Assembly: GCA_934096405.1 (NCBI GenBank) | Contig: CAKOLW010000003.1 | Coordinates: 3,282 to 67,281 of the forward strand | DNA length: 64,000 bases | DNA from: an uncultured Bacilli bacterium | GTDB lineage: Bacteria; Bacillota_I; Bacilli_A; RF39; UBA660 | Direction: 5' to 3' | Shown: positions 1 to 64,000 of the stretch, piece after piece | Layout of the letters: each line of letters begins with the position of its first letter | Position numbering within the stretch: position 1 is the first letter of the stretch | The notes under the pieces: generated by a model | What the model was told of the DNA's origin: nothing | What the model saw: only the letters and a program-made list of their open reading frames with translations | Databases searched by the model: none | Program-made: the position numbers and the translations under genes

Positions 1-283
1 TGTCTAATGATTTATTAAATTTATTTAAATAATTTTTCAAATAAATTTTTAAAGTTCTGCTGTTACCATCACAAAATGGCTGTAAACATAAAATTGAAGA
101 TAAAGTATCTAATAATAATTCTTCATTAAGTGTTTGTTCTGAATTTAATTTTTTTAATTTAAATTCTATAGGTTTTAATATTTGCTCATCTCTTATATTA
201 AGATCAATTACATAGTCAAATAAACTATTATTTATTATAACTAGTTCATAAAAGTATGGATATTTTTCTTTTAAATTAGACAT
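1..283 (-). CDS. Fic/Doc-family-like protein, N-terminal part (gene runs off the left edge)
   Basis: Not in the ORF track because no stop lies in the window. Reverse-strand ATG at 283..281 is preceded by GGTGA. My translation MSNLKEKYPYFYELV...LCLQPFCDGNSRTLKIYLKNYL contains a Fic/Doc-like core (xPFxDGNxRT), but Gln sits where the catalytic His normally is. Confidence 0.4.
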   Translation of the reverse strand, partial: MSNLKEKYPYFYELVIINNSLFDYVIDLNIRDEQILKPIEFKLKKLNSEQTLNEELLLDTLSSILCLQPFCDGNSRTLKIYLKNYLNKFNKSLD

Positions 284-380
284 AATGTTTCACCGAAAAA
301 TATTGTAACAATTTTTTGGTTTTTTTTCTACCATTTAATTAAATAATATGGTAAAATAACATCAGAATAGGAAGGGTATT

Positions 381-1277
381 ATGAAAGTTTTATGTATAGG
401 ACATGCTAGTTATGATATATCTATGTATTCTGATGGATTTCCTAAAGAAAATACTAAATATAGACTTAAGGAAAAAAATGAGTGTGTAGGTGGTTCTGCT
501 TTAACAGCTAGTTTATTATTAGGAAAATGGGGAGTAGATACATATTATAGTGGCGTTATTGGAAATGATTATTTTGGAGATAAAGTTATAGAAGAACTTA
601 GAAATTCTAATGTAAATTATGACTATTTGATTAAATCTGATGATTTAGAAACTACAAAATCATTTATAGTTATAAATAAATATAATGCTTCTAGAACTAT
701 ATTTAATTCTTATCAAGCTTGTAATGAATTAGATATAAAATATAATTTTGAACCAGATATTATATATACTGATGGAGAACATTATGATTTAACTATTAAA
801 GCATTTGATAAATATCCTAATAGTATTAAAGTAATAGATGCAGGTAAAATAAATGAAAAAGTTACTAAGTTATGTAGTGTAAGTGATTATATAATTTGTT
901 CTAAAGAGTTTGCTGAGTTAATTAGTAAAATTAGAATTGATTTTGATGATCCAGATACAATAAAAAGTGTAATTAATGAATTAGAAAAATTATATAGTGG
1001 TAAAATAATTATTACATTAGAAAACAAAGGATGTTTATATAAAATTGAAGATAAGATTAAAATAATGAGTGGCATTAAGGTACATGCTATTGATACTACT
1101 GGGGCTGGAGATATATTTCATGGTGCTTTTATATATGGACTTTCAAAAAAATTAACACTTGAGAAATGTTTAAAGATAGCTAATATTGCTGCTGGATTAA
1201 GTGTTAAGAGAAAGGGATCTTCAAGTAGTATTCCTAATATAATGAAGGTACATGAAATATATGAAAAAAATAAATAA
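381..1277 (+). CDS. PfkB/ribokinase-family sugar kinase
   Basis: 298 aa. N-terminal GGSALTAS and C-terminal DTTGAGDIFHGAF match the two PfkB signature regions. AGGAAGGG RBS lies upstream. Confidence 0.8.
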   Translation: MKVLCIGHASYDISMYSDGFPKENTKYRLKEKNECVGGSALTASLLLGKWGVDTYYSGVIGNDYFGDKVIEELRNSNVNYDYLIKSDDLETTKSFIVINKYNASRTIFNSYQACNELDIKYNFEPDIIYTDGEHYDLTIKAFDKYPNSIKVIDAGKINEKVTKLCSVSDYIICSKEFAELISKIRIDFDDPDTIKSVINELEKLYSGKIIITLENKGCLYKIEDKIKIMSGIKVHAIDTTGAGDIFHGAFIYGLSKKLTLEKCLKIANIAAGLSVKRKGSSSSIPNIMKVHEIYEKNK

Positions 1278-1554
1278 TAATAATTTTATTGATCCATTTT
1301 ATACTTTATATAATGTTATAGATTTACATGGATTTGATAAAGAATATGCTTTATTTAAGGTAAATGAATTTATTAGTGATAGTCTTAAATTAAAAAAGTA
1401 TGACTTAATTATAATTCATGGAAAAGGGACTGGTGTATTAAAGAATTCTATACATGAGTTTTTAAAACACGATAAAAGAGTTATTGAATATAAAATTGAT
1501 AATTATAATGATGGACAAACTATAGTTAGGTTAGGTGAAATAAATGAAAAATAA
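1252..1554 (+). CDS. Smr (small MutS-related) domain protein
   Basis: IDLHG...IIIHGKGTGVLK is the typical Smr domain pattern. It overlaps both neighbouring genes, which suggests translational coupling. Confidence 0.7.
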   Translation: MKYMKKINNNNFIDPFYTLYNVIDLHGFDKEYALFKVNEFISDSLKLKKYDLIIIHGKGTGVLKNSIHEFLKHDKRVIEYKIDNYNDGQTIVRLGEINEK

Positions 1555-2998
1555 AAATGGTTTTACATTAGTTGAATTGCTAGCAGTTATTGCTTTAATA
1601 GGAGTAATAATGCTTTTAGTAGCACCTAAAGTTATTAATGTATTTAATGATAGTAAAAAAACTGCTTTTTATGATGAAGTAGTTAGTTTATATAACAATG
1701 CTTATACAACTTATGCTAGTAGATTATCAGAAGGTGATACAAGTAAAAGATATTGTTTAGGAGAAGATGAAACTTTAAATAAGTTAGAAATAAAAGATAA
1801 GAATAATTTTTATTATGATATACAATTAAATAATGAAGGAAAAGTAATAAAAATTAAAGTTAAAAATAAGAATTATAATATTTCTATATCTAATAGTAAT
1901 GGATTAGACAAAAGTGATATAAAAGTTGAAAGTGTTCAAGTTAATGATAAAACTCAATATTTAAATTGTAGTGGAGAGGGATTAACTTTGACACAAACTT
2001 TGTTAAGAGATAATCCAATAGTAAGTGAAAGAACTGATTTTTCACCATATCATGATGAGCCTATCGAAAATGGAACAATTTATAAAACTAATGAAACAGA
2101 AGATGGAAGTATAGTATATTATTACTATGGTAATATAAACAACAATTGGTTTAAGTTTGCTAATTATTATTGGCGAATAATAAGAACTAATGAAAATGGT
2201 GGAATAAGGTTATTATTTGTAGGAAAGAACCATGATACAATTGATGATAGTAAATTGTATAGTACTACTAGAAAATATAAAGATTTAACTGGTATTTCTT
2301 CTGATCCAATGTATGTTGGATTTATGTATGGAACAAGTGGGTCTTTAGAAAATAATAGAACAAATGAAAACATTAGTACTATATTAGAAGAGTTAGAATC
2401 ATGGTATGAAAAAAATATTTCATATAAATATGAAAAGTATATTAGTATGGATGCAATTTATTGTAATGATAGAAGCATTGGTAGTGGTACTTATTCTACT
2501 TCTTCATCCGATTATTTCAGATATGGTGCTTCTGTTAGATTATCTAATAAAACGCCTTCTTATAAATGTGGAGGAAATGGTAATGGTGGTACATTTGCTA
2601 CTGCCGGTGATGCTGATAAGTTTAGTGTAAGTAAAGCTTCAGGAGGAAATGGAGAATTAATTTACCCAATTGCTTTAATAACTTTAGATGAAATAGTTTT
2701 TGCTGGTGGTCCATATCCAAATGTTTGGTATTTTAGTACAAGTACTGGAAATACTTTGATTGAATATTATTCTTGGTGGACTATGACACCTATTAATTGG
2801 AACAATGGAAATTCAAGAGTAGCAGCAATTAATGGTGCAATTTATCCGGGAAGTTTCTCTAGTTTAAACATTGATTCTTCAGGAGGAGATTTGGCTGTTA
2901 TGAGACCTGTAATTTCACTAGATAAATGTGTTAAATTAAATGGTACTGGAACTGCAACTGATCCTTATGTCGTTGATGAAGATGCTAGTACTTGTTAG
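1544..2998 (+). CDS. Paralog P1: type IV prepilin-leader protein carrying the conserved YWRIIRTN...VRPVISL...STC core
   Basis: N-terminus MKNKNGFTLVELLAVIALIGVIM is a class III prepilin signal (G|FTLVE with Glu at +5). The rest aligns with 7 other ORFs in the window (LRDNP, NNWFKF, YWRIIRTNENGG, YVGFMYG, AIYCNDRS, YPIALITLDE, WWTMTP, MRPVISLDKC, DPYVVDEDASTC). Confidence 0.85.
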   Translation: MKNKNGFTLVELLAVIALIGVIMLLVAPKVINVFNDSKKTAFYDEVVSLYNNAYTTYASRLSEGDTSKRYCLGEDETLNKLEIKDKNNFYYDIQLNNEGKVIKIKVKNKNYNISISNSNGLDKSDIKVESVQVNDKTQYLNCSGEGLTLTQTLLRDNPIVSERTDFSPYHDEPIENGTIYKTNETEDGSIVYYYYGNINNNWFKFANYYWRIIRTNENGGIRLLFVGKNHDTIDDSKLYSTTRKYKDLTGISSDPMYVGFMYGTSGSLENNRTNENISTILEELESWYEKNISYKYEKYISMDAIYCNDRSIGSGTYSTSSSDYFRYGASVRLSNKTPSYKCGGNGNGGTFATAGDADKFSVSKASGGNGELIYPIALITLDEIVFAGGPYPNVWYFSTSTGNTLIEYYSWWTMTPINWNNGNSRVAAINGAIYPGSFSSLNIDSSGGDLAVMRPVISLDKCVKLNGTGTATDPYVVDEDASTC

Positions 2999-3008
2999 GA
3001 GGTATTGA

Positions 3009-4418
3009 ATGAAGAAAAGTAAAAAAGGATTTACATTGGTTGAACTATTAGCAGTTATTGCTTTAATAGGAGTAATTATGCTAATAGTTGCACCTAATGT
3101 TATAAGATTGTTTAAAAAGGGAACTAAGTCTGCATTTAAAAATGAAGTATTAACTATATATAATAGTGTGTATCCTACATATTTATCAAGAACTAGTGAT
3201 GGAGATTATTCAACTAGGTTTTGTTTTACACATGGTATAGGTGATTCATTGGATGTAGAAAATAAAGAAAATATTTCTTATGACATTTCTATTGATGATG
3301 ATGGTAATATAACAAAATTTACTGTTATTAATGATGATTATGTATTTAAAGGAAATAAAATTACTAAAAAAGATATTAAATCAAATAATATTAAAGAAAA
3401 AACTAATAGTGATGTAATAATATGTGATAATATACCTTTAACATTGTCACAAGCAATGTTGAGAGATAATCCGACAAGAAACGTAAGAAGTAATAATGAT
3501 GATATAACTGACTTTGTAGGACTATTTACTGAGAATACTACTGGGACATTGTTTACTTCAACAGAAAGTATAAGTGGAATAACTGATGTGCCACAAGAAG
3601 TATACTATTATGCTGGAAATACAACAAATAACTGGGTAAAATTCGGAGGATTTTACTGGAGAATAATAAGAACAAATCATGATGGAAGTGTAAGATTACT
3701 TTACTCCGGAACAAGCTCTGATACAACAAACGGTTATATTGGAACAAGTGCATATAATAGTTCAGCTAATAGCACAAAATATGCGGGATATAAGTATGGA
3801 GAAGATACTTCTTATGATACAATGACAAATAATACAATAGATAGTACAGTAAAAACATATATAGATGCATGGTATAAAAATAATTTAACAAATTATACAA
3901 AATACTTGAGTACAAGTGCAGTATATTGTAATGATAGAGGTATAAGTGGAATATATTCAGCAAGTACTAGATATTATTATGAATCATATACAAGAGCATA
4001 TTCATATTTAACACCAACTTATGATTGTTATAATCAAAAAGATGCGTTTAGTGTAGATAATACAAGTGCTAAATTAAATTACCCAATAGCTTTAATGACA
4101 TTTGATGAAATGTGGTTTGCTGGAAGTTGGAGAAATCCATCATGGAGTAGTCAATATGCTTGGTTACACACAAATAGTAAAGGAAATTCAATCACAGGTA
4201 ATACTAGATGGTGGTCTTTGTCACCTAATCGTTGGGATGGAAAAAATTCTTATCAGTGGAGTTGTGCTTTTGATGGTGATGCATATTTAGCAATGAGTAG
4301 TACAAACTCTAATTATGGTGTCCGTCCTGTAATATCATTAAAATCATGTGCTAAAGTAACAGGAACAGGAACTGCTGATAATCCATATGTAGTGGATGAA
4401 AAAAATTCTTCGTGCTAA
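3009..4418 (+). CDS. Paralog P2: type IV prepilin-leader protein with the conserved core (subtype A)
   Basis: MKKSKKGFTLVELLAVIALIGVIM prepilin leader. The core contains TGTLFTSTESISGITDVPQEVYYYAGNTTNNWVKFG, YWRIIRTNHDGSVRLLY, AVYCNDRG, YPIALMTFDE, WWSLSP, VRPVISLKSC and NPYVVDEKNSSC. Confidence 0.85.
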   Translation: MKKSKKGFTLVELLAVIALIGVIMLIVAPNVIRLFKKGTKSAFKNEVLTIYNSVYPTYLSRTSDGDYSTRFCFTHGIGDSLDVENKENISYDISIDDDGNITKFTVINDDYVFKGNKITKKDIKSNNIKEKTNSDVIICDNIPLTLSQAMLRDNPTRNVRSNNDDITDFVGLFTENTTGTLFTSTESISGITDVPQEVYYYAGNTTNNWVKFGGFYWRIIRTNHDGSVRLLYSGTSSDTTNGYIGTSAYNSSANSTKYAGYKYGEDTSYDTMTNNTIDSTVKTYIDAWYKNNLTNYTKYLSTSAVYCNDRGISGIYSASTRYYYESYTRAYSYLTPTYDCYNQKDAFSVDNTSAKLNYPIALMTFDEMWFAGSWRNPSWSSQYAWLHTNSKGNSITGNTRWWSLSPNRWDGKNSYQWSCAFDGDAYLAMSSTNSNYGVRPVISLKSCAKVTGTGTADNPYVVDEKNSSC

Positions 4419-4463
4419 GTATTGTAATAGATAAAATAATTTGATATAATTAAGTTACTTGAT

Positions 4464-4493
4464 GAGTGGGACAGAAATCCCACTCTTTAATTT
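4464..4493 (+). terminator. Intrinsic terminator after P2
   Basis: GAGTGGGA-cagaaa-TCCCACTC followed by TTTAATTT. Confidence 0.7.
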
Positions 4494-4508
4494 GATAAGG
4501 AGGATATA

Positions 4509-4766
4509 GTGAAAGAAAAGATATTAGAAGTAGTTACTGAGCCATTAAAAACTATTGGTGTAGAAGTAACTGATGTTAAGTTTGAAAAAGAAGATGGAGT
4601 AGATACATTATTTATTACAATTAATAATGGAAATATAGTTGATACTGAATTATGTGCTAAAGCAAGTGAAATAATTAATCCATTATTAGATACTTTAGAT
4701 ATACCAGAGTTAAATAATGAATATGTATTAGATGTAGGAAGTGAGGTTTCAGAAGATGAACAATAA
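4509..4766 (+). CDS. rimP: Ribosome maturation factor RimP, N-terminal domain only (truncated)
   Basis: GTG start after AAGGAGG. It sits directly upstream of nusA. The sequence LEVVTEPL...GVEVTDVKFEKEDGVDTLFITI is RimP-like, but it stops at 85 aa where the canonical SSPG motif and the C-terminal domain should follow. Confidence 0.6.
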   Translation: MKEKILEVVTEPLKTIGVEVTDVKFEKEDGVDTLFITINNGNIVDTELCAKASEIINPLLDTLDIPELNNEYVLDVGSEVSEDEQ

Positions 4767-5811
4767 AGAATTTAAAACAGCTTTTGATTTTATAGTTAAA
4801 GAAAAAAATATAGATCCAGAGGTAGTAAAGGAAGCAATGCAAAATGCTCTAGCAGCAGGTTATAAAAAGAACACTGGAGAAGATGCTGATGTAAGAGCAG
4901 AGTTTAATACTGAAAATGGTATGATTCGTCTATTTAGAAGAATGACTGTAGTAGATGAAATAGAAAATGAGGATACAGAATTAAGTCTAGAAGAAGCTCA
5001 AGAAATAAATCCTAACTATAAAGTAGGAGATGTTATTGAAAATGAAGTAGACTTTGAAGATTTTGGTCGTGTAGCAGTTAGTGTTGCTAAACAAGTAGTA
5101 CTTCAAAAGATTAGAGAAGTTGAAAGAAATCAAATTATGGATGAATTTAGAGATAAACAAGATGAAATGATGGTTGGTTTCTTAGCAATGGAAGATAATA
5201 GAAATTACTATGTTGATCTTGGAAAAGCAAGAGGAATATTACCTAAAAATGAACTAATTCCTGGAGAAACTTTAAGAATGGGAGATAGTGTTAAAGTTTA
5301 TATAGTAAGTGTTGAAGAAACTACTAAAGGGCCTTCAATTAGATTAAGTCGTAAACATTATGGATTTGTAAAAAGACTATTTGAAAATGAAATACCTGAA
5401 TTTGCTGAAGGAATACTAATAATGCATGGTGTTGCGCGTGAAGCAGGGGTAAGAAGTAAAGTTGCGATTGAAAGTATAAATCCTAATGTTGATGCTATAG
5501 GTAGTTGTATAGGAGAAAAAGGTACTCGTATTGCTAATATAATTAAGGCTTTAAATGGAGAAAAAGTAGATTTAGTATTATATGATGAGAATCCAGAAAA
5601 ATTTATAGAAAATGCTTTAAGTCCAGCTAAGAATTTAAATGTTACAATACAAGATGAAAAGAAAAGAGAAGCTTTAGTTATAACTGATAATGAAAATTTA
5701 AGTTTAGCTATTGGTAAAAAAGGAATTAATATTAAATTAGCTAGTAAATTAACTAGATATAAATTAAATATTAAGACTTTAGATGATATAAATAAAGAAA
5801 TTAATAAATAA
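4756..5811 (+). CDS. nusA: Transcription termination/antitermination factor NusA
   Basis: S1 and KH-domain sequence (GDSVKVYIVSVEE, GSCIGEKGTRI, AIGKKGINIKLA). I prefer the ATG at 4756 (MNNKEF, after GGAAGTGAGG) to the track's GTG at 4741. Confidence 0.95.
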   Translation: MNNKEFKTAFDFIVKEKNIDPEVVKEAMQNALAAGYKKNTGEDADVRAEFNTENGMIRLFRRMTVVDEIENEDTELSLEEAQEINPNYKVGDVIENEVDFEDFGRVAVSVAKQVVLQKIREVERNQIMDEFRDKQDEMMVGFLAMEDNRNYYVDLGKARGILPKNELIPGETLRMGDSVKVYIVSVEETTKGPSIRLSRKHYGFVKRLFENEIPEFAEGILIMHGVAREAGVRSKVAIESINPNVDAIGSCIGEKGTRIANIIKALNGEKVDLVLYDENPEKFIENALSPAKNLNVTIQDEKKREALVITDNENLSLAIGKKGINIKLASKLTRYKLNIKTLDDINKEINK

Positions 5812-5820
5812 GGTGTAAAT

Positions 5821-6081
5821 ATGAAAAATAAAAAAATACCTATGAGAACTTGTGTAGTTACTAAAGAAAAGTGTGAGAAAAGAGATTTACTTAGAGTAGT
5901 AAGAACTCCAGAAGGTAATGTAATTGTTGATGATACATTAAAAGCTAATGGAAGAGGTGCTTACCTAAAAAAAGATAAAAGTGTTATAGAAAGTGCTAAG
6001 AAAAGTAAGAGTCTTGAAAGACATTTAGAAACTAGTATAAGTGATGAAATATATGATGAATTATTAAATAAAATTAATTAG
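5821..6081 (+). CDS. ylxR: YlxR/RnpM-family RNA-binding protein (DUF448)
   Basis: PMRTCVVTKEKCEKRDLLRVV...GRGAYL is the typical YlxR sequence. It has the conserved position between nusA and infB. Confidence 0.85.
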   Translation: MKNKKIPMRTCVVTKEKCEKRDLLRVVRTPEGNVIVDDTLKANGRGAYLKKDKSVIESAKKSKSLERHLETSISDEIYDELLNKIN

Positions 6082-6096
6082 AAAGAAGGTGCTTAT

Positions 6097-8217
6097 ATGA
6101 CAGTAAAAGACTATGCATTAGATTTAAATGTTAGTGTTAATAGTGTTTTAGATAAATGTAAAAGTTTAGGCATAAAGGTTAGTAGTGAAAATGATTATTT
6201 AGAAGATGATGATATTATAATGTTAGATAATGTTATTGGAGAAATGGCTACTAATGAAGAAGTAGAAGAAAATTTACTTAGTGAAGAATTAGAAGATAAG
6301 TTTAACTTAGAAGATAGAGCTAATAATTTAATAGATGAAGATTTAACTGAAGAAAGAACTAAGAAAGTTAAATTAAAGAAAAAAGATTCTAATAAGAATG
6401 AAGATTTTAAGAAAGAAAAGAAGAATATTTATAAGCATAAAACTAAGTTACAAACTAATAAGAGTGAAGATGATACAAATGTAATACTTTATACTGATGG
6501 TATGACTGTTAAAGATTTAGCTAGTAAACTTGGTATAAGAGATGAAGAGATAATTAAGAAGATGTTTGGTATGGGATTAATTCTTAATATTAATCAGGCT
6601 ATTACATTTGAAGATGCTGAAGTTGTATGTTTAGAATATAATAAAGAATTAAAGAAAGAAGAAAGTAAAGATATTAGTAATTTTGAAGAATATGAAATTA
6701 TTGATGATGAGAATGATTTAGTTCCAAGACCGCCTATTGTTACTATTATGGGACATGTTGATCATGGTAAAACAAGTTTACTTGATTATATAAGACATTC
6801 TCATGTTGTAAGTGGAGAAGCAGGTGGAATTACCCAACATATTGGTGCTTATCAAGTTGAGATTAAAGGTAATTTAATTACATTTATTGATACTCCTGGA
6901 CATGCTGCATTTACTGAAATGAGAGCAAGAGGAGCAAAGATTACTGATATTGTTGTTATAATAGTGGCTGCTGATGATGGAGTTATGCCACAAACTAAAG
7001 AAGCAATAGACCATGCTAAAAGTGCTGGAGTTCCTATTATAGTGGCTATTAATAAAATAGATAAAGGTATAGGAAATATTGATAAAATAATGAGTGAGAT
7101 GAGTGAATATGGATTGACTCCTGAAGAATGGGGTGGAGATACTATATTTGTTAAATTATCTGCTCATACTGGAGAAAATGTTGACTTATTATTAGAGAAT
7201 ATTATTGCTTTAGCTGAAATGCAAGAATTAAAAGCAAATCCTAATAGGTATGCTGTAGGTACAGTTATTGAAGCTAAATTAGATAAAAATAAGGGACCAG
7301 TTGCAACACTTCTTATTAATAATGGTACTTTAAGATTAGGAGATCCTATTGTAGTTGGTTCTTCATTTGGTAAAGTAAGAACTTTAAAAAATAGTAATGG
7401 TATTGATTTAACTAGTGCTTTACCTAGTACTCCAGTTGAAGTTACAGGACTTAATGAAGTACCAGTCGCTGGAGATAAATTTATGGCATTTGAAAGTGAA
7501 AAAGAAGCAAGAAGTGTAGCTGAAAAGAGATCAAATATACAAAAAGAAAAGAAATATGCTAAGAAGGCAGTAAGTCTAGATGATTTATTTGAATCTATTA
7601 AAGAAGGTCATAAAGAAATTAATATAGTACTTAAAACTGATGTTAAAGGTAGTGAAGAGGCAGTTAAAAATGCTCTTGAAAAGATAAGTGTTGATGGAGT
7701 TAAAATATCAGTTATAAGAAGTGGAGTAGGAACTATTACAGAAAGTGATGTAGTGTTAGCTAGTGCATCAAATGCAATTATTATTGGATTTAATGTTGTT
7801 CCTAGTCATGAAACTAAAGAAACAGCTAAACAATATAATGTTGATATTAGATTATATAATATTATTTATAAAGTAGTAGAAGAAATAGAAGCAGCTATGA
7901 AAGGTATGCTTGATCCTGAATACGAAGAGGTTATTACTGGTAATGCTGAAGTTAGACAAATATTTAAGTTTTCTAAAGTTGGTAATATCGCAGGTAGTCA
8001 TGTTACTAGTGGTGTTGTAAAAAGTAATAGTCTTGTAAGATTAATTCGTGATGGAGTGGTAGTATATACTGGTAAAATAGGAAGTTTACAAAGAGAAAAG
8101 GATCAAGTTAAAGAAGTAAAAAATGGATTTGATTGTGGTATTACATTAGAAAACTTTATTGATATTAAAGTTGGTGATGTAATTGAAGCATATGAAATGA
8201 AGGAAGTAAAGAGATAA
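6097..8217 (+). CDS. infB: Translation initiation factor IF-2
   Basis: GTPase motifs GHVDHGKTS, DTPGH and NKID, with conserved C-terminal domains. 706 aa. Confidence 0.97.
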   Translation: MTVKDYALDLNVSVNSVLDKCKSLGIKVSSENDYLEDDDIIMLDNVIGEMATNEEVEENLLSEELEDKFNLEDRANNLIDEDLTEERTKKVKLKKKDSNKNEDFKKEKKNIYKHKTKLQTNKSEDDTNVILYTDGMTVKDLASKLGIRDEEIIKKMFGMGLILNINQAITFEDAEVVCLEYNKELKKEESKDISNFEEYEIIDDENDLVPRPPIVTIMGHVDHGKTSLLDYIRHSHVVSGEAGGITQHIGAYQVEIKGNLITFIDTPGHAAFTEMRARGAKITDIVVIIVAADDGVMPQTKEAIDHAKSAGVPIIVAINKIDKGIGNIDKIMSEMSEYGLTPEEWGGDTIFVKLSAHTGENVDLLLENIIALAEMQELKANPNRYAVGTVIEAKLDKNKGPVATLLINNGTLRLGDPIVVGSSFGKVRTLKNSNGIDLTSALPSTPVEVTGLNEVPVAGDKFMAFESEKEARSVAEKRSNIQKEKKYAKKAVSLDDLFESIKEGHKEINIVLKTDVKGSEEAVKNALEKISVDGVKISVIRSGVGTITESDVVLASASNAIIIGFNVVPSHETKETAKQYNVDIRLYNIIYKVVEEIEAAMKGMLDPEYEEVITGNAEVRQIFKFSKVGNIAGSHVTSGVVKSNSLVRLIRDGVVVYTGKIGSLQREKDQVKEVKNGFDCGITLENFIDIKVGDVIEAYEMKEVKR

Positions 8218-8555
8218 TGAAATTAAAAGGAGAAAGAGTAGCTTCTGATTTATTAAAAGAACTTGGCATGATTTTACTTACTGATGCGAAAGATGAAGAT
8301 TTTAAATATGTTACATTAACTTATGCAACTGTTACAAATGATTTATCTTTTGCTAAAGTTTATTTTACTACATTAGATAATGAAAATAAGGATAAAGTTT
8401 TAAAAGACTTAAATAATGCAAGTGGCTATTTTAGAAGTAGTTTAGCTGGTAAATTGAATATTAGACATATTCCAGAAATAAGATTTGTATATGATGAGTC
8501 AATTGAATATGGTCAAAAAATAGAAAAGATAATTGAAAAAATTAATGAAGAATAA
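8217..8555 (+). CDS. rbfA: Ribosome-binding factor A
   Basis: RVASDLLKELGMIL...VTNDLSFAKVYF...IRHIPEIRFVYDES. The start overlaps the infB stop (TAATG). Confidence 0.9.
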   Translation: MKLKGERVASDLLKELGMILLTDAKDEDFKYVTLTYATVTNDLSFAKVYFTTLDNENKDKVLKDLNNASGYFRSSLAGKLNIRHIPEIRFVYDESIEYGQKIEKIIEKINEE

Positions 8556-8651
8556 TGGACAGAATAAATAAAATTTAGTATAATGTATACAGATGGACAT
8601 ATTGAATACAATATAAAAAGAGTTCACTTAACTTTAGTCGGTCAGGTGTTC

Positions 8652-8813
8652 TCAGTCCTTGATGACTTGGAAAAACACCGTTCTAACTAGAAAGGTGTTT
8701 TTCTTAATTTTTGACCCCCTTACTAAGTTCGAAGTTAATCTTCGAATAGTTTTATTAATAAAACTAATATAATAATTAGAATAATCAAATATTCCATTAA
8801 TATACCCTTTCAT
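8652..8813 (-). CDS. Candidate small basic protein (53 aa), not in the ORF track
   Basis: My translation is MKGYINGIFDYSNYYISFINKTIRRLTSNLVRGSKIKKNTFLVRTVFFQVIKD. ATG is at 8813..8811, 7 nt after a perfect AAGGAGGTG (8829..8821). 53 open codons are unlikely by chance in DNA this AT-rich. Caveat: the ORF contains the rbfA-operon terminator hairpin. Confidence 0.4.
   Translation of the reverse strand: MKGYINGIFDYSNYYISFINKTIRRLTSNLVRGSKIKKNTFLVRTVFFQVIKD
8671..8710 (+). terminator. Intrinsic terminator of the nusA-infB-rbfA operon
   Basis: AAAAACACC-G-TTCT[aact]AGAA-A-GGTGTTTTT followed by CTTAATTTTT. Confidence 0.8.
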
Positions 8814-8879
8814 AGGACCTCACCTCCTTCCTAAAAAGGACTGAGGGAAAATCACCTGACAATTAAGTGAACTAAAAAT

Positions 8880-8908
8880 ATGATATCAAATAAATGTACT
8901 ATAGTCAA
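8880..8908 (-). promoter_or_regulatory. Sigma-A-type promoter on the minus strand driving the small-ORF unit
   Basis: On the reverse strand: TTGACT (8908..8903), 17 nt spacer, TATCAT (8885..8880). The predicted start falls at the first base of the right inverted-repeat arm. Confidence 0.5.
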
Positions 8909-8994
8909 GCAAAATAACTTATTAAATAAAGGAAAAAAATTATATGTAAAAAACAAACTAAATTTGGTAAAATATAAATGAAGTGGTGATATTT

Positions 8995-10785
8995 ATGATT
9001 AAAGAAAAATTATCTTTAGTACCTATGCTACCTGGTTGTTACTTAATGAAAAATAAAGATGGTACTATAATATATGTAGGGAAAGCTAAAATACTAAAAA
9101 GAAGACTTAATAGTTATTTTAATAGAACTCAAACTGGTAAAACTAAAAAATTAGTTAGTGAAATAGTAGATTTTGATTATATAGTTACTAGTAGTGAATT
9201 AGAAGCTTTTATATTAGAAATAAATCTTATTAAAAAGTATGATCCTAAATATAATATATTACTTAAAGATGATAAAAGTTATCCATATATAGAATTTAAA
9301 AATGATAAATATCCTACATTAACTGTTAAAAGAGAAATAAATATTAATAAGAAAAATAAAATGTTATTTGGACCTTATCCTAATGTAGGCGCGGCTAGAA
9401 GAATAGTTAATCTTATAAATAGGTTATATCCTTTAAAAAAGTGTGATAAAATGCCTAAAAAAGAATGCTTATACTATCATATAGGTGAATGCTTAGGTTA
9501 TTGTGTATTTAAAGATTTGGATACAACTGATTTAAGAAATGAAATAACACTTATACTTAATGGACATGATGATATACTTATAAATAAAATAAATGAAAAG
9601 ATTAAGGTTAATTCTGATAATTTAAATTATGAAGTTGCTTTAGAACTTAAGAATGAACTTGATTATATTAAGGTTGTATTTGAAAAACAAAAAGTTGAAC
9701 TTAATGATGGAATTAATAGAGATATATTCAATTATTATTATGAAAATGGTTATATAAGTATAGTAGTGTTCTTTTTAAGAAATGGTAAATTAGTAGGTAA
9801 TAAAAAGAATATATTTCCTTTGATAGATGAAATTAATGATACTATGGAATATTATATAGTTAATTTTTATCAAAAAAAGAATATACCTCCTAAAGAAATA
9901 ATTGTTCCAGAAGAATTAGATATAGAATTACTTAATAGTTTATTAGATTCTAAAGTAGTTACTGCGATTAAAGGAAAGAAAAAGCATTTATTTGATTTAG
10001 CTAAAACTAATGCTAAAATTAATTTAGATAACAATATAGAAATGGAATATAGAAAGAATGAAAGAAGTTTTGATGCTTCTAGAGAGTTAGGTAATATTGT
10101 TGGAATAGATAATTTGAGTGTAATTGAAAGCTTTGATAATTCTAACTTATTTGGATCATTTACTGTAAGTGGTATGGTAACATTTATAGATGGAGTTCCT
10201 AGTAAGAAAGATTATAGAAAGTTTAAGATTAGCAAGGAACAAAATGATGATGTTGGAAGTATGAAAGAAGTTATTTATAGAAGATATCAAAGTGTATTAA
10301 TGAATAATTCTAGAAAACCTGATTTAATACTTGTAGATGGTGGTATTAATCAGATTAATGCTTGTAAAAGTGTACTTAATGATTTGAATTTATCTATTAA
10401 AGTATGTGGACTTATGAAAGATGATAAACATACATTAAGTGAATTAATTGATGGAGATACTTTAAATAGTTATAAAATAGATAAGAAAAGTAATGTGTTT
10501 TATTTATTAACTAGAATAAGCGATGAAGTACATAGATTTACTATTAATTATCATAGACAGATTAGAAGTAAAGGTAGTATATCTAGTGTACTTGATAATA
10601 TAGAAGGAATAGGATCAACTAGAAAGAAAGAATTACTTAAAAAATATGGTAGTTTAAAAAAGATTAAAGAGGCTACACTTGAAGAATTGGAAACTATTTT
10701 ACCTAGTGAAGTTGCTAAGAATACATTGGAATATTTAAATGAATTTGATAAGGAGAATATTAATGATAGAAACAGTGACAATTAA
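8995..10785 (+). CDS. uvrC: Excinuclease ABC subunit C
   Basis: GIY-YIG N-terminus (PGCYLMKNKDGTIIYVGKAKILKRRLNSYF), UvrBC-binding region and a C-terminal (HhH)2. The ATG at 8995 is preferred to the upstream GTG. Confidence 0.95.
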   Translation: MIKEKLSLVPMLPGCYLMKNKDGTIIYVGKAKILKRRLNSYFNRTQTGKTKKLVSEIVDFDYIVTSSELEAFILEINLIKKYDPKYNILLKDDKSYPYIEFKNDKYPTLTVKREININKKNKMLFGPYPNVGAARRIVNLINRLYPLKKCDKMPKKECLYYHIGECLGYCVFKDLDTTDLRNEITLILNGHDDILINKINEKIKVNSDNLNYEVALELKNELDYIKVVFEKQKVELNDGINRDIFNYYYENGYISIVVFFLRNGKLVGNKKNIFPLIDEINDTMEYYIVNFYQKKNIPPKEIIVPEELDIELLNSLLDSKVVTAIKGKKKHLFDLAKTNAKINLDNNIEMEYRKNERSFDASRELGNIVGIDNLSVIESFDNSNLFGSFTVSGMVTFIDGVPSKKDYRKFKISKEQNDDVGSMKEVIYRRYQSVLMNNSRKPDLILVDGGINQINACKSVLNDLNLSIKVCGLMKDDKHTLSELIDGDTLNSYKIDKKSNVFYLLTRISDEVHRFTINYHRQIRSKGSISSVLDNIEGIGSTRKKELLKKYGSLKKIKEATLEELETILPSEVAKNTLEYLNEFDKENINDRNSDN

Positions 10786-11011
10786 TGATAAAAAGTATAG
10801 TGTTTTATTTACTTATGAAGAAGAAAATGGTAATAAATACATATATTATACTGATAATAGTTTTGATGATAGTGGTAAACTTAATGTAGTAGTAGGGTTA
10901 TATGAGATAGTTAATAATGAATATAAAGTTTCTGATATAGAAGATGATTTAACTATGAAGAAGGCTGTTAAAATACTAGGAGAGGTAATTAAAAGTTTAA
11001 ATAAAAAGTAG
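10763..11011 (+). CDS. Small acidic hypothetical protein (DUF1292-like pattern)
   Basis: Start MIETVTIND follows AAGGAG. The composition and the Y..L....EE....Y pattern recall DUF1292. This is from memory only. Confidence 0.35.
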   Translation: MIETVTINDKKYSVLFTYEEENGNKYIYYTDNSFDDSGKLNVVVGLYEIVNNEYKVSDIEDDLTMKKAVKILGEVIKSLNKK

Positions 11012-11076
11012 TATATTAAGTACTTGAACTTGTTTTTTTAGATAAAATATGATATCATTAATTCGAGGGGAGAAAC

Positions 11077-11658
11077 ATGAGTAAAAAAGAATTAGGTAAT
11101 AAATATGAAGGAGAAAGATTACCAGATATAGGATTTGAAAATCATATGTTTAGACTAAGATTAAGCTTTATGGCTTTATCACTAGCTAGTGTTATTTCAA
11201 TGGGAATTGTTCTTCGTGGTAAAACTAATACTAGTTTTAAATATGAAACTAAGGTTTCTAATGGCTACAAAAATTTTTGTGCACCAATTGGTTATGAATT
11301 ATATCGTGATGAAAATGGAAATGTTTATGCTAAAAAGAGTGAAAAGAAAGAAGTAAAAGTTCCTGATGGCTATGAGGGTCATTATGCACCTAGTAGTTGT
11401 GATTTATATCGTGATGAAATGGGAAGAATATATCCAAAGGAAAAAACATATGAAGAGGAAATAATTCCTAATGGTTATATGAATGGATGGGTACCTGATG
11501 GTTATGAGAGATACCGCGCTAAAGATGGGTTTATCTATACTAGAAAAAAAGAAAGCAAAGATAAAGAAATAATTATAGGTTCAGATGAATATCCTTCTAT
11601 TACTAGTGATAATTATAATGATAAAGAAGAGTTGGTTCTTACTAAAAAATATAATTAA
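11077..11658 (+). CDS. Membrane-anchored protein with three ~40-aa GY...(A/V)P.GYE.YRD..G..Y repeats
   Basis: One TM segment (FMALSLASVISMGIVL). It is followed by NGYKNFCAPIGYELYRDENGNVYAKK, DGYEGHYAPSSCDLYRDEMGRIYPKE and NGYMNGWVPDGYERYRAKDGFIYTRK. Confidence 0.6.
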   Translation: MSKKELGNKYEGERLPDIGFENHMFRLRLSFMALSLASVISMGIVLRGKTNTSFKYETKVSNGYKNFCAPIGYELYRDENGNVYAKKSEKKEVKVPDGYEGHYAPSSCDLYRDEMGRIYPKEKTYEEEIIPNGYMNGWVPDGYERYRAKDGFIYTRKKESKDKEIIIGSDEYPSITSDNYNDKEELVLTKKYN

Positions 11659-11675
11659 TAAGATGGGGGAGCAGT

Positions 11676-12050
11676 ATGGAAAAGACAAAGAGTGAACAAA
11701 AAGTAACAAATAAATTCAATATTACTATGGCTGGTTTGGGTTTATTAGGTATTTTAACTGTTGGAGGAATAAAGTTAGATAATGATACAGATCATTTAAA
11801 TTATAAATGTCCTTTTAGATTTTTATTTAAGGATAAAGTAATTGAACATTCTGTTGATGAAGTAAATAAAGAATATTATAAGGTATATAAAGCACCTGAA
11901 GGGTATATTTTAAATGGAAATATATGCTATAAAGATACTGCCCAAGGTAGAGTATATACTGAACCAATATTAGTTGGTATTATGGAAAATGATACAATTA
12001 TTACAAATGATGAAGTTTATACTAGAGTTAAAAAATTATATAATAAGTAG
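11676..12050 (+). CDS. Membrane-anchored protein with one copy of the same repeat
   Basis: TM segment MAGLGLLGILTVGG, then YKVYKAPEGYILNGNICYKDTAQGRVYTEP. GGGGGAG RBS. Confidence 0.55.
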   Translation: MEKTKSEQKVTNKFNITMAGLGLLGILTVGGIKLDNDTDHLNYKCPFRFLFKDKVIEHSVDEVNKEYYKVYKAPEGYILNGNICYKDTAQGRVYTEPILVGIMENDTIITNDEVYTRVKKLYNK

Positions 12051-12111
12051 GTGAAAACCTGCTTTTATTTTGGGTATTCCATTATTTACAAACATATGTT
12101 ATAATTGACTT

Positions 12112-12912
12112 ATGAGAGAATATGAAATTGAAACATTCTTAACTAGTGATTATATATACATACCTTATGTATTTAAAGAAAAAATTAATTTGAATAGTGA
12201 TGGGTATGTTTTTAAGAATGATGTTATTTATGATAATTATTATAGTCCAGTAAGTGGTAAAGCTTGTGGTCTTACAGAAATATTTGGTATAGGTGGAGTT
12301 AAGAAGACTGTTATAGTAGAAAATGATTTTATTGATAAAGTAAAGTCTAAAGAATTTTGTGTTAAAGATTTATATGATATAAATAAAGAAATTGTAGTTA
12401 ATAGTGTAAATAAATATATAAAAGATAATAAGCTTGAAGTATCTGTTAGTTATAAAAATAAATATGATTTAAGAGATTATTCAATATTAAAAGATAATAT
12501 TAACATAATATTAGAAACTTTAGATGTTATAAGTGAAAATATGAGTGATTTAGAAATTAAAATTATACTTGATAAGAGAGATTTTAATAGTTATCAATTG
12601 TTATTTAATAATCTTGGAACTTATCCTAATATTAAAGTCGACTTTAAGAAAAGTGATAATTCATTGAGTTTATATAATATAATAGATATATATAATGAAT
12701 TAAAACATAAAACTATAAGAGATTATATATATGTTACTTTAATTTATGAAAATAAATTTAAAGTTATTAAGTTAAAAAGATATTCTAATTTAAAAGATTT
12801 ATTAGAGCATATTAAAACAATAGGAATTAGTTTTGTATTAAATAATACTATTAAATTAGAAAATCCTAATTTCTTATTAGATGATGAAGTGTATACTATA
12901 AATGTTATTTAA
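12112..12912 (+). CDS. Hypothetical protein
   Basis: 266-aa ORF with coding-like composition. I recognise no motif. Confidence 0.5.
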   Translation: MREYEIETFLTSDYIYIPYVFKEKINLNSDGYVFKNDVIYDNYYSPVSGKACGLTEIFGIGGVKKTVIVENDFIDKVKSKEFCVKDLYDINKEIVVNSVNKYIKDNKLEVSVSYKNKYDLRDYSILKDNINIILETLDVISENMSDLEIKIILDKRDFNSYQLLFNNLGTYPNIKVDFKKSDNSLSLYNIIDIYNELKHKTIRDYIYVTLIYENKFKVIKLKRYSNLKDLLEHIKTIGISFVLNNTIKLENPNFLLDDEVYTINVI

Positions 12913-12961
12913 ACTAGATTAATTCTAGTTTTTATTTTATAATATTTGTGAGGTGTATGAG

Positions 12962-13897
12962 ATGATTTATCTTTTATATGGTGAATTTGAAAATGACATA
13001 GATAGATTTATAAATAAATTAATTAAAGATAATTCTATAGAGACTAAAATAGTTTATAATTATAAAGATACTACTATAGATGAAGTTATAAATGAGTGTT
13101 CCTATACTGATTTATTTGGTAATAAAAAGATAGTTATTTTGAATGAGTGTTTATTTTTAACTGGGAAAGAAACTTTAGATAGTGATAAATTAAATAATTA
13201 TATAGAAAATCCCAACTCGGATGTTATATTAGTATTTAAAATTGTTGTAGATAAGTTAGATGAAAGAAAAAAATTAGTTAAATTAATTAAGAGTAAGTGT
13301 ACAGTTAAAGAATTTAAATTATTAGATAGTAGTAATATTAAAGATTATATTAAGAAATATTTTGAAGAGTTGGATTTTAAAATAGATAATATATCTATAA
13401 ATGAAATAGCGGATAGACTTAAAGAGAATTCTAATGTTATAGATAGTGAATTAGATAAGTTGTATTTATATAAATTAAATGAAAAAGTTATTAATTTAGA
13501 TGATGTTAAAAAAGTAGTTACTAAGTATGATGATAATAAGATATTTAAATTAGTAGATGCTAGTATAAGAAAGAATAAAAGAGAAATATTTAATTTATAT
13601 AAAGAGTTACTAAATGATAAAGAAGAACCTATAGTTATATTATCATTGTTAGCTAATCAATTTAGACTTATATATCAAGTTAAAGTATTATATGAAGATG
13701 GGTATAATTTTAAAGATATAGGTGTTAAATTAAAAGAACATCCTTATAGAGTTCAACTAGCTTATAGTAATTCTTTAAATATAAGTAAGAGTGAAATAAA
13801 AGATATTTTATTAAAATTATCTGATATAGATTATCAAATTAAAACTGGTTTTTTTGATAAAGAGAAAGGTTTAGAGGTATTTTTCTTAGAATTATAA
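12962..13897 (+). CDS. holA: DNA polymerase III delta subunit (HolA-like)
   Basis: N-terminal IYLLYGEF, and a size and helical C-terminus typical of delta. The ATG at 12962 follows GTGAGGTG. Confidence 0.6.
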   Translation: MIYLLYGEFENDIDRFINKLIKDNSIETKIVYNYKDTTIDEVINECSYTDLFGNKKIVILNECLFLTGKETLDSDKLNNYIENPNSDVILVFKIVVDKLDERKKLVKLIKSKCTVKEFKLLDSSNIKDYIKKYFEELDFKIDNISINEIADRLKENSNVIDSELDKLYLYKLNEKVINLDDVKKVVTKYDDNKIFKLVDASIRKNKREIFNLYKELLNDKEEPIVILSLLANQFRLIYQVKVLYEDGYNFKDIGVKLKEHPYRVQLAYSNSLNISKSEIKDILLKLSDIDYQIKTGFFDKEKGLEVFFLEL

Positions 13898-13957
13898 TAA
13901 AAATATTGCATTTTTAAATAAAAAATATTAAAATTTTATTAGAAAGTAGGAAGTAGT

Positions 13958-14272
13958 ATGGAAGTAAGAAATAAAATAAAACTTGATTTATTAGTTGAAT
14001 ATTTATCAAGTTTAGAAGAAGTAGAAGGGGTTCTAGTTAATTATGATGCTAATAATAAACCTACGTTGTCTGTAGTGTGTTATAAGAAATCTAATAATTA
14101 TTTGATTAATGAATTACCAATAGTAGTTAATAATTCTAGTAGTTATGATTTAAATAAACCTAATTATTATTTTGATAAACTAATGTGTAGTGAAATATTG
14201 TATGATAGGGATTATAGATTAAGTACTATTAAAAATAATGCTATTGGTGCTTCTAGAAAATTGGCTTTATAA
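13958..14272 (+). CDS. Hypothetical protein
   Basis: 104-aa ORF with AGGAAG upstream. No motif recognised. Confidence 0.45.
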   Translation: MEVRNKIKLDLLVEYLSSLEEVEGVLVNYDANNKPTLSVVCYKKSNNYLINELPIVVNNSSSYDLNKPNYYFDKLMCSEILYDRDYRLSTIKNNAIGASRKLAL

Positions 14273-14351
14273 AGTCAATTTTTTTCTATTGTTTGCTTGT
14301 TAATTTAAATGTTAGTTGTTATAATAAATATTATGACAGAAGGTGTGTTAA

Positions 14352-17300
14352 ATGGATAATAGGTTAGTAAGATTTTTTGATAAAATTAATTTAGAGAAAG
14401 AGTATTATAAATTTTTTGAAGGGGCTAAATTAGAAAATGTTTTAGTAGATAATTATAATAGTACTTGGACACTTTATATAATGATAGATAAAATGATAGA
14501 TGTTAGTTTATTTGATTTGTTATGTGTTAAATCTAGTAAATTACCATTAATTAGTAAAGTTTATTTTGTATGGAAACATGATGATATAGATAAATTAAAA
14601 GAATATGTATTATATATATTTAATAATTATCAAGAGAAGTGTCCTATGCTTAAGAGTATTAAAGATGAAGATATTAATATAGATGGATTAAATATTAATT
14701 TTGAAGTATCTAGTAATGCAGAGTTAAATAAGATTAATGAAGTTATTCCTAAAATGAGAGAATTTTTATTAAATATGGGATTTTTAGGTGTTAAAATTAA
14801 TGTCTGTATAAGTGAAAGTAAGAGTAATGAAATACAAGAAATGATTAAACAAAAAGATATAGTAGAGGTTATAGAAAAACAAGAAAGTCCTCTTATTATG
14901 GGAAATCCTATAAAAAGTAATGCCACACCTGTTAAAAATATAATTGCAGAAATGAATGATGTTACGGTAGAAGTTTTTGTGTTCGGTAGTGAACTAAAAG
15001 AAACTGCTAGTGGATTTAATATAATTACATATAAAATAAGTGATTATACTGATAGTATATATGCTAAAATATTTACTAAAGATAAAGATATAACTAAAAT
15101 GCTAGGTAAAAGAATTCAAGAGGGCTCTTGGTATAGAATGAAAGGTTATGTTAAACATGATACTTATTTAAATGATTTAGTGTTTAATATAAGAGATATA
15201 GAAACATTTAATAGAGAAGTTAGTAAAAGACATGATAATGCTCCTGTCAAAAGAGTTGAATTACATTGTCATACAACTATGAGTCAAATGGATGGCTTAA
15301 TTGAACCCAAAAAGTTACTTAAAAAAGTCAAAAGTTTTGGTATGCGTGGGGTTGGAATTACTGACAAAAATGGTATTCAATGTTTTCCTAAAGTATATAA
15401 AGGCAAAGAAGATTTAGAGGTATATTTTGGAGTAGAACTATTTGTTGTAGATGATGAAGTATTAATAATAAATAAAGATTCTGATAAAAGTTTGATGAAT
15501 AGTGAATATGTTGTATTTGATACAGAAACAACAGGATTTAATGCAACTGCAGGAGACCAAATGATAGAAATTGGTGCAGTAAAAATAAAAAATGGTACTA
15601 TTACTGATAGATTTGATGAATTGATTAATCCTGGATTTAAACTAAAAGAATGGACTACAACATTTACAAATATTACAGATGAAATGTTAAAAGATAAAGA
15701 TGATGAAGAAACTGTAGTAAAAAGATTTAAAGAGTGGATTGGAGATGCTCCAATGGTTGCACAAAATGCAAGATTTGATATATCTTTTATGGAGAGTGCA
15801 TACCAAAAATATAATTTAGGAACATTTGATAATGTAGTACTTGATACAATGGAAATAAGTAAAGCACAAAATCCAGATGCTACTAAACATAGTTTAAGTG
15901 CATTAGTTAAGAGATACGGAGTACACTTTGAAGAAGATAAGCACCATCGTGCTGACTATGATGCTGAGGGAACAGCACTTGTTTTTTATAAAATGTTGAA
16001 AGCATTAAGTAGTGGTTATGAAACAATAAGTGATTTAAAAAAATTAGTTAATCCTGATTTAGCATATAAAATGAATAGGCCTTATCATGTGACGGTTTAT
16101 GCTATTAATAATGTTGGTCTTAGAAATATGTTTCAAATTATTAGTTATGCAACAACTAAGTATTTTTATAAAACTCCTAGAACTCCTAAAAGTTTATTGA
16201 CTAAGCATAGAGAAGGTTTAATAATAGGAAGTGGATGTGTTAATGGTGAAATATTTGAAGCAGCAAAAAGAAATACTGAAGAAGAATTAATGAATTTAAT
16301 GAAATATTATGATTTTATAGAGATTAATCCACCTAGTATAATGGGCTATTTAGTTGAAAGTGGAGAGGTAACTAGTAAAGCTGATATTTATAATATAATA
16401 AATAAAATAATTAGAAGTGCAGAAAAAGTAGATAAAATGGTGGTTGCTACAGGAGATGTTCATACATTAGATCCTGAAGATAATATATACAGAGAGATTT
16501 TAGTTGTACAGAAACAACCTGGTGGTGGATTCCATCCTTTATTTAAGCCTAATATTAAAACAATACCTAATGCATATTTGATGACAACAGAAGAAATGCT
16601 TAAAGAATTTGAATTTTTAGGTGAAGAAAAAGCTTATGAAATAGTTGTAACTAATTCAAATAAAGTTGCCGATATGTTTGATACTGTAGAAATAGTTAAA
16701 CCTGGGTTAAATCCTCCTAGAATGGAAAATTCTGTACAAATAATAAAAGATACTGTTTATGGTAATGCACATAGAATTTATGGAGAAGAGTTACCAGAAA
16801 TAATTGCTACAAGACTAGATAAAGAATTGTCAGGTATTATAAATGGTGGTTATGATGTTATTTATTTGATTGCACAAAGACTTGTAGAAAATTCTAATGC
16901 TCATGGTTATATTGTTGGTAGCCGTGGTAGTGTTGGTTCAAGCTTGGTTGCAACCTTCTGTGGTATAACTGAAGTTAATCCGTTGCCCCCTCATTATGTA
17001 TGTCCAGAATGCAAAAAGAGTATATTTGAATTAGATGGTAAACCACTTAATTTGACATATGGTAGTGGATTTGATATGCCAGAAAGACATTGTGAATGTG
17101 GTGCTTTAATGAAAAGACAAGGTCAAGATATTCCGTTTGAAACCTTCCTTGGATTTAATGCCGATAAAACACCAGATATAGATTTGAACTTTAGTGGAGA
17201 ATATCAAGCAGAAGCTCATAACTATACTAAAGTGTTATTTGGAGAAAAGAATGTTTATCGTGCAGGTACTGTTTCTACTATTGCTGAAAAAACAGCATAT

Positions 17301-18623
17301 GGTTTTGTTAAAATATATGCAGAAGATAAAGGTATAACAATGCGTAGGCCTGAAATAGAAAGACTTGCACAGGGTATTACTGGTATTAAAAGAACTAGTG
17401 GACAACATCCAGGTGGAATTATAGTTATACCTGATTATAAAGATGTTTTTGACTTTACTCCTTATCAATATCCGGCTGAAAATACAGAGGCTGCTTGGTA
17501 TACAACACACTTTGAATTCCATGATATAGAAGAAAATGTACTTAAACTAGATATACTAGGTCACGATGATCCAACAGTACTAAAATATTTAAGTGATGAT
17601 GTTAAAATAGATATAAATGATATACCACTAGATGATAGGGGAGTAATAAGTTTATTTAATAGTCCAGAAGCTTTAGGTGTAACTCGTGAACAAATAAATT
17701 GTTATTCTGGAACTCTTGGAATACCTGAATTTGGTACAAATTTTGTAATCAATATGCTTGAAGAAATAAAACCACAAAAGTTTGCAGATTTAATTAAAAT
17801 ATCTGGATTATCTCATGGTACAGATGTTTGGAACGGCAATGCAAGAGATTTGATACTCGATGGAACTTGTGAATTTGATAAAGTTATAGGATGTCGTGAT
17901 GACATAATGCTTTACTTAATAAAGGCTGGAATACCTAATGGACAAGCATTCAAGATGAGTGAATTTATTCGTAAAGGCAAAGTTGGTAAAGATCCAGAAA
18001 AATGGGTTGAATTTAAACAAATACTTACAGAACATGATGTACCTGATTGGTATATAAAGTCATGCGAAAAAATTAAATACATGTTTCCTAAAGCCCATGC
18101 TGCTGCATATGTTATTAATGGTATAAGAGTTGCTTGGTTTAAACTATATCATCCAATTAATTATTACAGAGTTTATTTAAGTATTAGACAAAGTGATTTC
18201 GATTTGGATTCAATGATTAAAGGTAAAACAGCTATTAAACAAGCAATACAAAATTTGGAAGCTAAAGGTTTTGATAGAAGTAATAAAGAGGATAGTACCC
18301 TTTCAAGTTTAACTATATGTAACGAAATGGTGGAAAGAGGTTTCTATTTTACTAATATTAGCATAAAAGATAGCGATGCAACAATGTTTAAAGTTACACC
18401 AGACGGTAAAGGATTAATACCTCCATTTACAACTTTAGATGGAATGGGTGATGTAGCCGCTTTAAAAATTGTTGAAGAAAGAAAAGATAGACCTTATGTA
18501 AGTATAGAAGATTTACAAGTAAGAGGTAAAGTTAGTCAAGCGTTAATTGATAGATTAAGAGGACTTGGAGCACTAGATGAACTTCCAGAAAGCAGTCAAT
18601 TAACTTTAGATTTATTTATGTAA
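14352..18623 (+). CDS. polC: DNA polymerase III PolC-type alpha subunit
   Basis: 1423 aa. PHP domain (VELHCHTTMSQMDG), inserted DEDDh exonuclease (VVFDTETTGF ... HRADYDA), a Zn-finger (CPECKK...CECG) and the polymerase core. Confidence 0.98.
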   Translation: MDNRLVRFFDKINLEKEYYKFFEGAKLENVLVDNYNSTWTLYIMIDKMIDVSLFDLLCVKSSKLPLISKVYFVWKHDDIDKLKEYVLYIFNNYQEKCPMLKSIKDEDINIDGLNINFEVSSNAELNKINEVIPKMREFLLNMGFLGVKINVCISESKSNEIQEMIKQKDIVEVIEKQESPLIMGNPIKSNATPVKNIIAEMNDVTVEVFVFGSELKETASGFNIITYKISDYTDSIYAKIFTKDKDITKMLGKRIQEGSWYRMKGYVKHDTYLNDLVFNIRDIETFNREVSKRHDNAPVKRVELHCHTTMSQMDGLIEPKKLLKKVKSFGMRGVGITDKNGIQCFPKVYKGKEDLEVYFGVELFVVDDEVLIINKDSDKSLMNSEYVVFDTETTGFNATAGDQMIEIGAVKIKNGTITDRFDELINPGFKLKEWTTTFTNITDEMLKDKDDEETVVKRFKEWIGDAPMVAQNARFDISFMESAYQKYNLGTFDNVVLDTMEISKAQNPDATKHSLSALVKRYGVHFEEDKHHRADYDAEGTALVFYKMLKALSSGYETISDLKKLVNPDLAYKMNRPYHVTVYAINNVGLRNMFQIISYATTKYFYKTPRTPKSLLTKHREGLIIGSGCVNGEIFEAAKRNTEEELMNLMKYYDFIEINPPSIMGYLVESGEVTSKADIYNIINKIIRSAEKVDKMVVATGDVHTLDPEDNIYREILVVQKQPGGGFHPLFKPNIKTIPNAYLMTTEEMLKEFEFLGEEKAYEIVVTNSNKVADMFDTVEIVKPGLNPPRMENSVQIIKDTVYGNAHRIYGEELPEIIATRLDKELSGIINGGYDVIYLIAQRLVENSNAHGYIVGSRGSVGSSLVATFCGITEVNPLPPHYVCPECKKSIFELDGKPLNLTYGSGFDMPERHCECGALMKRQGQDIPFETFLGFNADKTPDIDLNFSGEYQAEAHNYTKVLFGEKNVYRAGTVSTIAEKTAYGFVKIYAEDKGITMRRPEIERLAQGITGIKRTSGQHPGGIIVIPDYKDVFDFTPYQYPAENTEAAWYTTHFEFHDIEENVLKLDILGHDDPTVLKYLSDDVKIDINDIPLDDRGVISLFNSPEALGVTREQINCYSGTLGIPEFGTNFVINMLEEIKPQKFADLIKISGLSHGTDVWNGNARDLILDGTCEFDKVIGCRDDIMLYLIKAGIPNGQAFKMSEFIRKGKVGKDPEKWVEFKQILTEHDVPDWYIKSCEKIKYMFPKAHAAAYVINGIRVAWFKLYHPINYYRVYLSIRQSDFDLDSMIKGKTAIKQAIQNLEAKGFDRSNKEDSTLSSLTICNEMVERGFYFTNISIKDSDATMFKVTPDGKGLIPPFTTLDGMGDVAALKIVEERKDRPYVSIEDLQVRGKVSQALIDRLRGLGALDELPESSQLTLDLFM

Positions 18624-18650
18624 AAGTAGTTGAAAAATACTACTTTTTTT
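18622..18650 (+). terminator. polC terminator, homologous to the terminator at 30469
   Basis: AAAAGTAGT-tgaaaaat-ACTACTTTTTTT. Confidence 0.8.
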
Positions 18651-18683
18651 GATATTATTAGTTTAGTGTAAGAGGATGATATC

Positions 18684-28308: not shown

Positions 28309-29622
28309 ATGAATAAAAGTATTGATGAATTAATTTCTTATGTAGAAAAACTACCTAAATCTAAAACTTATCGTGAATGTATAAGTAATTTAAATTTAAT
28401 AGTTAAATATATAGAAGAAAATAATTTAATTATAACACCTGAAATATTTATGAGTATATTAAATAATAATAAATTTAATTATATAATTAAAACTGTGGTA
28501 GAAAGTAATTTCTTTGCTATTAAAGAGAATAAATTAGATATGATATTTAGTAATTCTACAATTATTTCTTTAATAGAACTTTATTGTATGCTTAATAATG
28601 TAGAGATAGAAGAATATAGTGAAAAAATAAAAGAAGATGCACTAGTTTATAATGGAGATACGGATGATTCTTTAACTATATATTTAAATAGTATTAATTT
28701 ACCTTTATTATCTATAAATGAAGAAAGAAGATTAGGATACTTAGTTTTACAGGGAGACCAAAAAGCAAGAAAGAAATTAATTGAACATAATTTAAGATTA
28801 GTTGTTTCTATTGCTAAACAATATTGTGGTAAGTCTGCATTAAGTATGCTTGATTTAATACAAGAAGGAAATATAGGACTTATGACTGCTGTAGATAAAT
28901 ATGATGTTACTAAAGAAATAAGATTTTCTACTTATGCTACTTGGTGGATTAAACAAAGTATATCAAGAGCTAGTTATGAAAAAGGTAGAAATATTAGAAT
29001 TCCTGTTCATAAAGTTGATGGTTTATCAAAATATAAAAGAGCTAAAGAAAGATTATTACAAGAAGTGGGAGAAGATTTAACTTTAAAAGATATAGCAGCT
29101 AAATTAGGTATTACTTTAGATGAAGCTTTAGAATATGAAAGATTATTTAATGATACTTTGAGTGCTAATGATTATATTGCTGAAGATTCAGATATTAGTG
29201 TATTAGATACAATAACTGATGAAAAAGATGATATAGAAAATATTTATTTCAAATATGATATGATAAGTTCTGTTGATGAATTTTTGGAAAGTAGTAATTT
29301 AACTGATAATGAAAAGTATGTTGTAATAAATAGATACGGAATAAATAAAAATAGAGAAAAAACGTTAGAAGAAATTGGTAAAACTTTAAATGTTACTAGA
29401 GAAAGAGTTAGACAAATGGAAAATAAAGCTTTAATAAAATTAGTTAGAAATGCAAATAATGTGTCTTTAGCAGATTATTTTGATAATGCAGAAGAAATAA
29501 AAGAAAGACTTAAATATATAAGGCAAAAAATTAGAACTAATAATTGTACTTCAAAAATAGAAAATTTGCATAAAGAAGCTACAAGAGTATTAAAAACTGA
29601 AGGTGGTAAATATGAATTATAA
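28309..29622 (+). CDS. RpoD-like sigma-70 family factor with long N- and C-terminal extensions
   Basis: Regions 1.2-2.4 ([50 protein letters not shown]), region 3, and region 4.2 (TLEEIGKTLNVTRERVRQMENKALIKL). About 130 aa at the N-terminus and about 60 aa at the C-terminus are unassigned. Confidence 0.8.
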   Translation: MNKSIDELISYVEKLPKSKTYRECISNLNLIVKYIEENNLIITPEIFMSILNNNKFNYIIKTVVESNFFAIKENKLDMIFSNSTIISLIELYCMLNNVEIEEYSEKIKEDALVYNGDTDDSLTIYLNSINLPLLSINEERRLGYLVLQGDQKARKKLIEHNLRLVVSIAKQYCGKSALSMLDLIQEGNIGLMTAVDKYDVTKEIRFSTYATWWIKQSISRASYEKGRNIRIPVHKVDGLSKYKRAKERLLQEVGEDLTLKDIAAKLGITLDEALEYERLFNDTLSANDYIAEDSDISVLDTITDEKDDIENIYFKYDMISSVDEFLESSNLTDNEKYVVINRYGINKNREKTLEEIGKTLNVTRERVRQMENKALIKLVRNANNVSLADYFDNAEEIKERLKYIRQKIRTNNCTSKIENLHKEATRVLKTEGGKYEL

Positions 29623-30460
29623 GGAACAAACAGAAAAAATTTATAATGAGGTTATAGAGAATAAAGATGTTGAAATCATCAAAAGTGCTGAATTAAGATA
29701 TGTTAAAAGAATTAAAAGAGAATTAGCAAATTATAATAATGTTGCATCTAAATATATGGAAGATGATGGTAAATATTATTTATTTGTTAAATATCAAGAA
29801 GAAAGATTACCTTTTGAAGAAATTAAAATTATGTACGATAGAGCTACAGAAGCTTATTTAAATGGTAATAATGGATTATGTATTCATATTTTAAGAGAAT
29901 TATTAAAGCGTGAAGGTTTTAATATGAGAGTATTTGCTAAATTAGGTATGGCTTATTATAAATGTCAAAATACAAATATGGCTATTAAATATTTAACAGT
30001 AGCTAATGTTATAAGTAAAAATATTAAGGGTAGATTTAATTTTGATGAATTGTTATTAGTACTTAGTAGTAGTAAAGGGATGGATAAAAAAGATTTAAAA
30101 CCAGTAGTATTAATGAAGGAAGAAGAATTTATTAATAAGGAAAATAATTATGATGAGTTATTTAATAAACTTTATAATTATTTAGTAGTAAATAAAGTTA
30201 ATTTTACTGATGGTTGTGTAGCTCTTGGTTTAAGTGATGAGGAAATTAATATTATGGCTTTAGTGTTTGCTAAGAATTATTATATACATCATGAAGTAGC
30301 TTTTGGAGATTTGTTTGTTAAGTTTTATGAAAAGAGAAATGGTAAGACTTTAAATACTAAGTTAATGTATAATGAATTAGTTAATAAAAAGAAAATTTAT
30401 TTAAACAAAGAATTAGATGAAGATATTAAAAGTCTGAGTTTAGCTATAAAAGTTAAGTAA
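29612..30460 (+). CDS. Hypothetical protein, apparently translationally coupled to the sigma paralog
   Basis: ATG at 29612 follows AAGGTGG and lies inside the 3' end of the sigma gene. The product is helical, with a TPR-like stretch (LGMAYYKCQNTNMAIKYL). Confidence 0.5.
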   Translation: MNYKEQTEKIYNEVIENKDVEIIKSAELRYVKRIKRELANYNNVASKYMEDDGKYYLFVKYQEERLPFEEIKIMYDRATEAYLNGNNGLCIHILRELLKREGFNMRVFAKLGMAYYKCQNTNMAIKYLTVANVISKNIKGRFNFDELLLVLSSSKGMDKKDLKPVVLMKEEEFINKENNYDELFNKLYNYLVVNKVNFTDGCVALGLSDEEINIMALVFAKNYYIHHEVAFGDLFVKFYEKRNGKTLNTKLMYNELVNKKKIYLNKELDEDIKSLSLAIKVK

Positions 30461-30468
30461 AGTTTAAT

Positions 30469-30497
30469 AAAAGTAGTTGTAATAGACTACTTTTTTT
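30469..30497 (+). terminator. Intrinsic terminator, homologous to the polC terminator
   Basis: AAAAGTAGT-tgtaatag-ACTACTTTTTTT. Confidence 0.8.
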
Positions 30498-30502
30498 GAT
30501 AA

Positions 30503-30690
30503 AATTAAAGAGTAAAAAGTAGAAGGAGTACAGAACTATGGAAAGAATAATTCTCTTTGATTTAAGTACCAAACTTGGTACGAATTTCGGGGGGGGTTAA
30601 AAATAATGCCTCTCATAGTTTTTTCGTTATATTAAATTCATAGGCATCAGTCTATGAGTTTTTTAGTGCTCTAAAAAATGGAGGCAAAAG
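30503..30690 (+). promoter_or_regulatory. Conserved 5' leader L1 of paralog P4: short ORF, G8 tract and two terminator-like hairpins
   Basis: TGATAAAAT extended -10 at 30497..30505. The conserved box AATTAAAGAGTAAAAAGTAGAAGGAG precedes a 20-codon ORF at 30538..30600 (MERIILFDLSTKLGTNFGGG). G8 lies at 30589..30596. Hairpin 1 ends CTCATAG plus T6 (30612..30624). Hairpin 2 is TCATAG-gcatcagt-CTATGA plus T6 (30638..30664). The 5' and 3' parts are near-identical to 58724..58908. Confidence 0.6.
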
Positions 30691-32211
30691 ATGAAGGAAA
30701 GAAAATATGCTTTGTTTGGAATAATTACAACAATAATTTTAATAATTGGAACTACACTAGCATACTTTAAATTTCAAGTATTTGGAAATAAAAAAGTAAT
30801 AAATGTGGAATCAACTAACTTACAAATAATATTTAATAATGGAGATAGTACATTTGAAGGAAATGCTTTAGAACCAGGTAATTATGATGAAATAAAGACA
30901 TTTAGTGTTAAAAACGAAACAGATACAGAGTTTAAATATAATATAATAATAAAAGATTTAATAAATACATTTGTAACAAAAGGTTATTTAGTATATAAAA
31001 TAACTAATACATCAAATAATGGAGGATACAGTATGAATGATTTTGAAGATATACCAAAATCATCAATAGCTTTAGATATAGGACTAGCATATAATATAAC
31101 TATTCCATCAGGAGTAACACAGGATTATACTATAGAGATAAAGTATTTAAATGATCCAAGTTATGATCAATCAGATGATATGGAAAAAGAAGTATCAGGA
31201 AGTATTTATATAGCAAAAGGAACAGAACCAACATTTATAACAAAAATATTAGAACAGAATAAAACAATAAGTGAAAGAACTAATTTTAAAGTAACTAATA
31301 CAGATAAAACAACAGGAACAATATATAAAACAAATAAAACAGAAGACTCTAGTGATGTATATTATTATTCAGGTAATACAATAAATAACTGGGTTAAGTT
31401 TGGAAAGTATACAACGGATGATACTTCAAGTAAAAAATTATGGAAATCTGGAGACGATATGTACTGGAGAATAATAAGAACCAATGAAGATGGGAGTGTA
31501 AGACTATTATATTCTGGAACAAGTCCAGATACAACAGAAGGCTATATAGGAACCTCAGCATTTAATAATTCAACTAAAGATCCATTGTATGTAGGTTATA
31601 TGTATGGAACAAGTGGTTCATTAGAAAGTAATAGAACAAATGAAAATGATAGTACAATAAAAACTGTAATTGACAAGTGGTATCAAAATAATTTACTAAA
31701 TGATTATGATAAATATATAAGTAAATCAGCAATATATTGTAATGATAGAAATGCTAGTAATTATGCTTTAGAAGGAACATATTATTCTAGCGCATACAAT
31801 AGAATTGAACAAGGATCGCCTACTTTAAAATGCGAAAATAAAAGTGATTCATTTAGTTATAATAATACAAGTGCAAAATTAAAATATCCTATAGCATTAG
31901 TAACTACAGATGAATTAAATTTTGCTGGAGGATATCTACTTAGAGCTGAAGGCATTTATTTTACAGTTAATAGTAATAATCTTTCAATTACTAATACACT
32001 ATTTTGGTGGACAATGAGTCCTTGGGGACTATACACTACGATAGCAGATACCTTCAGAGTAAAAGATACAGGAGTAATAAATGGAAACAATGTTTCATTT
32101 TTATTTGCAGTTAGACCTGTTATATCTGTATCATCATGTGCAAGAGTTAAATCAGGTAATGGAACAGCAGATAATCCATATGTAGTAGATGAAGAAGCTA
32201 GCACTTGCTAG
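30691..32211 (+). CDS. Paralog P4: TasA/SipW-type signal plus N-terminal domain plus conserved core (mosaic subtype)
   Basis: Signal IIGTTLAYFKFQVFG. The core has TGTIYKTNKTEDSSDVYYYSGNTINNWVKFG, YWRIIRTNEDGSVRLLY, YVGYMYGTSGSLESNRTNEN, AIYCNDRN, YPIALVTTDE, WWTMSP, VRPVISVSSC and NPYVVDEEASTC. Confidence 0.85.
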   Translation: MKERKYALFGIITTIILIIGTTLAYFKFQVFGNKKVINVESTNLQIIFNNGDSTFEGNALEPGNYDEIKTFSVKNETDTEFKYNIIIKDLINTFVTKGYLVYKITNTSNNGGYSMNDFEDIPKSSIALDIGLAYNITIPSGVTQDYTIEIKYLNDPSYDQSDDMEKEVSGSIYIAKGTEPTFITKILEQNKTISERTNFKVTNTDKTTGTIYKTNKTEDSSDVYYYSGNTINNWVKFGKYTTDDTSSKKLWKSGDDMYWRIIRTNEDGSVRLLYSGTSPDTTEGYIGTSAFNNSTKDPLYVGYMYGTSGSLESNRTNENDSTIKTVIDKWYQNNLLNDYDKYISKSAIYCNDRNASNYALEGTYYSSAYNRIEQGSPTLKCENKSDSFSYNNTSAKLKYPIALVTTDELNFAGGYLLRAEGIYFTVNSNNLSITNTLFWWTMSPWGLYTTIADTFRVKDTGVINGNNVSFLFAVRPVISVSSCARVKSGNGTADNPYVVDEEASTC

Positions 32212-32263
32212 GATGAAATGTTTGTAAAACTTATAAAAAATGTTATAATTTACTTGACAAAGC

Positions 32264-32292
32264 ATACTAATTATTGTATTATTTAATACGTA
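32264..32292 (+). promoter_or_regulatory. Sigma-A-type promoter of the infC-rpmI-rplT operon
   Basis: TTGACA (32264..32269), 17 nt spacer, TATTAT (32287..32292). A TGTTATAAT extended -10 also lies at 32241..32249. Confidence 0.55.
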
Positions 32293-32299
32293 GAAAAGA

Positions 32300-32400
32300 G
32301 AAAGAAGTGTATCCACACTCACCTGACTGACTAAGTTGGTAGGTAAAATGCTTAATATTGTTTAAGTTTTTAGAGTGGATACGTTTGTATTCACTTTTTA
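32300..32400 (+). promoter_or_regulatory. Probable ribosomal protein L20 leader
   Basis: The position upstream of infC matches Firmicute L20 leaders. A long helix GTATCCACACTC...GAGTGGATAC encloses ACCTGACTGACTAAGTTGGTAGGT. It is followed by GTATTCACTTTTT, which can pair alternatively with upstream AAGTG. Confidence 0.5.
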
Positions 32401-32421
32401 TTATATGTGGAGGTGTTTAGT

Positions 32422-32940
32422 ATAGCTAAACAAGATAATGTTCTTATAAATGAACAAATTAAATTTAACGAAGTAATGGTAATTGGACCTAATGGAGAAA
32501 AATTAGGTGTCAAAAAAATTGAGGATGCTAGAACTTTAGCTAATTATGCTGGACTGGATTTAGTTTTAATGAGTTCATCAGGTATGCCTGTATGTAAAGT
32601 TATAGACTATAATAAGTTTAAGTATGAGAAAACTAAAAAGGAAAAAGAAGCTAAAAAAAGACAAAGAGAACAAAACTTAGAATTAAAAGAGTATCGTTTG
32701 AGCGTTACTATTGATGTTCATGACTTTGAAACTAAACTTAAAAATGCTAGAAGTTATGTAGAAAAAGGTCATAAAGTAAAAGTATCAGTGAGATTTAAAG
32801 GTAGACAAATAGCACATCCAGAGCTTGGAAAAGATGTTATTGTTAGATTTGCTGATAGACTAAGTGATGTTGGAGAAATTAGCGAATTACCAAAACTTGA
32901 GGGAAGAAGTATAAGTTTAGTCGTAGCACCTAAAAAATAA
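32422..32940 (+). CDS. infC: Translation initiation factor IF-3, probable non-canonical ATA start
   Basis: IAKQDNVLINEQIKFNEVMVIGPNGEKLGV is a canonical IF-3 N-terminus. GGAGGTG (32409..32415) lies 6 nt upstream of the in-frame ATA at 32422. The track's GTG at 32407 sits inside that SD and has no SD of its own. Confidence 0.85.
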   Translation: MAKQDNVLINEQIKFNEVMVIGPNGEKLGVKKIEDARTLANYAGLDLVLMSSSGMPVCKVIDYNKFKYEKTKKEKEAKKRQREQNLELKEYRLSVTIDVHDFETKLKNARSYVEKGHKVKVSVRFKGRQIAHPELGKDVIVRFADRLSDVGEISELPKLEGRSISLVVAPKK

Positions 32941-32956
32941 AGAAGGAGAGATAAAT

Positions 32957-33151
32957 ATGCCAAAACAAAAGACACATAAAGGAATAGCTAAAAAAGTAAC
33001 TAAAAGAAATAGTGGAAGTCTTAAAATAGGACATCCAGGAGCAAACCATAAAACAGGAAAGAAACCAACAAGTTTCAATAGAAATCATAGAGAACAAAGC
33101 ACATTAAGTAGTGCTGATATGAACAGATATAAGAAAGCGTTAAGGGGGTAA
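32957..33151 (+). CDS. rpmI: 50S ribosomal protein L35
   Basis: MPKQKTHKGIAKKVTKR...; conserved operon position. Confidence 0.95.
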   Translation: MPKQKTHKGIAKKVTKRNSGSLKIGHPGANHKTGKKPTSFNRNHREQSTLSSADMNRYKKALRG

Positions 33152-33156
33152 TGTAG

Positions 33157-33687
33157 ATGACAAGAGTTAAAGGCGGAACTGTAACAAGAGCAAGAAGAAA
33201 AAAAGTATTAAAACAAGCAAAAGGATATTTTGGAAGTAAACATAGACTATATAAAACTGCTCAAGAACAATTAATGCATAGTGGTAGATATAGTTTCAAT
33301 GATAGAAAGAAAAATAAGGGTAACTTTAGAAAAATTTGGATTACAAGAATTAATGCTGCTTGTAGAATGAATGACATTAGTTATAGTAAGTTTATAGATG
33401 GACTTAATAAAGCTGGTGTTGAAATTAACAGAAAGATGTTAAGTGAATTAGCAATCCAAGATATGAATGAATTTACTAAATTAGTAAATATTGCTAAAGA
33501 TGCTTTAAATGGTAAAGTAAAAAAAGCTGTAGAAACTAAAGAAGTAAAAAGTGAAGTTAAAAAAGAAACTAAGAAAGATGGTTTAGAATCTAAAACAGTT
33601 GCTGAATTAAAAGAATTAGCTAAAGAAAAAGGAATTGAAGGTTACACTACAATGAAAAAAGCAGATTTATTAAATGCTTTAAAGTAG
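33157..33687 (+). CDS. rplT: 50S ribosomal protein L20 with a C-terminal Lys/Glu linker and Rho_N/SAP-like extension
   Basis: The L20 core is [32 protein letters not shown]...NIAKDAL (about 118 aa). It is followed by [21 protein letters not shown] and then [33 protein letters not shown]. Confidence 0.9.
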
Positions 33688-33764
33688 AAAAGTAATCTTC
33701 TTTTTTATGTAGGAAGTATTGAAGTTTATGGTTTCTTATGATAAATTATAAGTGAGGAATAATT

Positions 33765-34115
33765 ATGAATATAAAAGATAAATTTAAAATTAAGAAGTTT
33801 TATTTAGAAAAGAAGAAAGAGTTATTACTAAACTTAAAAAAGAATGTTACCTTAATTGATTGTTGTTCACCTAATGGGTATTTTTTGTGCCAACATGAAC
33901 TAAAAGATAGTGTTGTGAATGGGTATTTATATAGTAATATAACGGAAGATGAAATAAAGTATTTAAAAGATTTAGCTGATAGAGATGGTATAAATTTTAA
34001 TGTTAAGTTTTCACCATATAGACCATTTGAATTTGTTGCAACAACTGAATATATAAATAATAATATTGGTTCTTTTAAGAGAAAGAAAGTTAAATATTTT
34101 AATTGTTATTATTAA
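33765..34115 (+). CDS. Small hypothetical protein, tandem paralog A
   Basis: Shares IKKFYLEKKKELLLNLK, EIKYLKDL and KFSPYRP with the next ORF. Confidence 0.5.
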   Translation: MNIKDKFKIKKFYLEKKKELLLNLKKNVTLIDCCSPNGYFLCQHELKDSVVNGYLYSNITEDEIKYLKDLADRDGINFNVKFSPYRPFEFVATTEYINNNIGSFKRKKVKYFNCYY

Positions 34116-34133
34116 TATCAATAAGGATATATT

Positions 34134-34445
34134 ATGAATAAAGAAGAAAAAATTAAAATTAAGAAGTTATATTTGATGATGAAAAAAGAATTACTATTAA
34201 AGTTAAAAGGTAAAGTGAAATGTTATAAATTTGGTAAAAATATATATTTTGTGAAAAATAATTATAAGAATATTAGTGTACAAAAATATTTAACAAGTGA
34301 TTATGAAGAAAAAAATGTAAGATATTTAAAAGAATTAGTAGAAAATAATAATTTATCTTTTCAGATTAAATATTCTCCTTATAGACCAGTTACTATTTCT
34401 CCTACTAGTGAATTTATAAGAAAATATTATAGATTTATAAAATAA
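34134..34445 (+). CDS. Small hypothetical protein, tandem paralog B
   Basis: IKKLYLMMKKELLLKLK, VRYLKEL, KYSPYRP. Confidence 0.5.
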   Translation: MNKEEKIKIKKLYLMMKKELLLKLKGKVKCYKFGKNIYFVKNNYKNISVQKYLTSDYEEKNVRYLKELVENNNLSFQIKYSPYRPVTISPTSEFIRKYYRFIK

Positions 34446-34602
34446 GTGATATTTTTAATAATATTAATGCTAAATTTGTGAAATAAATGCAAAAATGTTA
34501 AAAATAATGAAAATTTATTAAGTTTAAATTCTTATACTTGTATATAAAATTATATATACTATTGAAGAATTTGATATAATGTAATTTATTTTATACAAAG
34601 TA

Positions 34603-34631
34603 TTGACAAACTATACTTTATATGGTACAAT
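34603..34631 (+). promoter_or_regulatory. Sigma-A-type promoter with an extended -10
   Basis: TTGACA (34603..34608), 17 nt spacer ending in TGG, TACAAT (34626..34631). The track's TTG start at 34603 is this -35 hexamer. Confidence 0.65.
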
Positions 34632-34677
34632 TATATCACTTGATGGTAATACACATGTTAAAAAGGGGGAATTAAGA

Positions 34678-35001
34678 ATGTGTACTAATAGTGAAAATCA
34701 AATTAAAATAACTTTAGGAAAGAGAATTTATGAAGTATTAAAAAATGAATATCTTCAATGTTTAAGAACTTATCTTAGAGCTAACAAGAGAGTGGATTTA
34801 AGTGAAATTAATCCAATGGTATCTATTCCTACTGATTTTAGAATAGGTAATGTAGTTATGGATGGACAAGTTCTTGCAGTAACTAAAAAATATATGAATA
34901 TTAATGGACTTGATTTTGAATATATTTATGGTGATGATGGTTACGTATATTTTAATATAAGTTCACTTATAGAAGAAAAAAGTAAAAGTAAAAAGGCCTA
35001 A
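34678..35001 (+). CDS. Hypothetical protein (107 aa)
   Basis: ATG at 34678 (MCTNSENQ) follows AAGGGGGA and lies downstream of the promoter above. Confidence 0.5.
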   Translation: MCTNSENQIKITLGKRIYEVLKNEYLQCLRTYLRANKRVDLSEINPMVSIPTDFRIGNVVMDGQVLAVTKKYMNINGLDFEYIYGDDGYVYFNISSLIEEKSKSKKA

Positions 35002-35018
35002 TCTTGTAGGCCTTTTTT
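34991..35018. terminator. Bidirectional terminator between convergent genes
   Basis: AAAAGGCCTA-atcttg-TAGGCCTTTT, with A/T runs on both sides. It overlaps both stop codons. Confidence 0.8.
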
Positions 35019-36251
35019 GTTAAATTCTTTATGAAGAGCATGTGTACTCCATAATAGAGCATATTTATTTTGATTTATTATAAAATCAAATTCTCCAATG
35101 TATTCAAATACTTTTGGATTCCAACTTAATTTAAAATCATTTAATCCTTTATATGGATTGTTACTATCATTTGTACCAGTTATACCATTTAAATCTAAGA
35201 AACTATAACCATCATTTTTATACTTATTTATAATCATATAATGTAAATAATGATTTGGAAGTAATCTCTTATAACTTTTAATAAATCCACTAGTATATAT
35301 AGTAGCAACATTTTTATATTTTATAACTATTGCACCTGCAACAACTTCTTTAGCTGTTCCCTTTAAAATCTTTTCGTTTACGTCTGTCATTTCATTATTT
35401 AAATCATTAAGTTTTTTATCACTTAATGTTTTTTCATTATAAACTTGTCTATTTTGAGGATCCTGTTGGAATAATTTATTTAATTTTTCATTTATGTCAA
35501 GTTCAATTAAAATTTCTTCTTGGAGATTTTCTAAATATTCATGATATGCTACATCTACTAAATATAAATCAACCATTCCTTTAGCATCAAAAGTTTTATA
35601 CAAGTATTTATAAAAGTCTGGGTTAATATCATCTTTTCTTTTAACTAATTCATATAAATCATTTAAATTATATATATCTCCTTTATATATGTTTAATCCT
35701 TTTTGACCAATTCTTTCTAGGTTAGATTGTAATTTTTTATCTAAGTTATTAAAATTAAAAGTTTTTAAATTTAATATTGGATTATATTTTGGTAATAAAC
35801 TTTCAAAATATATATTATCTTTTAATTTTTGATATTTGTTTTGTACTAAATCAAATATAATATTATTACCAACTTGATTAACTACTTTAGTATTATCTAT
35901 TATATTTACATTGCTATATATAACTAATGGATTTATTTTAATAAAAGCATAGTTCTTTTTATTAAAATATTTTCTTAATGAAGTAGAGAAGTCTTCTAGT
36001 AATTCAGTGTTGGTATAATCAATTAAAAATCCTCTAGGACTATATCCATATTTAACATTTAAAGAAATATTTTTTTCTAATATTAAAGAAGCACCTACAA
36101 GTTCATTATTTATATAACCACCTATATAAATATCTTTATAACCACATTTACTCATAAATTCTCCGTAAGTACTTGTTTCATAAAAACTTCCTAATGGATG
36201 TTTGGATGAAAAATCATCAAAAGTATTCTTGTCTATTTCTTTAATAGTCAT
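34998..36251 (-). CDS. FemAB-family peptidoglycan interpeptide-bridge aminoacyltransferase
   Basis: 417 aa. It has two GNAT-like halves separated by a coiled-coil insert (LENLQEEILIELDINEKLNKL), which is the FemA/FemX/MurM architecture. The N-terminus is FSSKHPLGSFYETSTYGEF. Confidence 0.65.
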   Translation of the reverse strand: MTIKEIDKNTFDDFSSKHPLGSFYETSTYGEFMSKCGYKDIYIGGYINNELVGASLILEKNISLNVKYGYSPRGFLIDYTNTELLEDFSTSLRKYFNKKNYAFIKINPLVIYSNVNIIDNTKVVNQVGNNIIFDLVQNKYQKLKDNIYFESLLPKYNPILNLKTFNFNNLDKKLQSNLERIGQKGLNIYKGDIYNLNDLYELVKRKDDINPDFYKYLYKTFDAKGMVDLYLVDVAYHEYLENLQEEILIELDINEKLNKLFQQDPQNRQVYNEKTLSDKKLNDLNNEMTDVNEKILKGTAKEVVAGAIVIKYKNVATIYTSGFIKSYKRLLPNHYLHYMIINKYKNDGYSFLDLNGITGTNDSNNPYKGLNDFKLSWNPKVFEYIGEFDFIINQNKYALLWSTHALHKEFNKKGLQD

Positions 36252-36350
36252 ACATAATCACTCCTAGTTATGATTATAACATAATTATTAAATTAATTGT
36301 AGTTTTTTCTTTTTTATTATTGTATAATTAAGGTAATAGAAGGTGAATAT

Positions 36351-37592
36351 ATGAGTAAGATAAAAGATGTAGTAGCTAGAGAAATATTAGATTCTAGAGG
36401 TAATCCAACTGTTGAAGTTAAAGTGTTTACTGAAAAGGGAAATGTAGGAGTGTTTAGTGTTCCTAGTGGGGCTTCTACAGGTAAGAAAGAGGCTTTAGAG
36501 TTAAGAGATAATGATGAAAGATATATGGGTAAAGGTGTTTTAAAAGCAGTTAATAACGTAAATAATATAATTAAACCTAGAATAATTGGTATGAATGTAG
36601 AGAATCAAAAGAGTATTGATGAGTTATTAATTAGTTTAGATGGTACACCTAATAAAAGTTATTTAGGGGCTAATAGTATATTAGGAGTTAGTGTAGCGTG
36701 TATAAAAGCATCTAGTTTAGATAATAATGAAGAATTATATAGATATTTAAATAAAAGAGAAGTTAGAGTACCTTACTGTATGTTTAATGTATTAAATGGG
36801 GGTAAACATGCTCCTAATAATGTAGATATACAAGAATTTATGATTGTACCTAAATTTAGTACATTTAAAGAATCTTTAAGAGCTGCTAGTGAAGTATTTC
36901 ATAATTTAAAGAATTTATTAAGTGAAAAAGAATTAGTTACTTCTGTAGGAGATGAGGGTGGTTTTGCACCTGATTTAGAAAATAATGAAGAAGCTTTAAT
37001 GCTAATAGTGAAATCTATTGAAATGGCTGGGTATATACCTGGTAAAAATATATTTATTGCTTTAGATGTAGCGGCTAGTAGTTTTTATAATGAAAATAGT
37101 GATACTTATAAAATTGATAATAAGAATTTAAATAGAGAAGAATTATTGAATTATTATATAGATTTAGTTAAGAAATATCCTATTATAAGTATAGAAGATC
37201 CTTTTGATGAAAATGATAAATTAGGATTTAAGATGATTACTGATTCATTAGGTAAAAAAATAAGTATAGTTGGAGATGACTTATTTGTTACTAATAAAGA
37301 ATTATTAAAAAGTGGAATTGAAGAAGGACTTTGTAATGCTATTATAATTAAACCTAATCAAGTTGGTACTTTTTATGAAACTTTAGAGACTATAGTACTT
37401 GCTAAACAAAATAAATATACTCCTATAGTTAGTCATAGAAGTGGAGAAACAACAGATACTTTTATAAGTGATTTAGCAGTTGCTTTAAATATTCCTTTTA
37501 TGAAGAGTGGTAGTACTTCTAGAGGAGAAAGAATTTGTAAATATAATAGATTATTAGAAATAGAAGAAGAATTAAATAAAAATATTGAATAA
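36351..37592 (+). CDS. eno: Enolase
   Basis: AREILDSRGNPTVEV, SVPSGASTGKKEA, IEDPFDENDK, IKPNQVGT, SHRSGET. Confidence 0.95.
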   Translation: MSKIKDVVAREILDSRGNPTVEVKVFTEKGNVGVFSVPSGASTGKKEALELRDNDERYMGKGVLKAVNNVNNIIKPRIIGMNVENQKSIDELLISLDGTPNKSYLGANSILGVSVACIKASSLDNNEELYRYLNKREVRVPYCMFNVLNGGKHAPNNVDIQEFMIVPKFSTFKESLRAASEVFHNLKNLLSEKELVTSVGDEGGFAPDLENNEEALMLIVKSIEMAGYIPGKNIFIALDVAASSFYNENSDTYKIDNKNLNREELLNYYIDLVKKYPIISIEDPFDENDKLGFKMITDSLGKKISIVGDDLFVTNKELLKSGIEEGLCNAIIIKPNQVGTFYETLETIVLAKQNKYTPIVSHRSGETTDTFISDLAVALNIPFMKSGSTSRGERICKYNRLLEIEEELNKNIE

Positions 37593-37641
37593 ATATAAAA
37601 TATTTGATAGAATTTAAGATAGTGATAATAGGAGTGAAACT

Positions 37642-39435
37642 ATGAGTAAAGAAATTAAAAGAAGTTATAAATTAACTATGTTAGTGGCTGTTTTATGTTT
37701 AATAGTAATAGTAGGATCTACTACTTATGCTTATTTTAAAACTAGAATTAGTGGTAGTGGTACTAAGATTGATATAAGTGGTAAGACTTTTGATTTAAAT
37801 ATTAATGAGAATAGTATTACACTTAATTCATTAAAGCCTATATATGATACAGATAAGGCTACTAAAGCTAATATAAAAACATTTACTGTTAGTGGTGGTG
37901 GCGTATCTAGTGGGTGCGTAAGTATTTATTTAACTTTAGATAGTATAGGTACTAACTTAGTTACTAGATTTTTAAAATATGAATTATTAGATGGTAGTAC
38001 TTTAGTATCAGCAGGAGATTTTAGTGGAAGAAGTGTTGGTAGTAGTGTATCTTTAGCTAAGAATATATCCTTAAGCGATTTAAGTAGTAAATCTTATACA
38101 TTAAGAATATGGTTAAGTTATGATGCTGATACAGATCAAAGTAGTATTTTAACAGGTACAGAAGCTGATAGAACATTGCAAGCTCATTTAAAAGCAGTTG
38201 GTACAACTGGTGCTTGTAAAGAATTAACTTTAAAAGAAGCAATTTTAAAAGATAATCCAACAGTCAGTGAAAGAACTAGTTTTACATCAACTAATGTAGC
38301 TAATACGACAGGAACAATATATAAAACAAATAAGACAGAAGACTCTAGTGATGTATATTATTACTCAGGTAATACAACAAATAACTGGGTTAAATTTGGA
38401 AAAGAAACAAGAGGTACTTGTTCATATAATAACAATAAGGTTATATATGTTGATTCAATAGAAGAATGGGAAGAGAAAGATAATAATTTATTAGAGTCTG
38501 AATGTACTGCTGCTAATGTTTGTATTTTTGAGGGAAATTATTATGTTTTTGGAGAAGAAGGCGTTACTTGTGCCGACTTAGATGGAACATCAGTTAATGA
38601 AAAGGCTACATTTACTCCATACCAATTAGATGCTTATTGGAGAATAATAAGAACAAATGAAGATGGTAGTGTAAGACTATTGTATTTTGGAACAAGTCCT
38701 GATACTACCGAACCTAGTATAGGTGTAAGTTATTTTAATGATAATAATTATGTCGGACAGTCTGGATATATGTATGATTTATATGTTGCAGGTTATTCAA
38801 CGGATTATGATGAAATTAGAGCTAATACTACAGATAGTACAATAAAAAAATTTATCGATACATGGTATGAAAAAAACTTATTAAGCAATTATGACAAATA
38901 TATAAGCAAAGCTGCTATATATTGTAATGATAGAAGTATAAAAGATAAAGATAATTTTTCTATGCCTACTAGAGATGATGTTGGTGCTTATATAAGGTTG
39001 TCCCATAAATCTCCATCTTATAAATGTGGTGCTGATAAAGATAATAATTTAATAGAGTCTACACAAGCAGTTGCAGATAAATTTAGTGCAAGTACAACAG
39101 GTGGAGGAAATGGACAATTAAAATATCCAATTGCTTTAATGACTGTTGACGAAATATCATTTGCTAGTATTTCTTCTACTAAATGGTATAATACAAATAG
39201 TAATAGTAATTCTGACTTAAATAATATAGGTTGGTGGCTTCTATCACCTTCTTCCTATAATTTATCTTCACAAGTATACAATATTGGTTCAACTGGTGCT
39301 ATGAATGATACTACTAAGCCAAATGAACTTTATACTGTTCGTCCTGTAATTTCCTTAGCCTCTTGTGTCAAAGTAACAGGAAGTGGGACTACAACTGATC
39401 CGTATATCGTGAATGAAAGTGCTAGTACATGCTAA
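37642..39435 (+). CDS. Paralog P5: TasA/SipW-type signal plus divergent N-terminal domain plus conserved core with a Cys-rich insert
   Basis: The signal VGSTTYAYFKTRISGSG and LNSLKPIYD resemble TasA (GGGTWAAFND, LSNLKPGD). The core has TGTIYKTNKTEDSSDVYYYSGNTTNNWVKFG, YWRIIRTNEDGSVRLLY, AIYCNDRS, KFSASTTGGGNGQLKYPIALMTVDE, WWLLSP, VRPVISLASC and DPYIVNESASTC. Confidence 0.85.
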   Translation: MSKEIKRSYKLTMLVAVLCLIVIVGSTTYAYFKTRISGSGTKIDISGKTFDLNINENSITLNSLKPIYDTDKATKANIKTFTVSGGGVSSGCVSIYLTLDSIGTNLVTRFLKYELLDGSTLVSAGDFSGRSVGSSVSLAKNISLSDLSSKSYTLRIWLSYDADTDQSSILTGTEADRTLQAHLKAVGTTGACKELTLKEAILKDNPTVSERTSFTSTNVANTTGTIYKTNKTEDSSDVYYYSGNTTNNWVKFGKETRGTCSYNNNKVIYVDSIEEWEEKDNNLLESECTAANVCIFEGNYYVFGEEGVTCADLDGTSVNEKATFTPYQLDAYWRIIRTNEDGSVRLLYFGTSPDTTEPSIGVSYFNDNNYVGQSGYMYDLYVAGYSTDYDEIRANTTDSTIKKFIDTWYEKNLLSNYDKYISKAAIYCNDRSIKDKDNFSMPTRDDVGAYIRLSHKSPSYKCGADKDNNLIESTQAVADKFSASTTGGGNGQLKYPIALMTVDEISFASISSTKWYNTNSNSNSDLNNIGWWLLSPSSYNLSSQVYNIGSTGAMNDTTKPNELYTVRPVISLASCVKVTGSGTTTDPYIVNESASTC

Positions 39436-39475
39436 AATATACTAGACAATTAAAATGATTTGTGGTATTCTTTAA

Positions 39476-39679
39476 TGGTAAAACAAATGAAAGAGATGTT
39501 ATATATAGAAGTTTATAGAGAGTTAGTGGTTGGTGTAAACTAATAATGAATATATATGAGTATCACTCTGGATGTGCTTTAAGGATAAGTTAAAGCCGCT
39601 TATAAGCGTTAAATGAATTAAGATAAGCTATATTTAGGATGGTATCGTTAGCTGCTCCTATGTATGGCTTTTTTGTTTT
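39476..39679 (+). promoter_or_regulatory. T-box riboswitch leader (Ile specifier ATC)
   Basis: Stem I is TATAGAGAGTTAGTGGTTGGTG. ATC lies at 39562..39564. The T-box sequence is TATTTAGGATGGTATCG. The terminator is AAGCTATATTTAGGA...TCCTATGTATGGCTT plus T6. Confidence 0.85.
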
Positions 39680-39694
39680 ATGAAAGGAGTTTTT

Positions 39695-42600
39695 ATGTAT
39701 AAAGAAATTAAAGAAAGTACAAATACTTTAGAAAGTAATTTAGTAAGTAAATGGAAAAATGAAAATTTACTAGAAAAAACTATAAAAAATAGAGAAGGAA
39801 AAGAAAACTTTGTGTTTTATGATGGACCAATATATGCTAATGCTAAACCAGGATTACACCATGTATTTGCTAAAACGATAAAAGATGCATTTTGTAAATA
39901 TCAAACAATGCAAGGTAAAAGAGTATTAAGAAAAATAGGACTTGATACACATGGTCTTCCAATTGAAGTTAATGTTGAAAAGAAATTAGGTTTTAAAACA
40001 AAAGCTGATATTGAAGCATTTGGTATTGAAAACTTTTGTAAAGAATGTAATAGTGAAACAGCAACAAATATAGATGAAGTTAATAAAATGACTGATATGA
40101 TGGGACAACTTATTGATAGTGATAATCCATATATAACATGTACTAATGAATATATTGAAAGTGAATGGTGGCTTATAAAGAATATCTTTGATAAAGGATT
40201 GATTTATCATGGTAATAAAGTTTTACCATATTGCTATAGATGTGGAACTGAATTATCTAAAAACGAAGTAAGTTTAGGTTATCAAGATGATACAGTTAAT
40301 ACAGTAATAATACCATTTAAACTACAAAATAAAGATGAATATATGTTAGTATGGACAACTACTCCTTGGACACTAATTGATAATGTCGCAGCATGTGTTA
40401 ATCCTAATTTAACTTATATTAAAGTAGAAAGTATGGGATATAAATTTATATTATGTGAAAGTCTAGCTAATAAAGTATTAGGTGATGATTACAAAGTATT
40501 AGAAAAATTCAAAGGAACAGATTTAGTAGGACTTAAGTATGAACAACTTATGCCATTTGCTAAAGTAGAAGGTAAATCATTTGAAGTAGTCGCAGATAAC
40601 TATGTAACTGATGCTGATGGTACTGGTATTGTTCATATCGCACCTGCTTATGGTGAAGATGATAGTCGTGTATGTAAAGAAAATGGTATTGGTTTTGTAC
40701 AAAGTGTTGGAAAAGATGGATGTTATACAATCGGACCTTGGATAGGAAGAACAGTAACTGACTCTGAACTTGAAATAGATATAATAAAATACTTAAAAGA
40801 AAATGATAAATTATTTAAAAAGATTAAACTTACACATGAATATCCTCATTGTTGGAGATGTAAAAGTCCTCTTATATACTATTCTAAACCAGCTTGGTAT
40901 ATAGAAACAACTAAATATAAAGATAAAATACTAGCATCTAACAAAACAGTTAATTGGTATCCTGAATATGTTGGAGAAAAGAGATTTAATAACTGGCTTG
41001 AAAATATGATTGACTGGGGTATATCAAGAAATAGATATTGGGGATGTCCAATGCCTTTATGGGCTTGTGCTTGTGGTCATATAGAATGTATTGGTAGTAG
41101 AGAAGAATTACAAAATAAAATCATAGAAGATACTAATGTATTTGAAATGGAACTTCATAGACCTTATATTGATTCATTGCATATAAAATGTCCAAAATGT
41201 GGTGAAACAATGAACAGAGTAGCTGATGTAATGGATGTATGGTTTGACTCTGGAGCGATGCCATATGCTCAAATGCACTATCCTTTTGAAAATAAAGAAT
41301 TATTTGAAAGTCAATTTCCAGCTGATTTTATCGCAGAAGGTGTAGATCAAACTCGTGGTTGGTTTAATTCACTTATATGTATATCTACTTTAGTAAGTGG
41401 AAAAAGTTCATTTAAAAATGTAGTAGTAAATGATATGATGTTAGATGCTAAAGGTAAGAAGATGAGTAAAAGTACAGGAAATATAATAAATCCTGAAGAA
41501 ATAATAACTACATATGGAGCAGATGCAGTAAGATTCTATATGTTATATGCGAGTCCTGTATGGACACCTTTAAAATTTGATATAGAAGGTGTAAAAGAAG
41601 TAAATAGTAAATTCTTTAGTACATTAAAAAATACATATAATTTCTTTAGTATGTATGCTAATGCTGATAAATTAGAAACGAAAGACTTTATTAATAGTAC
41701 TAGTTATGAATTAATTGATAAATGGATGCTTTCTAAGTTAAATAGACTTGTTAAAGATGTAACTAATGCATATAATGATTATGATTTAAATAGAGTAGTA
41801 AAACCACTTGTTAATTTTGTAAGTGAAGACTTATCTAATTGGTATATAAGAAGAAATAGAAGAAGATTCTGGAAAGGTGAACTTGATGAAAGTAAAAAAT
41901 CAGTATATAAAGTAACTTATGAAGTACTTGTTACATTATCTCAGTTACTAGCACCTATAAGTCCATTCTTATCAGAAACAATATATACTAATTTAACTGG
42001 TAATGAAAGCGTTCATTTGAGTGATTTCCCTAAATGTGATGAATCATTAATTGATGAATCTATTGAAACTAAAATGGATTTAGTAAGAGATTTAATTAGT
42101 TTAGGTAGAAATGCAAGAGAAGAAGCTAATGTTAAAATAAGACAACCATTAAGTAAAGTATATCTTGATAAGAATATTGAAAATATAACCGGAGATTTAT
42201 CTGACTTAATAAAAGAAGAATTAAACGTTAAAGATGTTGAATATATAACTGATAAAAGTAAATATTTATCATATCAAATAAAACCTAATTTTAAAGAAGT
42301 AGGTAAGTTATTTGGTAAAAATATAAGTAAATTTACTGAATTTGTTAGTAATTTAAATGATTCTGATTTAAATAATTTAGATAATATTAAATTTGTATGT
42401 GAAGATAATGAATATACACTAAATAATGATATGCTTGATATTAGAATAGTTCAAAGAGATGGATATGACGCTAAAAGTGATGGAAATAATTTTGTTATTT
42501 TAGATGTAAATATTACAGAAGAACTTAAAAATGAAGGAATATTAAGAGATATTATTAGACAATGTCAATTATTTAGAAAAGAAGCTGGATTTAATGTTGA

Positions 42601-42778
42601 AGATAGAATCAATATTAAATTTGAAAGTGATAATACTGAGTTACTTAATATGCTAAATAATAATAAAGATATTATATCTAGTGAATTACTAGCTAAGTTT
42701 GATGAAGTTGATTCTTATGAATTTAGTAAAGATATAGTTGATGATTATACTTTAAATGTTAAAATGAATAGAATATAG
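39695..42778 (+). CDS. ileS: Isoleucyl-tRNA synthetase (long, type 2-like)
   Basis: HHVF variant of HIGH (GLHHVFAKT), KMSKS, CP1 editing domain and a Zn-binding CxxC pair. The ATG at 39695 follows AAAGGAG. Confidence 0.95.
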   Translation: MYKEIKESTNTLESNLVSKWKNENLLEKTIKNREGKENFVFYDGPIYANAKPGLHHVFAKTIKDAFCKYQTMQGKRVLRKIGLDTHGLPIEVNVEKKLGFKTKADIEAFGIENFCKECNSETATNIDEVNKMTDMMGQLIDSDNPYITCTNEYIESEWWLIKNIFDKGLIYHGNKVLPYCYRCGTELSKNEVSLGYQDDTVNTVIIPFKLQNKDEYMLVWTTTPWTLIDNVAACVNPNLTYIKVESMGYKFILCESLANKVLGDDYKVLEKFKGTDLVGLKYEQLMPFAKVEGKSFEVVADNYVTDADGTGIVHIAPAYGEDDSRVCKENGIGFVQSVGKDGCYTIGPWIGRTVTDSELEIDIIKYLKENDKLFKKIKLTHEYPHCWRCKSPLIYYSKPAWYIETTKYKDKILASNKTVNWYPEYVGEKRFNNWLENMIDWGISRNRYWGCPMPLWACACGHIECIGSREELQNKIIEDTNVFEMELHRPYIDSLHIKCPKCGETMNRVADVMDVWFDSGAMPYAQMHYPFENKELFESQFPADFIAEGVDQTRGWFNSLICISTLVSGKSSFKNVVVNDMMLDAKGKKMSKSTGNIINPEEIITTYGADAVRFYMLYASPVWTPLKFDIEGVKEVNSKFFSTLKNTYNFFSMYANADKLETKDFINSTSYELIDKWMLSKLNRLVKDVTNAYNDYDLNRVVKPLVNFVSEDLSNWYIRRNRRRFWKGELDESKKSVYKVTYEVLVTLSQLLAPISPFLSETIYTNLTGNESVHLSDFPKCDESLIDESIETKMDLVRDLISLGRNAREEANVKIRQPLSKVYLDKNIENITGDLSDLIKEELNVKDVEYITDKSKYLSYQIKPNFKEVGKLFGKNISKFTEFVSNLNDSDLNNLDNIKFVCEDNEYTLNNDMLDIRIVQRDGYDAKSDGNNFVILDVNITEELKNEGILRDIIRQCQLFRKEAGFNVEDRINIKFESDNTELLNMLNNNKDIISSELLAKFDEVDSYEFSKDIVDDYTLNVKMNRI

Positions 42779-42889
42779 ATCAAGAGTAATCTTGTTCTTT
42801 TTTATGTATATTTTTGCTATCAAAACATAAAATATATATTAGAATTATATGAAATATAATATATTACACATATATTAACTTGACATTTT

Positions 42890-42918
42890 ATATAAAATAT
42901 GTTATCATTTTAAATATG
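42890..42918 (+). promoter_or_regulatory. Sigma-A-type promoter of the toxin-antitoxin operon
   Basis: TTGACA (42890..42895), 17 nt spacer, TATCAT (42913..42918). Confidence 0.6.
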
Positions 42919-42932
42919 AAAGAGGTGTTATT

Positions 42933-43220
42933 ATGGAAAGTTTAACAACAGCTATAAGTGTACAAGTAGATAGACAAGACAAAGAATTAGCAACTGGTAT
43001 TTTAAGCAATTTAGGGTTAAATATGAGTACATATGTTAATATGGCTATAAAACAATTAATTAATAAAAATGGTGTACCTTTTGAAATAGTAAATCCTAAA
43101 CCAAGTAAAGAATTATTGGAGGCTTTAAAAGAGGGTGAAGATATACTAAGTGGAAAAGTAAAAACGAAAGGCTACCATAACATAAAGGAAATGTTTGAGG
43201 ATATTTTAAATGAAGATTGA
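42933..43220 (+). CDS. Type II antitoxin, RelB/DinJ family
   Basis: ISVQVDRQDKELATGILSNLGLNMSTYVNMAIKQL has the ribbon-helix-helix pattern of DinJ. It overlaps the toxin start. Confidence 0.8.
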   Translation: MESLTTAISVQVDRQDKELATGILSNLGLNMSTYVNMAIKQLINKNGVPFEIVNPKPSKELLEALKEGEDILSGKVKTKGYHNIKEMFEDILNED

Positions 43221-43518
43221 TGTTGGAAATACTTACTATGAAGTTAAAACAACTTCAAGATTTAATAAAGAATTAAAGAAGTTATATAAGCAACACAAAG
43301 ATATTAACAAGTTAATTGAAGTTGTGGAGACTTTAGCAAACGGAGAAGAATTATCAGAAAAATACAAAAATCATAAACTAATAAATGATAAAACATTTAA
43401 AGAGTGTTATGAGTGTCATATACAACCTGACTGGCTATTAGTTTATAAAGTACAAAATAATGAATTAGTATTATTACTTTTTGCAACTGGTAGTCATAGC
43501 GATTTATTTAATAAATAG
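43210..43518 (+). CDS. Type II toxin, YafQ/RelE family mRNA interferase
   Basis: FNKELKKL...HKL...ECHIQPDWLLVYKV...LVLLLFATGSHSDLF is the YafQ-type signature. Confidence 0.8.
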   Translation: MKIDVGNTYYEVKTTSRFNKELKKLYKQHKDINKLIEVVETLANGEELSEKYKNHKLINDKTFKECYECHIQPDWLLVYKVQNNELVLLLFATGSHSDLFNK

Positions 43519-43543
43519 GGAAATATAATCCTATTTTTTATTT

Positions 43544-43596
43544 TCAGCCAAATTGTAAAGTAAAACTCAGCCAAATTGTAAAATTGATGTTTACAA
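43544..43596 (+). repeat. Two 16-nt direct repeats plus an inverted half-site upstream of queA
   Basis: TCAGCCAAATTGTAAA occurs at 43544..43559 and 43567..43582 (23 nt period). TTTACAA at 43590..43596 is the inverse of TTGTAAA. Confidence 0.7.
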
Positions 43597-43676
43597 ATAG
43601 AAAAAATATAAATATACTATGTATAAATATTTATTTATTTGTAAATAAATGTTATTATTGATTAGAAGGTGTATTT

Positions 43677-44732
43677 ATGGAAAGAATATATGATTTAGAT
43701 TATTATGATTATGAATTAGATGAGTCTTTAATTGCTCAGACGCCATTAAAAGATAGAGCTAGTTCTAAACTATTGGTGTTAGATAAGAATACTGGTAAAT
43801 ATAAAGATGAAGTATTTTCTAATATTATTAATTATTTAAAAAGAGGAGATGTATTAGTACTTAATGATACTAAAGTTATACCTGCTAGATTGATTGGTAC
43901 TAAAGAAAGCACTGGAGCTGTTATTGAATTGTTATTACTAAAAGACATAGATGGAGATATATGGGAATGTTTATCTAGACCTCAGAAAAGATTACATATA
44001 GATGACATTATAACTTTTGGTAATGGTGAATTAAAAGCTAAAGTAAAAGAAAAAAAGAATGATGGAATAGTTATAGTTGAACTTATTTATGAAGGTATTT
44101 TGTATGAAATATTAGATAAGTTAGGTACTATGCCACTTCCTCCTTATATACATGAAAAATTAGAAGAACAAGATAGATATCAAACTGTTTATGCTAAAAA
44201 TATAGGTAGTGCTGCTGCACCTACTGCTGGATTACATTTTACTAAAGAATTATTAAATAAAATTGAAGATAAGGGCATTATAATTACTTATGTTACTCTA
44301 CATGTTGGATTAGGTACTTTTAGACCGGTTTCTACTAATAATGTTTTAGAACATAATATGCATAGTGAATTTTATATGATGAGTAAAGAAACAGCTGATA
44401 TATTAAATAAAGCTAAAAGAGAAAATAGAAGAATAGTAGCTGTTGGTACTACAAGTACTAGAACGTTAGAAAGTGTCATGACAAAATATGGTGAATTTAA
44501 AGAATGCAGTGAAAAAACTAATATATTTATTTATCCTGGATATAAATTTAAAGGAATAGATGCTTTAATTACTAATTTTCATTTACCTAAAAGTACTTTG
44601 GTAATGCTAGTTTCAGCCCTAGCGGGTAGAGATAATATATTGAATGCTTATAGACACGCTAATGAAAATAAATATAGATTCTTTTCATTTGGAGATGCTA
44701 TGTTTATTACTGATGATATTGATATGAATTAG
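43677..44732 (+). CDS. queA: S-adenosylmethionine:tRNA ribosyltransferase-isomerase
   Basis: [46 protein letters not shown]. Confidence 0.95.
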
Positions 44733-44802
44733 TCTACACAAATAAGTGTAGATTTTTAAGTTTTAGATTGATTATAATTCAAAAAAATAGTAAAATGATT
44801 TT

Positions 44803-47800
44803 AGAATAGGAATGATAAAAATGGTTAAAGTAAGAAAGTCTATAATTATATTTGGAATAATATCAATTGGCTTAACTATCTGTTTATTAGGCTCTTTAGA
44901 TAAAAATGAATCTAATAATAAATTAATTGGTATTTTAGAGAATACTACTTCTATAGATAACTATAGTACTGCTTTAACTGTGTTTTATAATTCTTTAGAT
45001 AAGTCTAATAATGAGGACGATAGAAATAAAAATTTATTAGAGACAACTATGTTTAATTGTAATAGTGGTGGATGTACTTCATTAGATAATTTCAAAAATA
45101 TAGGATTTTTAACTAAATATGAATATGATTTAATCGGTGGAGATAATTCATATTTATATAATTATTCTGATTATTATGTAATTAATAATGAAGGTAATAT
45201 TGAATCATTAAGTGGAGATAGTAATAGTGGTATCAGACCAACAGTTTATTTAAATGAAGGAACTAAAGTAACTGGAAGTGGTACAGTTAATGATCCATAT
45301 AAAATAAGTCACTATAAAGATATTAATTTTATTGCTTATACATTTAATGGAAAAGAGACTGATATTAAATATTCAGAATTGATTAAAACTAAAGCAATAA
45401 AGGCAATTAATTGTGAAAATGGAACTAAGGCAACTTGGGATACAGAAGAGAATGTAATAAAATTTAAAGATACAAAAGTACCTGACTTTTGTACTATAGA
45501 TTTTACAGATGGAATACAGATAACTTTAAATGCAACTAATGGAACAGTAATGACACCAGTAACAAGAGTAGTAGCCAATAAAGGTGAAACTACATATACT
45601 GTTACTCCAAATAGTGGTTATAAATTAACTGGTTCAAGTATCAGTTGTGATGGAGGAGCTACTATAGAATTAACTAATAAAGGAGTTAAAATATCTAATA
45701 TAACAAAAAAACAAACATGTAAAATAACATTGACTAAGAGTGGCCCATTCAAAGAAGGAACATTAGCTGAGAAAATATTATTAGATAATTCAAGATTGGC
45801 TTCACGTTCTAATTTCGAAACGTTTGGTGCTACTTTAGATTTGCCAAATATCATTTATACTACCAATAATACTGAAGATGGAAGTACGGTTTATTATTAT
45901 TCAGGCAACAATGCTAACAACTGGATTAAGTTTGGCAAAGAAACAACCGAAGGTCGTTGCACTTATGAAAATGAAGAAGTTTTTTATAGTAAAGAAGGAA
46001 AATATAATAAAATAACTACCGAATCAGAATGTAATTCTAAAACTGTTTGTTTAGAATATGGTAGACCAATATTCTACGATTATAGTTGTAGTGGAACTTA
46101 TTATAATAATACTTATAAAAGGGCTACATGGGTAGCATCCAAATCAAATCAAGATACTTATTGGAGAATAATTCGTACAAACGAAGATGGCGGATTAAGA
46201 TTACTTTATGTCGGTCCTAATCCAGAAACAAAAATGGGATATATTGGTCAAGCACAGTATAATAATACAGGCGATACCATACAAAATACTGATTCTATGT
46301 ATGTAGGATATATGTATGGGACAATTTCAGATAAACGAACTAATACAAATAGTAGTACAATCAAGGAATATTTAGAAAACTGGTATAAAAATAATTTATT
46401 TGCAAAATATGATAAATATATAAGTAAAACAGCAATTTATTGTAATGATAGAAGTTCTACATATGTTTCTGGAAATGGAAGCACTTATTCTTCAAGCACA
46501 AGACTTAATATTTTGTCGCCTTCTTATAGGTGTGGTGATACTGGTTTTGGAACACTTGTTGAAGAATTTCAAGCAATTAACGATAAGTTTAGTGTTAGCA
46601 AGGCTTCAGGTGGTAATGGACAATTAACTTATCCGATTGCATTAATAACTGCTGATGAAATAGCCTTTGCTGGAGGTAGAAACCAAAAATACGATGAGAA
46701 TGATGCATCATTAAATTTTAATAATAAATTATATTATTATGCTAATAGTAATGGAGGAAGTGTGATAGGTGCTAGCAAAAGTTGGTGGACAATGAGTCCA
46801 AATCATGATGGCGCAAGTTATTCAAGTCCATATCATATTCCAACTTTAAAATTAGTAGGGGGATATCAAATTACACAATATACTGGCACTTATTATGGAG
46901 CCTTATATACTGGTTATTCATATGGTGTTGGTTTAGTTCGTCCAGTCATTTCCTTAAAATCTTGTGTTAAATTTAAAAATGGAAATGGAACTTCTGGAAA
47001 TCCATATGAAATTACAATAGATGATGCTTGTGCTAAAGCAGAAAATTAAAAAATAGAATAGGAATGATAAAAATGGTTAAAGTAAGAAAATCTATAATTA
47101 TATTTGGCTTAATATCAATTGGTTTGACTATATGTTTATTAGAGTCTTTAGATAAAAATGAATCTAATAATAAATTAATTGGTATTTTAGAGAATACTAC
47201 TTCTATAGATAACTATAGTACTGCTTTAACTGTGTTTTATAATTCTTTAGATAAGTCTAATAATGAGGACGATAGAAATAAAAATTTATTAGAGACAACT
47301 ATGTTTAATTGTAATAGTGGTGGATGTACTTCATTAGATAATTTCAAAAATATAGGATTTTTAACTAAATATGAATATGATTTAATCGGTGGAGATAATT
47401 CATATTTATATAATTATTCTGATTATTATGTAATTAATAATGAAGGTAATATTGAATCATTAAGTGGAGATAGTAATAGTGGTATCAGACCAACAGTTTA
47501 TTTAAATGAAGGAACTAAAGTAACTGGAAGTGGTACAGTTAATGATCCATATAAAATAAGTCACTATAAAGATATTAATTTTATTGCTTATACATTTAAT
47601 GGAAAAGAGACTGATATTAAATATTCAGAATTGATTAAAACTAAAGCAATAAAGGCAATTAATTGTGAAAATGGAACTAAGGCAACTTGGGATACAGAAG
47701 AGAATGTAATAAAATTTAAAGATACAAAAGTACCTGACTTTTGTACTATAGATTTTACAGATGGAATACAGATAACTTTAAATGCAACTAATGGAACAGT

Positions 47801-48027
47801 AATGACACCAGTAACAAGAGTAGTAGCCAATAAAGGTGAAACTACATATACTGTTACCCCTAATAGTGGTTATAAGTTAGCTAATTCAAGTATCAGTTGT
47901 GATGGAGGAGCTACTATAGAATTAACTAGTACTGGAGTTAAAATATCTAATATAACAAAAACACAAATTTGTAAAATAACATTGACTAAGAGTGGTCCAT
48001 TTAAAGAAGGAACATTAGCTGAGAGAA
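44803..48027 (+). repeat. Tandem direct repeat (unit 2252 bp); the first ~970 bp of each unit are near-identical
   Basis: 44803..45775 aligns with 47055..48027 at a constant offset of 2252. The identical antisense track ORFs 45336..45578 and 47588..47830 show 100% identity across at least 243 nt. Identity decays after GCTGAGA at 45773/48025. Confidence 0.9.
44812..47049 (+). CDS. Paralog P6: TM anchor plus mini-module plus Ig-like repeat plus conserved core with a Cys-rich insert
   Basis: N-terminal TM segment. The mini-module is FLTKYEYDLIGG...GIRPTVYLNEGTKVTGSGTVNDPYKI. Next comes TYTVTPNSGYKL. The core has LAEKILLDN, NNWIKFG, YWRIIRTNEDGGLRLLY, AIYCNDRS, KFSVSKASGGNGQLTYPIALITADE, WWTMSP and VRPVISLKSC. 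The C-terminus is ACAKAEN. The start may be the ATG at 44821. Confidence 0.85.
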   Translation: MIKMVKVRKSIIIFGIISIGLTICLLGSLDKNESNNKLIGILENTTSIDNYSTALTVFYNSLDKSNNEDDRNKNLLETTMFNCNSGGCTSLDNFKNIGFLTKYEYDLIGGDNSYLYNYSDYYVINNEGNIESLSGDSNSGIRPTVYLNEGTKVTGSGTVNDPYKISHYKDINFIAYTFNGKETDIKYSELIKTKAIKAINCENGTKATWDTEENVIKFKDTKVPDFCTIDFTDGIQITLNATNGTVMTPVTRVVANKGETTYTVTPNSGYKLTGSSISCDGGATIELTNKGVKISNITKKQTCKITLTKSGPFKEGTLAEKILLDNSRLASRSNFETFGATLDLPNIIYTTNNTEDGSTVYYYSGNNANNWIKFGKETTEGRCTYENEEVFYSKEGKYNKITTESECNSKTVCLEYGRPIFYDYSCSGTYYNNTYKRATWVASKSNQDTYWRIIRTNEDGGLRLLYVGPNPETKMGYIGQAQYNNTGDTIQNTDSMYVGYMYGTISDKRTNTNSSTIKEYLENWYKNNLFAKYDKYISKTAIYCNDRSSTYVSGNGSTYSSSTRLNILSPSYRCGDTGFGTLVEEFQAINDKFSVSKASGGNGQLTYPIALITADEIAFAGGRNQKYDENDASLNFNNKLYYYANSNGGSVIGASKSWWTMSPNHDGASYSSPYHIPTLKLVGGYQITQYTGTYYGALYTGYSYGVGLVRPVISLKSCVKFKNGNGTSGNPYEITIDDACAKAEN

Positions 48028-49253
48028 TACTTTTAAATAATCCAAATGTAGAGACAAGAAGTGATTTTAGTAATACATTTAATGCCGATTCTTTTAATGT
48101 AAATAAGGGTTTATTTACTATTTATAAGATTTCTAGCACTTCTGGTAATCAAATGACAGAAGATACAGATAATGATGGAATGGGTGAGGATGTATATTAT
48201 TATGCTGGATATACAGTTAATAACTGGGTAAAGTTTGGAACATATCCAACAGATTTATATTATTATAGTTATGTTTTAAATTCACGACTTTATACTGGCT
48301 ATGTTACTTCTAATTCTTCTTGTTGCCCTAGTGGTGTTACTTGTACCTGCAGTAAAATGTATTCTAAAGGTGATGATATTTTATGGAGAATAATTCGTAC
48401 TAATGAAGATGGCGGAGTAAGATTGTTATATACAGGTTTTAAGAATGGCATAATTAATAACGGAGAACTTATACAAAATAATTATACTTATACTATTCCA
48501 GGCTCTAGTGATAAATTTAACGATTTGGGTTATATGTATGGAATGGCTACCAGTTACAATGCGGCAACGATCGAGAACGCTAGACTAAATACTAATGATA
48601 GTGTTCAAAAAAATAGAATTGATACATGGTATCAAAATAATTTATTAAATGATTATGACAAATATATTAGTAAAACAGCTATATATTGTGATGACAGAAG
48701 CATTTCAGTAAGCAATTCAACTGAATGGTTTGGGACAGCTAAAAGATCTAGTAATAATACGCCTTCTTATTTATGCGGTAGCAATGGTACTGGTGGATTA
48801 TTTGAAAGTACTCAGGCAATAGAAGATAAATTTAGTGTAAGCAAAAGTTCTGGAGGAAATGGACAATTAAAATATCCAATTGGAATGATGACTGTTGATG
48901 AAGTTATCTTTGCTGGAGCACAATCTGGAAAAACTTCAGTATCTCCCTATTTTTGGTTGTTAAGAGATAAATATAATCAACAAAGTATGAATTCTTTCCA
49001 ATTATTTAGCTATCGAACTTTTCAAAAAACTACAACTTATGGAATTTATCGTTATATTATGACTCCTATTGTTAATAATAGTTCTAGTTCAATACTTTAT
49101 GATGTTTTAAATACAGATGGTTATACTGGAACTAATGGTTTAAGACCTGTTACTTCATTAAAATCTTGTGTTAAGTGGCTCAAAGGCGACGGTACAGCTA
49201 ACCACCCTTACGAAGTTACAATAGATGCTGCTTGTGCTAACACAGAAAATTAA
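47064..49253 (+). CDS. Paralog P7: tandem copy of P6 with a near-identical N-terminal ~320 aa and a diverged core
   Basis: The first ~320 aa are near-identical to P6. The core has NNWVKFG, LWRIIRTNEDGGVRLLY, AIYCDDRS, KFSVSKSSGGNGQLKYPIGMMTVDE and LRPVTSLKSC. The WWxxSP motif is degenerate. The C-terminus is ACANTEN. Confidence 0.85.
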   Translation: MIKMVKVRKSIIIFGLISIGLTICLLESLDKNESNNKLIGILENTTSIDNYSTALTVFYNSLDKSNNEDDRNKNLLETTMFNCNSGGCTSLDNFKNIGFLTKYEYDLIGGDNSYLYNYSDYYVINNEGNIESLSGDSNSGIRPTVYLNEGTKVTGSGTVNDPYKISHYKDINFIAYTFNGKETDIKYSELIKTKAIKAINCENGTKATWDTEENVIKFKDTKVPDFCTIDFTDGIQITLNATNGTVMTPVTRVVANKGETTYTVTPNSGYKLANSSISCDGGATIELTSTGVKISNITKTQICKITLTKSGPFKEGTLAERILLNNPNVETRSDFSNTFNADSFNVNKGLFTIYKISSTSGNQMTEDTDNDGMGEDVYYYAGYTVNNWVKFGTYPTDLYYYSYVLNSRLYTGYVTSNSSCCPSGVTCTCSKMYSKGDDILWRIIRTNEDGGVRLLYTGFKNGIINNGELIQNNYTYTIPGSSDKFNDLGYMYGMATSYNAATIENARLNTNDSVQKNRIDTWYQNNLLNDYDKYISKTAIYCDDRSISVSNSTEWFGTAKRSSNNTPSYLCGSNGTGGLFESTQAIEDKFSVSKSSGGNGQLKYPIGMMTVDEVIFAGAQSGKTSVSPYFWLLRDKYNQQSMNSFQLFSYRTFQKTTTYGIYRYIMTPIVNNSSSSILYDVLNTDGYTGTNGLRPVTSLKSCVKWLKGDGTANHPYEVTIDAACANTEN

Positions 49254-49310
49254 AAATAGTTGAAAAATCCATAAAATAATTGTATAATTTCTATAGAATA
49301 GAGGGATAAA

Positions 49311-49823
49311 ATGGATAATATAGTGATTCTTTGCATATTAATATTTTGTGCTAGGATAGTTGATACTTCTTTAGCTACTATAAGAACTGTGATGGTTGTT
49401 AAGGATAGGACTATACTCGCGTTTATATTTGCATTTTTTGAAGTATTTGTATGGTTTATGATTGTAAGAGAAGCACTTACCTCTGTAGAAAATGTTTGGC
49501 TACTTGCAATGTCTTATAGTTTTGGATATGCATGTGGTGTTATGGTTGGAATGTATATTACAGATAGATTTATAGTAAGTAATGTATCAGTTAATATAGT
49601 TGTTAAACAAAAAAAAGAAGTAGTTGATAAATTGATTGAACATAACTTTGCAGTTAGTGTTAGTAAAATTAAAGGTAAAGATTTAATAAGTAATAAATAT
49701 ATGATATTTGTGGCAACTACAAGTAAAAGAATAGATGAACTTAAAAAAATAGTAACTGAAATAGACAATCATGCATTTATTGTAGTTAGTGAAAATAAGT
49801 CAGTTTTAGGTGGTTATAGATAA
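49311..49823 (+). CDS. UPF0316-family membrane protein (DUF2179 C-terminal domain)
   Basis: IFCARIVDTSLATIRTVMVVKDR, three TM segments and a small C-terminal alpha/beta domain. Confidence 0.7.
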   Translation: MDNIVILCILIFCARIVDTSLATIRTVMVVKDRTILAFIFAFFEVFVWFMIVREALTSVENVWLLAMSYSFGYACGVMVGMYITDRFIVSNVSVNIVVKQKKEVVDKLIEHNFAVSVSKIKGKDLISNKYMIFVATTSKRIDELKKIVTEIDNHAFIVVSENKSVLGGYR

Positions 49824-49902
49824 AAAAGTCAAAAATCTTTAAAAGAAAAAAAGCGTTTTGGCTTTTTTTGTCGTATATAATATATGTAGGGTTTTAAAAA
49901 TA

Positions 49903-49931
49903 TTGACATTTAGTATAAAGTTTTGTACAAT
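49903..49931 (+). promoter_or_regulatory. Sigma-A-type promoter of dnaG-rpoD
   Basis: TTGACA (49903..49908), 17 nt spacer ending in TG, TACAAT (49926..49931). Confidence 0.65.
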
Positions 49932-49954
49932 ATTTACCAAATGAGGAGGGTACT

Positions 49955-51679
49955 ATGACATTTATTAATGATGAAACAATAAATAGAATTAGAAGAGAGA
50001 ATAATATAGTAGATGTTGTAGGTAGTTATATACCTCTAACTAAAAAAGGAAAAAACTATTTTGCTGTATGTCCATTTCATGATGATCATTCTCCATCAAT
50101 GTCTATAAGCGAAGAAAAACAAATATATAGATGCTTTGTATGTGGAGCAAGTGGTAATGTTATATCATTTGTCAAAGATTATGAAAAAGTCAGTTTTAAA
50201 GAAGCTTTAGAAATATTAGGTAAAAGAATAGGACTTGATATAAAAAGTGATGATAAGAAAGTAAATACTCCTTATAAAGGGTTTTATGATATATATAATG
50301 TTTATAAAGATTATTATAAAAATAATTTGTATTCTATAAAAGGTAAAAATGCTAGAGAATATTTATTAAATAGAAAATTAGATAAAGAAACAATAGATTA
50401 TTTTGATATCGGTTTATCTTTAGATGGAGAATTATCTAAGAGTATAGTAAATAAGTATGATAGAAATAAATTAGTTGATTTGGGATTATGTAGTAATGAC
50501 CTGAAAGATTTATTTCATAATAGAATTATGTTTACTATTAAAGATAATGATGGCAATACTGTTGCTTTTAGTGGAAGAAAGTATACTGAAATTGATGCTC
50601 CAAAATATATTAATAGTAAAGAGACTGTTATATTTAAAAAAGGTAGCATTTTATATAATTTATGTAATTCTAAAGAATATATAAGAAAAAGTAAAGAGAT
50701 AATTATAAGTGAAGGATTTATGGAAGTAATCAGGTTACATACTATAGGAATAGATAATACTGTTGCTTTGATGGGAACTAGTTTTACTAAGGAACACTTA
50801 AATATTATTAAAAATCTTAAATGTAATGTAGTACTAAATTTAGATCAGGATGAGGCTGGTAAGACGGCTACTATATTGATTGGAGATATGCTTGTTAAGA
50901 ATGGAATTGATCCTACTGTTATAATATTTAGTAAATATAAAGATGCAGATGAGTTAATAAGTAATCTTGGAGAAGATTCATTTAAGGAAGCATATAAGTC
51001 TAGAGTTAATTTTATAGATTTTAAATTAAATTATCTTAAGAAAAATAAAGATTTAAGTAATTCTGAAGATTTAAGTAAATATATAAGAGAAAGTATAGAT
51101 GCTATTAATTTAATAGATGATGATATATTAAGAGATATTAAGATTAAGGAACTTTCTAAGACATATGATATAAGTGAAGATGTTATTAGAAACAAAATAA
51201 CTAATAATAATGTTATAGAAAGAAAAGAGAAACCTAAAGTAGTTAAAAAGAATATTAAATATGATAAATTTGATGTAAGTGAAATAAGATTGTTATATTT
51301 AATGATGAATAATCCGGAGTTAATAAAATATTATGAAATTAATTTAGGATATTTAAATGATAGCAATAGAAAGTTACTTGCTGATGCAATTATAAATTTT
51401 AAAAATAGAAATAAAGTATTTGACTTAGGGGATTTTATTTGTTACACTATGCAAGTGGAAGAACTTGATAAAGTTTTTAAGAGTGTTATGGAATATCATA
51501 ATATTGATAATTATACTATGGATGAGGTAGATGATTATATTAATGTTATAAAAAAGAAAAAAGTAGATGAACAAGTTAATAAACTTAAAGACAAGATGAA
51601 AAATACAATAGATATAAATGAGAAAAAGAAGTTAGCTAGTAAGATTGAAAATATTAAGAGGGAAGTGTTAAAATGGTAA
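49955..51679 (+). CDS. dnaG: DNA primase
   Basis: Zn-ribbon [13 protein letters not shown]...[15 protein letters not shown] domain ([20 protein letters not shown]). Confidence 0.95.
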
Positions 51680-52770
51680 ATGAATTAAAAACATTTGAAG
51701 AAATATTAAATGATTTAGTTAGTGAAGGAAAAAAACAAGGTTATTTAACTTATGAGCAAATTGCTAAAAAAACTAGTAGTTTAGAGTTAGATAGTAATAA
51801 TCTAGATGAACTTTATAATGTATTAAGTGAGAATCAAATTGAAGTTAGAAGTGAAGATGAAGGAGATACTGATGATACTTTAGCATTAGAAGAACCGGAA
51901 CTTAATATAGAAACTATAAGTAATGAAAGCAAAGATATGTCAGTTAATGACAATGTAAGAATGTATTTAAAAGATATTGGTAAAATTAGCTTACTTAGTT
52001 TAGAAGAAGAGCAAGAATTAAGTCATAGAATAGCTAACGGAGATGAAGAAGCTAAGAAGATACTTGCTGAATCTAACTTAAGATTAGTTGTTAGTATTGC
52101 TAAAAGATATGTAGGACGTGGATTATTATTCTTAGATTTAATTCAAGAAGGTAATATTGGACTTATGAAGGCAGTAGATAAGTTTGATTTTGAAAAGGGA
52201 TTTAAGTTTAGTACTTATGCTACTTGGTGGGTTAGACAAGCAATTACAAGAGCTTTAGCTGATCAAGCAAGAACAATAAGAGTTCCTGTACATATGGTTG
52301 AAACTATTAATAAGATGGCAAGAATTGAAAGACAAATGGCCCTTGATTTAAATCGTGAACCTACTGATGAAGAATTAGCTAAAAAGATGGGATTAACTTT
52401 AGATAAGATAGTAGAAATTAGAAAGATTGGACAAGATCCAGTTAGTTTAGAAACACCAATTGGTGAAGAGGATGATTCTCATTTAGGTGATTTCTTAGCT
52501 GACAAAGATACTATGAGTCCAGAAGAAGCAGCTACTTATGAATCTTTAAAAGAAGAACTTAAAAAAGTATTACAAACACTTACTAAAAGAGAAGAAGAAG
52601 TTTTAGAGTTAAGATTTGGTTTATATGATGGAACATGTCATACTTTGGAAGAAGTTGGTAAAAAATTTGGTGTTACTAGAGAAAGAATTAGACAAATAGA
52701 AGCTAAAGCACTTCGTAAGTTAAGACATCCTAGTCGTGCTAAAAAGTTAAAGGATTTCTTAGTTGACTAG
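51673..52770 (+). CDS. rpoD: Primary sigma factor RpoD/SigA
   Basis: Regions 1.1-4.2 are present: [83 protein letters not shown]. Confidence 0.97.
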
Positions 52771-53377
52771 GTTAGATGTAATTTCATCTTATATTAAAGA
52801 TGGAGAAAAAGTATTAGATGTTGGATGCGATAAAGCTCTTTTGAGTAGAATACTTGCTAGAAGGGGAATATATAGTGTTGCTAGTGATATTCATATGCAT
52901 ATTATAGATGAAGCTATTAGCTTAACTGATGATGAATTAAAGAAATATATTACTTTTAAAGTAGGGGATGGAATAACTATAGATAATGAAAGTGAATATA
53001 CATTAGTACTCGCAGGTATGGGTACATATACAATACTTAGTATTATTTCTAATAGTAAAAAAGAATTTAATAAAATAATTACTATATCTAATAATAATCA
53101 TGATATTTTAAGAAAAGAAATGTTAAAGTATGGATATGCTGTAAAAGAAGAAGAAATTATAAAAGAAAAAAATAAATACTATAATTTAATAGTATTTACT
53201 AAAGGTTATTTAGATTATTCTAAGGAAGAGTTAATTGTAGGATTAAATCATAATAATAAAGAACTTCTTAGAGAAAAAAATATATTTTTAATTGATAAAT
53301 ATAAAAAGATACTTAAAGACAAATATGTAGAAGAAATAGACGATTTAGTTAAAATATTAGAAAACTATAATTATTGA
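52763..53377 (+). CDS. trmK: tRNA (adenine22-N1)-methyltransferase TrmK-like
   Basis: SAM-binding [12 protein letters not shown]...ASDI. Its position after rpoD matches B. subtilis. TTG start overlaps the rpoD stop. Confidence 0.6.
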
Positions 53378-53658
53378 AAGAATGTTAAAGTATCTAAATT
53401 AAAATTACCACGATCACTATTATTAGTGATCTTTTTAAATTTGTTAACTGGTCGTTCTAAAGATTTAATTTCTTTTACTTCTGCTTCTTTTGCTGCATCT
53501 TTTATGCTTGTAACACTTTTAAAAGCACTTCTAACATTTTTTACTATTGGAGTTACTTGTTTATATATTGGAATAGCTTTATTTACTATACCTACAGTAT
53601 TATTTACACCACTTACTATTTTTGATAAATTAAATCCTTTAAATAGACTATTAGCCAT
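53371..53658 (-). CDS. Hypothetical small protein
   Basis: ATG at 53658 (MANSLFKGF) lies 5 nt after AGGTGG. I prefer it to the overlapping + strand ORF, which has no RBS. Confidence 0.5.
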   Translation of the reverse strand: MANSLFKGFNLSKIVSGVNNTVGIVNKAIPIYKQVTPIVKNVRSAFKSVTSIKDAAKEAEVKEIKSLERPVNKFKKITNNSDRGNFNLDTLTFFQ

Positions 53659-53765
53659 ATTTACCACCTAATATAATATATTTTATTTAGTAGAAAAATT
53701 TACAATATATATTTAAATTTAATAAAAAATTTGATAGAATGTATTTATAGGATGTGATAATAATT

Positions 53766-54503
53766 ATGAAAAAGCATTGTGGAACATGTGGAAAAGAAAT
53801 AGATAAATGTGTATGTGAAAATAAAAATGAAAGTAATATTAAAAGTGTATTTAAAGGAATAGGATTTACTATTATATTATTTCTATCTTATTTGTTAATA
53901 CCTACTTTTATAGCAACTTTAACATATCAAACATTTAAAATTAGTGAAAGTCTTGCTTCATTTATAGGTAATTTAGTTTACATACTTGGTGTTATTTATT
54001 ATTTTAGAAAGTTATTTGAAAAAGATTTATTAGATTATAAAAATAATTTTGGTAAGTATTTAGGGAATTCTTTTAAATATTGGGGTATAGGTTTAGCTGT
54101 TATGATGGTTACTAATTTAATTATAAATGTATTTGTGTTTAAGGGACAAATAGCTAATAATGAAGAAGTTAATCGTGCTTTTTTAGAAAGTTACAAAGTT
54201 ATTGGATTTATTCAAATAGTATTTATGGCACCTATCATAGAAGAATTAATATTTAGATACGGAATTAGTAAAATAACAAGACATAAATATATTTACCCAT
54301 TATTAAGTGCTTTAGCATTTGGACTTCCTCATGCTTTAACCAATATTACTTCACCTTTAGATTTACTTTATGTTATTCCATATGGGGCTTTAGGTTATGC
54401 TTTCGCAGCTTTATATAATAAAACTGATAATATTATTACTAATATAAGTATGCATGCTACTCATAATTTACTGGTTTATTTAGTTATAATATTAGCTATA
54501 TAG
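53766..54503 (+). CDS. CPBP-family intramembrane glutamic endopeptidase with an N-terminal Cys-rich ribbon
   Basis: Motifs EELIFRYG, FGLPHAL and HATHNL. N-terminal CGTCGKEIDKCVC. Confidence 0.8.
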   Translation: MKKHCGTCGKEIDKCVCENKNESNIKSVFKGIGFTIILFLSYLLIPTFIATLTYQTFKISESLASFIGNLVYILGVIYYFRKLFEKDLLDYKNNFGKYLGNSFKYWGIGLAVMMVTNLIINVFVFKGQIANNEEVNRAFLESYKVIGFIQIVFMAPIIEELIFRYGISKITRHKYIYPLLSALAFGLPHALTNITSPLDLLYVIPYGALGYAFAALYNKTDNIITNISMHATHNLLVYLVIILAI

Positions 54504-54510
54504 GTGTAAG

Positions 54511-55368
54511 ATGAAAGAAGAAAGTGTAGAAGAGGTAAAACCTAAAAGAAATAGATTAACTAATTTTTTAATTATTTTGGTTATTATATTATTGTCTTTA
54601 TTAATGTATTCTAAATATGTAGAAACAAGGCTTATAAGGGTTAAAGAATATTTAGTAAGTGAATCTAGCGTACCAAGTAATTTTAATGGAGTTAATGTGG
54701 TTTATTTTAGTGATTTATTATATGGTACTGTAGATGATAAGTTTGTAAGTAATTTAGTTGATAAAATAAATGACATGAAGCCTGATATTGTTTTATTTGG
54801 TGGTTCATTGATAAGTAAAGAATATAAACTATCTAGTAATGATAAGAAAGAATTGGTTAAAAGTTTAAGTAAGATAGATAGCACTATAGGTAAATATTAT
54901 GTTAATTCTTTTATAGATAAAGAAAATACTAAAGAAATAATGGAATCTAGTGGTTTTATTAATAAAGATAATATTGGAGAATTTGTATATAATGATAGTA
55001 ATACTCCATTATGTATTTATGGAATAGGTAGTTATAATTCTGGTAAGAGTGATGTTAGTGGATTAGTTAATTGTAATGGTTATTATACAATTGTATTTAC
55101 TCATGAAGGAGATATTTTTGATAAGGTTCTAGAACTTGATTTTAAACCTAATATTATGTTTTCTGGTAATTCTTTAGGTGGAGAAGTTAATTTACCTTTT
55201 TATAATAATTTAATTAAGTATAAAGGTAGTAATAAATATTATTTAGATTATTATAATAAAAGTAATATTAGAATTTATGTTTCTAATGGGTTAGGTACAG
55301 ATAAGCTTGGTTTAAGGCTTAATAATTTTCCGTCATTTACATTTATTAGGTTAAAAAGTACAGACTAA
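54511..55368 (+). CDS. Membrane-anchored metallophosphoesterase-like protein with degenerate metal-binding motifs
   Basis: The layout resembles YkuE-type phosphoesterases. However, DxH is SDLLYG, GD is GGS, and the later motif is FTHEGD. Confidence 0.45.
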   Translation: MKEESVEEVKPKRNRLTNFLIILVIILLSLLMYSKYVETRLIRVKEYLVSESSVPSNFNGVNVVYFSDLLYGTVDDKFVSNLVDKINDMKPDIVLFGGSLISKEYKLSSNDKKELVKSLSKIDSTIGKYYVNSFIDKENTKEIMESSGFINKDNIGEFVYNDSNTPLCIYGIGSYNSGKSDVSGLVNCNGYYTIVFTHEGDIFDKVLELDFKPNIMFSGNSLGGEVNLPFYNNLIKYKGSNKYYLDYYNKSNIRIYVSNGLGTDKLGLRLNNFPSFTFIRLKSTD

Positions 55369-55406
55369 TTAAAAAGCACCTCATATATTATTGTAAGAGG
55401 TGTTTT

Positions 55407-55604
55407 ATGTATACAAATTATATACCTAGAAAAGTTAGTTATAAAAAGGATACTCGTTTTGTTCCGTTTGCCGGACCATTCTTATTAGGTGCTTTAACTG
55501 GTGGTGTTGCAGTAGCGGCTGTTGGACCTAGACCAAGACCTTATTATGGTTATCCAAATAATGGTTATATGCCTTATCCAAGACCATATCCATATTATTA
55601 CTGA
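55407..55604 (+). CDS. Small Pro/Tyr-rich protein with one hydrophobic segment
   Basis: GAGGTG RBS; ...FAGPFLLGALTGGVAVAAVGPRPRPYYGYPNNGYMPYPRPYPYYY. Confidence 0.5.
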   Translation: MYTNYIPRKVSYKKDTRFVPFAGPFLLGALTGGVAVAAVGPRPRPYYGYPNNGYMPYPRPYPYYY

Positions 55605-55641
55605 TTTTTAAGGGGAAGGACAATTTATTATATTGTTCTTT

Positions 55642-56117
55642 TTATTTTGTTGTTTCTAATTCTTTTAATAGTAGTTTCTTGATTCTATCTGTATCAGCAA
55701 AGAAAACTTTACTACCATTTCTATGATATTTTAGTAAATTTTTAAAATTATTGGTTATTTCTTTTGTTAAAACACTACCTATTTTCGTTGGAATTCCATT
55801 TAAAGTGTGTACATGATCAATATATTTTTCTAAAGTTGGAAATGCGTTTTGAAATAATATAACTGAGTCTTGATTTAGTATTTTTCTTATCCATATAGTG
55901 TTACAAAAACCATATTTTTAATTTTTTTATCAATTATTTTATTGTATTTCTCAACTTTACTGCTAAGTGGTATAAACCATAATATATTTTTATCTTTAAT
56001 AGTAAAATATGTTGATCGTTTTTTACCATATTCGTGGTTAGTCATAAGGGTTTCATCACTGACTAAATCAAAGAATTCATCTTTGATGTGATATAAGTAG
56101 TCAGTTTTTATTTTCAT
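55642..56117 (-). pseudogene. Frameshifted gene (~158 aa if repaired); the N-terminal part is weakly ToxN/AbiQ-like
   Basis: Frame 1 (start 56117) gives MKIKTDYLYHIKDEFFDLV...STYFTIKDKNILWFIPLSSKVEKYNKII...NMVFVTLYG*. The next frame continues NTIWIRKILNQDSVILFQNAFPTLEKYIDHVH...KELETTK* to 55642. One extra T in the T5 run (plus-strand A5 at 55905..55909) joins the two frames. Confidence 0.6.
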
Positions 56118-56227
56118 ATATTGTGTTTTCCTTTCTTGTTCTATAAATATTTTATTAACTAATGTCATAATTTTAACACAAGTATATATGTTTACCAATA
56201 TAATGTTTGCTATGTATCAAATTTCTA

Positions 56228-56259
56228 TAAAAGAAAACTTCTATCAAATGATAGAAGTT
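56228..56259 (-). terminator. Intrinsic terminator on the minus strand
   Basis: On the reverse strand: AACTTCTATC-attt-GATAGAAGTT followed by TTCTTTT. Confidence 0.8.
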
Positions 56260-56347
56260 CCATATATTTTCCTTCGGGATCATTTATTTAACTCGCACCA
56301 CCCGTAAGCGAGAAACATTTGCATATTTGTGCATTTCTGTTGAATGC
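56228..56347 (-). ncRNA. Candidate ~120-nt noncoding transcript between the kinase gene and the frameshifted gene
   Basis: It is bounded by the promoter-like element at 56354..56382 and the terminator at 56228..56259. It has no RBS-preceded ORF. It contains an unusually GC-rich hairpin CTCGC-ttacgggtggt-GCGAG and TCC-cgaa-GGA. It may alternatively be the kinase 3' UTR. Confidence 0.35.
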
Positions 56348-56353
56348 AATATT

Positions 56354-56382
56354 AATATACTATATTTTATGCAAAATGTCAA
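56354..56382 (-). promoter_or_regulatory. Sigma-A-type promoter-like element on the minus strand
   Basis: On the reverse strand: TTGACA (56382..56377), 17 nt spacer, TATATT (56359..56354). Confidence 0.45.
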
Positions 56383-56421
56383 ATTTTATTTATATATTAT
56401 GATATTTATTTTTACTTTATT

Positions 56422-57645
56422 TTAGTCTTCAATTGGAAGAACAATTTTACAAATAGTTCCTTTTTTTAATACAGAAGAATAACTTAAATTTCCTTTATGT
56501 GCTTTTATTATTTCATTACTTAAACTTACTCCAAGACCTGTACCATAGTCTTTAGTAGTTACAAATGGTGTAGTAATTTTGTCTAATGTTTCTTTTGCCA
56601 TTCCTTCTCCGTTATCTATAACACTTATTACTAATAAATCCCCATCTTTAAAAATAGTAGTTCTAACTATACCTTCATCACTTTCACATGCTTCAATAGC
56701 ATTTTTAATTATATTTAAAATAACTTGTTTCATTCTAATAGCGTCTATATTAACTATAATATTAGACTCTATTTTAAAATAATACTCAATTCTTTTAGCA
56801 TTAAATAATGGTATTAAAATATCTTTAATTTCATCCATTAAGGCATTAAAATTTGTTTCTTGTTTATTAATCTTTATTTTAGAAAACTCTAAAAAATCAT
56901 TTAATAAATTAAGGGTTCTAACTAATTCATTATTTATAATAGATAAATATCTTTCACTTTTACTTTTATCATTTATATCAAACATATCTAAATAACCTTT
57001 TATAACTGCTAGGGGATTCTTTATTTCATGCGTTATTTTAAATATAGATAATCTTAAATCTTTTTCTTTTTCAAAATTCTTTAAGTTTGTATGTAAACTA
57101 ATTACATTATTTGCTTCTTCTATACCTAAGTTTATTACTATTATAGATATTGCATATATAATTAGTGAACACACTGTAGAAACTAATATTTCGTAACTAT
57201 AATTATGAAAGAAATTTAATGCCATTGTTATAGCTAATAGAAGAGTAGATATAATAGTAAAAAATAATTTACTTTTATTTCTTCTACTATAATACTCATA
57301 AAATAAATATAAAATTATAAAGAATGGAATTATTATATACCATTTAAAATTTAGAATACATATAGAATATATTGAAATTATGATACTCATAAATAGTGCA
57401 TTCTTTTTACTATTATGTATGTAAGCTATTATAATAGGAATAATAATTGAAACAAATTGATATTCTGAATAAGTATAATTCTTATATAAAATAGCCAAGT
57501 AAAAAGATAAATATAAAAATATATTAAATAGTATATTTACTTTTTCTTTTTTCATATTTTGCATGGATACAGTAAAATATTCAAATATAAGTATTGGGAA
57601 TATAATTAATACGACATTTATTAATAAACTTACTATGTTATTCAT
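56422..57645 (-). CDS. Orphan sensor histidine kinase (multi-TM sensor, HisKA plus HATPase_c)
   Basis: H-box ITHEIKNPLAVIKGYLDM, N/G boxes (NIIKNAIEA, DNGEGM, GTGLGVS) and about 6 N-terminal TM helices. No adjacent response regulator. The ATG at 57645 follows GAGGTG. Confidence 0.85.
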   Translation of the reverse strand: MNNIVSLLINVVLIIFPILIFEYFTVSMQNMKKEKVNILFNIFLYLSFYLAILYKNYTYSEYQFVSIIIPIIIAYIHNSKKNALFMSIIISIYSICILNFKWYIIIPFFIILYLFYEYYSRRNKSKLFFTIISTLLLAITMALNFFHNYSYEILVSTVCSLIIYAISIIVINLGIEEANNVISLHTNLKNFEKEKDLRLSIFKITHEIKNPLAVIKGYLDMFDINDKSKSERYLSIINNELVRTLNLLNDFLEFSKIKINKQETNFNALMDEIKDILIPLFNAKRIEYYFKIESNIIVNIDAIRMKQVILNIIKNAIEACESDEGIVRTTIFKDGDLLVISVIDNGEGMAKETLDKITTPFVTTKDYGTGLGVSLSNEIIKAHKGNLSYSSVLKKGTICKIVLPIED

Positions 57646-57680
57646 TTCACACCTCACAAATATATATTACCATATTTAAT

Positions 57681-57707
57681 TGTCAAAATTTGTCGAATTA
57701 TGTCGAA
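57681..57707 (+). promoter_or_regulatory. Three Spo0A-box-like heptamers at exact 10-bp spacing upstream of the kinase gene
   Basis: TGTCAAA (57681), TGTCGAA (57691) and TGTCGAA (57701). The 0A-box consensus is TGTCGAA/TGNCGAA. Confidence 0.5.
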
Positions 57708-57726
57708 AAAAGAAAAAAATTAGCGA

Positions 57727-58044
57727 TTATTTTAAATCACTAATATATTTCTTAATATTTTTTGAATTAGAATCAAGAATAATCTTTAATTCATCATCAA
57801 CTTCAACTATACCTTTAGCCCCTAATTTTTGAATAGCGTCTTTATCAACTATACTAGTATCTTTTACTCTTACTTTAAGTCTAGACATATGATAATTAGC
57901 ACTTATTATGTTTTCTTTTCCACCTAAATATTGTATTAGTTTATTAATTTCAATTTTAAAGTCTTTCTTATTAATTTTAATAATAATAAAGCTTATTATT
58001 ATTAATATTCCTAATATAATTAGATATTCATAACTTAATTCCAT
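57727..58044 (-). CDS. Membrane-anchored PTS EIIB(Glc)-like domain protein lacking the phospho-Cys
   Basis: LIQYLGGKENIISANYHMSRLKVRVKDTSIVDKDAIQKLGAKGIV aligns with EIIB [24 protein letters not shown]...LKKLGAAGVV. The Cys position is occupied by His/Met. Confidence 0.65.
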   Translation of the reverse strand: MELSYEYLIILGILIIISFIIIKINKKDFKIEINKLIQYLGGKENIISANYHMSRLKVRVKDTSIVDKDAIQKLGAKGIVEVDDELKIILDSNSKNIKKYISDLK

Positions 58045-58110
58045 TTTTATTCACCTACTAGAATTATACTATAAAAAAATAAAAAAATAAATATAATATT
58101 TATAATGTAC

Positions 58111-58137
58111 ACAAATTAAATTAAATGACATAAATTA
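58111..58137 (+). promoter_or_regulatory. Possible sigma-K-type promoter of the coat-protein gene
   Basis: AC (58111..58112), 16 nt spacer, CATAAATTA (58129..58137). The consensus is AC-16/17-CATANNNTA. Confidence 0.3.
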
Positions 58138-58166
58138 TTAGTGAATAATAAAGAAGGGGTGGATTT

Positions 58167-58640
58167 ATGAATAATAATTTAGGTTCATGTGGATGTAGAA
58201 ATTCAAATAATGATGATTGTCAAAATAATTGCATACAAGAAATACTACAAGTAATTAATGTTCTTCAAAATAATGCTTGTCCAGATAATTGTTTAAATTC
58301 TTGTGATAGACCTGCATTAGGTGGAGGCGGAAATTGTGTAGTATGTAATACTAGACCAATAATGCTTTATACTTGTTGTGGAAATGGAACACCTTGGAGT
58401 ATGCCAACAACTAGAACTACAACTGATTGTAATAGTGAAGATGCTACAGGATGCTCAAGTGTATTCAGAGTAGAAAAATGTGATGGATGTTGTTGTACAT
58501 TTAGAGTATTAGCTGCTAATACTGATTCTAGTAGTCCTTATCCATATGTTGCTACTGATTCAATATTTACTATGAATGTTAATTGCATATGCTCATTAAG
58601 ATGTTTAAATGATACTTATGTAGAATGTATATGTGGTTAA
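58167..58640 (+). CDS. Cysteine-rich spore coat/exosporium protein, CotZ/CotY family-like
   Basis: About 26 Cys in 157 aa. The segments IQEILQVINVLQNNACPDNC, NTRPIMLY, SVFRVEKCDGCCCTFRVLA and NCICSLRCLND parallel, from memory, B. subtilis CotZ (EDLQNAVEEDCPTGC, FFRVERVHGSCATLSLL, CFCAINCLN). Confidence 0.6.
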   Translation: MNNNLGSCGCRNSNNDDCQNNCIQEILQVINVLQNNACPDNCLNSCDRPALGGGGNCVVCNTRPIMLYTCCGNGTPWSMPTTRTTTDCNSEDATGCSSVFRVEKCDGCCCTFRVLAANTDSSSPYPYVATDSIFTMNVNCICSLRCLNDTYVECICG

Positions 58641-58644
58641 TTAA

Positions 58645-58676
58645 AGACTACCATTAATTTGGTAGTTTTTATTTTG
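58645..58676 (+). terminator. Intrinsic terminator
   Basis: ACTACCA-ttaatt-TGGTAGT followed by TTTTATTTT. Confidence 0.75.
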
Positions 58677-58723
58677 TTATTTTTTGATACAAAATACTTG
58701 AACTCAATAAGATATTTTGGTAG

Positions 58724-58908
58724 AATTAAAGAGTAAAAAGTAGAAGGAGCACAAAACTATGGGGCAAATAGATTTCTTTCATAATAAAACAATAGTTTGT
58801 TATGGGGGGGTCAGTATTATTAACTAACTCCCATAGTTTTTTCGTTATATTAAATTCATGGGCACCAGTCTATGAGTTTTTTAGTGCTCTAAAAATGGAG
58901 GAAAGACA
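58724..58908 (+). promoter_or_regulatory. Conserved 5' leader L2 of paralog P8: short ORF, G7 tract and two terminator-like hairpins
   Basis: TGGTAGAAT extended -10 at 58718..58726. It has the same conserved box as L1. A 22-codon ORF lies at 58759..58827 (MGQIDFFHNKTIVCYGGVSIIN). G7 is at 58804..58810. Hairpin 1 is TATGGGGG...CTCCCATA plus GTTTTTT (to 58842). Hairpin 2 is TCATGG-gcaccagt-CTATGA plus T6 (58856..58882). Confidence 0.6.
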
Positions 58909-60570
58909 ATGAAAGAAAAGAAGTATTTAATTTATGGAATATGTTTATCACTATTAATAGTTATAGGAGTAACACTAGCATACTTTATAACAGAGATAGA
59001 AGGAGATAAAAAAGATGTTACATTAAATACAGGAGATTTAAGAGTAATATTTAATAATGGAGAGAAAATAGAAGGAATAGATATAGAACCAGGATGGAGT
59101 ATAACAAAAACATTTAGTATAGAAAATAAATCTAAGACAGAATATAAATACAATATAGTAATACAAGATTTAGTAAATACATTTGTATCAGATAACTTAG
59201 TATATAAAATAACAAGTACAAATAATGGACACAATATGGCAGATTATGAAGTATTACCAAAATCAGAAACAACAGAAGATACAATACTAACATATAGTAC
59301 AACAATATCAGGGAAAACGACACAAGAATATACAATAGAAGTAAAGTTTAAAGAAGAAGATAGAAACCAATATGAAGATATGGGTAAAACTATAACAGGT
59401 AAGATTTATATTACTAAAGGCACAAAAAATTCAACTTTTTTAACTCAGGCAATACTAAGAGATAACCCAACAATAAGTGAAAGAACAGATTTTATAAATG
59501 TTAATATTGAAAACACAACAGGAACAATATATAAAACAAATAAAACAGAAGATGGTAGTTATGTATACTATTATTCTGGAAATACAACAAATAATTGGAT
59601 TAAATTTGGCAAGTATGAAACAGACAGGTTTATGTCAACTAATTGTTATAATTCTTTTCGTTGTGAGGGCAATAGTCTTAATGAATGCTATGCTGCTGGT
59701 GGTATAGCTTGTTACTCTGCTTGGAATATAGGCGATGACATATATTGGAGAATAATTCGTACTAATGAAGACGAAAGCATAAGACTTTTATATTTTGGTA
59801 CTAAAATGAATGTAAACAATAGAAGTGTTATATCTACTTCTGAATATAATATAAATAATAGTGATCCTATGTATGTAGGCTATATGTATGGAACAAGTGG
59901 TTCATTAGAAAATAATAGAACAAATAGAAATGATAGTACAGTAAAAACATATATTGATACATGGTATCAAAATAATCTATTAACAAATTATGATAAATAT
60001 ATAAACAAAACTGCAATATATTGTAATGATAGAAGTGTTCCAAATAATAAATATTCCACATCTAGTAAATTTATATATGCATCTGCTCAAAGAATAGGCA
60101 CGGGAGCACCATCATATAAATGTGGTGTAGATACAAACAATGAATTAATTGAAAGCACACAGGCTGTTGCAGATAAATTTAGTGCAAGTACAGAAGGCGG
60201 AGGAAATGGACAATTAAAATATCCAATTGCTTTAATGACGGGAGACGAAATGGCATTTGCAGGTGGCTACAATGGTAGCGAAAAATCAGATGACCCGTAC
60301 CCATGGCATATATCTAACAGAGATGGAAAATGGAGATATCACCCTTTTTATTCATTATCGCCTGGAACTAATAGTCAACTAGTATTCATGGGTGCAAATT
60401 TACCACCAGCATCCATTGAATTTGATGCTGACATCGGCAGCTTTAATTCTATTAGTGGTGAAGAATTTGGAGTTGTTCCGGTCATTTCCCTATCTTCTTG
60501 TGTCAAAGTAACAGGAACAGGAACTGCTGATGATCCATATGTTGTTGATGAAGAAGGGTCTACATGTTAA
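58909..60570 (+). CDS. Paralog P8: TasA/SipW-type signal plus N-terminal domain plus conserved core with a Cys-rich insert
   Basis: Signal VIGVTLAYFITEIEG. The N-terminal domain is about 75% identical to that of P3. The core has TGTIYKTNKTEDGSYVYYYSGNTTNNWIKFG, YWRIIRTNEDESIRLLY, YVGYMYGTSGSLENNRTN, AIYCNDRS, KFSASTEGGGNGQLKYPIALMTGDE, VVPVISLSSC and DPYVVDEEGSTC. Confidence 0.85.
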   Translation: MKEKKYLIYGICLSLLIVIGVTLAYFITEIEGDKKDVTLNTGDLRVIFNNGEKIEGIDIEPGWSITKTFSIENKSKTEYKYNIVIQDLVNTFVSDNLVYKITSTNNGHNMADYEVLPKSETTEDTILTYSTTISGKTTQEYTIEVKFKEEDRNQYEDMGKTITGKIYITKGTKNSTFLTQAILRDNPTISERTDFINVNIENTTGTIYKTNKTEDGSYVYYYSGNTTNNWIKFGKYETDRFMSTNCYNSFRCEGNSLNECYAAGGIACYSAWNIGDDIYWRIIRTNEDESIRLLYFGTKMNVNNRSVISTSEYNINNSDPMYVGYMYGTSGSLENNRTNRNDSTVKTYIDTWYQNNLLTNYDKYINKTAIYCNDRSVPNNKYSTSSKFIYASAQRIGTGAPSYKCGVDTNNELIESTQAVADKFSASTEGGGNGQLKYPIALMTGDEMAFAGGYNGSEKSDDPYPWHISNRDGKWRYHPFYSLSPGTNSQLVFMGANLPPASIEFDADIGSFNSISGEEFGVVPVISLSSCVKVTGTGTADDPYVVDEEGSTC

Positions 60571-60708
60571 AATAAAAACTCTAATATGAGTCATATAACT
60601 TTACAATAGTTAGTAAAATTATATGATAAGTATTGACAAAGAGTTTTTTTTCTTTTATTTTAGTTAGTGAGAGAACTAAAGCATTAAATTAAATGAAGGA
60701 GAATATAT

Positions 60709-62724
60709 ATGAAAAATTTAGTAATAGTAGAAAGCCCTAGTAAGAGCAAGACTATTGAAAAATATTTAGGAAAAGATTATAAAGTTACTTCTAGTAAGGG
60801 ACATATTAGAGATTTGACTACAACTGGTAAATATGGATTAGGAATAGATTTGGAAAATCATTATAAACCTAGTTATAAAGTTATTACTGGAAAAAGTAAA
60901 TTAGTAAAAGAACTAAAAAAAGAAATAAGTAATAGTGATTATGTTATACTAGCAACCGACCCTGACCGTGAGGGAGAAGCAATAAGTTGGCATTTAAAGG
61001 ATACTTTAGGTATTGATAAAAACTATGGTAGAGTAGTGTTTAATGAAATAACAGAAAATGCTATTAAAGAGGCGTTTAAAGAACCAAGAGATATCGATAT
61101 GGATTTAGTACACAGTCAAGAAGCAAGAAGAATATTAGATAGGATTATTGGATTCAGATTAAGTAAACTTATGCAAAATAAGACTGAAGGAAAAAGTGCT
61201 GGGCGTGTTCAAAGTGTTGCTTTAAAATTAATTGTAGATAGAGAAAGAGAAATTGAGGCTTTTAATAGTGAAGAGTATTTTACTATAGAAGCAGAATTTA
61301 ATGATTTTGAAGCAAGTTTATCTAAATATAAAGATAAAAAGATTGAGATTAAATCAAATGTTGAAGCAGATAATATATTAAATTCTTTATCTAATGCATT
61401 TACAATAGAAAGTGTAGAAAGTAAAGAAAAATCTAAGAAAAGTAAACCTGTATTTACTACAAGTACTTTAACACAAATGGCAAGTATTAAATTAGGCTTT
61501 AGTGCATCTAAAACTATGAGATTAGCGCAAGGATTATATGAAGGTAAAAATGTTGGTAATGAAACTGTCGGTTTAATTTCATATATGAGAACTGATAGTA
61601 CAAGATTAAGTGATGTGTTTGTAAGTGATGCTAAGAAATTTATTACTAATAATTATGGTAAACAATATGTAGGAAATGTAAAAGTTACTAAAAATAAAGA
61701 AAATGTACAAGATGCTCATGAAGGTATAAGACCTACTAGTTTAAATAGAACACCAGAAAGTATGAAGCTTCATTTAACTAGTGATGAATACAAATTATAT
61801 AATTTAATTTATATAAGAGCATTATCTAGTTTAATGGCAGATGCTAAAGTACTTGCGACTACAGTTACATTAGATAATAATGATTATAAATTCACAGCTA
61901 GTGGGCAAGTTGGAGTATTTGATGGATATTTAAAGATTTATAAAGAGTTTGAAAAATCAGAAGATAAAGTATTACCTGACTTTAGTTCTTATAAATCAAA
62001 TATATTAGTAAGTAAAGATATTCATAAAACAAGTCACTTTACTGAACCACCTGCTAGATTTACAGAAGATAAATTAATTAAAGAATTAGAAAGTTTAGGA
62101 ATAGGTAGACCTAGTACTTATGTTAAAATAATTGAAGTATTAAAAGAAAGAAAGTATATAAGTGTTGTTGATAAGAAGTTTGAACCTACTACAGTTGGTA
62201 TTCAAGTTACTGATAAACTACAAGAGTTCTTTTCAAGTATTATAAATGTTAAATATACTAGTGATATGGAAACTGATTTAGACTATGTTGCCGAAGGTAA
62301 AATGGTTTGGTATGATTTAATAGATAAATTTTATAAGGATTTTGAACCACTTTTAGAAACTGCTTTTAAAAAAATGGAAAAGGAAGTCCCAGAAGAGACT
62401 GGAGAAATATGTCCAGAGTGTGGTAAACCACTTGTTTATAGGTATGGAAAGTATGGTAAATTTGTGGCATGTTCTGGTTATCCTGAATGTAAGTATGTAC
62501 CTAAAGTAGAAAAAGAAGTAAGTGTTGTTTGTAAGTGTCCTTTATGTGATGGAGATATAGTTGTTAAAAAGACTAAAAGAGGTAAAGATTTTTATGGATG
62601 TAGTAATTATCCAAAATGTAAAAACGCCTTTTGGGATAAACCTACTGGAGAAATATGTCCAGAGTGTGGAAACTTACTTGTAGAAAAGAAAGGCGAAAAG
62701 TTCTGTCCTAATTGTAAAAAATAA
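60709..62724 (+). CDS. topA: DNA topoisomerase I
   Basis: TOPRIM domain (LVIVESPSKSKTIEKYLG, ATDPDREGEAISWH), active-site region SYMRTDS and three C-terminal Zn-ribbons (CPECGKPL..., CPLCDG..., CPECGNLL...). Confidence 0.97.
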   Translation: MKNLVIVESPSKSKTIEKYLGKDYKVTSSKGHIRDLTTTGKYGLGIDLENHYKPSYKVITGKSKLVKELKKEISNSDYVILATDPDREGEAISWHLKDTLGIDKNYGRVVFNEITENAIKEAFKEPRDIDMDLVHSQEARRILDRIIGFRLSKLMQNKTEGKSAGRVQSVALKLIVDREREIEAFNSEEYFTIEAEFNDFEASLSKYKDKKIEIKSNVEADNILNSLSNAFTIESVESKEKSKKSKPVFTTSTLTQMASIKLGFSASKTMRLAQGLYEGKNVGNETVGLISYMRTDSTRLSDVFVSDAKKFITNNYGKQYVGNVKVTKNKENVQDAHEGIRPTSLNRTPESMKLHLTSDEYKLYNLIYIRALSSLMADAKVLATTVTLDNNDYKFTASGQVGVFDGYLKIYKEFEKSEDKVLPDFSSYKSNILVSKDIHKTSHFTEPPARFTEDKLIKELESLGIGRPSTYVKIIEVLKERKYISVVDKKFEPTTVGIQVTDKLQEFFSSIINVKYTSDMETDLDYVAEGKMVWYDLIDKFYKDFEPLLETAFKKMEKEVPEETGEICPECGKPLVYRYGKYGKFVACSGYPECKYVPKVEKEVSVVCKCPLCDGDIVVKKTKRGKDFYGCSNYPKCKNAFWDKPTGEICPECGNLLVEKKGEKFCPNCKK

Positions 62725-62761
62725 ATTTATGTGATAGAATTAACCTAAGGGAGGTAAAGTT

Positions 62762-63220
62762 ATGTTAAATAAAAATGGATGGGGTATTGTAGAAGCTTTA
62801 GTATTTATATTAATATTTGCAGTTTGTTTATTATTTAGTTTTTGGGGATTAAGAAGATTTGGATTAGTTGACGAAAATTGGCAATTTTATCCTTCAAATA
62901 TAACTAAAAATGATGATAAAAAAGATAATAAAACTGATGTAAAAAAATTTAGTTATACAGATTTAGAAGAAAAGATGGTTGAAAGTACTAAAAATTATAT
63001 TAAAGATTTTTATAATAATGAACTTGGATTAGATACTTTAAATATAAGAGTAAGTCAGTTAGAAGATAATGGCTATTTAGGTGATCTAAAAGATGATAAG
63101 AATAGAGATTGTTCTGGTTATGTTGCTGTTTATGTAGAAAATGAAGAAACAATTTATAAACCTTATTTAAAATGCAAAAAATATGAAACTAAAGGTTATG
63201 AAGAAAGAAAAGATGATTAA
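62762..63220 (+). CDS. Pseudopilin-like protein (degenerate prepilin leader)
   Basis: In MLNKNGWGIVEALVFILIFAVCLL, a Gly is followed by a hydrophobic segment with Glu at +5. The C-terminus has the Cys pair CSGYVAVYV...YLKC. Confidence 0.5.
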   Translation: MLNKNGWGIVEALVFILIFAVCLLFSFWGLRRFGLVDENWQFYPSNITKNDDKKDNKTDVKKFSYTDLEEKMVESTKNYIKDFYNNELGLDTLNIRVSQLEDNGYLGDLKDDKNRDCSGYVAVYVENEETIYKPYLKCKKYETKGYEERKDD

Positions 63221-63543
63221 TGAATAAGAGAATATTTATAGTATGGGGCTTATTAATTGCTTTATTAGTTTTAGGTATTGGATATATAGGTATTACTAAG
63301 AAAGAGGAAATAAAATATATTTCTTTAAAGAATGAAGTTAAAAAGGCTACTAAGGAATATATAAATGATAATAATATAAAGGTATATCCTTTTAAAATAA
63401 CTACGGAGGAATTAGAAGAAAAAGATTATTTAAAAGAATTAAAAATTAATAATAAGGTATGTGCTGGTGATATTGTAGTTAATAAAAAATTTATATTTTA
63501 TAGTTATGATATAAAGTTTACTTGTGTTAATGTAGAAAAATAA
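63220..63543 (+). CDS. Small membrane-anchored protein, possibly a minor pseudopilin
   Basis: N-terminal TM segment IFIVWGLLIALLVLGIGYIG and a C-terminal Cys pair (VCAGDIVV...KFTC). The start overlaps the previous stop. Confidence 0.4.
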   Translation: MNKRIFIVWGLLIALLVLGIGYIGITKKEEIKYISLKNEVKKATKEYINDNNIKVYPFKITTEELEEKDYLKELKINNKVCAGDIVVNKKFIFYSYDIKFTCVNVEK

Positions 63544-63614
63544 TATTTTTTCTACATTTTATTGTTTTAAAGCCAGTTTTATGGTATATTTTAATTATCA
63601 TATGGAGGCTTGTT

Positions 63615-64000
63615 ATGAAGAAAACTATAATTATCTTATTAGTATGTATTTTGCTTAGTATTAGTACCTTTTTCGGCGTCAGTAGAAGTATTAAAATTGA
63701 TTATTTAACTACTAAAGATAACTTAAAGAATGTATTAGATAATCTTTATAATACTTTTGATATGAAAGATTTTTACTTTCAAAGTACAGATAAATTTAAT
63801 TGTAATGAAAAAGAATGTAAATCTAGTATTTTTAATAATATAGGTATTCTTTCATATTCTGAGCTTAAAAGTTATTTATATAATGATAATCCATATTTTG
63901 TATTGGATGATAATGTAATTAGAAATGTTAAATCTACTAATCTTGTTGAAGATATTAATAGTACTACTTCTAGTCGTGTTAGATCAACATTAAATGTTAG
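63615..64000 (+). CDS. Paralog P9 (partial, runs off the right edge): TM anchor plus the P6/P7-type N-terminal mini-module
   Basis: Not in the track. ATG at 63615 follows GGAGG. My translation is MKKTIIILLVCILLSISTFFG...FNCNEKECKSSIFNNIGILSYSELKSYLYNDNPYFVLDDN...SSRVRSTLNV. This parallels P6 FNCNSGGCTSLDNFKNIGFLTKYEYDLIGG...SGIRPTVYLN. Confidence 0.6.
   Translation, partial: MKKTIIILLVCILLSISTFFGVSRSIKIDYLTTKDNLKNVLDNLYNTFDMKDFYFQSTDKFNCNEKECKSSIFNNIGILSYSELKSYLYNDNPYFVLDDNVIRNVKSTNLVEDINSTTSSRVRSTLNV

Follow-up and report, generated by a model that had tools for sequence, protein, structure and literature searches.

A dispersed family of secreted proteins with a DUF6273-type head, a subset preceded by a poly-G leader, in a 64-kb stretch of an uncultured Bacilli genome

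We describe here a dispersed family of paralogous secreted proteins, real, intact and located among housekeeping genes, whose shared C-terminal core is, as modelled, an enlarged and divergent DUF6273-type head with the C-type-lectin fold. About one fifth of the window (the whole 64-kb stretch of DNA that was analysed, from a gut bacterium) is devoted to these lectin-like proteins. Together they probably form a library, specific to the lineage, of ligand-binding proteins that are secreted or displayed on the surface and are of the adhesin or lectin type, a subset of which would be phase-switched. We infer both this function and the switching by the leader: the head would bind host, dietary or microbial ligands, the prepilin copies o1544 and o3009 would be assembled into a pilus as modular pilins, and a subset of the copies (in the window, o30691 and o58909) would be expressed stochastically.

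A family occupying conserved intergenic slots

Eight intact ORFs, all on the + strand, share the core, which is collinear, C-terminal and 40–55% identical between copies, with 62 invariant columns:

1544–2998, + strand: o1544, 484 aa; core 1988–2995; hypervariable segment 2774–2920
3009–4418, + strand: o3009, 469 aa; core 3444–4415; hypervariable segment 4209–4340
18684–20408, + strand: o18684, 574 aa, between polC and rsmE; core 19218–20405; hypervariable segment 20202–20330
30691–32211, + strand: o30691, 506 aa, between a hypothetical gene and infC; core 31234–32208 (the sequence modelled); hypervariable segment 32005–32130
37642–39435, + strand: o37642, 597 aa, between eno and ileS; core 38230–39432; hypervariable segment 39232–39357
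44812–47049, + strand: o44812, 745 aa, downstream of queA; core 45763–47046; hypervariable segment 46783–46956
47064–49253, + strand: o47064, 729 aa, tandem partner of o44812; core 48015–49250; hypervariable segment 48951–49160
58909–60570, + strand: o58909, 553 aa, flanked by a CotZ-like gene and an ORF of 671 aa (topA in the sequence-only reading); core 59440–60567; hypervariable segment 60346–60492
63615–64000, + strand: partial ORF, 128 aa visible, truncated at the window end

An earlier, sequence-only reading had described nine members with a core of about 300 aa, making up about 14.4 kb or 22% of the window. The computed sum, 14,381 nt or 22.5%, agrees, and the motifs it quoted are present and collinear, but the core of the complete copies ranges from 324 to 428 aa, being non-uniform because of a Cys-rich insertion hot spot. 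Eight of the nine members share the core; the ninth matches only the N-terminal module of o44812 and o47064 (28% identity to that of o44812, E 8e-7), its core being unseen because the ORF runs past the window end. The slot of this partial ORF holds a family gene in a related genome (L066). DNA repeat families connect copies within the window, and the o44812/o47064 pair is 100% identical over alignment positions 91–720 and then 40–60% identical in the core. The pair is a mosaic, and copies exchange segments with one another.

The neighbours are housekeeping genes: nusA, infB, uvrC, holA, polC, rsmE, cysS, aspS, sigma factor genes, infC, rplT, eno, ileS, queA, dnaG and rpoD. The picture of copies sitting individually between essential genes is right as to these flanks but not as to solitude, with 1544/3009 (10 nt apart) and 44812/47064 arranged in tandem. 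To call them inserted among operons is misleading, because identical intergenic slots are occupied by family genes in related genomes; in one comparison, the proteins flanking the slots are 97–99% identical and the occupants about 50%. Two related genomes retain at least 31 and at least 27 paralogs in conserved slots, with the occupants replaced. More than 6,300 homologs were found, and the profile search gave 6,123 clusters at 50% identity.

Three further observations concern the surroundings and integrity of family genes. Synteny is interrupted at them: the copy beside nusA has pfkB to its left, where a related genome has ruvB. Fragments or deletion remnants occur in relatives (L010 11116–11319, L087 and L080). 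One family member, P0106, adjoins a large serine recombinase and is identical across 21 contigs. These observations could suit decaying pseudogenes (which the sequence-only reading had named as a possible refutation), prophage or other mobile cargo, or a repeat assembly artefact; yet we consider it extremely improbable that the family consists of any of these. All eight complete window copies are intact with their 62 invariant columns, and the slots are conserved between genomes. As the sequence-only reading had also noted, no recombinase or transposase is evident nearby: a Pfam scan of 30 flanking ORFs, each 150 aa or longer and ORFs 60709–62724 and 62762–63220 excepted, showed no transposase, recombinase, reverse transcriptase, phage or mobile gene, and tblastn against 50,697 phage records gave 0 matches to the family. 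Finally, copies only 40–55% identical are too divergent for assembler collapse or duplication.

The core, its mounts and its variable segment

The core had been regarded as unassignable, with a DUF6273 likeness confined to its last ~100 aa. By sequence, it indeed falls into no functionally characterised family: the Pfam DUF6273 model (PF19789) is seen in o18684 only, below threshold (19.5 bits vs a cut-off of 23.5; residues 484–550), its gathering score is missed by all window copies, and a PDB sequence search with the core had no match. Across a wider set of 69 family members, DUF6273 is recognised in nine (E 4.8e-8 at best), and an exhaustive profile search delimits the repeated unit to profile positions ~103–374. 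The structure prediction and similarity search that had been suggested do place the core with DUF6273. The model of the o30691 core (325 residues; pLDDT 93.4, pTM 0.93) has as its top Foldseek match in the PDB 9qa6, from the Thomasclavelia ramosa IgA peptidase (E 3e-6, probability 1.00, 328 columns), followed by the C-terminal domain of Legionella Lcl (DUF1566) and then by C-type lectins, while BFVD gave 13 matches at E <= 1e-3, many labelled DUF6273. The likeness is not limited to the C-terminal end, as alignments to DUF6273 domains span 250–328 columns of the 325-residue model. TM-scores against known structures are low (0.3–0.4), and superposition is therefore confined to the fold core. DUF6273 itself has been described as a C-type-lectin fold and as the target scaffold of diversity-generating retroelements (DGRs), with a C-terminal variable region (PMC10743442, PMC11792537), and residues 31–322 of 9qa6 are annotated DUF6273 and dispensable for catalysis (PMC12402451).

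This one head type is carried on three mounts: a prepilin helix, an anchor plus beta-sandwich, and an anchor plus mini-lectin and Ig-like region. Every copy has an N-terminal hydrophobic anchor and conserved cysteines. The prepilin N-termini of o1544 (KNG/FTLVE; Pfam N_methyl 29.6 bits vs a cut-off of 21.2; TIGR02532) and o3009 (N_methyl 30.6 bits, TIGR02532 28.6 bits) exceed the curated cut-offs; no pilus machinery gene lies within the 64-kb window. In o18684 and o37642, a signal anchor with an AYF motif precedes a beta-sandwich module, as does a signal anchor in o30691 and o58909 (the module of o58909 was modelled). In o44812, the anchor is followed by a mini lectin-like module (~aa 79–166), which hhalign relates to the last 80 residues of the core (probability 88%, E 2.9e-6), and by an InlB-B-repeat-like region. 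The pilin and beta-sandwich modules had been overlooked in the sequence-only reading.

The beta-sandwich recalls TasA/camelysin (Peptidase_M73), and the anchor ending in AYF and the motifs TGDLRV and EPGW..TKTFS.EN presumably resemble those of TasA, with its SipW-type signal peptides. The module nevertheless scores below the cut-offs (Pfam 16.1 vs 22.5 bits; TIGR04088 13.2 vs 19). Its best fold matches are generic carbohydrate-binding modules, TasA is not among the top ones, and the archaeal bundling pilin 7ueg comes only at rank 36.

Could the core be an enzyme, with for example a formylglycine-generating-enzyme-like fold, or a structural coat or S-layer component, instead of a binding head? 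The C-type-lectin superfold does contain enzymes, many of the invariant residues of the core are polar (N, D, E, C), and the genes are numerous and take up much coding capacity. We find this very unlikely, however, since by fold the core is closest to non-catalytic domains (that at the N-terminus of the IgA peptidase (PMC12402451), phage DUF6273 tail proteins and lectins), variability is focused on surface hairpins, and binding sites are what DGRs, as seen in relatives, typically target.

Within the core, column entropy is highest at residues 251–293, between WWxxSP and VRPVISL; the most variable part is thus the beta-hairpin region, the site that DGRs mutate in the DUF6273 fold. In sister genomes this segment is a true DGR variable region. 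The L042 cassette comprises a variable region (VR, 1157–1279), a template repeat (TR, 1531–1660) whose adenines account for 22 of the 26 mismatches, bAvd (2500–2844) and a reverse transcriptase (2828–3940; RVT_1 E 2.7e-15), and the same genome has a second target in trans (L033). UMGS1658 L051 and L045 show the same pattern, the L051 target additionally having a poly-G leader. These complete cassettes acting on the family raise the question of whether a DGR located outside the window in this genome currently acts on the window copies, adenine mutagenesis by reverse transcriptase, and not paralog divergence or recombination, then making the variable segment. The CGT-CC(T/A) codons kept at the VRP boundary in several window copies resemble the GC-rich end of a variable region. 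We nonetheless judge this unlikely, for several reasons: (i) no template repeat, Avd or reverse transcriptase was found in the 64-kb window, where the sister-genome template repeats gave 0 BLAST matches; (ii) the window segments vary from 42 to 70 aa, which no single template repeat could produce; (iii) their GC is 0.25–0.39, whereas the L042 variable region is visibly more G+C-rich; and (iv) paralog differences span the whole core. Such targeting would in any case be compatible with a ligand-binding library, as an extra layer.

The poly-G leader

Upstream of o30691 and o58909 lies a leader of ~190 nt that the sequence-only reading had overlooked. In it a promoter is followed by a small ORF containing a G tract (G8 or G7) and then by a terminator hairpin:

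30477–30664, + strand: leader 1, of o30691 (fold z = -4.6; covariance model 124 bits)
30477–30482, + strand: -35 box; 30497–30505: extended -10 box; 30522–30528: RBS
30538–30600, + strand: leader ORF, peptide MERIILFDLSTKLGTNFGGG, ending at a stop
30566–30581, + strand: inner hairpin; 30589–30596: G8 tract
30610–30624, + strand: box 2 (3' arm of a long-range helix)
30634–30661, + strand: terminator hairpin; U tract ending at 30664
58698–58882, + strand: leader 2, of o58909 (covariance model 130 bits)
58698–58703, + strand: -35 box; 58718–58726: extended -10 box; 58743–58749: RBS
58759–58827, + strand: leader ORF; 58788–58801: inner hairpin; 58804–58810: G7 tract
58828–58842, + strand: box 2
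58852–58879, + strand: terminator hairpin; U tract ending at 58882

These two tracts are the only G/C runs of at least 6 in the 64 kb. The covariance model gave 44 matches at E <= 1. Some 38 are leaders on the + strand that are full-length, and divergent lineages are represented among them; in the alignment 96.3% of cells are paired, nine pairs show compensatory changes, and 0 of 500 shuffles reached the observed values. The leader precedes a family gene in 29 of 31 assessable cases. It accompanies two of the nine copies in the window and, across the family, 26 of 85 genes (~30%). Its terminator hairpin (about -12 kcal/mol, then U6) was not called by a simple terminator scan because it has fewer than three G-C pairs.

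We propose that slippage at the poly-G tract determines the reading frame of the small ORF. In two frames (OFF) the ribosome would halt 27–39 nt before the intrinsic terminator and transcription would end; in the third (ON) it would enter the 5' arm of the terminator, with its stop at +7, so that the hairpin would be blocked and the gene transcribed. On this slippage model, both window leaders are assembled in an OFF frame. Of 40 leaders, 38 have a single G-length class whose frame continues into the terminator (stop at +7 in most, +4 to +21 in a few), and the remaining two classes stop 27–39 nt upstream of it. One and the same protein, P0073, is preceded in one sample by a G8 leader and in another by a leader whose tract is interrupted and whose frame reads through.

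Alternatively, the leader may be regulatory without being a heritable phase switch: the G tract may serve mainly RNA structure, with the UUCUCUUU run upstream as its pairing partner; slippage by RNA polymerase or by the ribosome may yield a fixed read-through fraction per cell; or the ON/OFF polarity may be the opposite of that proposed. Minimum-free-energy folds do pair the G tract with a pyrimidine run in two leader types, and G8 is the length assembled most often (19 of 40 leaders) and identical in three independent assemblies of one leader. Against this, stops in two of the three frames after the tract and a read-through stop inside the terminator arm, kept even in sequence-divergent leaders, are hard to explain without frame-dependent translation. 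Moreover, near-identical paralogous leaders differ by G8 or G9 alone, a difference to which assembly error may contribute; interrupted tracts occur in both states; and leaders with the same upstream flank differ in tract (L066 AG5 vs L087 G8; L025 G10 vs L038 G8). We therefore give the non-switch readings little credence, and retain frame switching by slippage as our proposal.

Comparison with known systems

The family shares features with four known systems and departs from each of them: (i) DUF6273 domains, including the gut-phage DGR targets (tentaclins, Faecalibacterium prophage; PMC10743442, PMC11792537), have in common with it the fold (Foldseek probability 1.0), the order of WW..SP and then (V/I)RP, and a variable beta-hairpin at the C-terminal end, the segment that is a true DGR variable region in sister genomes. 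However, the family domain is about double the size of the Pfam model (324–428 aa against 172), which most members escape, and has additional strands at its N-terminus as well as a Cys-rich insert; its genes are chromosomal, number at least 27–31 in each of the two relatives whose copies were counted, and are not phage tail genes; and in the window they are without a DGR. [quoted passage not shown] It is only 12% identical in sequence, and is a single accessory protease domain not needed for catalysis, where the family has a C-terminal head and is multigene. (ii) The attenuator of Streptococcus gallolyticus pil1, proven experimentally (Danne et al. 2014, PMC3894217), has the same order of promoter, small repeat-bearing leader ORF, intrinsic terminator and surface-structure gene; the OFF stop lies 39 bp upstream of the terminator (27–39 nt in the family), and the long-peptide frame stops within the hairpin in both. 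The sequences are unrelated, and attenuation by the family leader is deduced from sequence geometry. The repeat is a G7–G10 homopolymer instead of ~22 GCAGA units; there are dozens of leaders per genome, each with a different paralog, instead of one locus; and the family leaders have two additional structures, a long-range helix that takes in the start codon of the leader ORF and an inner hairpin that precedes the tract. (iii) PilB and PilC of Streptococcus sanguinis (PMC8179133, PMC9934059) resemble o1544 and o3009, in which a canonical prepilin N-terminus is likewise joined to a bulky module of binding type at the C-terminus; that module is vWA or concanavalin-like there and a DUF6273-like head here; with no pilus assembly genes nearby, incorporation of o1544/o3009 into a filament is a prediction. 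(iv) The ~11 Opa genes of Neisseria (PMC3745409) are likewise paralogs scattered among housekeeping genes, and a slippage tract for each would give combinatorial expression. The protein folds are unrelated, and each Opa gene has the tract in its own signal-peptide coding region, whereas ~30% of the family copies carry it, in a separate attenuating leader ORF.

The family, its setting and its head

The family genes are named here by the position at which they start, and the eight complete ones (o1544, o3009, o18684, o30691, o37642, o44812, o47064 and o58909) were confirmed at the positions assigned to them by the sequence-only reading, together with the motifs it had quoted. Its count of nine members held in part: the eight complete proteins share the core, that is, the C-terminal head of the family, but the ninth ORF (o63615, 63615-64000), which is cut at the window end, matches o44812 and o47064 in their N-terminal module alone (28% identity, E 8e-7). 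Similarly, the core is collinear in the eight ORFs, as had been proposed, but is 324-428 aa long and not about 300 aa; its alignment shows 40-55% identity with 62 invariant columns, and the DNA-level repeat families connect precisely the family genes. The nine ORFs total 14,381 nt, or 22.5% of the window, in agreement with the earlier estimate (about 14.4 kb, about 22%). The window has a G+C content of 26% and a strong, uniform G-over-C skew, with nearly all genes on the + strand. The housekeeping neighbours were borne out by a Pfam scan of 30 flanking ORFs (each 150 aa or longer; 60709-62724, the "topA" of the earlier reading, and 62762-63220 are not among them); they include pfkB, nusA, infB, uvrC, holA, polC, rsmE, a MiaB-like enzyme, cysS, aspS, a sigma factor, infC, rplT, femAB, eno, ileS, queA, dnaG, rpoD, trmK, a histidine kinase and a CotZ-like protein. 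As had been said of recombinases and transposases, none occurs among these 30 ORFs, nor does a reverse transcriptase. An exact-protein look-up found no identical proteins on record for o30691 and o58909.

Elsewhere in the window, a T-box leader (Rfam RF00230; 26266-26444, + strand; 98.4 bits against a gathering threshold of 93) lies upstream of an aspS-like gene (26477-28222). Two sigma-70 family genes (28309-29622 and 51673-52770), the first of them one gene upstream of the poly-G leader that precedes o30691, share a 167-nt DNA repeat of 74% identity (D18). Two stretches taken as intergenic read as short coding sequences: 1278-1543, before o1544, which resembles an Smr-like C-terminal domain, and 63221-63614, before o63615, a putative small membrane-anchored protein followed by a putative terminator.

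By sequence, the core is close to an orphan, as the sequence-only reading had it. None of the window copies reaches the Pfam gathering score of DUF6273 (PF19789), the sole one to match being o18684 (19.5 bits against a cut-off of 23.5; model positions 106-171, the C-terminal third), and matches at E <= 0.01 are found in 9 of 69 family members (best E 4.8e-8), which places the family at the edge of that model. NCBIfam gave no match for the core, and the single match in a PDB sequence search with the core profile, to stathmin, was judged spurious. By structure, however, the claim that the core cannot be assigned does not stand. An AlphaFold2 model of the o30691 core, built from a 107-sequence alignment (pLDDT 93.4, pTM 0.93), had as its best Foldseek match in the PDB the IgA peptidase of Thomasclavelia ramosa (9qa6; E 3e-6, probability 1.00, 328 aligned columns), followed by the C-terminal domain of Legionella Lcl and by C-type lectins, CD23 among them; the viral library yielded 13 matches at E <= 1e-3, many of them named DUF6273, then DUF1566 proteins. 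The DUF6273 fold matches, several of them at probability 1.00 as for 9qa6, span 250-328 columns with TM-scores of 0.3-0.4; since these scores are modest, the shared part is the fold core, on which the family bears large elaborations. The model thus predicts for the core the C-type-lectin-like fold common to annotated DUF6273 domains.

The likeness had been thought to be limited to the last ~100 aa, and this was refuted both by the span of the fold alignment and by an exhaustive profile search, which returned 6,123 clusters (50% identity) at E <= 1e-3, 1,468 of them at E <= 1e-30, including some proteins with 12-22 matched stretches. The best-scoring stretch usually begins at YWRIIRTN and runs to the end of the profile (positions ~103-374), so that the DUF6273-type likeness extends beyond the last 100 aa. 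When the core was searched by tblastn in 50,697 phage records, no match appeared, which argues that this subfamily is not phage-borne. An enzymatic or structural core would be the rival to a binding one. Residues 31-322 of 9qa6 are, according to its authors, a DUF6273 domain dispensable for catalysis (PMC12402451), and two papers describe DUF6273 as a C-type-lectin fold targeted by diversity-generating retroelements (DGRs), with the variable region (VR) at its C-terminal end (PMC10743442, PMC11792537). As binding domains, the heads would recognize ligands on the host, the diet or other microbes.

The same head is carried in three ways, on pilin, beta-sandwich or Ig-like stalks: (i) o1544 and o3009 begin with class III (prepilin) signals (KNG/FTLVE, the slash marking the cleavage site) and a hydrophobic helix, and score above the cut-offs of PF07963 (29.6 and 30.6 bits against 21.2) and TIGR02532 (27.1 and 28.6 against 16.3). 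They are predicted modular type IV pilins, which can be likened to PilB and PilC of Streptococcus sanguinis (PMC8179133, PMC9934059); the scanned window ORFs include no prepilin peptidase, assembly ATPase or platform. (ii) In o18684, o30691, o37642 and o58909, a signal anchor with AYF at its end precedes a beta-sandwich (model pLDDT 81) whose best fold matches are generic carbohydrate-binding modules, with donor-strand filament subunits lower in the list; a search of the N-terminal module against PDB sequences gave no match. An assignment of this module to TasA/camelysin was not accepted (PF12389, 16.1 against 22.5 bits; TIGR04088, the SipW-type signal, 13.2 against 19). (iii) In o44812 and o47064, the signal anchor is followed by a mini-module, which aligns with the last 80 core residues (hhalign probability 88%), and by an InlB-B-repeat-like region. 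In related loci the AYF-type anchor is the commonest N-terminus, and at least 5 genes have the prepilin-type motif.

Hypervariable hairpins and DGRs in sister genomes

Column entropy reaches its maximum at core residues 251-293, in the beta-hairpins between WWxxSP and VRPVISL, which we call the variable segment. A second hot spot of variation is an insert of 0-70 aa (mean ~27) after core residues 65-67, between KFGK and YWRIIRTN; in the window copies it is Cys-rich, with paired cysteines (e.g. 45763-49250), and the modelled o30691 core carries its short form. The family consists of intact secreted proteins with a DUF6273/C-type-lectin-fold head that is hypervariable at the binding hairpins typical of DGR targets.

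In sister genomes, Asn-rich copies of the variable segment sit downstream of family genes. One related locus, L042 (CAKOIJ010000029), holds the following features:

1157-1279: VR, with 26 mismatches to the template repeat (TR), no gaps, and 22 of the 26 at template adenines
1531-1660: TR paired with this VR
2500-2844: bAvd-like ORF (E 1.2e-7; 32.6 bits against a 40-bit cut-off, sub-threshold)
2828-3940: reverse transcriptase (RVT_1, E 2.7e-15; LPIGNMSSQ motif)

With these features, 1157-3940 is a complete DGR cassette whose target is a family member. A second DGR target (L033) lies elsewhere in the same genome, and UMGS1658 has the same arrangement at two loci, L051 (10739-11250) and L045; in these three, 65-77% of the mismatches fall at template A. 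The target in L051 carries, in addition, a poly-G leader (8476-8603). Another TR is probably present at 1712-1831 of locus L072. A 'repeat' in locus L010 was rejected as a TR: it is a fragment from the 3' end of a gene, with mismatches not specific to adenines. The search for TRs and reverse transcriptases covered the window and ~1 Mb of related loci, and a reverse transcriptase was seen only in L042.

Could a DGR acting at present from elsewhere in the genome have shaped the variable segments of the window as well? Against this rival, the window has no TR, neither Avd nor reverse transcriptase is encoded in its 30 scanned flanking ORFs of at least 150 aa, and the TRs of sister genomes found no match in it. 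The window segments, moreover, vary in length (42-70 aa; G+C 25-39%). Taken together, these results leave current DGR action in the window unsupported, and we regard its scaffold as one of DGR type. We found no literature linking DGRs with RF39.

A dispersed library with fixed slots

A scan of species-representative genomes found the family confined to uncultured gut lineages, with the record titles 'uncultured Bacilli bacterium' (from Hadza and Nepal samples), 'uncultured Tenericutes bacterium UMGS1658', 'Clostridium sp. CAG:628' and 'Bacillota bacterium UBA11492'. For two related genomes, ~270 kb each were retrieved, and these sequences contain no fewer than 31 and 27 distinct family genes, respectively. 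The assembly closest to the window is CAKOLN01, with nusA, infB and uvrC proteins 99% identical; the lineage may be the GTDB order RF39 or one close to it. Genomes share several intergenic slots, namely those preceding rsmE, nusA and the DUF2179-dnaG block and those following eno and the two ORFs at 60709-63220, and while the flanking proteins are 97-99% identical, the family protein in the slot is only ~50% identical to any window copy. Hence the slots are fixed and their occupants are replaced between genomes. Exchange may also occur within genes: the tandem pair o44812/o47064 is 100% identical over alignment positions 91-720 and 40-60% identical thereafter, a mosaic that points to gene conversion or module exchange. 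The family is a library, large and dispersed, that is retained while its individual members undergo exchange and replacement.

Comparison of window 1-4740 with 6769-11453 of locus L007, from the 99%-identical relative CAKOLN01, shows synteny broken exactly at the family genes. To the left of nusA the window has pfkB, then two pilin-type copies, whereas L007 has ruvA, a 288-aa ORF, ruvB, then one beta-sandwich-type copy with a leader. As the left flanks differ (pfkB versus ruvB), the family genes coincide with the break, which is due either to rearrangement at paralogs or to an assembly error in one of the two sequences. In L007 (233-1720) we also noted, by eye, two candidate ORFs like TnpA and TnpB of IS200/IS605.

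A rival view is that the family genes are decaying or of mobile origin. Remnants of family genes were indeed found in relatives:

L087, 6656-6900: leader fused to the last ~20 codons only
L080, 5634-6030: leader fused to the C-terminal part
L010, 11116-11319: free-standing 67-aa 3' fragment (variable segment and conserved end) that follows an intact copy

The two leader-gene fusions are consistent with internal deletion. The eight complete window copies are intact, with no transposase or recombinase in the scanned flanks. In a separate observation, one family protein without a leader, P0106 (L091-L097), is identical in 21 contigs from several studies and adjoins a large serine recombinase and a sigma-70-like gene; it is possibly on a mobile element.

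The poly-G leader as a candidate switch

An element of ~190 nt is common to the intergenic regions before o30691 (leader 1, 30477-30664) and o58909 (leader 2, 58698-58882) (D15). It comprises, in order, -35 and extended -10 boxes, picked also by a consensus scan; an RBS and a small ORF; a short hairpin; a G tract; stop codons; a box complementary to the start-codon region of the small ORF; a predicted terminator; and the RBS and ATG of the family gene. The two tracts are:

30589-30596, + strand: G8 tract of leader 1
58804-58810, + strand: G7 tract of leader 2

They are the only G or C runs of at least 6 in the window, where chance would yield ~0.2 G runs of at least 7. An AAGGAG-type RBS stands 8-9 nt before an ATG in both window leaders and in the main leader types, and the putative leader ORF, of which there are three unrelated sequence types, has 18-20 codons free of stops before it reaches a G7-G10 tract. 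In the predicted terminator, a 12-bp hairpin (~-12 kcal/mol) followed by U6, 97.5% of cells are paired and compensatory changes occur; the hairpin has too few G-C pairs to have been called by the consensus terminator scan.

Many more copies came from related loci and a metagenome scan. A covariance model gave 44 matches at E <= 1 in ~1.05 Mb, of which ~38 are full-length leaders on the + strand. Among these, sequence-divergent leaders occur in CAKOIJ, UMGS1658, CAG:628, CAKOIS, CAKOHL and UBA11492, and those examined sit just upstream of family genes. Both helices covary, with 96.3% of cells paired against 87.8% in shuffles, 9 compensatory pairs and none of 500 shuffles reaching the observed value (slid controls, 20-55% paired), in an alignment that was fitted to the model and so favours structure. 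Family genes follow 29 of the 31 assessable leaders, and 26 of 85 family genes have one. At the gathering threshold, Rfam returned the T-box only and no leader family; one match of leader 1 in a permissive Rfam scan was judged to be due to chance.

The reading frames supply the decisive pattern: 38 of the 40 leaders have a single G-length class that carries the ORF into the 5' arm of the terminator, with the read-through stop at +7 in most and at +4 to +21 in a few, while the other two classes stop 27-39 nt upstream. The assembled sequences put 29 leaders in an early-stop and 11 in the read-through frame (G8, n=19; G9, n=8; G10, n=5; G7, n=1; interrupted tracts, n=7, in either state). This geometry matches that of Streptococcus gallolyticus pil1, where changes in GCAGA repeats shift the leader stop from 39 bp upstream into the terminator and the ribosome prevents termination (PMC3894217). 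The two systems have in common a small ORF with an RBS and a slippage-prone repeat, a predicted terminator and a frame-dependent stop; they differ in the repeat, a G homopolymer in place of GCAGA units, and in that the pil1 switch is experimentally established whereas our leaders are known from sequence. By analogy, poly-G slippage would shift the leader frame and, through translation-dependent anti-termination, turn a subset of family genes on and off stochastically. With the polarity we infer from pil1, leader 1 would be OFF as assembled (G8) and ON at G7 or G9, and leader 2 OFF as assembled (G7) and ON at G6 or G9.

Alternatively, slippage might be non-heritable, or the polarity reversed. 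In minimum-free-energy folds the G tract pairs with an upstream pyrimidine run, so a structural role of the tract is possible, and this fits such a rival; furthermore, the identical proteins P0109 showed no tract-length difference (G8 in 3 of 3 samples). Evidence that the tract is unstable is indirect: near-identical paralogous leaders occur with both G8 and G9, and pairs with the same upstream flank differ in tract (AG5 in L066 versus G8 in L087; G10 in L025 versus G8 in L038). The identical 596-aa protein P0073, at L105 and L106 from two samples, stands behind two leader alleles, a type-2 leader whose interrupted tract puts it in the read-through frame and a type-1 leader with G8; leaders thus seem to be exchanged independently of the gene. 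The other identical-protein comparisons concerned proteins found in one place each (P0082, P0051) or without a leader (P0106, P0056).

We therefore propose, tentatively and rating it somewhat below an even chance, that variation is layered on one scaffold in these low-GC gut Bacilli, with ~30 or more paralogs per genome (in two relatives), about a third of them individually leader-gated, and DGR hypermutation of the same genes in some lineages. As part of this proposal, and with the same reserve, the leader would be a previously undescribed cis-regulatory RNA, absent from Rfam and covarying across the clade. Such a system would provide a combinatorial, heritable yet reversible display of binding specificities. 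The source genomes belong to uncultured gut Bacilli known from metagenomes alone, and the one family of lectin-fold heads that 22% of 64 kb encodes offers specific candidates for how they meet host, diet or phage, whose interest is strengthened by the likely stochastic switches and by DGR hypermutation in relatives. The leader, being short and modular, can be tested directly in a surrogate host.

Three elements of this picture are already known in kind: the fold, its targeting by DGRs, and phase-variable attenuation by leader peptides. In the literature searched, where we found no poly-G leader attenuator, the following appear undescribed: the subfamily in its enlarged, chromosomal form, the scale it reaches in uncultured gut Bacilli, the head on pilins, and a homopolymer leader present many times per genome on a family that is DGR-hypermutated in relatives. 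Beyond phage tail proteins, the DUF6273 scaffold now also covers a large, mostly unannotated chromosomal family that numbers more than 6,000 clusters (50% identity). If it operates as proposed, the poly-G leader would be, after pil1, the second example found of leader-peptide phase variation coupled to attenuation, and the first such deployment genome-wide on a multigene family.

Follow-up and report, generated by a model that had tools for sequence, protein, structure and literature searches.

Tandem genes of an uncultured gut bacterium encode probable modular type IV pilins carrying a domain of an amplified family

Two adjacent genes of an uncultured human-gut bacterium, P1 and P2, probably encode modular type IV pilins that are cleaved, enter a type IV filament and display a core domain near its tip, a reading to which we assign a probability of roughly 65%. 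Both lie in the window, by which we mean the whole 64,000-nucleotide stretch of DNA that was analyzed. P1 (1544..2998) encodes 484 aa and P2 (3009..4418) encodes 469 aa, and these coordinates agree exactly with those of a first-pass annotation of the same DNA, which had proposed that the core is displayed on a pilus or pseudopilus in the manner of a minor or tip pilin. Our data support that proposal. In P1, a pilin module (residues 1 to ∼116) is followed by a linker (∼117-144) and the core (145-484), and the core is not pilus specific, being present in non-pilin proteins as well; this fits the published definition of a modular pilin (PMC8179133, PMC9934059), and a prepilin peptidase and a platform protein are encoded in the same organism. 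The features are collected in Table 1.

Table 1. Features in the window, with coordinates, strand and evidence
Feature	Position	Strand	Evidence and remarks
pfkB-family sugar kinase	381..1277	+	Pfam PfkB E=5e-43; gene 1 of presumed operon
smr, Smr-domain protein	1252..1554	+	Pfam Smr E=3e-17; overlaps pfkB; 11-nt overlap with P1 start
P1 leader peptide MKNKNG	1544..1561	+	Sequence read; N_methyl and TIGR02532 above cut-offs; predicted prepilin-peptidase cut after Gly6
P1 pilin module and linker, residues 7-144	1562..1975	+	AF2 pLDDT 81; homology to 130-180 aa pilins; profile matches solved pilins
P1 core, residues 145-484, and stop codon	1976..2998	+	tblastn/phmmer paralog matches; AF2 pLDDT 84, pTM 0.88
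GGAGG ribosome-binding site for P2	2998..3002	+	Sequence read; 6 nt 5′ of P2 ATG
P2 leader peptide MKKSKKG	3009..3029	+	Sequence read; N_methyl and TIGR02532 above cut-offs; predicted cut after Gly7
P2 pilin module and linker, residues 8-141	3030..3431	+	45% identity to P1 module; matched profile positions 1-153
P2 core, residues 142-469, and stop codon	3432..4418	+	BLASTP vs P1; phmmer domain 144-469
Terminator-like hairpin, T-rich tail	4464..4485	+	After P2; sole terminator-like site within 1..4800
Core paralog, non-pilin N-terminus (TM + TLAYF, SipW-type/camelysin-like)	18684..20408	+	tblastn, phmmer
Core paralog, SipW-type N-terminus	30691..32211	+	tblastn, phmmer
Core paralog, signal/TM N-terminus ending TYAYF	37642..39435	+	tblastn, phmmer
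Core paralog, third kind of N-terminus (signal anchor + small DUF6273-like piece)	44812..47049	+	tblastn, phmmer
Tandem duplicate of 44812..47049	47064..49253	+	N-terminal ∼310 aa near-identical, core divergent
Core paralog, SipW-type N-terminus	58909..60570	+	tblastn, phmmer
Third prepilin-like ORF, 152 aa, MLNKNG/WGIVEALVF	62762..63220	+	Motif only; missed in first-pass annotation

Leaders, pilin modules and gene neighborhood

The N-termini read MKNKNG/FTLVELLAVIALIGVIM in P1 and MKKSKKG/FTLVELLAVIALIGVIM in P2, where the slash marks the predicted cut, and both N-termini have Gly-1, Phe+1, Glu+5, Gly14 and Pro22. Pfam N_methyl (PF07963) scored 29.6 bits on P1 and 30.6 bits on P2 against a curated cut-off of 21.2 bits, and TIGR02532 scored 27.1 and 28.6 bits against a curated cut-off of 16.3 bits. 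Both proteins thus have the class III signal peptide expected of type IV pilins, as the first-pass annotation had claimed, noting the Glu at +5, and the mature size it gave, ∼460-480 aa, agrees with the 478 aa (P1) and 462 aa (P2) predicted from the ORFs. The two proteins are 39% identical over their full length (BLASTP, E=9e-100), and their alpha1 N-termini are near-identical, with a 26-nt run of identical DNA. In keeping with selection on both genes, strain variants of P1 and P2 differed by 2-8 substitutions and had 0 frameshifts; residues 1-128 of P1 were invariant, and Gly-1, Phe+1 and Glu+5 were intact in both genes and in every variant.

The first ∼145 residues make up a complete pilin module, which aligned end to end with stand-alone pilins of 130-180 aa. 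In a profile search with residues 1-150, stand-alone pilins were matched over their full length at E values of 3e-49 to 1e-20 (P0129 at 3e-49 and P0130 at 2e-41 were among the best), and 763 representative clusters were matched at E <1e-10. A profile built from 40 module sequences also found pilins of solved filaments, namely Geobacter PilA-N (6e-11), Myxococcus PilA (2e-9), Thermus PilA4 (7e-9 over 109 positions) and S. sanguinis PilE1 (3e-8). These matches point to homology of the whole module with bona fide pilins, which excludes the occurrence of the leader motif by chance. The AF2 model of P1 has a 53-residue helix (9-61) and a four-stranded sheet (strands 69-72, 90-95, 101-107 and 111-116), with block pLDDT values of 77-93 in the module and lower values, 71-76, in the linker, and so predicts the lollipop fold of an alpha1 helix with a beta-sheet head. 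Membership among the minor pilins of the Com pilus (ComGC/GD/GE/GF/GG) was considered and rejected: the closest NCBIfam matches to the N-termini of P1 and P2 were ComGE, GspG and ComGC, all short and well under the equivalog cut-offs, and the best Com score, 28 bits for ComGE, fell short of the 49 bits required and came from the N-terminal helix only.

These observations bear on whether the N-terminus might never be cleaved and serve as a simple signal anchor, with its likeness to pilins a vestige. Other members of the core family do export the core through ordinary signal anchors, but P1 and P2 keep the cleavage-site residues in all variants and a complete pilin head homologous to free-standing pilins, and the organism has a prepilin peptidase (see below). 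We consider this reading highly improbable.

Overlapping ORFs and the lack of a terminator before 4464 had been taken to mean that P1 and P2 are co-transcribed with the upstream kinase and Smr genes. The pfkB/smr and smr/P1 overlaps were confirmed, the spacing between P1 and P2 is 10 nt, and a scan of positions 1..4800 returned only the hairpin after P2. Co-transcription of pfkB-smr-P1-P2 is therefore plausible, and it is reinforced by other species, in which a pilin gene likewise follows pfkB and smr. A promoter-like site (4422..4450) was also seen directly 5′ of the hairpin.

Relatives share the pfkB-smr-pilin order, and smr-pilin adjacency was also seen in loci L010-L014 and L024 and, as fused gene calls, in P0134 and P0200. 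What the pfkB-smr locus encodes varies between the other species: a pilin of 141 aa, one of 175 aa, or one of 580 aa that carries the core. Since orthologous loci thus hold pilins with or without it, we conclude that the core was grafted onto a pre-existing pilin gene. Pilin and core are also fused in 2 GTDB genomes and in another 5 clusters at 50% identity. Among the matches listed, the pilin modules of relatives were 27-66% identical over the best segment, and those that spanned the whole module were 35-40% identical. The relatives have been deposited as MAGs of uncultured Bacilli, Bacillales, Mollicutes or Tenericutes. Many pilin paralogs are kept in the lineage, some of them plain 140-aa pilins whose genes adjoin that of the ATPase discussed below.

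The core domain and its carriers

The first-pass annotation had also assigned the cores of P1 and P2 to one family. This was upheld by tblastn and phmmer: residues ∼145-484 of P1 matched six more ORFs in the window (tblastn E 1e-50 to 3e-83), which brings the family to 8 copies in 64 kb, with at least 2 more just past the window and thousands of homologs in the databases. A pilin leader was absent from the six window paralogs and from all 119 non-self proteins (119/119) among the best 120 database matches. We note that the family is among the most amplified of the genome and that many homologs have two tandem cores.

Modeled alone, the core gave a confident, self-standing fold (AF2 pTM 0.88). 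It has conserved cysteine pairs, Cys307-Cys342 and Cys462-Cys484, as well as invariant DR and DE motifs. Foldseek compared the full-length model with PDB and the core-only model with both PDB and BFVD and returned nothing at E <0.2, and the core model found no C-type lectin; a core HMM likewise had no match among PDB sequences. DUF6273 (PF19789) matched 5 of 21 core-family members weakly (best 5e-5) and P1 and P2 not at all; the paralog at 18684..20408 reached 19.5 of the 23.5 bits required, and the sub-threshold-to-weak matches map to the C-terminal ∼70 residues of the core (WW.LSP ... VRPVISL). An identity of the P1 and P2 core as DUF6273 or C-type lectin was not supported, as the gathering score was not reached and no lectin fold was matched. 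We regard the core as a putative adhesin-like binding module on the basis of analogy, of its extracellular export and of the weak matches of 5/21 members to DUF6273, which is C-type-lectin-like. The core is unlikely to be a target of a diversity-generating retroelement (DGR), given that neither a reverse transcriptase nor any other sign of a DGR was noticed in an unsystematic scan of the window ORFs.

The carriers of the core differ among the paralogs. Several have an N-terminus of SipW type, for which a TasA/camelysin-like identity is a lead only: Peptidase_M73 gave at best E=7e-4 on the paralog N-termini (16 bits against 22.5), TIGR04088 gave 13.2 bits against a cut-off of 19, and a profile of these N-termini did not find TasA in PDB. 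The paralog at 44812..47049 gave a weak, sub-threshold match to Flg_new_2 (divergent InlB B-repeat). The third prepilin-like ORF (Table 1) had no Pfam or NCBIfam match. Beyond the window, a pilin cluster begins ∼7.8 kb past its end. A 515-aa gene with both pilin and core, just outside the window, comes after two small genes for pilin-like proteins, 53 and 151 aa long.

Type IV filament machinery

No type IV pilus machinery gene was found by phmmer in the six-frame translation of the window, in line with the statement of the first-pass annotation that the window has no prepilin peptidase, ATPase or platform gene. A Walker-A regular expression for GspE ATPases had retrieved mostly ABC transporters; machinery genes were sought instead by phmmer, the queries being verified PilB, PilC and PilD proteins. 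Outside the window we identified a prepilin peptidase of 252 aa (A24_N_bact + Peptidase_A24, with GGGDIK and CxxC..CxxC motifs) and, adjoining its gene, that of a 601-aa T2SSF platform protein, P0517. The latter scored 276 bits against the GspF model (residues 197-596) and 161 bits against ComGB and has an N-terminal extension of ∼200 residues. Contigs bearing P0517 and the A24 gene came from ERZ28613787, ERZ27287180 and ERZ4560700, which are samples that also hold the window's P1 or P0126 contigs. In ERZ4560700, the single shared sample whose contig names state coverage, the P0517/A24 contig had a coverage of 4.77 vs 4.99 and 4.90 for the window's contigs, and G+C was 26% in both sets. From sample co-occurrence, coverage and G+C, we conclude that the A24 peptidase and the GspF/PilC-family platform are encoded by the window's organism. 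Three sequence variants of each protein were found, on 6/8/3 and 6/7/3 contigs. P0373 and P0297, also considered as the organism's PilC cluster, proved wrong; P0342 was confirmed through the strain variants P0121 and P0517, and the strain-variant pair P0342 and P0121, with 4 samples in common, leads to the same conclusion.

The two GspE/PilB-family clusters that were looked up for the assembly ATPase (P0445 and P0422) both came from other samples. The first-pass annotation had let its reading depend on assembly machinery elsewhere in the genome, and on this point the outcome is divided, with peptidase and platform in the organism and the ATPase in relatives only. There, the T2SSE ATPase lies in a conserved locus, PBP-T2SSE/pilin-proS, and the adjoining gene in three relatives encodes a pilin of 140-167 aa. 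At 449 aa the ATPase is short, and its alignment with GspE/PilB is confined to the C-terminal ∼380 residues of these proteins. In MAG Tb.RUG.9, whose IF-3 is 78% identical to that of the window, PilC-PilD genes stand directly upstream of a 533-aa modular pilin homologue and a core-family gene. The machinery genes lie scattered between housekeeping genes, and all of them score below the NCBIfam equivalog cut-offs. PilM/N/O and PilT were not seen adjoining any locus of the lineage.

Taken together, these data suggest a path for the two proteins, which we infer as follows. P1 and P2 would be made as prepilins and held in the membrane by the class III signal peptide until the PilD-like 252-aa peptidase, as predicted, cuts after Gly6 (P1) or Gly7 (P2) and methylates Phe+1. 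The ∼140-residue pilin module would then enter a type IV filament assembled on the GspF/PilC-like platform with a GspE/PilB-like ATPase. Because the module is small and its cargo bulky, P1 and P2 would most likely be subunits of low abundance, located at the tip of the filament or close to it, where the ∼340-residue core would be presented outward as a binding, adhesin-like module. The lineage exports the core on other carriers as well, either a SipW-type/camelysin-like domain or a plain signal anchor combined with a region of Ig-like repeats, and such a variety of carriers would make the pilin one among interchangeable display scaffolds.

P1 and/or P2 could instead be major subunits, with a core on every subunit of the shaft. 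Their alpha1 N-terminus is of the canonical major-pilin type (Gly14, Pro22) and near-identical between them down to the shared DNA run, and the orthologous smr-linked gene of relatives is a plain 140-aa pilin. However, a type IV filament would have difficulty accommodating a 340-residue module on each of its ∼140-residue pilins, published modular pilins are minor subunits modeled at the tip (PMC8179133, PMC9934059), and short pilins suited to a shaft adjoin the ATPase in relatives. We judge this arrangement improbable.

Alternatively, P1 and P2 might be processed by the peptidase and yet form no long pilus, staying membrane anchored or entering a short pseudopilus that crosses the cell wall, with the module as an export or anchor device. 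The archaeal bindosome and the Com and T2SS pseudopili are parallels; the want of PilM/N/O or a retraction ATPase at the lineage loci, the shortness of the ATPase, the scatter of machinery genes outside any pilus operon and the nearness of the N-termini to ComGE, GspG and ComGC all speak for it. Those N-terminal matches are, however, short and well below threshold, the platform is nearer to GspF/PilC than to ComGB, the plain 140-aa pilins encoded beside the ATPase could serve as shaft subunits, and the module profile matches major pilins of true pili. On balance we think it rather unlikely, and we favor P1 and P2 as subunits near the tip of a filament.

Significance and comparison with known systems

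Modular pilins are thought to give simple type IV filaments new binding functions. To our knowledge, few have been studied, all of them from cultured pathogens; the design is now seen in an uncultured commensal lineage of the human gut. The modular pilin design, a cargo without a solved or predicted structural relative, and its strong amplification mark out the core as a strong candidate for a gut-colonization determinant that binds host or glycan ligands. The locus also offers a natural experiment, in that pilin, SipW-type and plain-signal carriers all bear the same core and sister species have the orthologous pilin locus either with or without it. A wider picture, which we hold to be doubtful, is that one expanded module sits interchangeably on unrelated scaffolds, namely type IV pilins (P1, P2 and the 515-aa gene), a SipW-type/TasA-like domain and signal anchors, and is served by dispersed, unusual machinery. 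The TasA-like carrier domain may itself form fibers. If both pilin and TasA-like carriers polymerize, an adhesin of new fold would stand on two filament systems of one cell, and the type IV filament machinery would be unusual in the dispersal of its genes among housekeeping genes and in the extended N-terminus of its platform.

The Sulfolobus sugar-binding proteins of the bindosome are large, extracellular archaeal non-pilins that are exported through a class III signal peptide and are not known to have a pilin head domain, whereas P1 and P2 have a complete one. NCBIfam includes a model for the bindosome ATPase BasE. DUF6273 and C-type-lectin-like receptor-binding domains occur in gut phages and Firmicutes (PMC10743442), and the likeness to them is weak and confined to some core-family members, with no match in P1 and P2. 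Among bacterial pilins, ETEC CofB, T2SS GspK and Thermus ComZ also combine a pilin module with additional structural domains and are found at filament tips (PMC8179133). They resemble P1 and P2 in this added cargo but have no sequence similarity to them, and GspK and ComZ have their extra domain as an insertion within the pilin sheet, whereas in P1 and P2 it is appended C-terminally after a linker.

The closest likeness in design is to the class of modular pilins described for PilB and PilC of Streptococcus sanguinis (Raynaud et al. 2021, PMC8179133; PMC9934059). PilC, which the minor pilin PilA stabilizes, is a modular minor pilin with a glycan-binding, concanavalin-A-like lectin module (PMC9934059). 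Our core gave no match to a lectin fold and its similarity to DUF6273 is weak, but the 515-aa gene and its two small predecessors outside the window may parallel the PilC/PilA pair. PilB is a minor pilin thought to act in adhesion from a position at the tip (PMC8179133). Unlike PilB, whose cargo is a vWA module, P1 and P2 carry an uncharacterized domain of ∼340 residues without a PDB/BFVD match, and they occur as two diverged tandem copies in a pfkB-smr operon rather than in a pil locus. Like PilB, they join a class III signal peptide, a small pilin module, a short linker and a bulky C-terminal module, the extra module is also found outside pilins, and the host is a monoderm. The architecture is already known from modular pilins and the cargo is new, so that the existing picture is extended and left unchanged.

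Architecture of P1 and P2

P1 and P2 are genuine type IV pilins of the modular kind. The N-termini quoted for them in the first-pass annotation were found in the ORF listing at the coordinates tabulated below, and the class III prepilin leader claimed there was borne out by scores above the curated thresholds of both Pfam N_methyl (P1, 29.6 bits; P2, 30.6 bits; threshold, 21.2) and TIGR02532 (27.1 and 28.6 bits; threshold, 16.3). The mature N-terminus, FTLVELLAVIALIGVIML.VAP, has Phe+1 and Glu+5, plus Gly14 and Pro22 as in classical pilins, and the two proteins are 39% identical across their entire length (E=9e-100).

The first 145 residues are a complete pilin. With the P1/P2 module alignment as query, HMMER was run exhaustively over 1.84 billion representative proteins and gave 10,906 matches at E<=1e-3, of which 763 reached E<=1e-10. 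The top non-self matches were stand-alone pilins of 130-180 aa, aligned from profile position 1 to ~145 (P0129, 175 aa, 3e-49; P0130, 141 aa, 2e-41; P0133, 140 aa, 2e-38), and many longer proteins (200-2158 aa) had the module alone in common with P1/P2. A second profile of the module, built from 40 sequences, matched the following pilins of solved filaments: Geobacter PilA-N (6e-11), Myxococcus PilA (2e-9), Thermus PilA4 (7e-9 over 109 positions) and S. sanguinis PilE1 (3e-8), as well as MshA and GspG. The AlphaFold2 model from a 24-sequence alignment (mean pLDDT 81, pTM 0.71) comprised a helix (9-61), four strands within 69-116, a lower-confidence linker and, last, the core.

The core, said earlier to be common to P1 and P2 (P1 residues ~145-484), was found again by tblastn in six window ORFs, none of which has a prepilin leader. 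AlphaFold2 on 21 aligned isolated cores gave a confident model (pLDDT 84, pTM 0.88) for which Foldseek returned no match below E=0.3 in PDB and BFVD; the core HMM had zero matches to PDB sequences. The only Pfam matches were weak ones to DUF6273, for which a C-type-lectin-like nature has been reported in receptor-binding proteins of phages (PMC10743442); they fell on the last ~70 residues of 5/21 family members, P1 and P2 not among them. Among the invariant positions are two cysteines, C307 and C342 in P1; others belong to the CNDR and T.DE motifs and to a C-terminal RPVISL...G.G...PY. Between NNWVKFG and YWRIIRTN, five window paralogs and two external pilin-core fusions (P0131 and P0268) have an insertion, 30-75 residues long and Cys-rich in the window paralogs, that is missing or merely short and Cys-free in P1, P2 and the core-bearing ORF 30691. 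A role in binding is our best guess for the core, given its export, its expansion, the cysteines that it conserves and the hint of a lectin.

Features in the window and, where a locus (L) is named, on other contigs
Feature	Location	Size	Remarks
P1	1544..2998	484 aa	ORF listing
P2	3009..4418	469 aa	ORF listing
GGAGG ahead of P2	2998..3002		P1-P2 gap 10 nt
Promoter-like site plus hairpin	4422..4485		TTGTAA-17-TATAAT with extended TG directly 5' of hairpin; before rimP-nusA-infB
Terminator-like hairpin	4464..4485		only one within 1..4800
Core-bearing ORFs (starts)	18684, 30691, 37642, 44812, 47064, 58909		P1 tblastn E 1e-50 to 3e-83
Cys-rich core insertions	19400..19620, 38400..38630, 45940..46150		equivalent sites in 47064 and 58909
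FemAB-like ORF	34998..36251		by eye
DinJ/RelB-like antitoxin and YafQ/RelE-type toxin	42933..43518		small overlapping pair; sequence, by eye
Tandem duplicates	44812..47049, 47064..49253		first ~310 residues almost identical, cores diverged
Spore coat protein CotZ match	58167..58640	157 aa	Cys-rich; E=1e-11
Third prepilin-like N-terminus	62762..63220	152 aa	motif MLNKNG/WGIVEALVF; 3' of topA
152-aa ORF with TM protein 3' of it	62762..63543	152 and 107 aa
Two Flg_new-repeat proteins	~63610 to end	417 and 390 aa	per L004
Platform protein	L125 10001..11806	601 aa	GspF-like model match 197-596
Tandem pilin-like set	L004 17803..19973	53, 151 and 515 aa	MNKKG/FISMS (no Glu5), MYKKG/FVFIE, MNKKG/FTLVEV...
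Tad/Flp-like cluster	L023 2298..9821		upstream of 756-aa modular pilin
Robinsoniella peoriensis ORF	L065 10813..20121	3102 residues	prepilin leader

Presumed operon and other pilin-like genes

Upstream of P1 lie pfkB (Pfam E=5e-43) and then smr (E=3e-17), with overlapping reading frames. The hairpin search agreed with the earlier reading that no terminator precedes 4464. The pfkB-smr-pilin order recurs on contigs of other species (L010-L014), smr and a pilin gene are adjacent in MAG Tb.RUG.9 (L024), and Smr is fused to a pilin in two database gene calls (P0134 and P0200). We infer that pfkB-smr-P1-P2 are co-transcribed, a reading backed by this conserved synteny. The element with the promoter-like site may act as a leader or attenuator as well as a P2 terminator. 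Three sequence variants of P1 (over 17 contigs) and three of P2 differ by 2-8 substitutions, with zero in P1 residues 1-128 and zero frameshifts, so the genes are maintained.

The 152-aa ORF, which the first-pass annotation had not picked up, matched no family model, and the region after topA may be another pilin-linked surface-protein cluster. From ~7.8 kb downstream of the window end (contigs L004-L008) there is a tandem pilin-like set whose 515-aa member has pilin module and core (N_methyl, 26.4 bits) and is followed by a SipW-type core-family member. The set resembles a minor-pilin cluster whose biggest member bears cargo. Several assemblies end there, probably due to the repeated family.

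Among the other window genes, the CotZ match and the FemAB-like ORF hint that the organism has a wall and possibly sporulates, even though Mollicutes or Tenericutes is the label of some relatives.

Assembly machinery

A phmmer search of the six-frame translation with verified PilB/C/D/M/T queries confirmed that the window lacks type IV machinery genes, including those for prepilin peptidase, ATPase and platform protein. MAG Tb.RUG.9, whose IF-3 is 78% identical to the window's, encodes in four consecutive genes a T2SSF platform protein (625 aa), an A24 peptidase (248 aa), a homologous modular pilin (533 aa) and a core-family protein (1267 aa). PilC of this type is a member of a ~600-aa protein family of the lineage (3,485 matches at E<=1e-10), and at 5/5 lineage loci examined the peptidase gene lay directly 3' of PilC, amid housekeeping genes. 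P0342, a cluster of this type (601-aa PilC), occurs in 8 contigs (7 by the collection's own tally), with samples including ERZ27287381, ERZ4559741, ERZ28615654 and ERZ28615633; the P1 strain variant P0121 (8 substitutions, identical pfkB-smr-P1-P2-rimP context) occurs in 8 contigs, including those four samples. P0517, a sister sequence of P0342, is in 6 contigs, the longest of them 66,313 bp, with the same NCBI and ENA sources as P1 and the same Logan source as database protein P0126. It was found in ERZ28613787, ERZ27287180 and ERZ4560700 (coverage 4.77), and its samples also contain exact window P1 or P0126 sequences (coverage 4.99 and 4.90). G+C is 26.3% at the P0517 locus and 26.0% in the window, and the peptidase there has a GGGDIK active-site motif and an N-terminal CxxC..CxxC motif. 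From the shared samples, coverage and G+C, we conclude that the window's organism has platform protein and prepilin peptidase genes. In the same organism's platform protein (L125), the GspF-like part comes after an N-terminal extension of ~195 residues that is hydrophobic and rich in Lys; this long form is usual in the lineage, where the 120 best matches measure ~590-625 aa.

The first-pass annotation had taken a genome without machinery as grounds for abandoning the pilin reading. Searching beyond the window disposed of this for peptidase and platform, since both are encoded by the window's organism on same-sample contigs, and traced the ATPase in relatives only. There, the GspE/PilB-type ATPase gene (T2SSE E=4e-123) is always beside a PBP gene and divergent from a pilin gene (140-167 aa) with proS behind it; the two ATPase clusters examined came from samples other than those of the window's strain. 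Among NCBIfam models, the platform was closest to GspF/PilC (276 bits) rather than ComGB (161 bits) and the relatives' ATPase to GspE/PilB, all below equivalog cut-offs, and neither PilM/N/O nor PilT was seen at lineage machinery loci. The filament may be a true pilus or a short pseudopilus.

Type 4 filament genes in the lineage are single or paired and scattered amid housekeeping genes, with no pil operon (L094-L098, L100-L107, L113-L124), in the arrangements ftsAZ-PilC-PilD-ruvAB, prsA-PilC-PilD-rpsD and PBP-T2SSE/pilin-proS-pheST. The Tad/Flp-like cluster of MAG Lapin-027__bin88 (L023) encodes a T2SSE-family ATPase (421 aa), an Flp-like peptide of 89 aa and a pair of membrane proteins resembling TadB/C; homologs of the P1 pilin module are present at 12 or more loci of this MAG.

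Core carriers and comparison with known modular pilins

The gene 3' of pfkB-smr varies among three other species: a 141-aa pilin (P0130, L013), a 175-aa pilin (P0129, L010-L012) or a 580-aa pilin with core (P0131, L014). The core is grafted onto a pilin that existed before. It is present in 5/148 best module homologs (P0131, P0143, P0161, P0170 and P0268), and further fusions occur in two GTDB genomes (L043, 934 aa; L056, 568 aa). Of the 120 top homologs listed for full-length P1, none of the 119 non-self proteins has a prepilin leader, and in most a SipW-type or plain signal peptide precedes two cores in tandem. A more novel but less probable reading, based on sub-threshold matches, is that the lineage would display a single new-fold module on several scaffolds unrelated to each other, a possibly fibre-forming TasA-like one among them. 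The N-terminal part of the tandem duplicates 44812 and 47064 holds a mini-copy of the core C-terminal motif (..IRPTVYL..GSGT..PY).

The Robinsoniella peoriensis ORF, right behind a canonical pilus operon, is an extreme modular pilin. Modular pilin architecture itself is already known: Raynaud et al. (PMC8179133) report >1,200 modular pilins, spread over 264 architectures, and S. sanguinis modular pilins have been modelled within a tip complex (Shahin et al., PMC9934059); what is new here is the uncharacterised cargo domain. The earlier suggestion of minor- or tip-pilin-style display of the core is supported. Raynaud et al. (PMC8179133) describe a pilin module carrying a domain also found elsewhere, and P1 and P2 fit this concept exactly.

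Follow-up and report, generated by a model that had tools for sequence, protein, structure and literature searches.

Type I toxin-antitoxin loci, as defined in T1TAdb, combine a toxin mRNA of 150-400 nt, a toxin of 20-60 aa, and an antisense RNA of 60-200 nt (PMC8594479). In the Gram-positive families, the antisense RNA overlaps the mRNA on its 3' side (PMC8594479). The txpA/RatA, bsrG/SR4, bsrE/SR5, and yonT/SR6 systems of Bacillus subtilis are convergent genes whose transcripts overlap by ~100 nt at their 3' ends (PMC6562991, PMC8594479). The hok/mok system uses a leader frame. Translation of the leader is required rather than the leader product, and it is required only up to the start of the toxin (PMC9841398). 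Leader ORFs are listed in T1TAdb only for the Gram-negative Hok and Ldr families (PMC8594479). In aapA1/IsoA1 of Helicobacter pylori, the primary toxin mRNA is described, in work cited within PMC9841398 and PMC8594479, as locked by a long-distance interaction between its 5' and 3' parts. In the Ibs/Sib systems of enterobacteria, the toxin IbsA is given as 19 aa (bioRxiv 10.1101/2025.05.26.656083), and the Sib antisense RNA covers the entire Ibs ORF (PMC8594479).

The spacer between rbfA and uvrC in the window (the whole stretch of DNA that was analysed, 64 kb in length) was found to hold an accessory module of ~385 bp with two convergent promoters as its bounds. This module is probably a type I toxin-antitoxin locus that has a candidate toxin of 20 codons, a hok/mok-like leader and fold-back, and a Bacillus-like antisense RNA. 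Copies of the module occur at other places. A second full copy, 90% identical (L013), sits at another chromosomal locus in the MAG CAKORV, and a 71%-identical copy (L041) lies on a third contig, where it adjoins an IS4-type transposase. The L041 contig begins at the Shine-Dalgarno sequence (SD), which leaves the 5' arm of the module outside the contig. L015 and L016 are additional copies. The features of the module are the following.

8556..8939, no strand: whole accessory module, with a conserved core at 8579-8921, delimited by comparison with an empty site, the second-locus copy, and a Fic allele
8556..8584, plus strand: promoter of the antisense RNA, TGGACA-17 nt-TATAAT, 11 of 12 consensus matches, predicted start at ~8591
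8591..8712, plus strand: predicted antisense RNA of ~120 nt, the antitoxin candidate, with coordinates taken from the promoter and terminator
8613..8620, minus strand: U-tract CTTTTTAT / CUUUUUAU downstream of the closing helix, where the long mRNA form putatively ends
8621..8660, no strand: left arm, which by pairing prediction serves as 3' arm in the long mRNA form and also makes up the body of the antisense RNA
8652..8813, minus strand: 53-codon ORF (ATG 8813, end 8652), now read as an overlapping frame of leader type, or else as incidentally open
8670..8716, both strands: bidirectional terminator hairpin, stem 8670-8703, with flanking U/A tracts
8728..8746, minus strand: predicted hairpin 3, with the stop codon of the candidate toxin in its loop and one compensatory pair in L041
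8735..8797, minus strand: candidate toxin ORF of 20 codons (MEYLIILIIILVLLIKLFED and a stop), +1 relative to the 53-codon ORF
8747..8766, minus strand: predicted hairpin 2 inside the 20-codon ORF, UAGUUUUA-UUAA-UAAAACUA, with two compensatory pairs in L041
8767..8805, minus strand: hairpin 1, predicted from the fold to bury the AUG of the candidate toxin (8797..8795)
8820..8829, minus strand: SD of the leader frame, AAGGAGGTGA, a perfect 10-nt match to the anti-SD
8836..8873, minus strand: 5' arm, whose blocks AGUUCACUUAAUU and GUCAGGUG are predicted to pair with the 3' arm
8880..8908, minus strand: promoter of the toxin-candidate mRNA, TTGACT-17 nt-TG-n-TATCAT, 10 of 12 consensus matches with TG present

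Evidence for a discrete module comes from its comparison across genomes. In a related species whose RbfA is 89% identical (L027), the rbfA-uvrC spacer is just 90 nt long, carries its own simple terminator, and lacks the module. In the remaining RbfA relatives, the module is absent, the gene order is different, or the contig is too short to judge. Homology between the window and L013, which lie at unrelated loci, runs precisely from the plus-strand -10 box (8579) to slightly past the minus-strand -35 box (8921). This promoter-to-promoter homology agrees with the first-pass annotation, which had described a self-contained unit, and every minus-strand element that the annotation named is found where it had been placed. 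Neither a search with the arms nor nhmmer found a second copy within the 64-kb window. Weak BLAST matches at 54531 and 55041 of the window were rejected as module copies; they are a transmembrane segment of a real 285-aa gene. Judged by these comparisons, the unit is a real module that is single-copy in the window.

Could the unit be a miniature inverted-repeat mobile element, or the remnant of one, with the arms as terminal inverted repeats and the promoters and ORFs as by-products? Imperfect inverted repeats of 38-40 bp, insertion relative to the empty site, and copies at different loci, including the one beside the IS4-type transposase, are what such an element would leave. However, conservation continues for ~45 bp past both arms and takes in both promoters, no target-site duplication is seen at the module, and genomes carry only 0-2 copies, with one in the 64-kb window. 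Furthermore, an internal ORF is under purifying selection. A mobile element is therefore a very improbable explanation. DNA similarity to plasmids or phages was not found either, and viral pattern scans gave no match.

Which reading frame of the module is selected? The first-pass annotation had pointed to a perfect SD followed by an ORF of 53 codons encoding a basic, aromatic-rich peptide. Both the SD and the ORF are present. The SD is the strongest in the window, being the longest anti-SD match among all ORFs of the 64-kb window, its spacing to the ATG is correct, and its core GAGGTGA is kept in every copy, L041 included. The frame is open over 51-54 codons in 11 of 13 copies, again including L041. 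These observations speak for the 53-residue peptide as the product or the toxin. The pattern of substitutions largely refutes it, because comparison of this frame with L041 gives 1 synonymous and 14-18 non-synonymous changes (pN/pS 3.4-4.2). Indels point the same way: none of the four in the ORF is a multiple of 3. Early truncation leaves two variants with 8 and 25 codons, the C-terminus differs among copies, and the 13 copies encode eight different leader peptides with lengths of 8-54. The terminator also lies inside the frame, and the most conserved segment of the peptide, IKKNTFLV, is the terminator hairpin.

Database searches gave the 53-residue peptide no family. No homologues were found in 5.8 billion clusters, viral contigs, or plasmids. 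An exhaustive search of representatives found only P0122, which is the same frame of the L041 copy; two repeat-protein matches in that search were dismissed as chance hits. Pfam, NCBIfam, and PADLOC gave no match to either the 53-aa or the 20-aa peptide. On the substitution pattern and the frameshifts, the 53-codon basic peptide is not the selected product, and it is highly unlikely to be the toxin.

The 20-codon ORF lies in the +1 frame of the 53-codon ORF and is preceded by a weak SD (AAAGG, 8810..8806). Its peptide contains 12 consecutive Leu/Ile/Val residues, with polar and charged residues on both sides, which is the longest L/I/V run among 413 small ORFs in the window. The peptide is identical in 11 of 12 close variants. 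The L041 counterpart, MNYLIVLIIILTLLIKLFQD, is 80% identical, and its start and stop positions are unchanged. The selection statistics, which draw on one distant homologue (15 codon changes) and 5 within-clade substitutions, consist of 9 synonymous and 6 non-synonymous changes relative to L041 (pN/pS 0.17) and of 5 synonymous changes out of 5 within the clade, compared with ~22% expected of random changes. The 5 within-clade synonymous substitutions also fall in predicted loops. By these measures, the 20-codon ORF is the only reading frame under purifying selection. The first-pass annotation had counted it against a toxin that the peptide is not hydrophobic like most type I toxins. The objection is true of the 53-aa peptide, but it is answered by the conserved hydrophobic 20-codon ORF. 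It had also placed the terminator of the rbfA operon inside the ORF. The terminator, which has U-tracts on both strands, does lie within the 53-codon ORF but is outside the 20-codon frame: the 20-codon ORF stops upstream of it, and as a result the terminator is outside the real coding frame. Searches of Pfam and NCBIfam at E <= 10 with the 20-aa peptide gave no hit, including to HOK_GEF and Fst.

The RNA of the module is predicted to be highly structured. For folding, the minus-strand RNA was taken as 261-269 nt. The 269-nt form folds with an energy of -85.8 kcal/mol, compared with -53.8 ± 4.5 kcal/mol for shuffled sequences (z -7.2). The plus strand folds about equally well (z -8.1), so folding alone cannot pick the strand. 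In the predicted structure, the AUG of the candidate toxin is nearly always paired in hairpin 1 (P(unpaired) 0.05), and hairpin 1 re-forms in L041 with a different apical stem. The leader SD is mostly base-paired in the predicted folds (P(unpaired) ~0.3). The compensatory changes of hairpin 2 in L041 convert G-C to A-U and U-A to C-G. Hairpin 3 is also terminator-like by score on the plus strand.

These structural features raise another explanation, namely that the module yields one structured non-coding RNA, or two small RNAs (sense and antisense), and that both ORFs are incidental. In its favour are the strong fold z-scores on both strands, nucleotide-level conservation, the tolerance of frameshifts in the 53-codon frame, and the compensatory base pairs of hairpins 2 and 3. 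However, a non-coding RNA would not account for the low pN/pS of the 20-codon frame, whose start and stop are kept at 71% DNA identity, or for an SD and ATG that are unusually strong. Likewise, Rfam (Rfam 15) returned nothing relevant at the gathering threshold or at E <= 10, where the only hits were at chance level (E 5-9) and to unrelated families. A purely non-coding module is accordingly quite unlikely.

A type I mRNA with a fold-back would bring its two ends together, and pairing of the mRNA ends over about 28 bp had been proposed in the first-pass annotation. The arms do pair by prediction, the 5' arm (8873..8836) with the 3' arm (8660..8621), in three blocks of 11-13, 8, and 10 bp. But the end-to-end helix of the minimum-energy fold has 26 bp (13 + 8 + 5), and a local hairpin in which the SD is buried competes with the third block of 10 bp. 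A conformer that includes this block is 5.4 kcal/mol less stable. The segment CCCUCAGUCCUU of the 5' arm is thus predicted to act either as an anti-SD or as the third pairing block. Among the copies compared, the 5'/3' helix shows no compensatory changes. The outer arm block has 3 mismatches in L015 and L016, the third block is lost in L013, and the 3' arm of L041 reads CCACUUGAU...CCAAGUAAACU. In other words, the 5'/3' fold-back is predicted thermodynamically, without covariation support, and is degraded in some copies. A role of the fold-back as a switch of SD access was rejected because the predicted accessibility of the SD and AUG is equal in the long and short mRNA forms.

The arms also invite comparison with the par locus (Fst / RNA I - RNA II) of Enterococcus pAD1. 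In par, transcription converges on a shared bidirectional terminator, the ribosome-binding site is sequestered, and direct repeats near the 5' ends of both RNAs make the two RNAs complementary there. The module resembles par in its shared bidirectional terminator, in the repeated sequence near the 5' ends of both RNAs, and in its sequestered ribosome-binding site. It differs in that there is no Fst match and the repeats are inverted, so both RNAs carry the same sense there and cannot pair through the repeats. A par-like mechanism was rejected, because duplexes formed in trans by the antisense RNA with the 5' part of the mRNA have the same energy as those of shuffled sequences.

The two promoters are recognizable from their boxes. 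On the minus strand, TTGACT (8908..8903) is separated by a 17-nt spacer from TATCAT (8885..8880), which is preceded by TG; the promoter named in the first-pass annotation is therefore present, with the upstream TG in addition. The likely transcript start is A8873, predicted from its position 7 nt past the -10 box. Most copies retain the -35 box; the sequence at the -10 box is TATCAT, TATTAT, or TATTGT. The putative end of the long mRNA form, the U-tract at 8620..8613, is conserved in L013 and reads CUCUUUUUU in L041. On the plus strand, the window, L013, L019, and L041 all share one unchanged -10 box, which in L013 takes the form TG-n-TATAAT. A recognizable plus-strand promoter is absent in L015 and L016, and a 37-nt deletion has removed it in some Fic alleles.

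The antisense RNA predicted from this promoter folds with an energy of -33.7 kcal/mol (z -3.3). By construction, its complementarity to the long mRNA form spans 8613-8712, and the RNA ends ~25 nt short of the 20-codon ORF. The first-pass annotation had proposed a convergent antisense geometry, and the layout upholds it: there is a plus-strand promoter whose -10 box is unchanged in L041, read-through from rbfA would enter the shared terminator, and the transcripts would overlap at their 3' ends. According to this model, the terminator (8670..8716) may end both the rbfA operon and the antisense RNA, and possibly forms the 3' end of the short mRNA as well. Variants of the terminator keep the plus-strand U-tract and weaken the minus-strand one, and the hairpin is retained in the Fic allele.

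How would such a locus work? The minus-strand promoter would give an mRNA of ~205 nt that ends at the shared terminator, or one of ~260 nt by read-through to the U-tract past the closing helix. An upstream anti-SD would hold the leader SD, and hairpin 1 would hold the toxin AUG. Because both are sequestered, the toxin could be translated only through translation of the leader that melts hairpin 1. Toxin would thus be made only when ribosomes load on the leader frame, as in mok/hok. The plus-strand promoter, together with read-through from rbfA, would supply an antisense RNA of ~120 nt complementary to the last 100 nt of the long mRNA, a region that takes in the 3' arm and the terminator hairpin. 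As in the analogous Bacillus systems, this RNA would cause the duplex to be cleaved and degraded; competition with the 5' arm may be a further effect. The target of the 20-aa peptide would be the membrane, as for other type I toxins.

The predicted mRNA of 205-260 nt, the 20-aa ORF with its 12 consecutive L/I/V residues, and the predicted antisense RNA of ~120 nt fall within the sizes of type I systems. The resemblance to hok/sok is found on the mRNA side. A leader frame with its own SD overlaps a short hydrophobic frame, and the leader SD would be held by an upstream anti-SD. The leaders that are truncated here still overlap the toxin frame, and the leader product is not selected, as in hok/mok. 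Furthermore, a long-range 5'/3' helix would close the full-length mRNA, and a stable hairpin could set a processed 3' end (PMC9841398). In contrast to hok/sok, the peptide has 20 aa compared with ~50 aa in Hok and no HOK_GEF match, the antisense gene is located 3' instead of over the start region of the leader, its potential to pair with the 5' region does not exceed chance, and the host belongs to a low-GC Bacilli lineage.

The resemblance to the B. subtilis systems is found on the antisense side, namely a convergent antisense gene on the 3' side, a small hydrophobic peptide, and a Gram-positive host. The promoter and terminator layout places the antisense RNA on the 3' side with partial overlap, which is the geometry of TxpA/RatA, BsrE-G-H, YonT, and SprG/SprF. 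However, searches of Rfam, Pfam, and NCBIfam gave no hit that would place the peptide or the RNA in any of these families by sequence or covariance model. Unlike in the B. subtilis systems, the overlap stops short of the toxin ORF, the mRNA has a leader frame and a predicted 5'/3' closing helix, and the candidate toxin is much shorter. The module shares with aapA1/IsoA1 a predicted 5'/3' interaction in the mRNA and a small hydrophobic peptide. In aapA1/IsoA1, the IsoA1 antisense RNA is positioned inside the mRNA, where it overlaps the ORF; a leader frame is missing there, and the host is of another phylum. A very short and nearly all-hydrophobic toxin is also found in Ibs/Sib, where the Ibs peptides are given as 18-19 aa. 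There is no sequence similarity to Ibs/Sib, and the antisense RNA here ends before the ORF instead of covering it.

Tentatively, the module may represent an undescribed type I family of uncultured, very low-GC gut Bacilli that merges the hok/mok and Bacillus designs, which until now have been met only separately, and alternates with the Fic defence candidate at one chromosomal hotspot. If confirmed, it would add a type I toxin-antitoxin family in gut bacteria whose lineage is known from metagenomes alone, and leader-coupled, fold-back-locked control would extend beyond the Gram-negative Hok and Ldr.

The population pattern bears on whether the 20-aa peptide is a toxin. Presence or absence of the module differs between strains. 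In many conspecific strains, the right half of the module (8707-8939) is replaced by a Fic gene, which matches the defence candidate PDC-S04 (E 1.6e-99). Many alleles, with Fic as neighbour, retain only the antisense half, and the left arm is kept in Fic alleles without its partner. Natural knock-outs also occur: L016 has a frameshift in the toxin ORF, and L024 lacks the GG of the toxin-ORF SD. Presence and absence, antisense-only alleles next to Fic, and natural knock-outs form, at the level of sequence, a pattern typical of a toxin locus. The antisense-only alleles and the knock-outs are at most indirect hints of toxin action.

One alternative is a gene for a non-toxic small membrane protein, in which the 20-aa peptide has a regulatory or structural role under antisense control and the module is not addictive. 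It draws on the same coding and antisense evidence as the toxin reading and fits the lack of homology to known toxins in Pfam and NCBIfam. L015, which has an intact 20-codon ORF yet no recognizable antisense promoter, would be tolerated under it. But strain-to-strain variation, the second-locus and transposase-adjacent copies, the commonness of antisense-only alleles, the knock-outs, and a translation start region that is very heavily sequestered are traits less expected of a housekeeping small protein than of selfish or defence-type modules, which makes this alternative unlikely. Under the toxin-antitoxin reading, the strains offer a natural allele series: an intact module, a toxin frameshift, loss of the toxin SD, an antisense-only half with Fic, and an empty site. 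This series is suited to tests of how the module is gained, disarmed, and replaced.

The module also holds a practical lesson for annotation: the best ribosome-binding site belonged to an ORF that is not the selected one, and the conserved 20-codon ORF is of a type always missed by gene callers. A point against the toxin reading is that very AT-rich DNA readily yields hydrophobic ORFs in the +1 frame of frames rich in Asn, Tyr, Ile, and Ser. A hydrophobic mini-ORF at 63925, set aside because it lies inside a real gene, is an example of such a +1-frame by-product.

The module lies in the 440-nt spacer between rbfA and uvrC (gene order nusA, ylxR, infB, rbfA at 8217-8555 on the plus strand, spacer, uvrC) of a very AT-rich bacterium (~25% G+C) whose nearest relatives in public data are human-gut MAGs labelled 'uncultured Bacilli bacterium'. 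On balance, it appears to represent a new type I toxin-antitoxin-like family. The proposed toxin, hydrophobic and 20 residues long, is encoded in the +1 frame of an ORF that resembles a leader. We infer each functional step, namely transcription, coupling, toxicity, and neutralisation. All of the elements claimed in the first-pass annotation were found in place and are included among the features below.

8908..8880, minus strand: promoter with extended -10, TTGACT-17-TGnTATCAT
8873 (A), minus strand: probable transcript start
8873..8836 and 8660..8621: inverted-repeat arms
8829..8820, minus strand: leader Shine-Dalgarno sequence (SD), 10-nt perfect, 6 nt 5' of the ATG at 8813
8813 (ATG) to 8652 (end), minus strand: 53-codon ORF
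8810..8806, minus strand: the toxin's own weak SD, AAAGG
8797..8735, minus strand: candidate toxin ORF, 20 codons, +1 frame of the 53-codon ORF, encoding MEYLIILIIILVLLIKLFED
8805..8767, minus strand: predicted hairpin 1, burying the toxin AUG (P(unpaired) 0.05)
8766..8747, minus strand: predicted hairpin 2
8746..8728, minus strand: predicted hairpin 3, stop codon in its loop
8670-8716: hairpin with U-tracts on both strands, within the 53-codon ORF
8620..8613, minus strand: U-tract
8556-8584, plus strand: putative antisense promoter TGGACA-17-TATAAT, 11/12 matches

Which of the two overlapping frames specifies the product? The first-pass annotation, which chose the 53-codon ORF, has the architecture right but the product wrong. 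The conserved frame is the 20-codon one. The 53-codon frame does not vary as a gene would. Twelve close variants give eight distinct peptide sequences whose C-termini vary in length and sequence, and none of the four indels is a multiple of three: L024 has -2 after codon 2, L016 has -1, L019 has +1, and L013 has -7 (L013 and L016 are copies at a second locus). Its substitutions lack third-position bias, whereas ~85% of flanking-gene differences fall at third positions. Its best-conserved segment, IKKNTFLV, consists of codons read from the terminator hairpin. In public protein collections the peptide resembled nothing besides a single match, which led to a distant module copy (L041, 71% identical). 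Compared with L041, the frame has one synonymous and 14-18 non-synonymous changes (pN/pS 3.4-4.2).

In contrast, the 20-codon peptide is unchanged in 11 of the 12 close variants, the remaining one (L016) being truncated through its -1 deletion. All five substitutions within this ORF are synonymous (Tyr3, two sites in Leu4, Leu7, and Leu14), whereas only ~22% of random changes would be expected to be so. The L041 version, MNYLIVLIIILTLLIKLFQD, has unchanged start and stop positions and differs by nine synonymous and six non-synonymous changes (pN/pS 0.17). Of the 413 ATG-ORFs in the window that are 12-45 codons long, this one has the longest unbroken Leu/Ile/Val run. Furthermore, it stops 5' of the bidirectional terminator, which resolves the apparent contradiction of a gene containing a terminator. 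L024 has lost the GG of the toxin SD. AT-rich DNA readily yields hydrophobic frames beside Asn/Tyr/Ile/Ser-rich frames, and the five within-clade substitutions also sit in predicted loops; the coding argument is therefore mainly the pN/pS contrast. A 22-codon hydrophobic mini-ORF at 63925-63993 (plus strand; MLNLLILLKILIVLLLVVLDQH) looks toxin-like as well. It was rejected because it sits in another frame of a genuine gene for a secreted protein, which runs past the window end; it is a useful negative control for hydrophobic frames in AT-rich DNA.

The leader SD is the longest anti-SD match among all ORFs of the 64-kb window, in which real genes reach at most 7 nt. In hok/mok, the leader matters through its translation as far as the start of the toxin, and not through its own product (PMC9841398). 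The module resembles hok/mok/sok in its overlapping leader-like frame, putative anti-SD, and predicted 5'/3' helix. With its predicted sizes and an overlap on the 3' side, it also matches how type I systems and their Gram-positive families are defined in the literature (PMC8594479; PMC6562991). Tests for membership placed it in none of the Hok, Fst, TxpA/Bsr, or Ibs families or any Rfam antitoxin family, and an Rfam search for the unit gave zero matches. The inverted orientation of the repeats rules out a par-like mechanism.

The minus-strand RNA has a predicted folding energy of -85.8 kcal/mol (z -7.2 versus dinucleotide shuffles). The plus strand folds about equally well, so folding alone cannot pick the strand. 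The three predicted hairpins cover and follow the 20-codon ORF. In L041, hairpin 1 is re-formed with an altered apical stem, and hairpins 2 and 3 keep their shapes via two and one compensatory pairs, respectively. The leader SD is predicted to be mostly paired, with the upstream CCCUCAGUCCUU. The earlier claim that the mRNA ends pair is borne out in part: the minimum-energy fold contains an end-to-end helix of 13 + 8 + 5 bp, but the third block proposed earlier is in competition with the anti-SD hairpin, and a fold that includes it is 5.4 kcal/mol less stable. All changes in the helix among the variants are one-sided: one G-U, one A-C mismatch, three mismatches in L015 (another second-locus copy) and L016, and absence of the third block in L013. 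No compensatory changes were found among the variants compared, which exclude L041 because its contig ends at the SD and its 5' arm lies beyond. The fold-back itself is a strong thermodynamic prediction. Predicted SD and AUG accessibility is equal in the 261-nt and 210-nt mRNA forms, and a role as a translational lock can therefore be suggested by analogy only.

The plus-strand promoter would produce an RNA of ~120 nt, from near 8591 to the terminator near 8710. The window, L013 (as TGnTATAAT), and L041 all share its -10 box unchanged, and the GGACATAT and AAAAAGAGTT motifs 3' of it are likewise kept. In terminator variants the hairpin and U-tract of the plus strand are intact but the minus-strand U-tract is interrupted, indicating that the hairpin serves mainly the plus strand. 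Partial read-through by the minus-strand mRNA is probable. In a read-through mRNA, 8613-8712 is complementary to the antisense RNA, whose complementarity to the 5' part is not above chance. Since the arms are inverted repeats, the antisense RNA has the same sequence as the 5' arm of the mRNA, and the two could be rivals for pairing with the 3' arm. Read-through from rbfA would, as proposed earlier, add antisense transcription at this locus. Arguing against an antitoxin role, however, the small ORF is intact in L015 without a recognisable antisense promoter. Its toxin promoter, TATTGT and lacking TG, is also the weakest, and ~75 nt farther out there is a TATAAT whose -35 box is poor. Another promoter-like site, CTGACA-17-TATGAT, points outward in the right arm (window 8856-8884, plus strand; L013 6033..6005 and L015 488..460, minus strand). 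Its -10 box, TATAAT in L013, overlaps the opposite-strand -10 box of the toxin promoter, and it faces the neighbour gene at both loci (uvrC in the window, an 84-aa gene in L013).

Comparison shows the unit to be a separate, accessory module. In a species whose RbfA is 89% identical, the spacer is just 90 nt long and has its own simple terminator; therefore, the whole of 8556-8939 is an insertion or replacement, which now provides the rbfA terminator. When one genome per GTDB species was searched for the arm motif, only two MAGs had it. One of these, CAKORV, carries a Fic allele at rbfA-uvrC and a complete second module copy (L013) at an unrelated locus, between a lipoprotein-like gene and a small gene that adjoins nfo. 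The two loci are homologous (90%) from 8579 (plus-strand -10 box) to 8921 (slightly past the minus-strand -35 box); in other words, the conserved block is bounded by two convergent promoters. JGI metagenomes yielded two additional copies of the second locus, and ENA and Logan additional rbfA-locus variants. A MITE would not account for the element ends, the copy number, or the selection acting on the ORF. An IS4-type (DDE_Tnp_1) transposase gene (L041 387-1844) lies 210 nt downstream of the L041 copy.

Contigs with identical RbfA carry one of two spacer alleles, window-like or Fic-type. In the latter, a 203-aa Fic gene replaces window 8707-8939 (contig L001 3487-4203; likewise L004, L006, L008-L012, L018, L020, L021, L023), and 8556-8706, comprising the plus-strand promoter, left arm, and terminator, is retained. 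Among ~46 contigs read, ~15 have the module and 27 have Fic. The Fic protein matches the PADLOC defence candidate PDC-S04 (E 1.6e-99). Given this match and the replacement of the right half in many conspecific strains, the spacer acts like a small hotspot of the accessory or defence kind and occurs in at least three states (empty, module, or Fic plus the antisense half). The Fic-domain protein, whose gene is common in conspecific strains, bears an HPFREGNGR motif. In some Fic alleles (L004, L012, L018, L021), 37 nt are missing between two TGGACA repeats (window 8556-8598); this deletion removes the plus-strand promoter and predicted start and leaves the left arm intact.

Elsewhere in the window, a T-box leader lies at 26266-26444 (plus strand; Rfam RF00230, 98.4 bits, E 1.9e-20). 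Repeated BLAST matches to one L011 gene outline a multi-copy protein family (~1544-4418, 18690-19921, 30495-31750, 38246-39143, 45862-46458, 48581-48916, and 58909-60570) with ~70-83% DNA identity among copies; the proteins are 470-550 aa long and have a hydrophobic segment near the N terminus. Directly 5' of one member is a Cys-rich 157-aa ORF with CxxC, CC, and CCC motifs (58167-58640, plus strand).

Follow-up and report, generated by a model that had tools for sequence, protein, structure and literature searches.

Two paralogous genes in the chromosome of a 26%-GC Firmicute are each preceded by a leader of about 180 nt in which near-identical ends enclose dissimilar middles, raising the question of what such a leader does and what would decide whether transcription passes through it into the gene. 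The window analysed here, a 64-kb chromosomal stretch with nearly all genes on the + strand, contains aspS with its T-box, infC-rpmI-rplT, eno, ileS, dnaG-sigA and topA, together with the two leaders, L1 (30503-30690) and L2 (58724-58908), and the genes that follow them, P1 (30691-32211) and P2 (58909-60570), which are predicted to be regulated. The leader features described below all lie on the + strand. An initial annotation of this DNA described a transcribed leader ending in a terminator-like hairpin and U tract and proposed default termination with conditional read-through. The hairpin and its U tract proved to be conserved, and default termination with conditional read-through is still the best reading, but the implied condition-sensing core is not: we estimate at roughly 70% the probability that L1 and L2 are copies of a phase-variable leader-peptide transcription attenuator.

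Two leaders with shared ends enclose a small ORF

L1 and L2 are near-identical in a 5' box and in a 75-nt 3' part, as the initial annotation had it, and each of these boxes occurs exactly twice in the 64-kb window and not at all in shuffled sequence. An nhmmer search of the window with a leader profile returned L1 and L2 and no third copy. The intervening stretches of about 70 nt had been considered unrelated. This holds for their sequences, since the L1-type and L2-type cores differ and each is conserved across species, but both cores hold a small ORF with a poly-G run. What had been seen as a variable core is this small ORF, the predicted functional core of the leader, which the earlier reading had overlooked.

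The 5' box consists of an extended -10 promoter element, the 5' UTR, a Shine-Dalgarno sequence and the ATG of the small ORF. A consensus scan placed the sigma-A-type promoter of L1 at 30477-30505, with -35 element TTGTAA (30477-30482), a 17-nt spacer and the extended -10 element TGaTAAAAT ending at 30505, from which transcription would start at about 30512. The L2 promoter (58698-58726) combines TTGAAC, a 17-nt spacer and TGgTAGAAT. The Shine-Dalgarno sequence of the small ORF, GAAGGAG in both leaders (30522-30528 in L1, 58743-58749 in L2), lies about 20 nt downstream of the -10 element, with the ATG (30538 and 58759, respectively) 9 nt further on. Shine-Dalgarno sequence, ATG and promoter are conserved in all the leader copies described below; AAGGAG and CTATG hardly vary among 43 copies, and a TTGAAT/TTGAAC-17-TGnTAnAAT promoter layout is kept upstream of about 30 copies at other loci. 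The small ORF is predicted to be translated.

In L1, the small ORF runs in its G8 phase from 30538 to 30600, encoding MERIILFDLSTKLGTNFGGG and ending with TAA at 30598-30600, and its G8 tract, the proposed slipped-strand switch, occupies 30589-30596. In L2, the G7 phase spans 58759-58827, encodes MGQIDFFHNKTIVCYGGVSIIN and ends with TAA at 58825-58827, with the G7 tract at 58804-58810. According to translation and frame analysis, the G7-G9 tract corresponds to codons 16-20 of the small ORF, and the repeat is thus located inside a translatable leader ORF. Downstream of the L1 leader elements, a GGAGG Shine-Dalgarno sequence and the ATG of P1 (30691) lie within 30680-30693.

Leader copies are widespread in related genomes and metagenomes

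A protein-guided scan of species-representative genomes for expansions of the paralog family that includes P1 and P2 found the family to be expanded in the related uncultured Bacilli MAGs CAKOLN01, CAKORV01 and CAMENK01. A strict DNA pattern of the 3' part had no matches in the genome contigs and none in the metagenome contigs; a loosened pattern added 16 metagenome contigs, and an nhmmer profile brought the number of distinct leader copies to about 44, of which the CAKOLN MAG alone accounts for at least 20. The initial annotation had staked its element on the existence of further homologues and of covariation in the helices, and both were found, in the form of these copies and of compensatory changes in hairpin 2. 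In every copy with a readable start, the U tract of hairpin 2 lies 14-28 nt 5' of the downstream ATG, and the genes after the leaders encode proteins of 500-770 aa with an N-terminal hydrophobic segment. The downstream ATG has been lost from one degenerate copy, L071:10041.

The recovered copies include a third core type, the L045 type, besides types A and B. As the core comes in at least three unrelated sequence types, no aptamer-like junction is conserved, and the ligand- or condition-sensing core implied by the initial annotation is not supported. The closest P1 homologues in other species (P0023, P0029 and P0100) have no leader and are preceded instead by a 140-aa gene 44 nt upstream. Exact-protein look-ups of P0001, of the 285-aa upstream ORF and of P2 returned no record.

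A long-range helix and a covarying terminator-like hairpin

Both leaders are strongly structured on folding (z -4.6 for L1 and -4.2 for L2), with three elements: a core hairpin, a long-range helix A:B and hairpin 2. The element formerly described as hairpin 1 is in fact helix A:B, a long-range helix of 9-10 bp that encloses the whole core. As defined by folds, RNAalifold and pair counts, arm A of L1 (GAACTATGG, 30533-30541) includes the start codon of the small ORF and pairs with arm B (TCATAGTTT, 30613-30621), which runs into a first T6 run (30619-30624), the two together spanning 30613-30624. In L2, arm A (AAACTATGGG, 58754-58763) is the partner of arm B (CCCATAGTTT), which with its T6 run spans 58830-58842. 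The helix is almost invariant, with 99.7% of cells paired across 43 copies and a single pair varying among AU, GU and GC. It might act as a pause site, as a weak terminator or by occluding the start codon.

Hairpin 2 (30634-30664 in L1) had been assigned a 7-bp stem, and folding gives instead a stem of 12 bp with a 4-nt loop, followed by U6 and ending about 27 nt before the main ATG. Its 5' arm in L1 is AAATTCATAGGC (30634-30645), its loop ATCA and its 3' arm GTCTATGAGTTT (30650-30661), with the T6 run at 30659-30664; in L2, the hairpin with its T6 run (58852-58882) has arms at 58852-58863 and 58868-58879, loop ACCA and T6 at 58877-58882. The predicted free energy is -12.7 kcal/mol in L1 (z -6.7) and -12.4 kcal/mol in L2, and ranges from -11 to -12.7 kcal/mol across copies. 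Among the 43 copies, 99.2% of cells are paired and three pairs are changed on both sides, with UA/CG replaced by AU/UA in the L044b, L045 and L069 types and further changes in L061. The covariation score of the real alignment was reached in none of 500 shuffles, and the pairing is lost when the partners are slid against each other. As had been stated before, L2 retains a G-U pair at the A-to-G change in its hairpin 2.

A stable stem-loop directly followed by a U-rich tract is what defines an intrinsic terminator, and hairpin 2 has this form; the first three U of its U6 can pair with an upstream AAA, and this arrangement is conserved in the 43 copies. A simple terminator scan did not call hairpin 2 in either L1 or L2 because it is A/U-rich and contains fewer than 3 G-C pairs. 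Hairpin 2 is the predicted intrinsic terminator of leader transcription.

The short motifs of the leader had also been described as interchangeable pairing partners, and this part of the earlier reading is not supported by the comparison of copies. In copies of the L044b, L045 and L069 types, substitutions in one arm of hairpin 2 are matched by substitutions in the other, with no change in arms A and B, which reduces the alternative pairing B:D to 4 bp and A:C to 5 bp. Because arms A and B do not follow the covariation of hairpin 2, these pairings are not maintained, and B:D and A:C were rejected as antiterminators for lack of covariation support. A pairing of the small-ORF Shine-Dalgarno sequence with GUGCUCU 3' of hairpin 2 was likewise dropped, as inspection by eye found that it was not consistently kept in the species-2 copies.

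The poly-G tract is specific to the leader and polymorphic in length

Apart from the G8 of L1 and the G7 of L2, the 26%-GC window contains no G run of 6 or more. Across 570 kb comprising the window and related loci, all 44 G/C runs of 7 or more fall inside leader copies, with about 1.5 runs expected from base composition. No tandem repeat other than the homopolymer was found in the leader.

To compare the tract among strains, we recovered same-species contigs from human-gut metagenomes, including Hadza samples, via exact sequences of IF3, a CotZ-like protein and a sigma factor. These contigs are 98.6% identical to the window over the conserved region extending from the P1 3' end to infC-rplT inclusive. 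At the L1 locus, a second allele carries G8 in two contigs (L007 and L009) and G9 in L001/L006, with identical flanks, and the window allele carries G8 in three other samples as well (L065, L066 and L067). At the L2 locus, again with identical flanks, G7 is present in the window and in L012, and G8 in L015, L016 and L013/L014. Elsewhere, L081 has G8 where L057 has AGGGGG. Repeat number therefore differs between strains or samples, with G8/G9 at L1 and G7/G8 at L2, in short-read metagenome assemblies at about 3-6x coverage in which homopolymer miscalls are possible; each length state at L2 was seen in two independent assemblies, and G9 occurs at four different loci. In contig L017, the L2 locus holds an L1-type core, from which we conclude that cores are exchanged between loci. 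An inversion switch was considered and set aside, the G run and the small ORF having the same orientation in both window copies.

Tract length determines where the small ORF ends relative to hairpin 2

In all 28 distinct copies with G8 the small ORF is in a short frame, with its stop 7-19 nt 5' of arm B and 35-43 nt 5' of hairpin 2. All four distinct G9 copies are in a long frame, which passes through arm B and the T run and ends either at a TAA at the base of hairpin 2 or at a TAG inside its 5' arm, and the one distinct G7 copy, of the L2 type, is short, with its stop 7 nt 5' of arm B. The link between length and frame holds by construction within any single core type, and these counts are not independent because copies within a genome are close paralogs; nevertheless, tract length and frame go together in three unrelated types of core and in three or more species. 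One frame thus ends well 5' of hairpin 2, and the shifted frames end within or next to it. Most copies carry TAACTAA after the tract, which closes two frames with a stop codon, whereas the third stays open as far as hairpin 2. In L1, the G9 frame stops at TAA 30633-30635 and the G7/G10 frame at TAG 30641-30643. In L2, the A-to-G change removes an in-frame TAG, such that G6 or G9 would read on to a TGA overlapping the ATG of P2; frame analysis has this long frame passing both hairpins before it ends.

The copies whose tract has decayed to 5 G or fewer bear on the question of which frame is expressed. The long frame is found in 6 of 8 such copies, and in 7 of 9 overall when L032 is included, and their downstream ORFs are intact where checkable. 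Two decayed copies are in the short frame: L071:10041, without a start codon in the main gene, and L074, which keeps it. The decayed copies fixed in the long frame with intact downstream ORFs point to the long frame as the expressed state, and we infer that it corresponds to ON. Since both window copies are in the short frame, both are predicted to be OFF.

The leaders precede members of a strain-mosaic paralog family

P1 and P2 belong to a paralog family whose other members in the window include P3 (37642) and P4 and P5 (44812 and 47064), with more paralogs near 1544-4418 and 18684-20408. P3 had been described as having the same promoter but lacking the leader element. The promoter is indeed shared, but an AGGAG..AAACTATG box is fused to the P3 start codon. 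P5 starts 15 nt after P4, and the region 5' of P4 shows no obvious box.

Searches of Pfam and NCBIfam assigned no family to the window paralogs, and DUF6273 (PF19789) is present in some homologues. In an AlphaFold model (pLDDT 79.6), P1 consists of an N-terminal helix followed by beta-sandwich domains, and comparison of the model with the PDB returned weak matches only, to CBM-like beta-sandwiches and to the TasA fibre (E 4e-3, TM below 0.3). The N-termini of the paralogs end in (S/T)(L/Y)AYF and may be SipW/TasA-class signal peptides. P1 is mosaic between strains, which is consistent with a variable surface or secreted antigen. Phase variation typically acts on families of this sort, large, strain-mosaic and with hydrophobic, signal-like N-terminal segments.

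A model for phase-variable attenuation and its alternatives

The features described above can be combined into a model in which replication slippage would lengthen or shorten the G tract by one base and thereby shift the frame of the small ORF. In the short frame (G8, or G7 in L2), the ribosome would halt 35-43 nt 5' of hairpin 2, the hairpin would form and most transcripts would end there, leaving the gene OFF or low. In the long frame (G9, or G7 in L1), the ribosome would cross arm B and reach its stop codon inside the 5' arm of hairpin 2 or at the base of this arm, covering the arm at the time when RNA polymerase, about 24 nt ahead, is on the U tract, with the result that transcription would continue into the gene (ON). 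The condition for switching would then most likely be a heritable frameshift and not a metabolite, because run length sets where the ribosome stops with respect to hairpin 2. Transcription and translation are thought to be loosely coupled in Firmicutes, and a ribosome-blocking model therefore needs a polymerase pause.

A broader reading, which we put forward tentatively and hold to be somewhat less probable than not, treats promoter, small ORF with poly-G, start-codon-occluding helix and terminator as a self-contained, portable module that may have been copied and recombined before at least 20 genes of a surface-protein superfamily in an uncultured human-gut Bacilli lineage. The two hairpins would then serve as successive checkpoints, the first registering whether the leader is translated and the second in which frame. 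Were this so, each cell would obtain a combinatorial, heritable and reversible surface repertoire.

Phase-variable attenuation has to be weighed against several other explanations. The leader could be a structured 5' UTR or upstream ORF that fixes expression or mRNA stability, with the poly-G retained for pairing with a pyrimidine tract (UUCUCUUU / UUUCUUUC) and the G7, G8 and G9 states reflecting assembly errors or drift. The type A and type B folds do pair the G run with an upstream pyrimidine tract, the assemblies are of low coverage and most copies have G8; yet the two length states of L2 each recur in independent assemblies, G9 is found at four loci, the L045-type core and the L001 allele keep a G run without a pyrimidine partner, run-less copies are biased to the long frame and the layout of TAACTAA stops after the tract is conserved. 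We consider such a constitutive leader, with artefactual or neutral G variation, unlikely. A ligand- or condition-responsive attenuator or riboswitch, in which the core senses a signal and CTATG/CATAG pairings switch to allow read-through, would account for the strong structure of the leaders, for motifs with more than one possible pairing and for a terminator-like hairpin 5' of a gene. The Rfam searches argue against it. At gathering score, the sole Rfam 15 match in the window is the T-box at 26266-26444, with none in the leader, and a permissive scan of L1 gave chance-level matches only (best E 0.15), in keeping with the initial annotation, which did not recognise the element as a known riboswitch or leader class. 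Moreover, types A, B and L045 share just the small ORF and the G run, the B:D and A:C pairings are lost where hairpin 2 covaries, the Shine-Dalgarno sequence and ATG are conserved with the long frame open even in diverged copies, and the retention of a mutable G tract is left without explanation. The leader is not a riboswitch, and signal-responsive control of this kind is very unlikely overall.

That the small ORF encodes a functional small peptide, for instance a double-glycine-type precursor, co-transcribed with the main gene across ordinary inter-cistronic hairpins, would agree with its conserved Shine-Dalgarno sequence and ATG, with its GG(G) motif and with the similarity among type A peptides, which extends to the diverged L061 and L032 (M-K-E-L-x-F-F-E-x-S-T/I-x-L). 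This is highly improbable, given that three unrelated N-terminal peptide types occupy one cassette, that the GGG derives from the mutable tract, that the conserved helix and terminator would have to code for the putative mature part, and that at least 20 copies per genome each lie 5' of a surface-protein paralog. We regard as equally improbable a mobile, MITE-like repeat whose ends are the 9-bp inverted repeat AAACTATGA/TCATAGTTT and which has no regulatory role. The element is multi-copy, the inverted repeat does flank the core, P3 has a 5' box fused to its own ATG and core types have been exchanged between loci, as in L017; but the copies share a single orientation and a fixed distance to the gene (14-28 nt from U tract to ATG), precede genes of one superfamily and have their own promoter in every case, no copies occur in other contexts within 570 kb, and no target-site duplications were seen.

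Relationship to known leader and contingency systems

The closest counterpart to the predicted attenuator is the leader of the pil1 and pil3 pilus loci of Streptococcus gallolyticus, in which GCAGA repeats lie within a leader-peptide ORF 5' of a stem-loop terminator (Danne et al. 2014, PLoS Pathog, PMC3894217). There, the in-frame short peptide ends 28-39 nt upstream of the terminator and expression is low, whereas in out-of-frame repeat variants the stop lies inside or beyond the hairpin and expression is high and translation-dependent, a model confirmed by ATG, stop-codon and terminator-deletion mutants (PMC3894217). The systems resemble each other in a simple-sequence repeat within a leader ORF, placed 5' of a hairpin and of one or more surface genes; in the distance of the short-frame stop from the terminator (39 nt there, 35-43 nt here); in a long peptide that stops within or next to the hairpin; and in a Gram-positive, gut-associated host with a surface-protein target. 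They differ in the repeat, a G7-G9 homopolymer here and 13-22 copies of GCAGA there; in the hairpin, which is much weaker here (about -12 versus -28 kcal/mol for pil3); in the additional long-range helix found here, which includes the start codon of the small ORF; and in context, with at least 20 copies per genome before a paralog family here and a pilus operon there, the function here being a predicted one. No GCAGA array was found in the 64-kb window. Judged by sequence, the leader is analogous and not homologous to the pil1 leader, and the resemblance defines a functional class, not a homology family. Literature searches returned no case besides pil1/pil3 in which phase variation works through the frame of a leader peptide and a terminator.

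In the E. coli pyrBI and the trp/his-type leaders, read-through depends on where the ribosome is on a leader ORF with respect to a terminator, and nucleotide or charged-tRNA supply acts through pausing or stalling and through alternative antiterminator pairings. The dependence of trp attenuation on the position of the ribosome on the leader ORF relative to the terminator hairpin is summarised by Danne et al. (PMC3894217). The leaders described here are predicted to share the role of ribosome placement with respect to the terminator, but differ from these attenuators in that no conserved antiterminator was found and in that the predicted control is a heritable frameshift. The candidates for a trp/his-type antiterminator, B:D and A:C, are not kept in copies with a covarying hairpin 2; the small ORF has two or three Gly (GGG) codons, but the downstream genes are secreted-protein paralogs with no biosynthetic match in Pfam or NCBIfam.

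Poly-G/C contingency loci are known from Campylobacter, Neisseria, Haemophilus and the Treponema tpr promoters, where the tract lies in the coding sequence of the gene itself or in the promoter spacer. The leaders share with them a G homopolymer in an AT-rich genome, of strain-polymorphic length and 5' of variable surface-protein families, but carry the tract in an upstream ORF distinct from the downstream gene, where it would act via transcription termination. At cwpV and flgB of Clostridioides difficile, premature termination depends on a phase-variable 5' leader that a recombinase switches by site-specific DNA inversion. The predicted outcome here resembles that at these two loci, with phase variation in a 5' leader leading to premature termination before a surface-protein gene; the C. 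difficile loci, however, depend on recombinase inversion and involve neither a leader ORF nor repeat slippage.

The best reading of the element is that it represents a known but seldom documented mechanism in a new and non-homologous form, based on a homopolymer and amplified to at least 20 copies before a fast-evolving family of secreted proteins. If so, the occurrence of an independent version would make the coupling of leader frame to a terminator a recurrent evolutionary solution. The combination of a strong Shine-Dalgarno sequence, a small ORF, a homopolymer, staggered stops and a hairpin with a U tract would offer a signature for searches of metagenomes, and gene callers and expression predictions would miss the stochastic ON/OFF state of the genes concerned. 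The repeats also fragment MAG assemblies exactly at leader loci, and contig L068 ends exactly at the G run.

Decay and recombination of the leader cassette

Leader copies with a decayed G tract, in forms such as AGGGGG, GGGAGGG and GGAGATGGG, were identified in the related loci L057 (3789-3968), L025 (1987-2178), L021 (3814-4000), L061 (2801-2962), L032 (3832-4000) and L071 (10041), as well as in L079, L080 and L074. The majority of these decayed copies are fixed in the long frame, in which the small ORF reads to the base of hairpin 2 or into its 5' arm (predicted ON). The L071 copy is in the short frame, with a stop well upstream of the hairpin (predicted OFF), and the gene that follows it no longer has its start codon either.

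An L1-type core was found at the L2 locus of contig L017, in its tail (~2530-2627), indicating that the cassette recombines between loci. Furthermore, metagenome contigs frequently end in or at the leader, as in the tails of L017 and L068, the latter breaking off 1 nt short of the G run, and the ends of L014 and L015, so the cassette also fragments assemblies. Reported copy numbers of the leader cassette are therefore lower bounds.

Within a single species, the P1 paralog has a mosaic make-up that differs from strain to strain (window 30691-32211; related contig L001, 1088-2782). The two sequences are 97.5% identical from the leader to a point about 725 nt into P1, beyond which the match gives way to paralog-like sequence, and the upstream gene, encoding a 285-aa product, is swapped for another paralog in L001.

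The further paralog P3 presents the same extended -10 promoter and AGGAG..AAACTATG box as the leaders (37600-37645, +), with the box joined directly to the P3 start codon, and ATGAAAGAA is the common beginning of the leader small ORF and the main genes. Together, these features suggest that the small ORF derived from the duplicated 5' end of a paralog, or else that P3 lost its leader.

Genomic context

The window encodes two sigma-70 paralogs sharing ~37% identity. The first (28309-29622, +) carries an N-terminal extension of ~120 aa and lies two genes upstream of L1. The second (51673-52770, +), preceded by dnaG, looks like the housekeeping sigma factor. A T-box leader (RF00230; 26266-26444, +; 98.4 bits) directly precedes an aspartyl-tRNA synthetase-like ORF (26477-28222), and ribosomal protein L20 (33157-33687, +) harbors a Rho_N domain at its C terminus (Pfam E 8e-11), a fusion kept in the related contigs L001 and L006-L008. 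Two overlapping small ORFs of 95 and 102 aa (42933-43518, +) resemble, by eye only, a RelB/YafQ-type toxin-antitoxin pair. Across the window, the + strand, which holds nearly all ORFs, is strongly asymmetric in G (17.1%) versus C (8.9%), with A at 40.5% versus T at 33.5%.

Follow-up and report, generated by a model that had tools for sequence, protein, structure and literature searches.

P4 is one of eight open reading frames (ORFs) of a single gene family in the window, as we call the whole 64,000-nucleotide stretch of DNA from an uncultured Bacilli bacterium that was analyzed here. Its front resembles one class of its paralogs and part of its rear another, which raises the question of whether the gene was assembled by recombination and, if so, where the exchanged segments begin and end. 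The first-pass annotation of this DNA took P4 for a mosaic of the two classes, pointing to recombination or gene conversion between paralogs. We consider it quite probable that P4 is a mosaic allele of a multi-copy gene family built by recombination. This reading is supported by a switch of ancestry from segment to segment relative to a 564-aa allele found at the same locus in sister strains.

The family comprises 31 cores in 30 ORFs on 14 contigs, and the eight ORFs within the window lie among housekeeping genes. Family DNA amounts to ~48.7 kb, or 4.6% of the 1.06-Mb genome. Its proteins probably share a plan in which a signal anchor is combined with an N-terminal module that can be swapped and with a DUF6273-like core resembling C-type lectins, and the family probably encodes phase-variable surface proteins. 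The prepilin cleavage/methylation motif (N_methyl, PF07963) is found on P1 and P2 (E 2e-7 to 5e-7) and is absent from the N-terminus of P4, which has a different anchor (…GTTLAYF…); the N-terminal hydrophobic helix of P4 spans residues 2-30 of its structure model. Many family genes are preceded, at ~95-99 nt, by the same type of leader, and at P4 the leader mini-ORF ends in a G8 tract 95 nt upstream of the gene. The genome contains 22 poly-G tracts, mostly in such a leader mini-ORF context, with G8 leaders before P4, before a close paralog of P4 (hereafter the twin, C5:22484-24010), and before many other copies. The features discussed below are collected in Table 1.

Table 1 Features of the P4 locus and of related copies, in window coordinates
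Feature	Position	Strand	Description
P4 leader	30461..30690	+	contains a mini-ORF ending in a G8 tract
Mini-ORF in P4 leader	30538-30600		20 codons, MERIILFDLSTKLGTNFGGG and stop; G8 tract at 30589-30596
P4 ORF	30691-32211	+	506 aa
P4 codons 1-222	30691..31356	+	signal anchor, N-terminal beta-sandwich module, and start of core (TGTIYKTNKTED...); allelic with the sister-strain 564-aa allele
P4 codons 223-354	31357..31752	+	patchwork zone containing the left breakpoint(s)
P4 variable loop, codons 243-250	31417-31440		16 nt in P4 vs 110 nt in the 564-aa allele
P4 codons 355-471	31753..32103	+	replaced internal cassette, without GGNG block
P4 codons 374-395	31810..31875	+	QGSPTLKCENKSDSFSYNNTSA; short subtype-A-like tract within the cassette, also in the twin
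P4 codons 472-506 and stop	32104..32211	+	C-terminal tail FAVRPVISVSSCARVKSGNGTADNPYVVDEEASTC; allelic with the 564-aa allele
P2	3009..4418	+	subtype-A paralog with pilin-type N-terminus; subtype-A reference copy
P3	18684..20408	+	subtype-A core; N-terminal module type common to P8 and P4
P6 and P7	44812..49253	+	tandem pair; first 982 nt 97.3% identical, cores diverged
P8	58909..60570	+	subtype-B paralog

Comparing strains for shuffled alleles, as the first-pass annotation had proposed, gave the most direct view of the gene: at the same locus, sister strains carry an allele that shares the N-terminal half and C-terminal tail of P4 (99-100%) around a wholly different cassette of B type. This 564-aa allele sits upstream of infC in at least nine contigs, assembled from different gut metagenomes, whose flanks match the window at 98.5-99.8% identity. 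Since every sequence used for comparison comes from a metagenome contig, the infC locus and the C5 locus of the twin are taken to be linked on the strength of their co-occurrence in three samples. Over codons 1-222, P4 and the 564-aa allele are 99.6% identical, with one synonymous and one non-synonymous difference from the L033 allele in 666 nt, and all 13 informative sites in codons 156-222 are allele-like, not twin-like. Across codons 223-354, identity to the allele drops from 97% to 88% and is 92% past the loop, but with the twin it remains 95-97%; the informative sites in this zone alternate between the two. Codons 355-471, where the 564-aa allele has its cassette with the GGNG block, are unalignable between the two alleles at the nucleotide level (54-56% identity in a codon alignment). 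The tail is again 99% identical, matching the L033 allele at 104 of 105 nt as against 75% for the twin, and each of its 24 informative sites is allele-like.

Along these three segments, dS between P4 and the 564-aa allele is 0.007, 0.90, and 0. A three-way walk along informative sites, with the 564-aa allele and the twin as the parents of P4, reached a maximum descent of 139 over 224 sites (exact p 1.4e-21) and placed the breakpoints at codons 222-225 and 471/472, the right one exactly at the conserved AVRPVIS motif. The strain comparison puts the breakpoints at about codons 222-250 and 472, and not at the boundary between A-like and B-like sequence that had first been proposed. The leader is likewise hybrid. 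In its 5′ part it matches the "leader 1" of sister strains without a difference, and from just past the G8 tract to its 3′ end it carries the same sequence as the twin's leader. dN/dS is about 0.3 in the P4 segment comparisons, and fast positive selection therefore does not explain the divergence; for the difference between the P4 and twin cassettes, positive selection was rejected as the cause at a dN/dS of 0.36.

Neighboring paralogs are gained or lost between strains, and these structural differences go together with the allele at the P4 locus. Sister strains have an additional gene upstream, encoding a 515-aa paralog, and show an empty site at the position of the twin (a 2,072-bp indel). 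That the P4 cassette came from an unequal crossover of the 564-aa gene with the 515-aa gene, deleting the latter, was considered and rejected, as the 515-aa gene is only 52-53% identical to P4 there. We also discarded L040 as an independent twin-carrying strain (99.985% identical to G000 over 13.5 kb), together with L042, L046, and L050, which belong to the same lineage as G000. In the sister species G001-G003, the best match in a search for a P4 ortholog was 59% identical and of B type, and infC was absent from the 1.5-kb flanks of the four best-hit loci checked (L002, L003, L009, and L010).

The twin is a full-length paralog located elsewhere in the genome, outside the window, and is 91% identical to P4. 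The two do not differ at all in the 3′-most 85 nt of the leader or in codons 1-150 (100% identity), and their cassettes are up to 91% identical (90% in codons 355-445 and 68% in codons 446-471); dS for the three segments is 0.046, 0.33, and 0.59. Because the twin cassette differs by ~10% (dS 0.33), a recent conversion from the twin to P4 is excluded. A cassette search of 5.8 billion proteins returned the twin only, with no other relative above 42%. Strict gene conversion calls for a near-identical, unchanged donor paralog in the same genome, and no donor with a near-identical cassette was found in this genome or among those proteins. Either the 506-aa or the 564-aa form could be the derived allele.

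We infer that the exchange at P4 occurred by homologous recombination, either as non-reciprocal gene conversion between paralogs or as acquisition of a divergent allele from a different strain. The homology that RecA-type recombination needs would come from conserved blocks in the leader core, in the N-terminal module, and in motifs such as YWRIIRTNEDG, YCNDR, YPIAL, and VRPVIS, with the variable stretches in between moving as cassettes. At the P4 locus, codons 1-222 and 472-506 represent the resident allele, and the internal stretch, above all codons 355-471, is of different ancestry, with the twin on contig C5 as its only relative. What the cassette encodes is a variable portion of the DUF6273-like core, which may be surface-exposed, and the biological role of the exchange would be to vary a ligand-binding or antigenic face at the cell surface.

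Exchange between copies is evident elsewhere in the family. An N-terminal module has crossed between subtypes, as the first 522 nt of P8 share 97.5% identity with those of C9:29586, a paralog of subtype A, and clean B tracts are embedded in the subtype-A copies C27_7896 and C17_21285. Mosaicism extends through the family, in that 28 of the 31 cores have at least one Bonferroni-significant triplet in 3SEQ-type tests (best p 8e-30), although rate differences between regions can inflate such tests. The similarity of P2 and P3, first described as very high, amounts to 84.6% over 123 nt (3524-3646 vs 19280-19402) against 70% for the remainder of the genes, and was thus overstated.

A serious competing account, to which we give somewhat less than an even chance, holds that no paralog conversion took place at P4. 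The 506-aa and 564-aa forms would be two old allelic classes of one locus that persist side by side in the population, for instance under frequency-dependent selection, and that ordinary homologous recombination transfers from strain to strain by way of the conserved N-terminal half and the flank at infC; the twin would be an old duplicate of the 506-aa class. The cassette is indeed old, since its dS to the twin far exceeds strain divergence (flank dS 0-0.007). The flanks are 99.7% identical between strains with different cassettes, polymorphisms in codons 151-222 are shared irrespective of allele and locus, and ComG-type pilin-like N-termini are encoded on P1 and P2, all of which fit this account. 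Recombination is nevertheless part of this account too, and an ectopic source is still required for one cassette or the other. Ectopic events at this very locus are indicated by its hybrid leader and by the loss of the 515-aa gene, clear tracts from paralog to paralog occur elsewhere in the family, and the allele classes sampled number only two.

A direct chimera, in which a single crossover or conversion joined a subtype-B front to a subtype-A rear, was the form in which the mosaic had first been proposed, and we now regard it as rather unlikely. Its premises hold in part. The two subtypes hold genome-wide, with 10 A and 18 B among the 31 cores and three others (P4, the twin, and C12_1), all the motifs quoted for P4 are present in its ORF, and its front has the B state at an unbroken run of 39 nucleotide sites diagnostic for A vs B (codons 203-367). 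Site-order tests confined to this genome also favor a mosaic. Within codons 374-395, 11 of 14 scorable diagnostic sites are A-type compared with 1 of ~45 elsewhere (clustering p 1.2e-6). A 3SEQ-type test with a B background and the A copy C9_29586 as donor was significant over codons 362-425 (p 1.65e-5; 0.014 after Bonferroni correction), a type of test open to the inflation mentioned above. In a tree of codons 368-412, the nearest neighbors of P4 are A copies.

The A-like character of the rear is nonetheless confined. The GGNGQL block is missing, as described, and the A signature NTSAKL is present, but the A-like stretch covers only ~22 codons about the indels, with nucleotide identities to A (0.63-0.72) barely exceeding those to B (0.56-0.67). 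Codons 396-506 are distant from both subtypes (stem branch 0.79, vs 0.14 for the front), and the copies nearest to P4 there by path are B copies. Both B-specific insertions, of 12 aa and 3 aa, are missing from P4. Polarization with the outgroup genus G017, which covers only ~17 of 36 A/B diagnostic columns (8 of them a single 12-aa indel) and is insufficient to root the gene front, indicates that the 12-aa block is a B-derived insertion, so its absence is ancestral, and that the 3-aa deletion with SA ("NT---SA") is a derived state common to P4 and subtype A, as a chimera would predict. Because the twin shares the A-like tract, any event that produced it predates the split of P4 and the twin (dS ~0.3). 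In AU tests on two-partition maximum-likelihood trees, a placement of P4-type as a third lineage intermediate between A and B was not rejected (p 0.50 and 0.30), and the front and rear partitions are compatible with the tree ((A, C12_1), P4-type, B); an A x B origin of P4 is neither established nor refuted by these topologies.

The same tree is also compatible with purely vertical divergence, in which P4-type would be a third subtype formed without recombination and would look mosaic only as a result of A and B each having fixed its own changes, region by region; most diagnostic sites in the front are also not polarizable. We consider this very improbable. It cannot account for the dS profile along one gene against its same-locus allele, for the three-way test, or for the spatial clustering of A states, and for P4 as a whole gene it is refuted by the allele comparison, keeping some plausibility just for how the A-like tract of 22 codons arose. 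Weakest of all is a chimeric contig produced by an assembly jump between the twin and the true infC-locus gene: the identical leader and N-terminal halves could permit such a jump and several family genes do lie at contig ends, but the P4 cassette is no copy of the twin, the right junction shares no long identical k-mer with it, and the whole path from N-terminal half through cassette and tail to infC is reproduced by contigs of two other samples, the independent assemblies L052 (99.96% over 5.5 kb) and L054 (99.83%).

As for the fold of this recombined protein, the P4 core (codons 176-506) matched no Pfam family even at E<=5. P3 gave a weak match to the DUF6273 model PF19789 (19.5 bits, cut-off 23.5), and precomputed hits to PF19789 exist for many database relatives of 800 aa. 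The AF2 model of full-length P4 (pLDDT 83.9) matched several "DUF6273 domain-containing" phage proteins in BFVD with E values of 1.3e-4 to 1.7e-3 and target-normalized TM-scores up to 0.54. A PDB search with this model returned no lectin match, the matches covering the N-terminal beta-sandwich only, and a core-only model was too low in confidence to use (pLDDT 56.8). Judging from the PF19789 matches of its relatives, the weak match of P3, and the full-length model, the P4 core may belong to the same fold class as DUF6273.

By analogy, P4 can be regarded as a further case of a known kind of system, comparable to the opa genes of Neisseria. Both have many full-length paralogs dispersed around the chromosome, near-identical copies within one genome, and a copy number that varies by locus; both have hypervariable cassettes between conserved framework regions and sharply different alleles at one locus in close strains; and each opa copy has its own slippage-prone repeat able to switch it on or off, for which the G8 tracts are candidate counterparts here. 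The host, however, is a Gram-positive-type, uncultured gut bacterium with a ~1-Mb genome of 25% GC, the copies number ~31 rather than 9-12, the protein is a predicted anchored, DUF6273-like (lectin-like) one of ~500 aa rather than an 8-strand outer-membrane barrel, and the G8 tract lies in a separate upstream mini-ORF instead of CTCTT repeats in the signal-peptide coding region.

Among the variable surface protein systems of Mycoplasma are mgpB/mgpC of M. genitalium with the MgPar repeats and vlhA of M. synoviae. They resemble the P4 family in devoting several percent of a small AT-rich genome to one surface-protein family and in deriving variation from segmental recombination or gene conversion between copies, but they mostly have one expression site with silent partial donors, whereas all copies here are complete ORFs, most with their own leader, and they share no sequence homology with the P4 family. 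The leader-peptide phase switch of Streptococcus gallolyticus pil1/pil3 also places a short upstream ORF with a slippage tract, followed by a terminator-like hairpin, before surface-protein genes; the mini-ORF and the G8 tract are the parts of this arrangement observed upstream of P4, and the switch concerns expression control, not mosaicism. DUF6273 (PF19789) C-type-lectin-like proteins are targets of diversity-generating retroelements (DGRs) in gut phages (PMC10743442). A ligand-binding face would be diversified in both cases, but P4 family copies differ by recombining paralogous cassettes, and they are chromosomal, among housekeeping operons, not in a phage.

These observations indicate that recombination, and not point mutation alone, reshapes a very large, putative surface-protein family in an uncultured, genome-reduced bacterium of the human gut. 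Different cassettes occupy one locus in strains that are otherwise at least 99% identical, and adjacent copies come and go between them; strain-resolved metagenomics will mis-assemble or mis-bin such loci. More tentatively, the family may constitute a programmed, cassette-based system of antigenic or ligand-specificity variation, in which ~31 genes for lectin-like proteins are expressed, each under the control of a poly-G leader switch, with N-terminal modules and cassettes of the binding face traded among them continually and with genes appearing and disappearing from strain to strain. If true, recombination would here play the part that DGRs normally play in diversifying this fold, in a lineage for which no such system has been described. 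With its 4.6% share of a genome of 1 Mb, the family can be considered a candidate for interaction with the host, with phages, or with the immune system.

The window (C3:3282-67281) contains eight open reading frames (ORFs) on the plus strand, P1-P8, which have a common collinear core of about 330 aa and are dispersed between housekeeping genes (nusA/infB, uvrC, polC, cysS, aspS, sigA-like, infC, eno, ileS, queA, dnaG/rpoD, topA). A core profile search of the whole genome, G000 (1,061,706 bp, 31 contigs, roughly 25% GC), found 31 cores in 30 ORFs, and the family ORFs comprise 16,230 codons, or 4.6% of its DNA. Sister species G001 and G003 have at least 50 core-profile matches each, and in G017, which represents another genus within their taxonomic family, the profile matches about 30 times, at 31-34% identity. 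Several family copies are located at contig ends. The leader and N-module repeats are what breaks the assembly, and the true core number may therefore exceed 31.

Family genes of the window and the leader of P4
Feature	Window position	Strand	Description
P1	1544-2998	+	about 330 aa collinear core
P2	3009-4418	+	about 330 aa collinear core
P3	18684-20408	+	about 330 aa collinear core
P4	30691-32211	+	about 330 aa collinear core
P5	37642-39435	+	about 330 aa collinear core
P6	44812-47049	+	about 330 aa collinear core
P7	47064-49253	+	about 330 aa collinear core
P8	58909-60570	+	about 330 aa collinear core
P4 leader	30461-30690		upstream of P4; 20-codon mini-ORF ending in G8 tract
G8 tract of P4 leader	30589-30596		end of mini-ORF

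Ten of the 31 cores belong to subtype A (TGTLFTSTES, TNHDG, KYxxYKYGED and LTNYTKYLSTSAVYCNDR, without the GGNG block) and 18 to subtype B; all subtype motifs quoted in the first-pass annotation are present in the sequence. The three cores in neither subtype are P4, C12_1 and the P4 twin (C5:22484-24010), a paralog with 91% aa identity to P4 over the full length. One ORF of 912 aa (C2:53604-56339, minus strand) contains two complete tandem cores, the first of subtype B and the second of subtype A. Another member (C20:8952-10487, minus strand) has an in-frame TGA close to its 5' end, so that the remaining ORF of 402 aa lacks the N-terminal module; it probably represents either a pseudogene or a copy in the off state.

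The first-pass annotation proposed a comparison of strains for shuffled alleles, and sister strains indeed carry a same-locus allele with identical ends and a different middle. A protein search identified this allele as three 564-aa proteins (P0002, P0123 and P0124), and its gene is found on contigs L033-L039, L051 and L053, which come from several metagenomes of the human gut, Hadza samples among them. The gene order there (sigma-factor gene, 282-aa ORF, 515-aa paralog, 564-aa gene, infC, rpmI, rplT) puts the gene at the P4 locus, with downstream flanks 98.5-99.8% identical to the window. P4 and the 564-aa allele are 99% identical over gene nucleotides 1-725, followed by a loop of 16 nt in P4 vs 110 nt in the allele, and 92% identical over codons 248-354. 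Codons 355-471 (the cassette) give no nucleotide alignment, the allele being B-type there with the GGNG block, and identity returns at 98.6% from codon 472 through infC. The right junction of the replaced segment is located at a conserved AVRPVIS block. With P4 as the child of the allele and the twin, P4 is allele-like at 13/13 informative sites in codons 156-222, twin-like in codons 225-471, and allele-like at 24/24 sites in codons 472-504 (maximum descent 139/224 sites, p 1.4e-21). For the three segments in order, dS is 0.007, 0.90 and 0 to the allele and 0.046, 0.33 and 0.59 to the twin, with dN/dS about 0.3. Segment-wise dS and site pattern fit no single genealogy, so that P4, compared with the 564-aa allele, is a mosaic produced by recombination.

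Two independent MEGAHIT contigs from other samples reproduce the P4 region, L052 over window positions 30896-36440 at 99.96% and L054 over 31339-33096 at 99.83%. An assembly-graph path copied from the twin is ruled out by a cassette about 10% different from the twin. We note that L054 (sample ERZ27287180) has TGA for a GGA glycine in 'VKFGKYTT' (window about 31402-31404, about codon 238); this could reflect either a sequencing error or a nonsense variant of the sampled population.

In strains that carry the 564-aa allele, a further paralog of 515 aa, absent from the window, separates the 282-aa ORF from the gene at the P4 locus. In three samples with this allele (ERZ28615654, ERZ28615633 and ERZ27287367), the site of the twin is empty, with the 160-aa gene directly after the 3HCDH gene; the difference, at C5:22250-24321, measures 2,072 bp and comprises the twin and its leader. 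Twin-bearing contigs L040, L042, L046 and L050 are 99.8-100% identical to G000 and thus represent the same lineage. From co-occurrence, we infer two linked haplotypes, either a single 506-aa gene with the twin or a 515-aa and 564-aa tandem without it. The empty site in sister strains has a short terminator-like spacer between its two flanking genes, and G000 contains no second copy of the 308 nt that follow the twin.

The genome contains 22 poly-G tracts of at least seven G, most of them about 95-99 nt upstream of family genes. The P4 leader is a hybrid: its 5' part is identical to 'leader 1' of the sister strains, and from just after the G8 tract it is identical to the leader of the twin. Compared with L036:2396-4398, the crossover is near this tract. 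G8 leaders are also found at contig ends (C13:131, C14:86, C24:11931, C25:11, C27:70), and a very cysteine-rich 157-aa ORF (MNNNLGSCGCRNSNNDDCQNNC..., 58167-58640) is immediately upstream of the P8 leader.

Among 5.8 billion proteins, the only relative of the cassette is the twin, at 78% aa identity. In the G000 lineage, a 564-type gene may have been converted by a divergent, unsampled P4-type donor; the rarity of the 506-aa allele and the co-occurrence of ectopic scars favour this reading. Alternatively, the 506-aa and 564-aa forms may be two allelic classes of long standing that were shuffled among strains via the conserved N-terminal half and tail. Under either origin, the process would be homologous recombination anchored in the conserved blocks. 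The cassette dS of 0.33, far in excess of the divergence between strains, excludes a recent conversion of P4 by the twin.

P4 had initially been read as a chimera with a B-type front and an A-type rear. The front agrees with this reading: of 66 A/B diagnostic nucleotide sites, a run of 39 in codons 203-367 is B-type throughout in P4. A-type states (11 of 14 scorable sites; clustering p 1.2e-6, exact hypergeometric walk) are concentrated in codons 374-395, so the A-like part is short; sites beyond are B-type or unique. Identity over these codons is 0.63-0.72 to A vs 0.56-0.67 to B, and downstream P4 is remote from all copies (P4-type stem 0.79 in the rear tree vs 0.14 in the front tree). In maximum-likelihood trees, the split that isolates A leaves the P4-type with B for the front (codons 180-355, support 100/99), and the split that isolates B leaves it with A for the rear (356-506, 99/99); the two splits are mutually compatible in unrooted trees.

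The recombination tests proposed for the paralogs gave a divided answer: triplet signals were significant, but topology tests did not reject non-mosaic placement. AU tests rejected neither B monophyly without the P4-type for the front (p 0.50) nor a group of B and P4-type for the rear (p 0.30), and the 368-412 tract alone gave no rejection (p 0.50). Our own implementation of a 3SEQ-type test (exact p-values, 870 triplets with P4 as child) detected A-like sequence spanning codons 362-425 (p 1.65e-5; 0.014 corrected), along with more significant signals for P5 (codons 183-283, p 1.5e-8) and for the twin (in the C-terminal tail, p 6e-8). The G017 outgroup reads 'FTCPQ----KNDAFTVSDEEKGNGDLTYP', lacking the 12-aa block as A and P4 do and keeping GNG as B does; absence of the block is thus ancestral and uninformative on A affinity. 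A 3-aa deletion with 'SA' is, by outgroup comparison, a derived state common to P4-type and A. Overall, the P4-type lineage plausibly contains a short and old tract of A-like sequence, and the B-front/A-rear chimera is not demonstrated.

Pfam and NCBIfam searches identified prepilin-type N-termini in P1 and P2, a sub-threshold DUF6273 match in P3, and no family match in P4 even at E<=5. The full-length AlphaFold2 model of P4 (pLDDT 83.9) has a helix at the N-terminus (residues 2-30), followed by a beta-sandwich module reaching to about residue 176 and by a core of mixed alpha/beta structure. Weak PDB partners were found for the sandwich only, such as CBMs and the TasA fibre (E 6e-3), and a BFVD search returned several 'DUF6273 domain-containing' phage proteins (E 1e-4 to 2e-3). 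Many 800-aa database relatives have a precomputed PF19789 (DUF6273) match. According to PMC10743442, DUF6273 resembles C-type lectins and is targeted by diversity-generating retroelements in gut phages, so these matches of relatives and model suggest that the family may consist of anchored or secreted lectin-like proteins.

Mosaicism extends across the family, as 28/31 cores have at least one significant 3SEQ-type triplet (Bonferroni over 26,970 triplets), the strongest being A copies with clean B tracts, C27_7896 (p 8e-30) and C17_21285 (p 1.5e-19). The first 522 nt of P8, a B core (58909-59430), are 97.5% identical to those of C9_29586, an A core (C9:29586-30107); N-terminal modules are exchanged or homogenised independently of the cores. 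Over the first 982 nt, tandem P6 and P7 match at 97.3% (44812-45793 vs 47064-48045), and strong divergence follows. P2 and P3, whose similarity had been called very high, show a local excess, although only at 84.6% over 123 nt vs 70% elsewhere. Given the core signals and N-module sharing, P4 is no special case but a typical member of a family in which mosaicism is general. Phase-variable multi-locus antigen families have the same logic but differ in host, protein fold, putative switch design and copy number, and Mycoplasma surface-protein systems are also similar, with the same differences.
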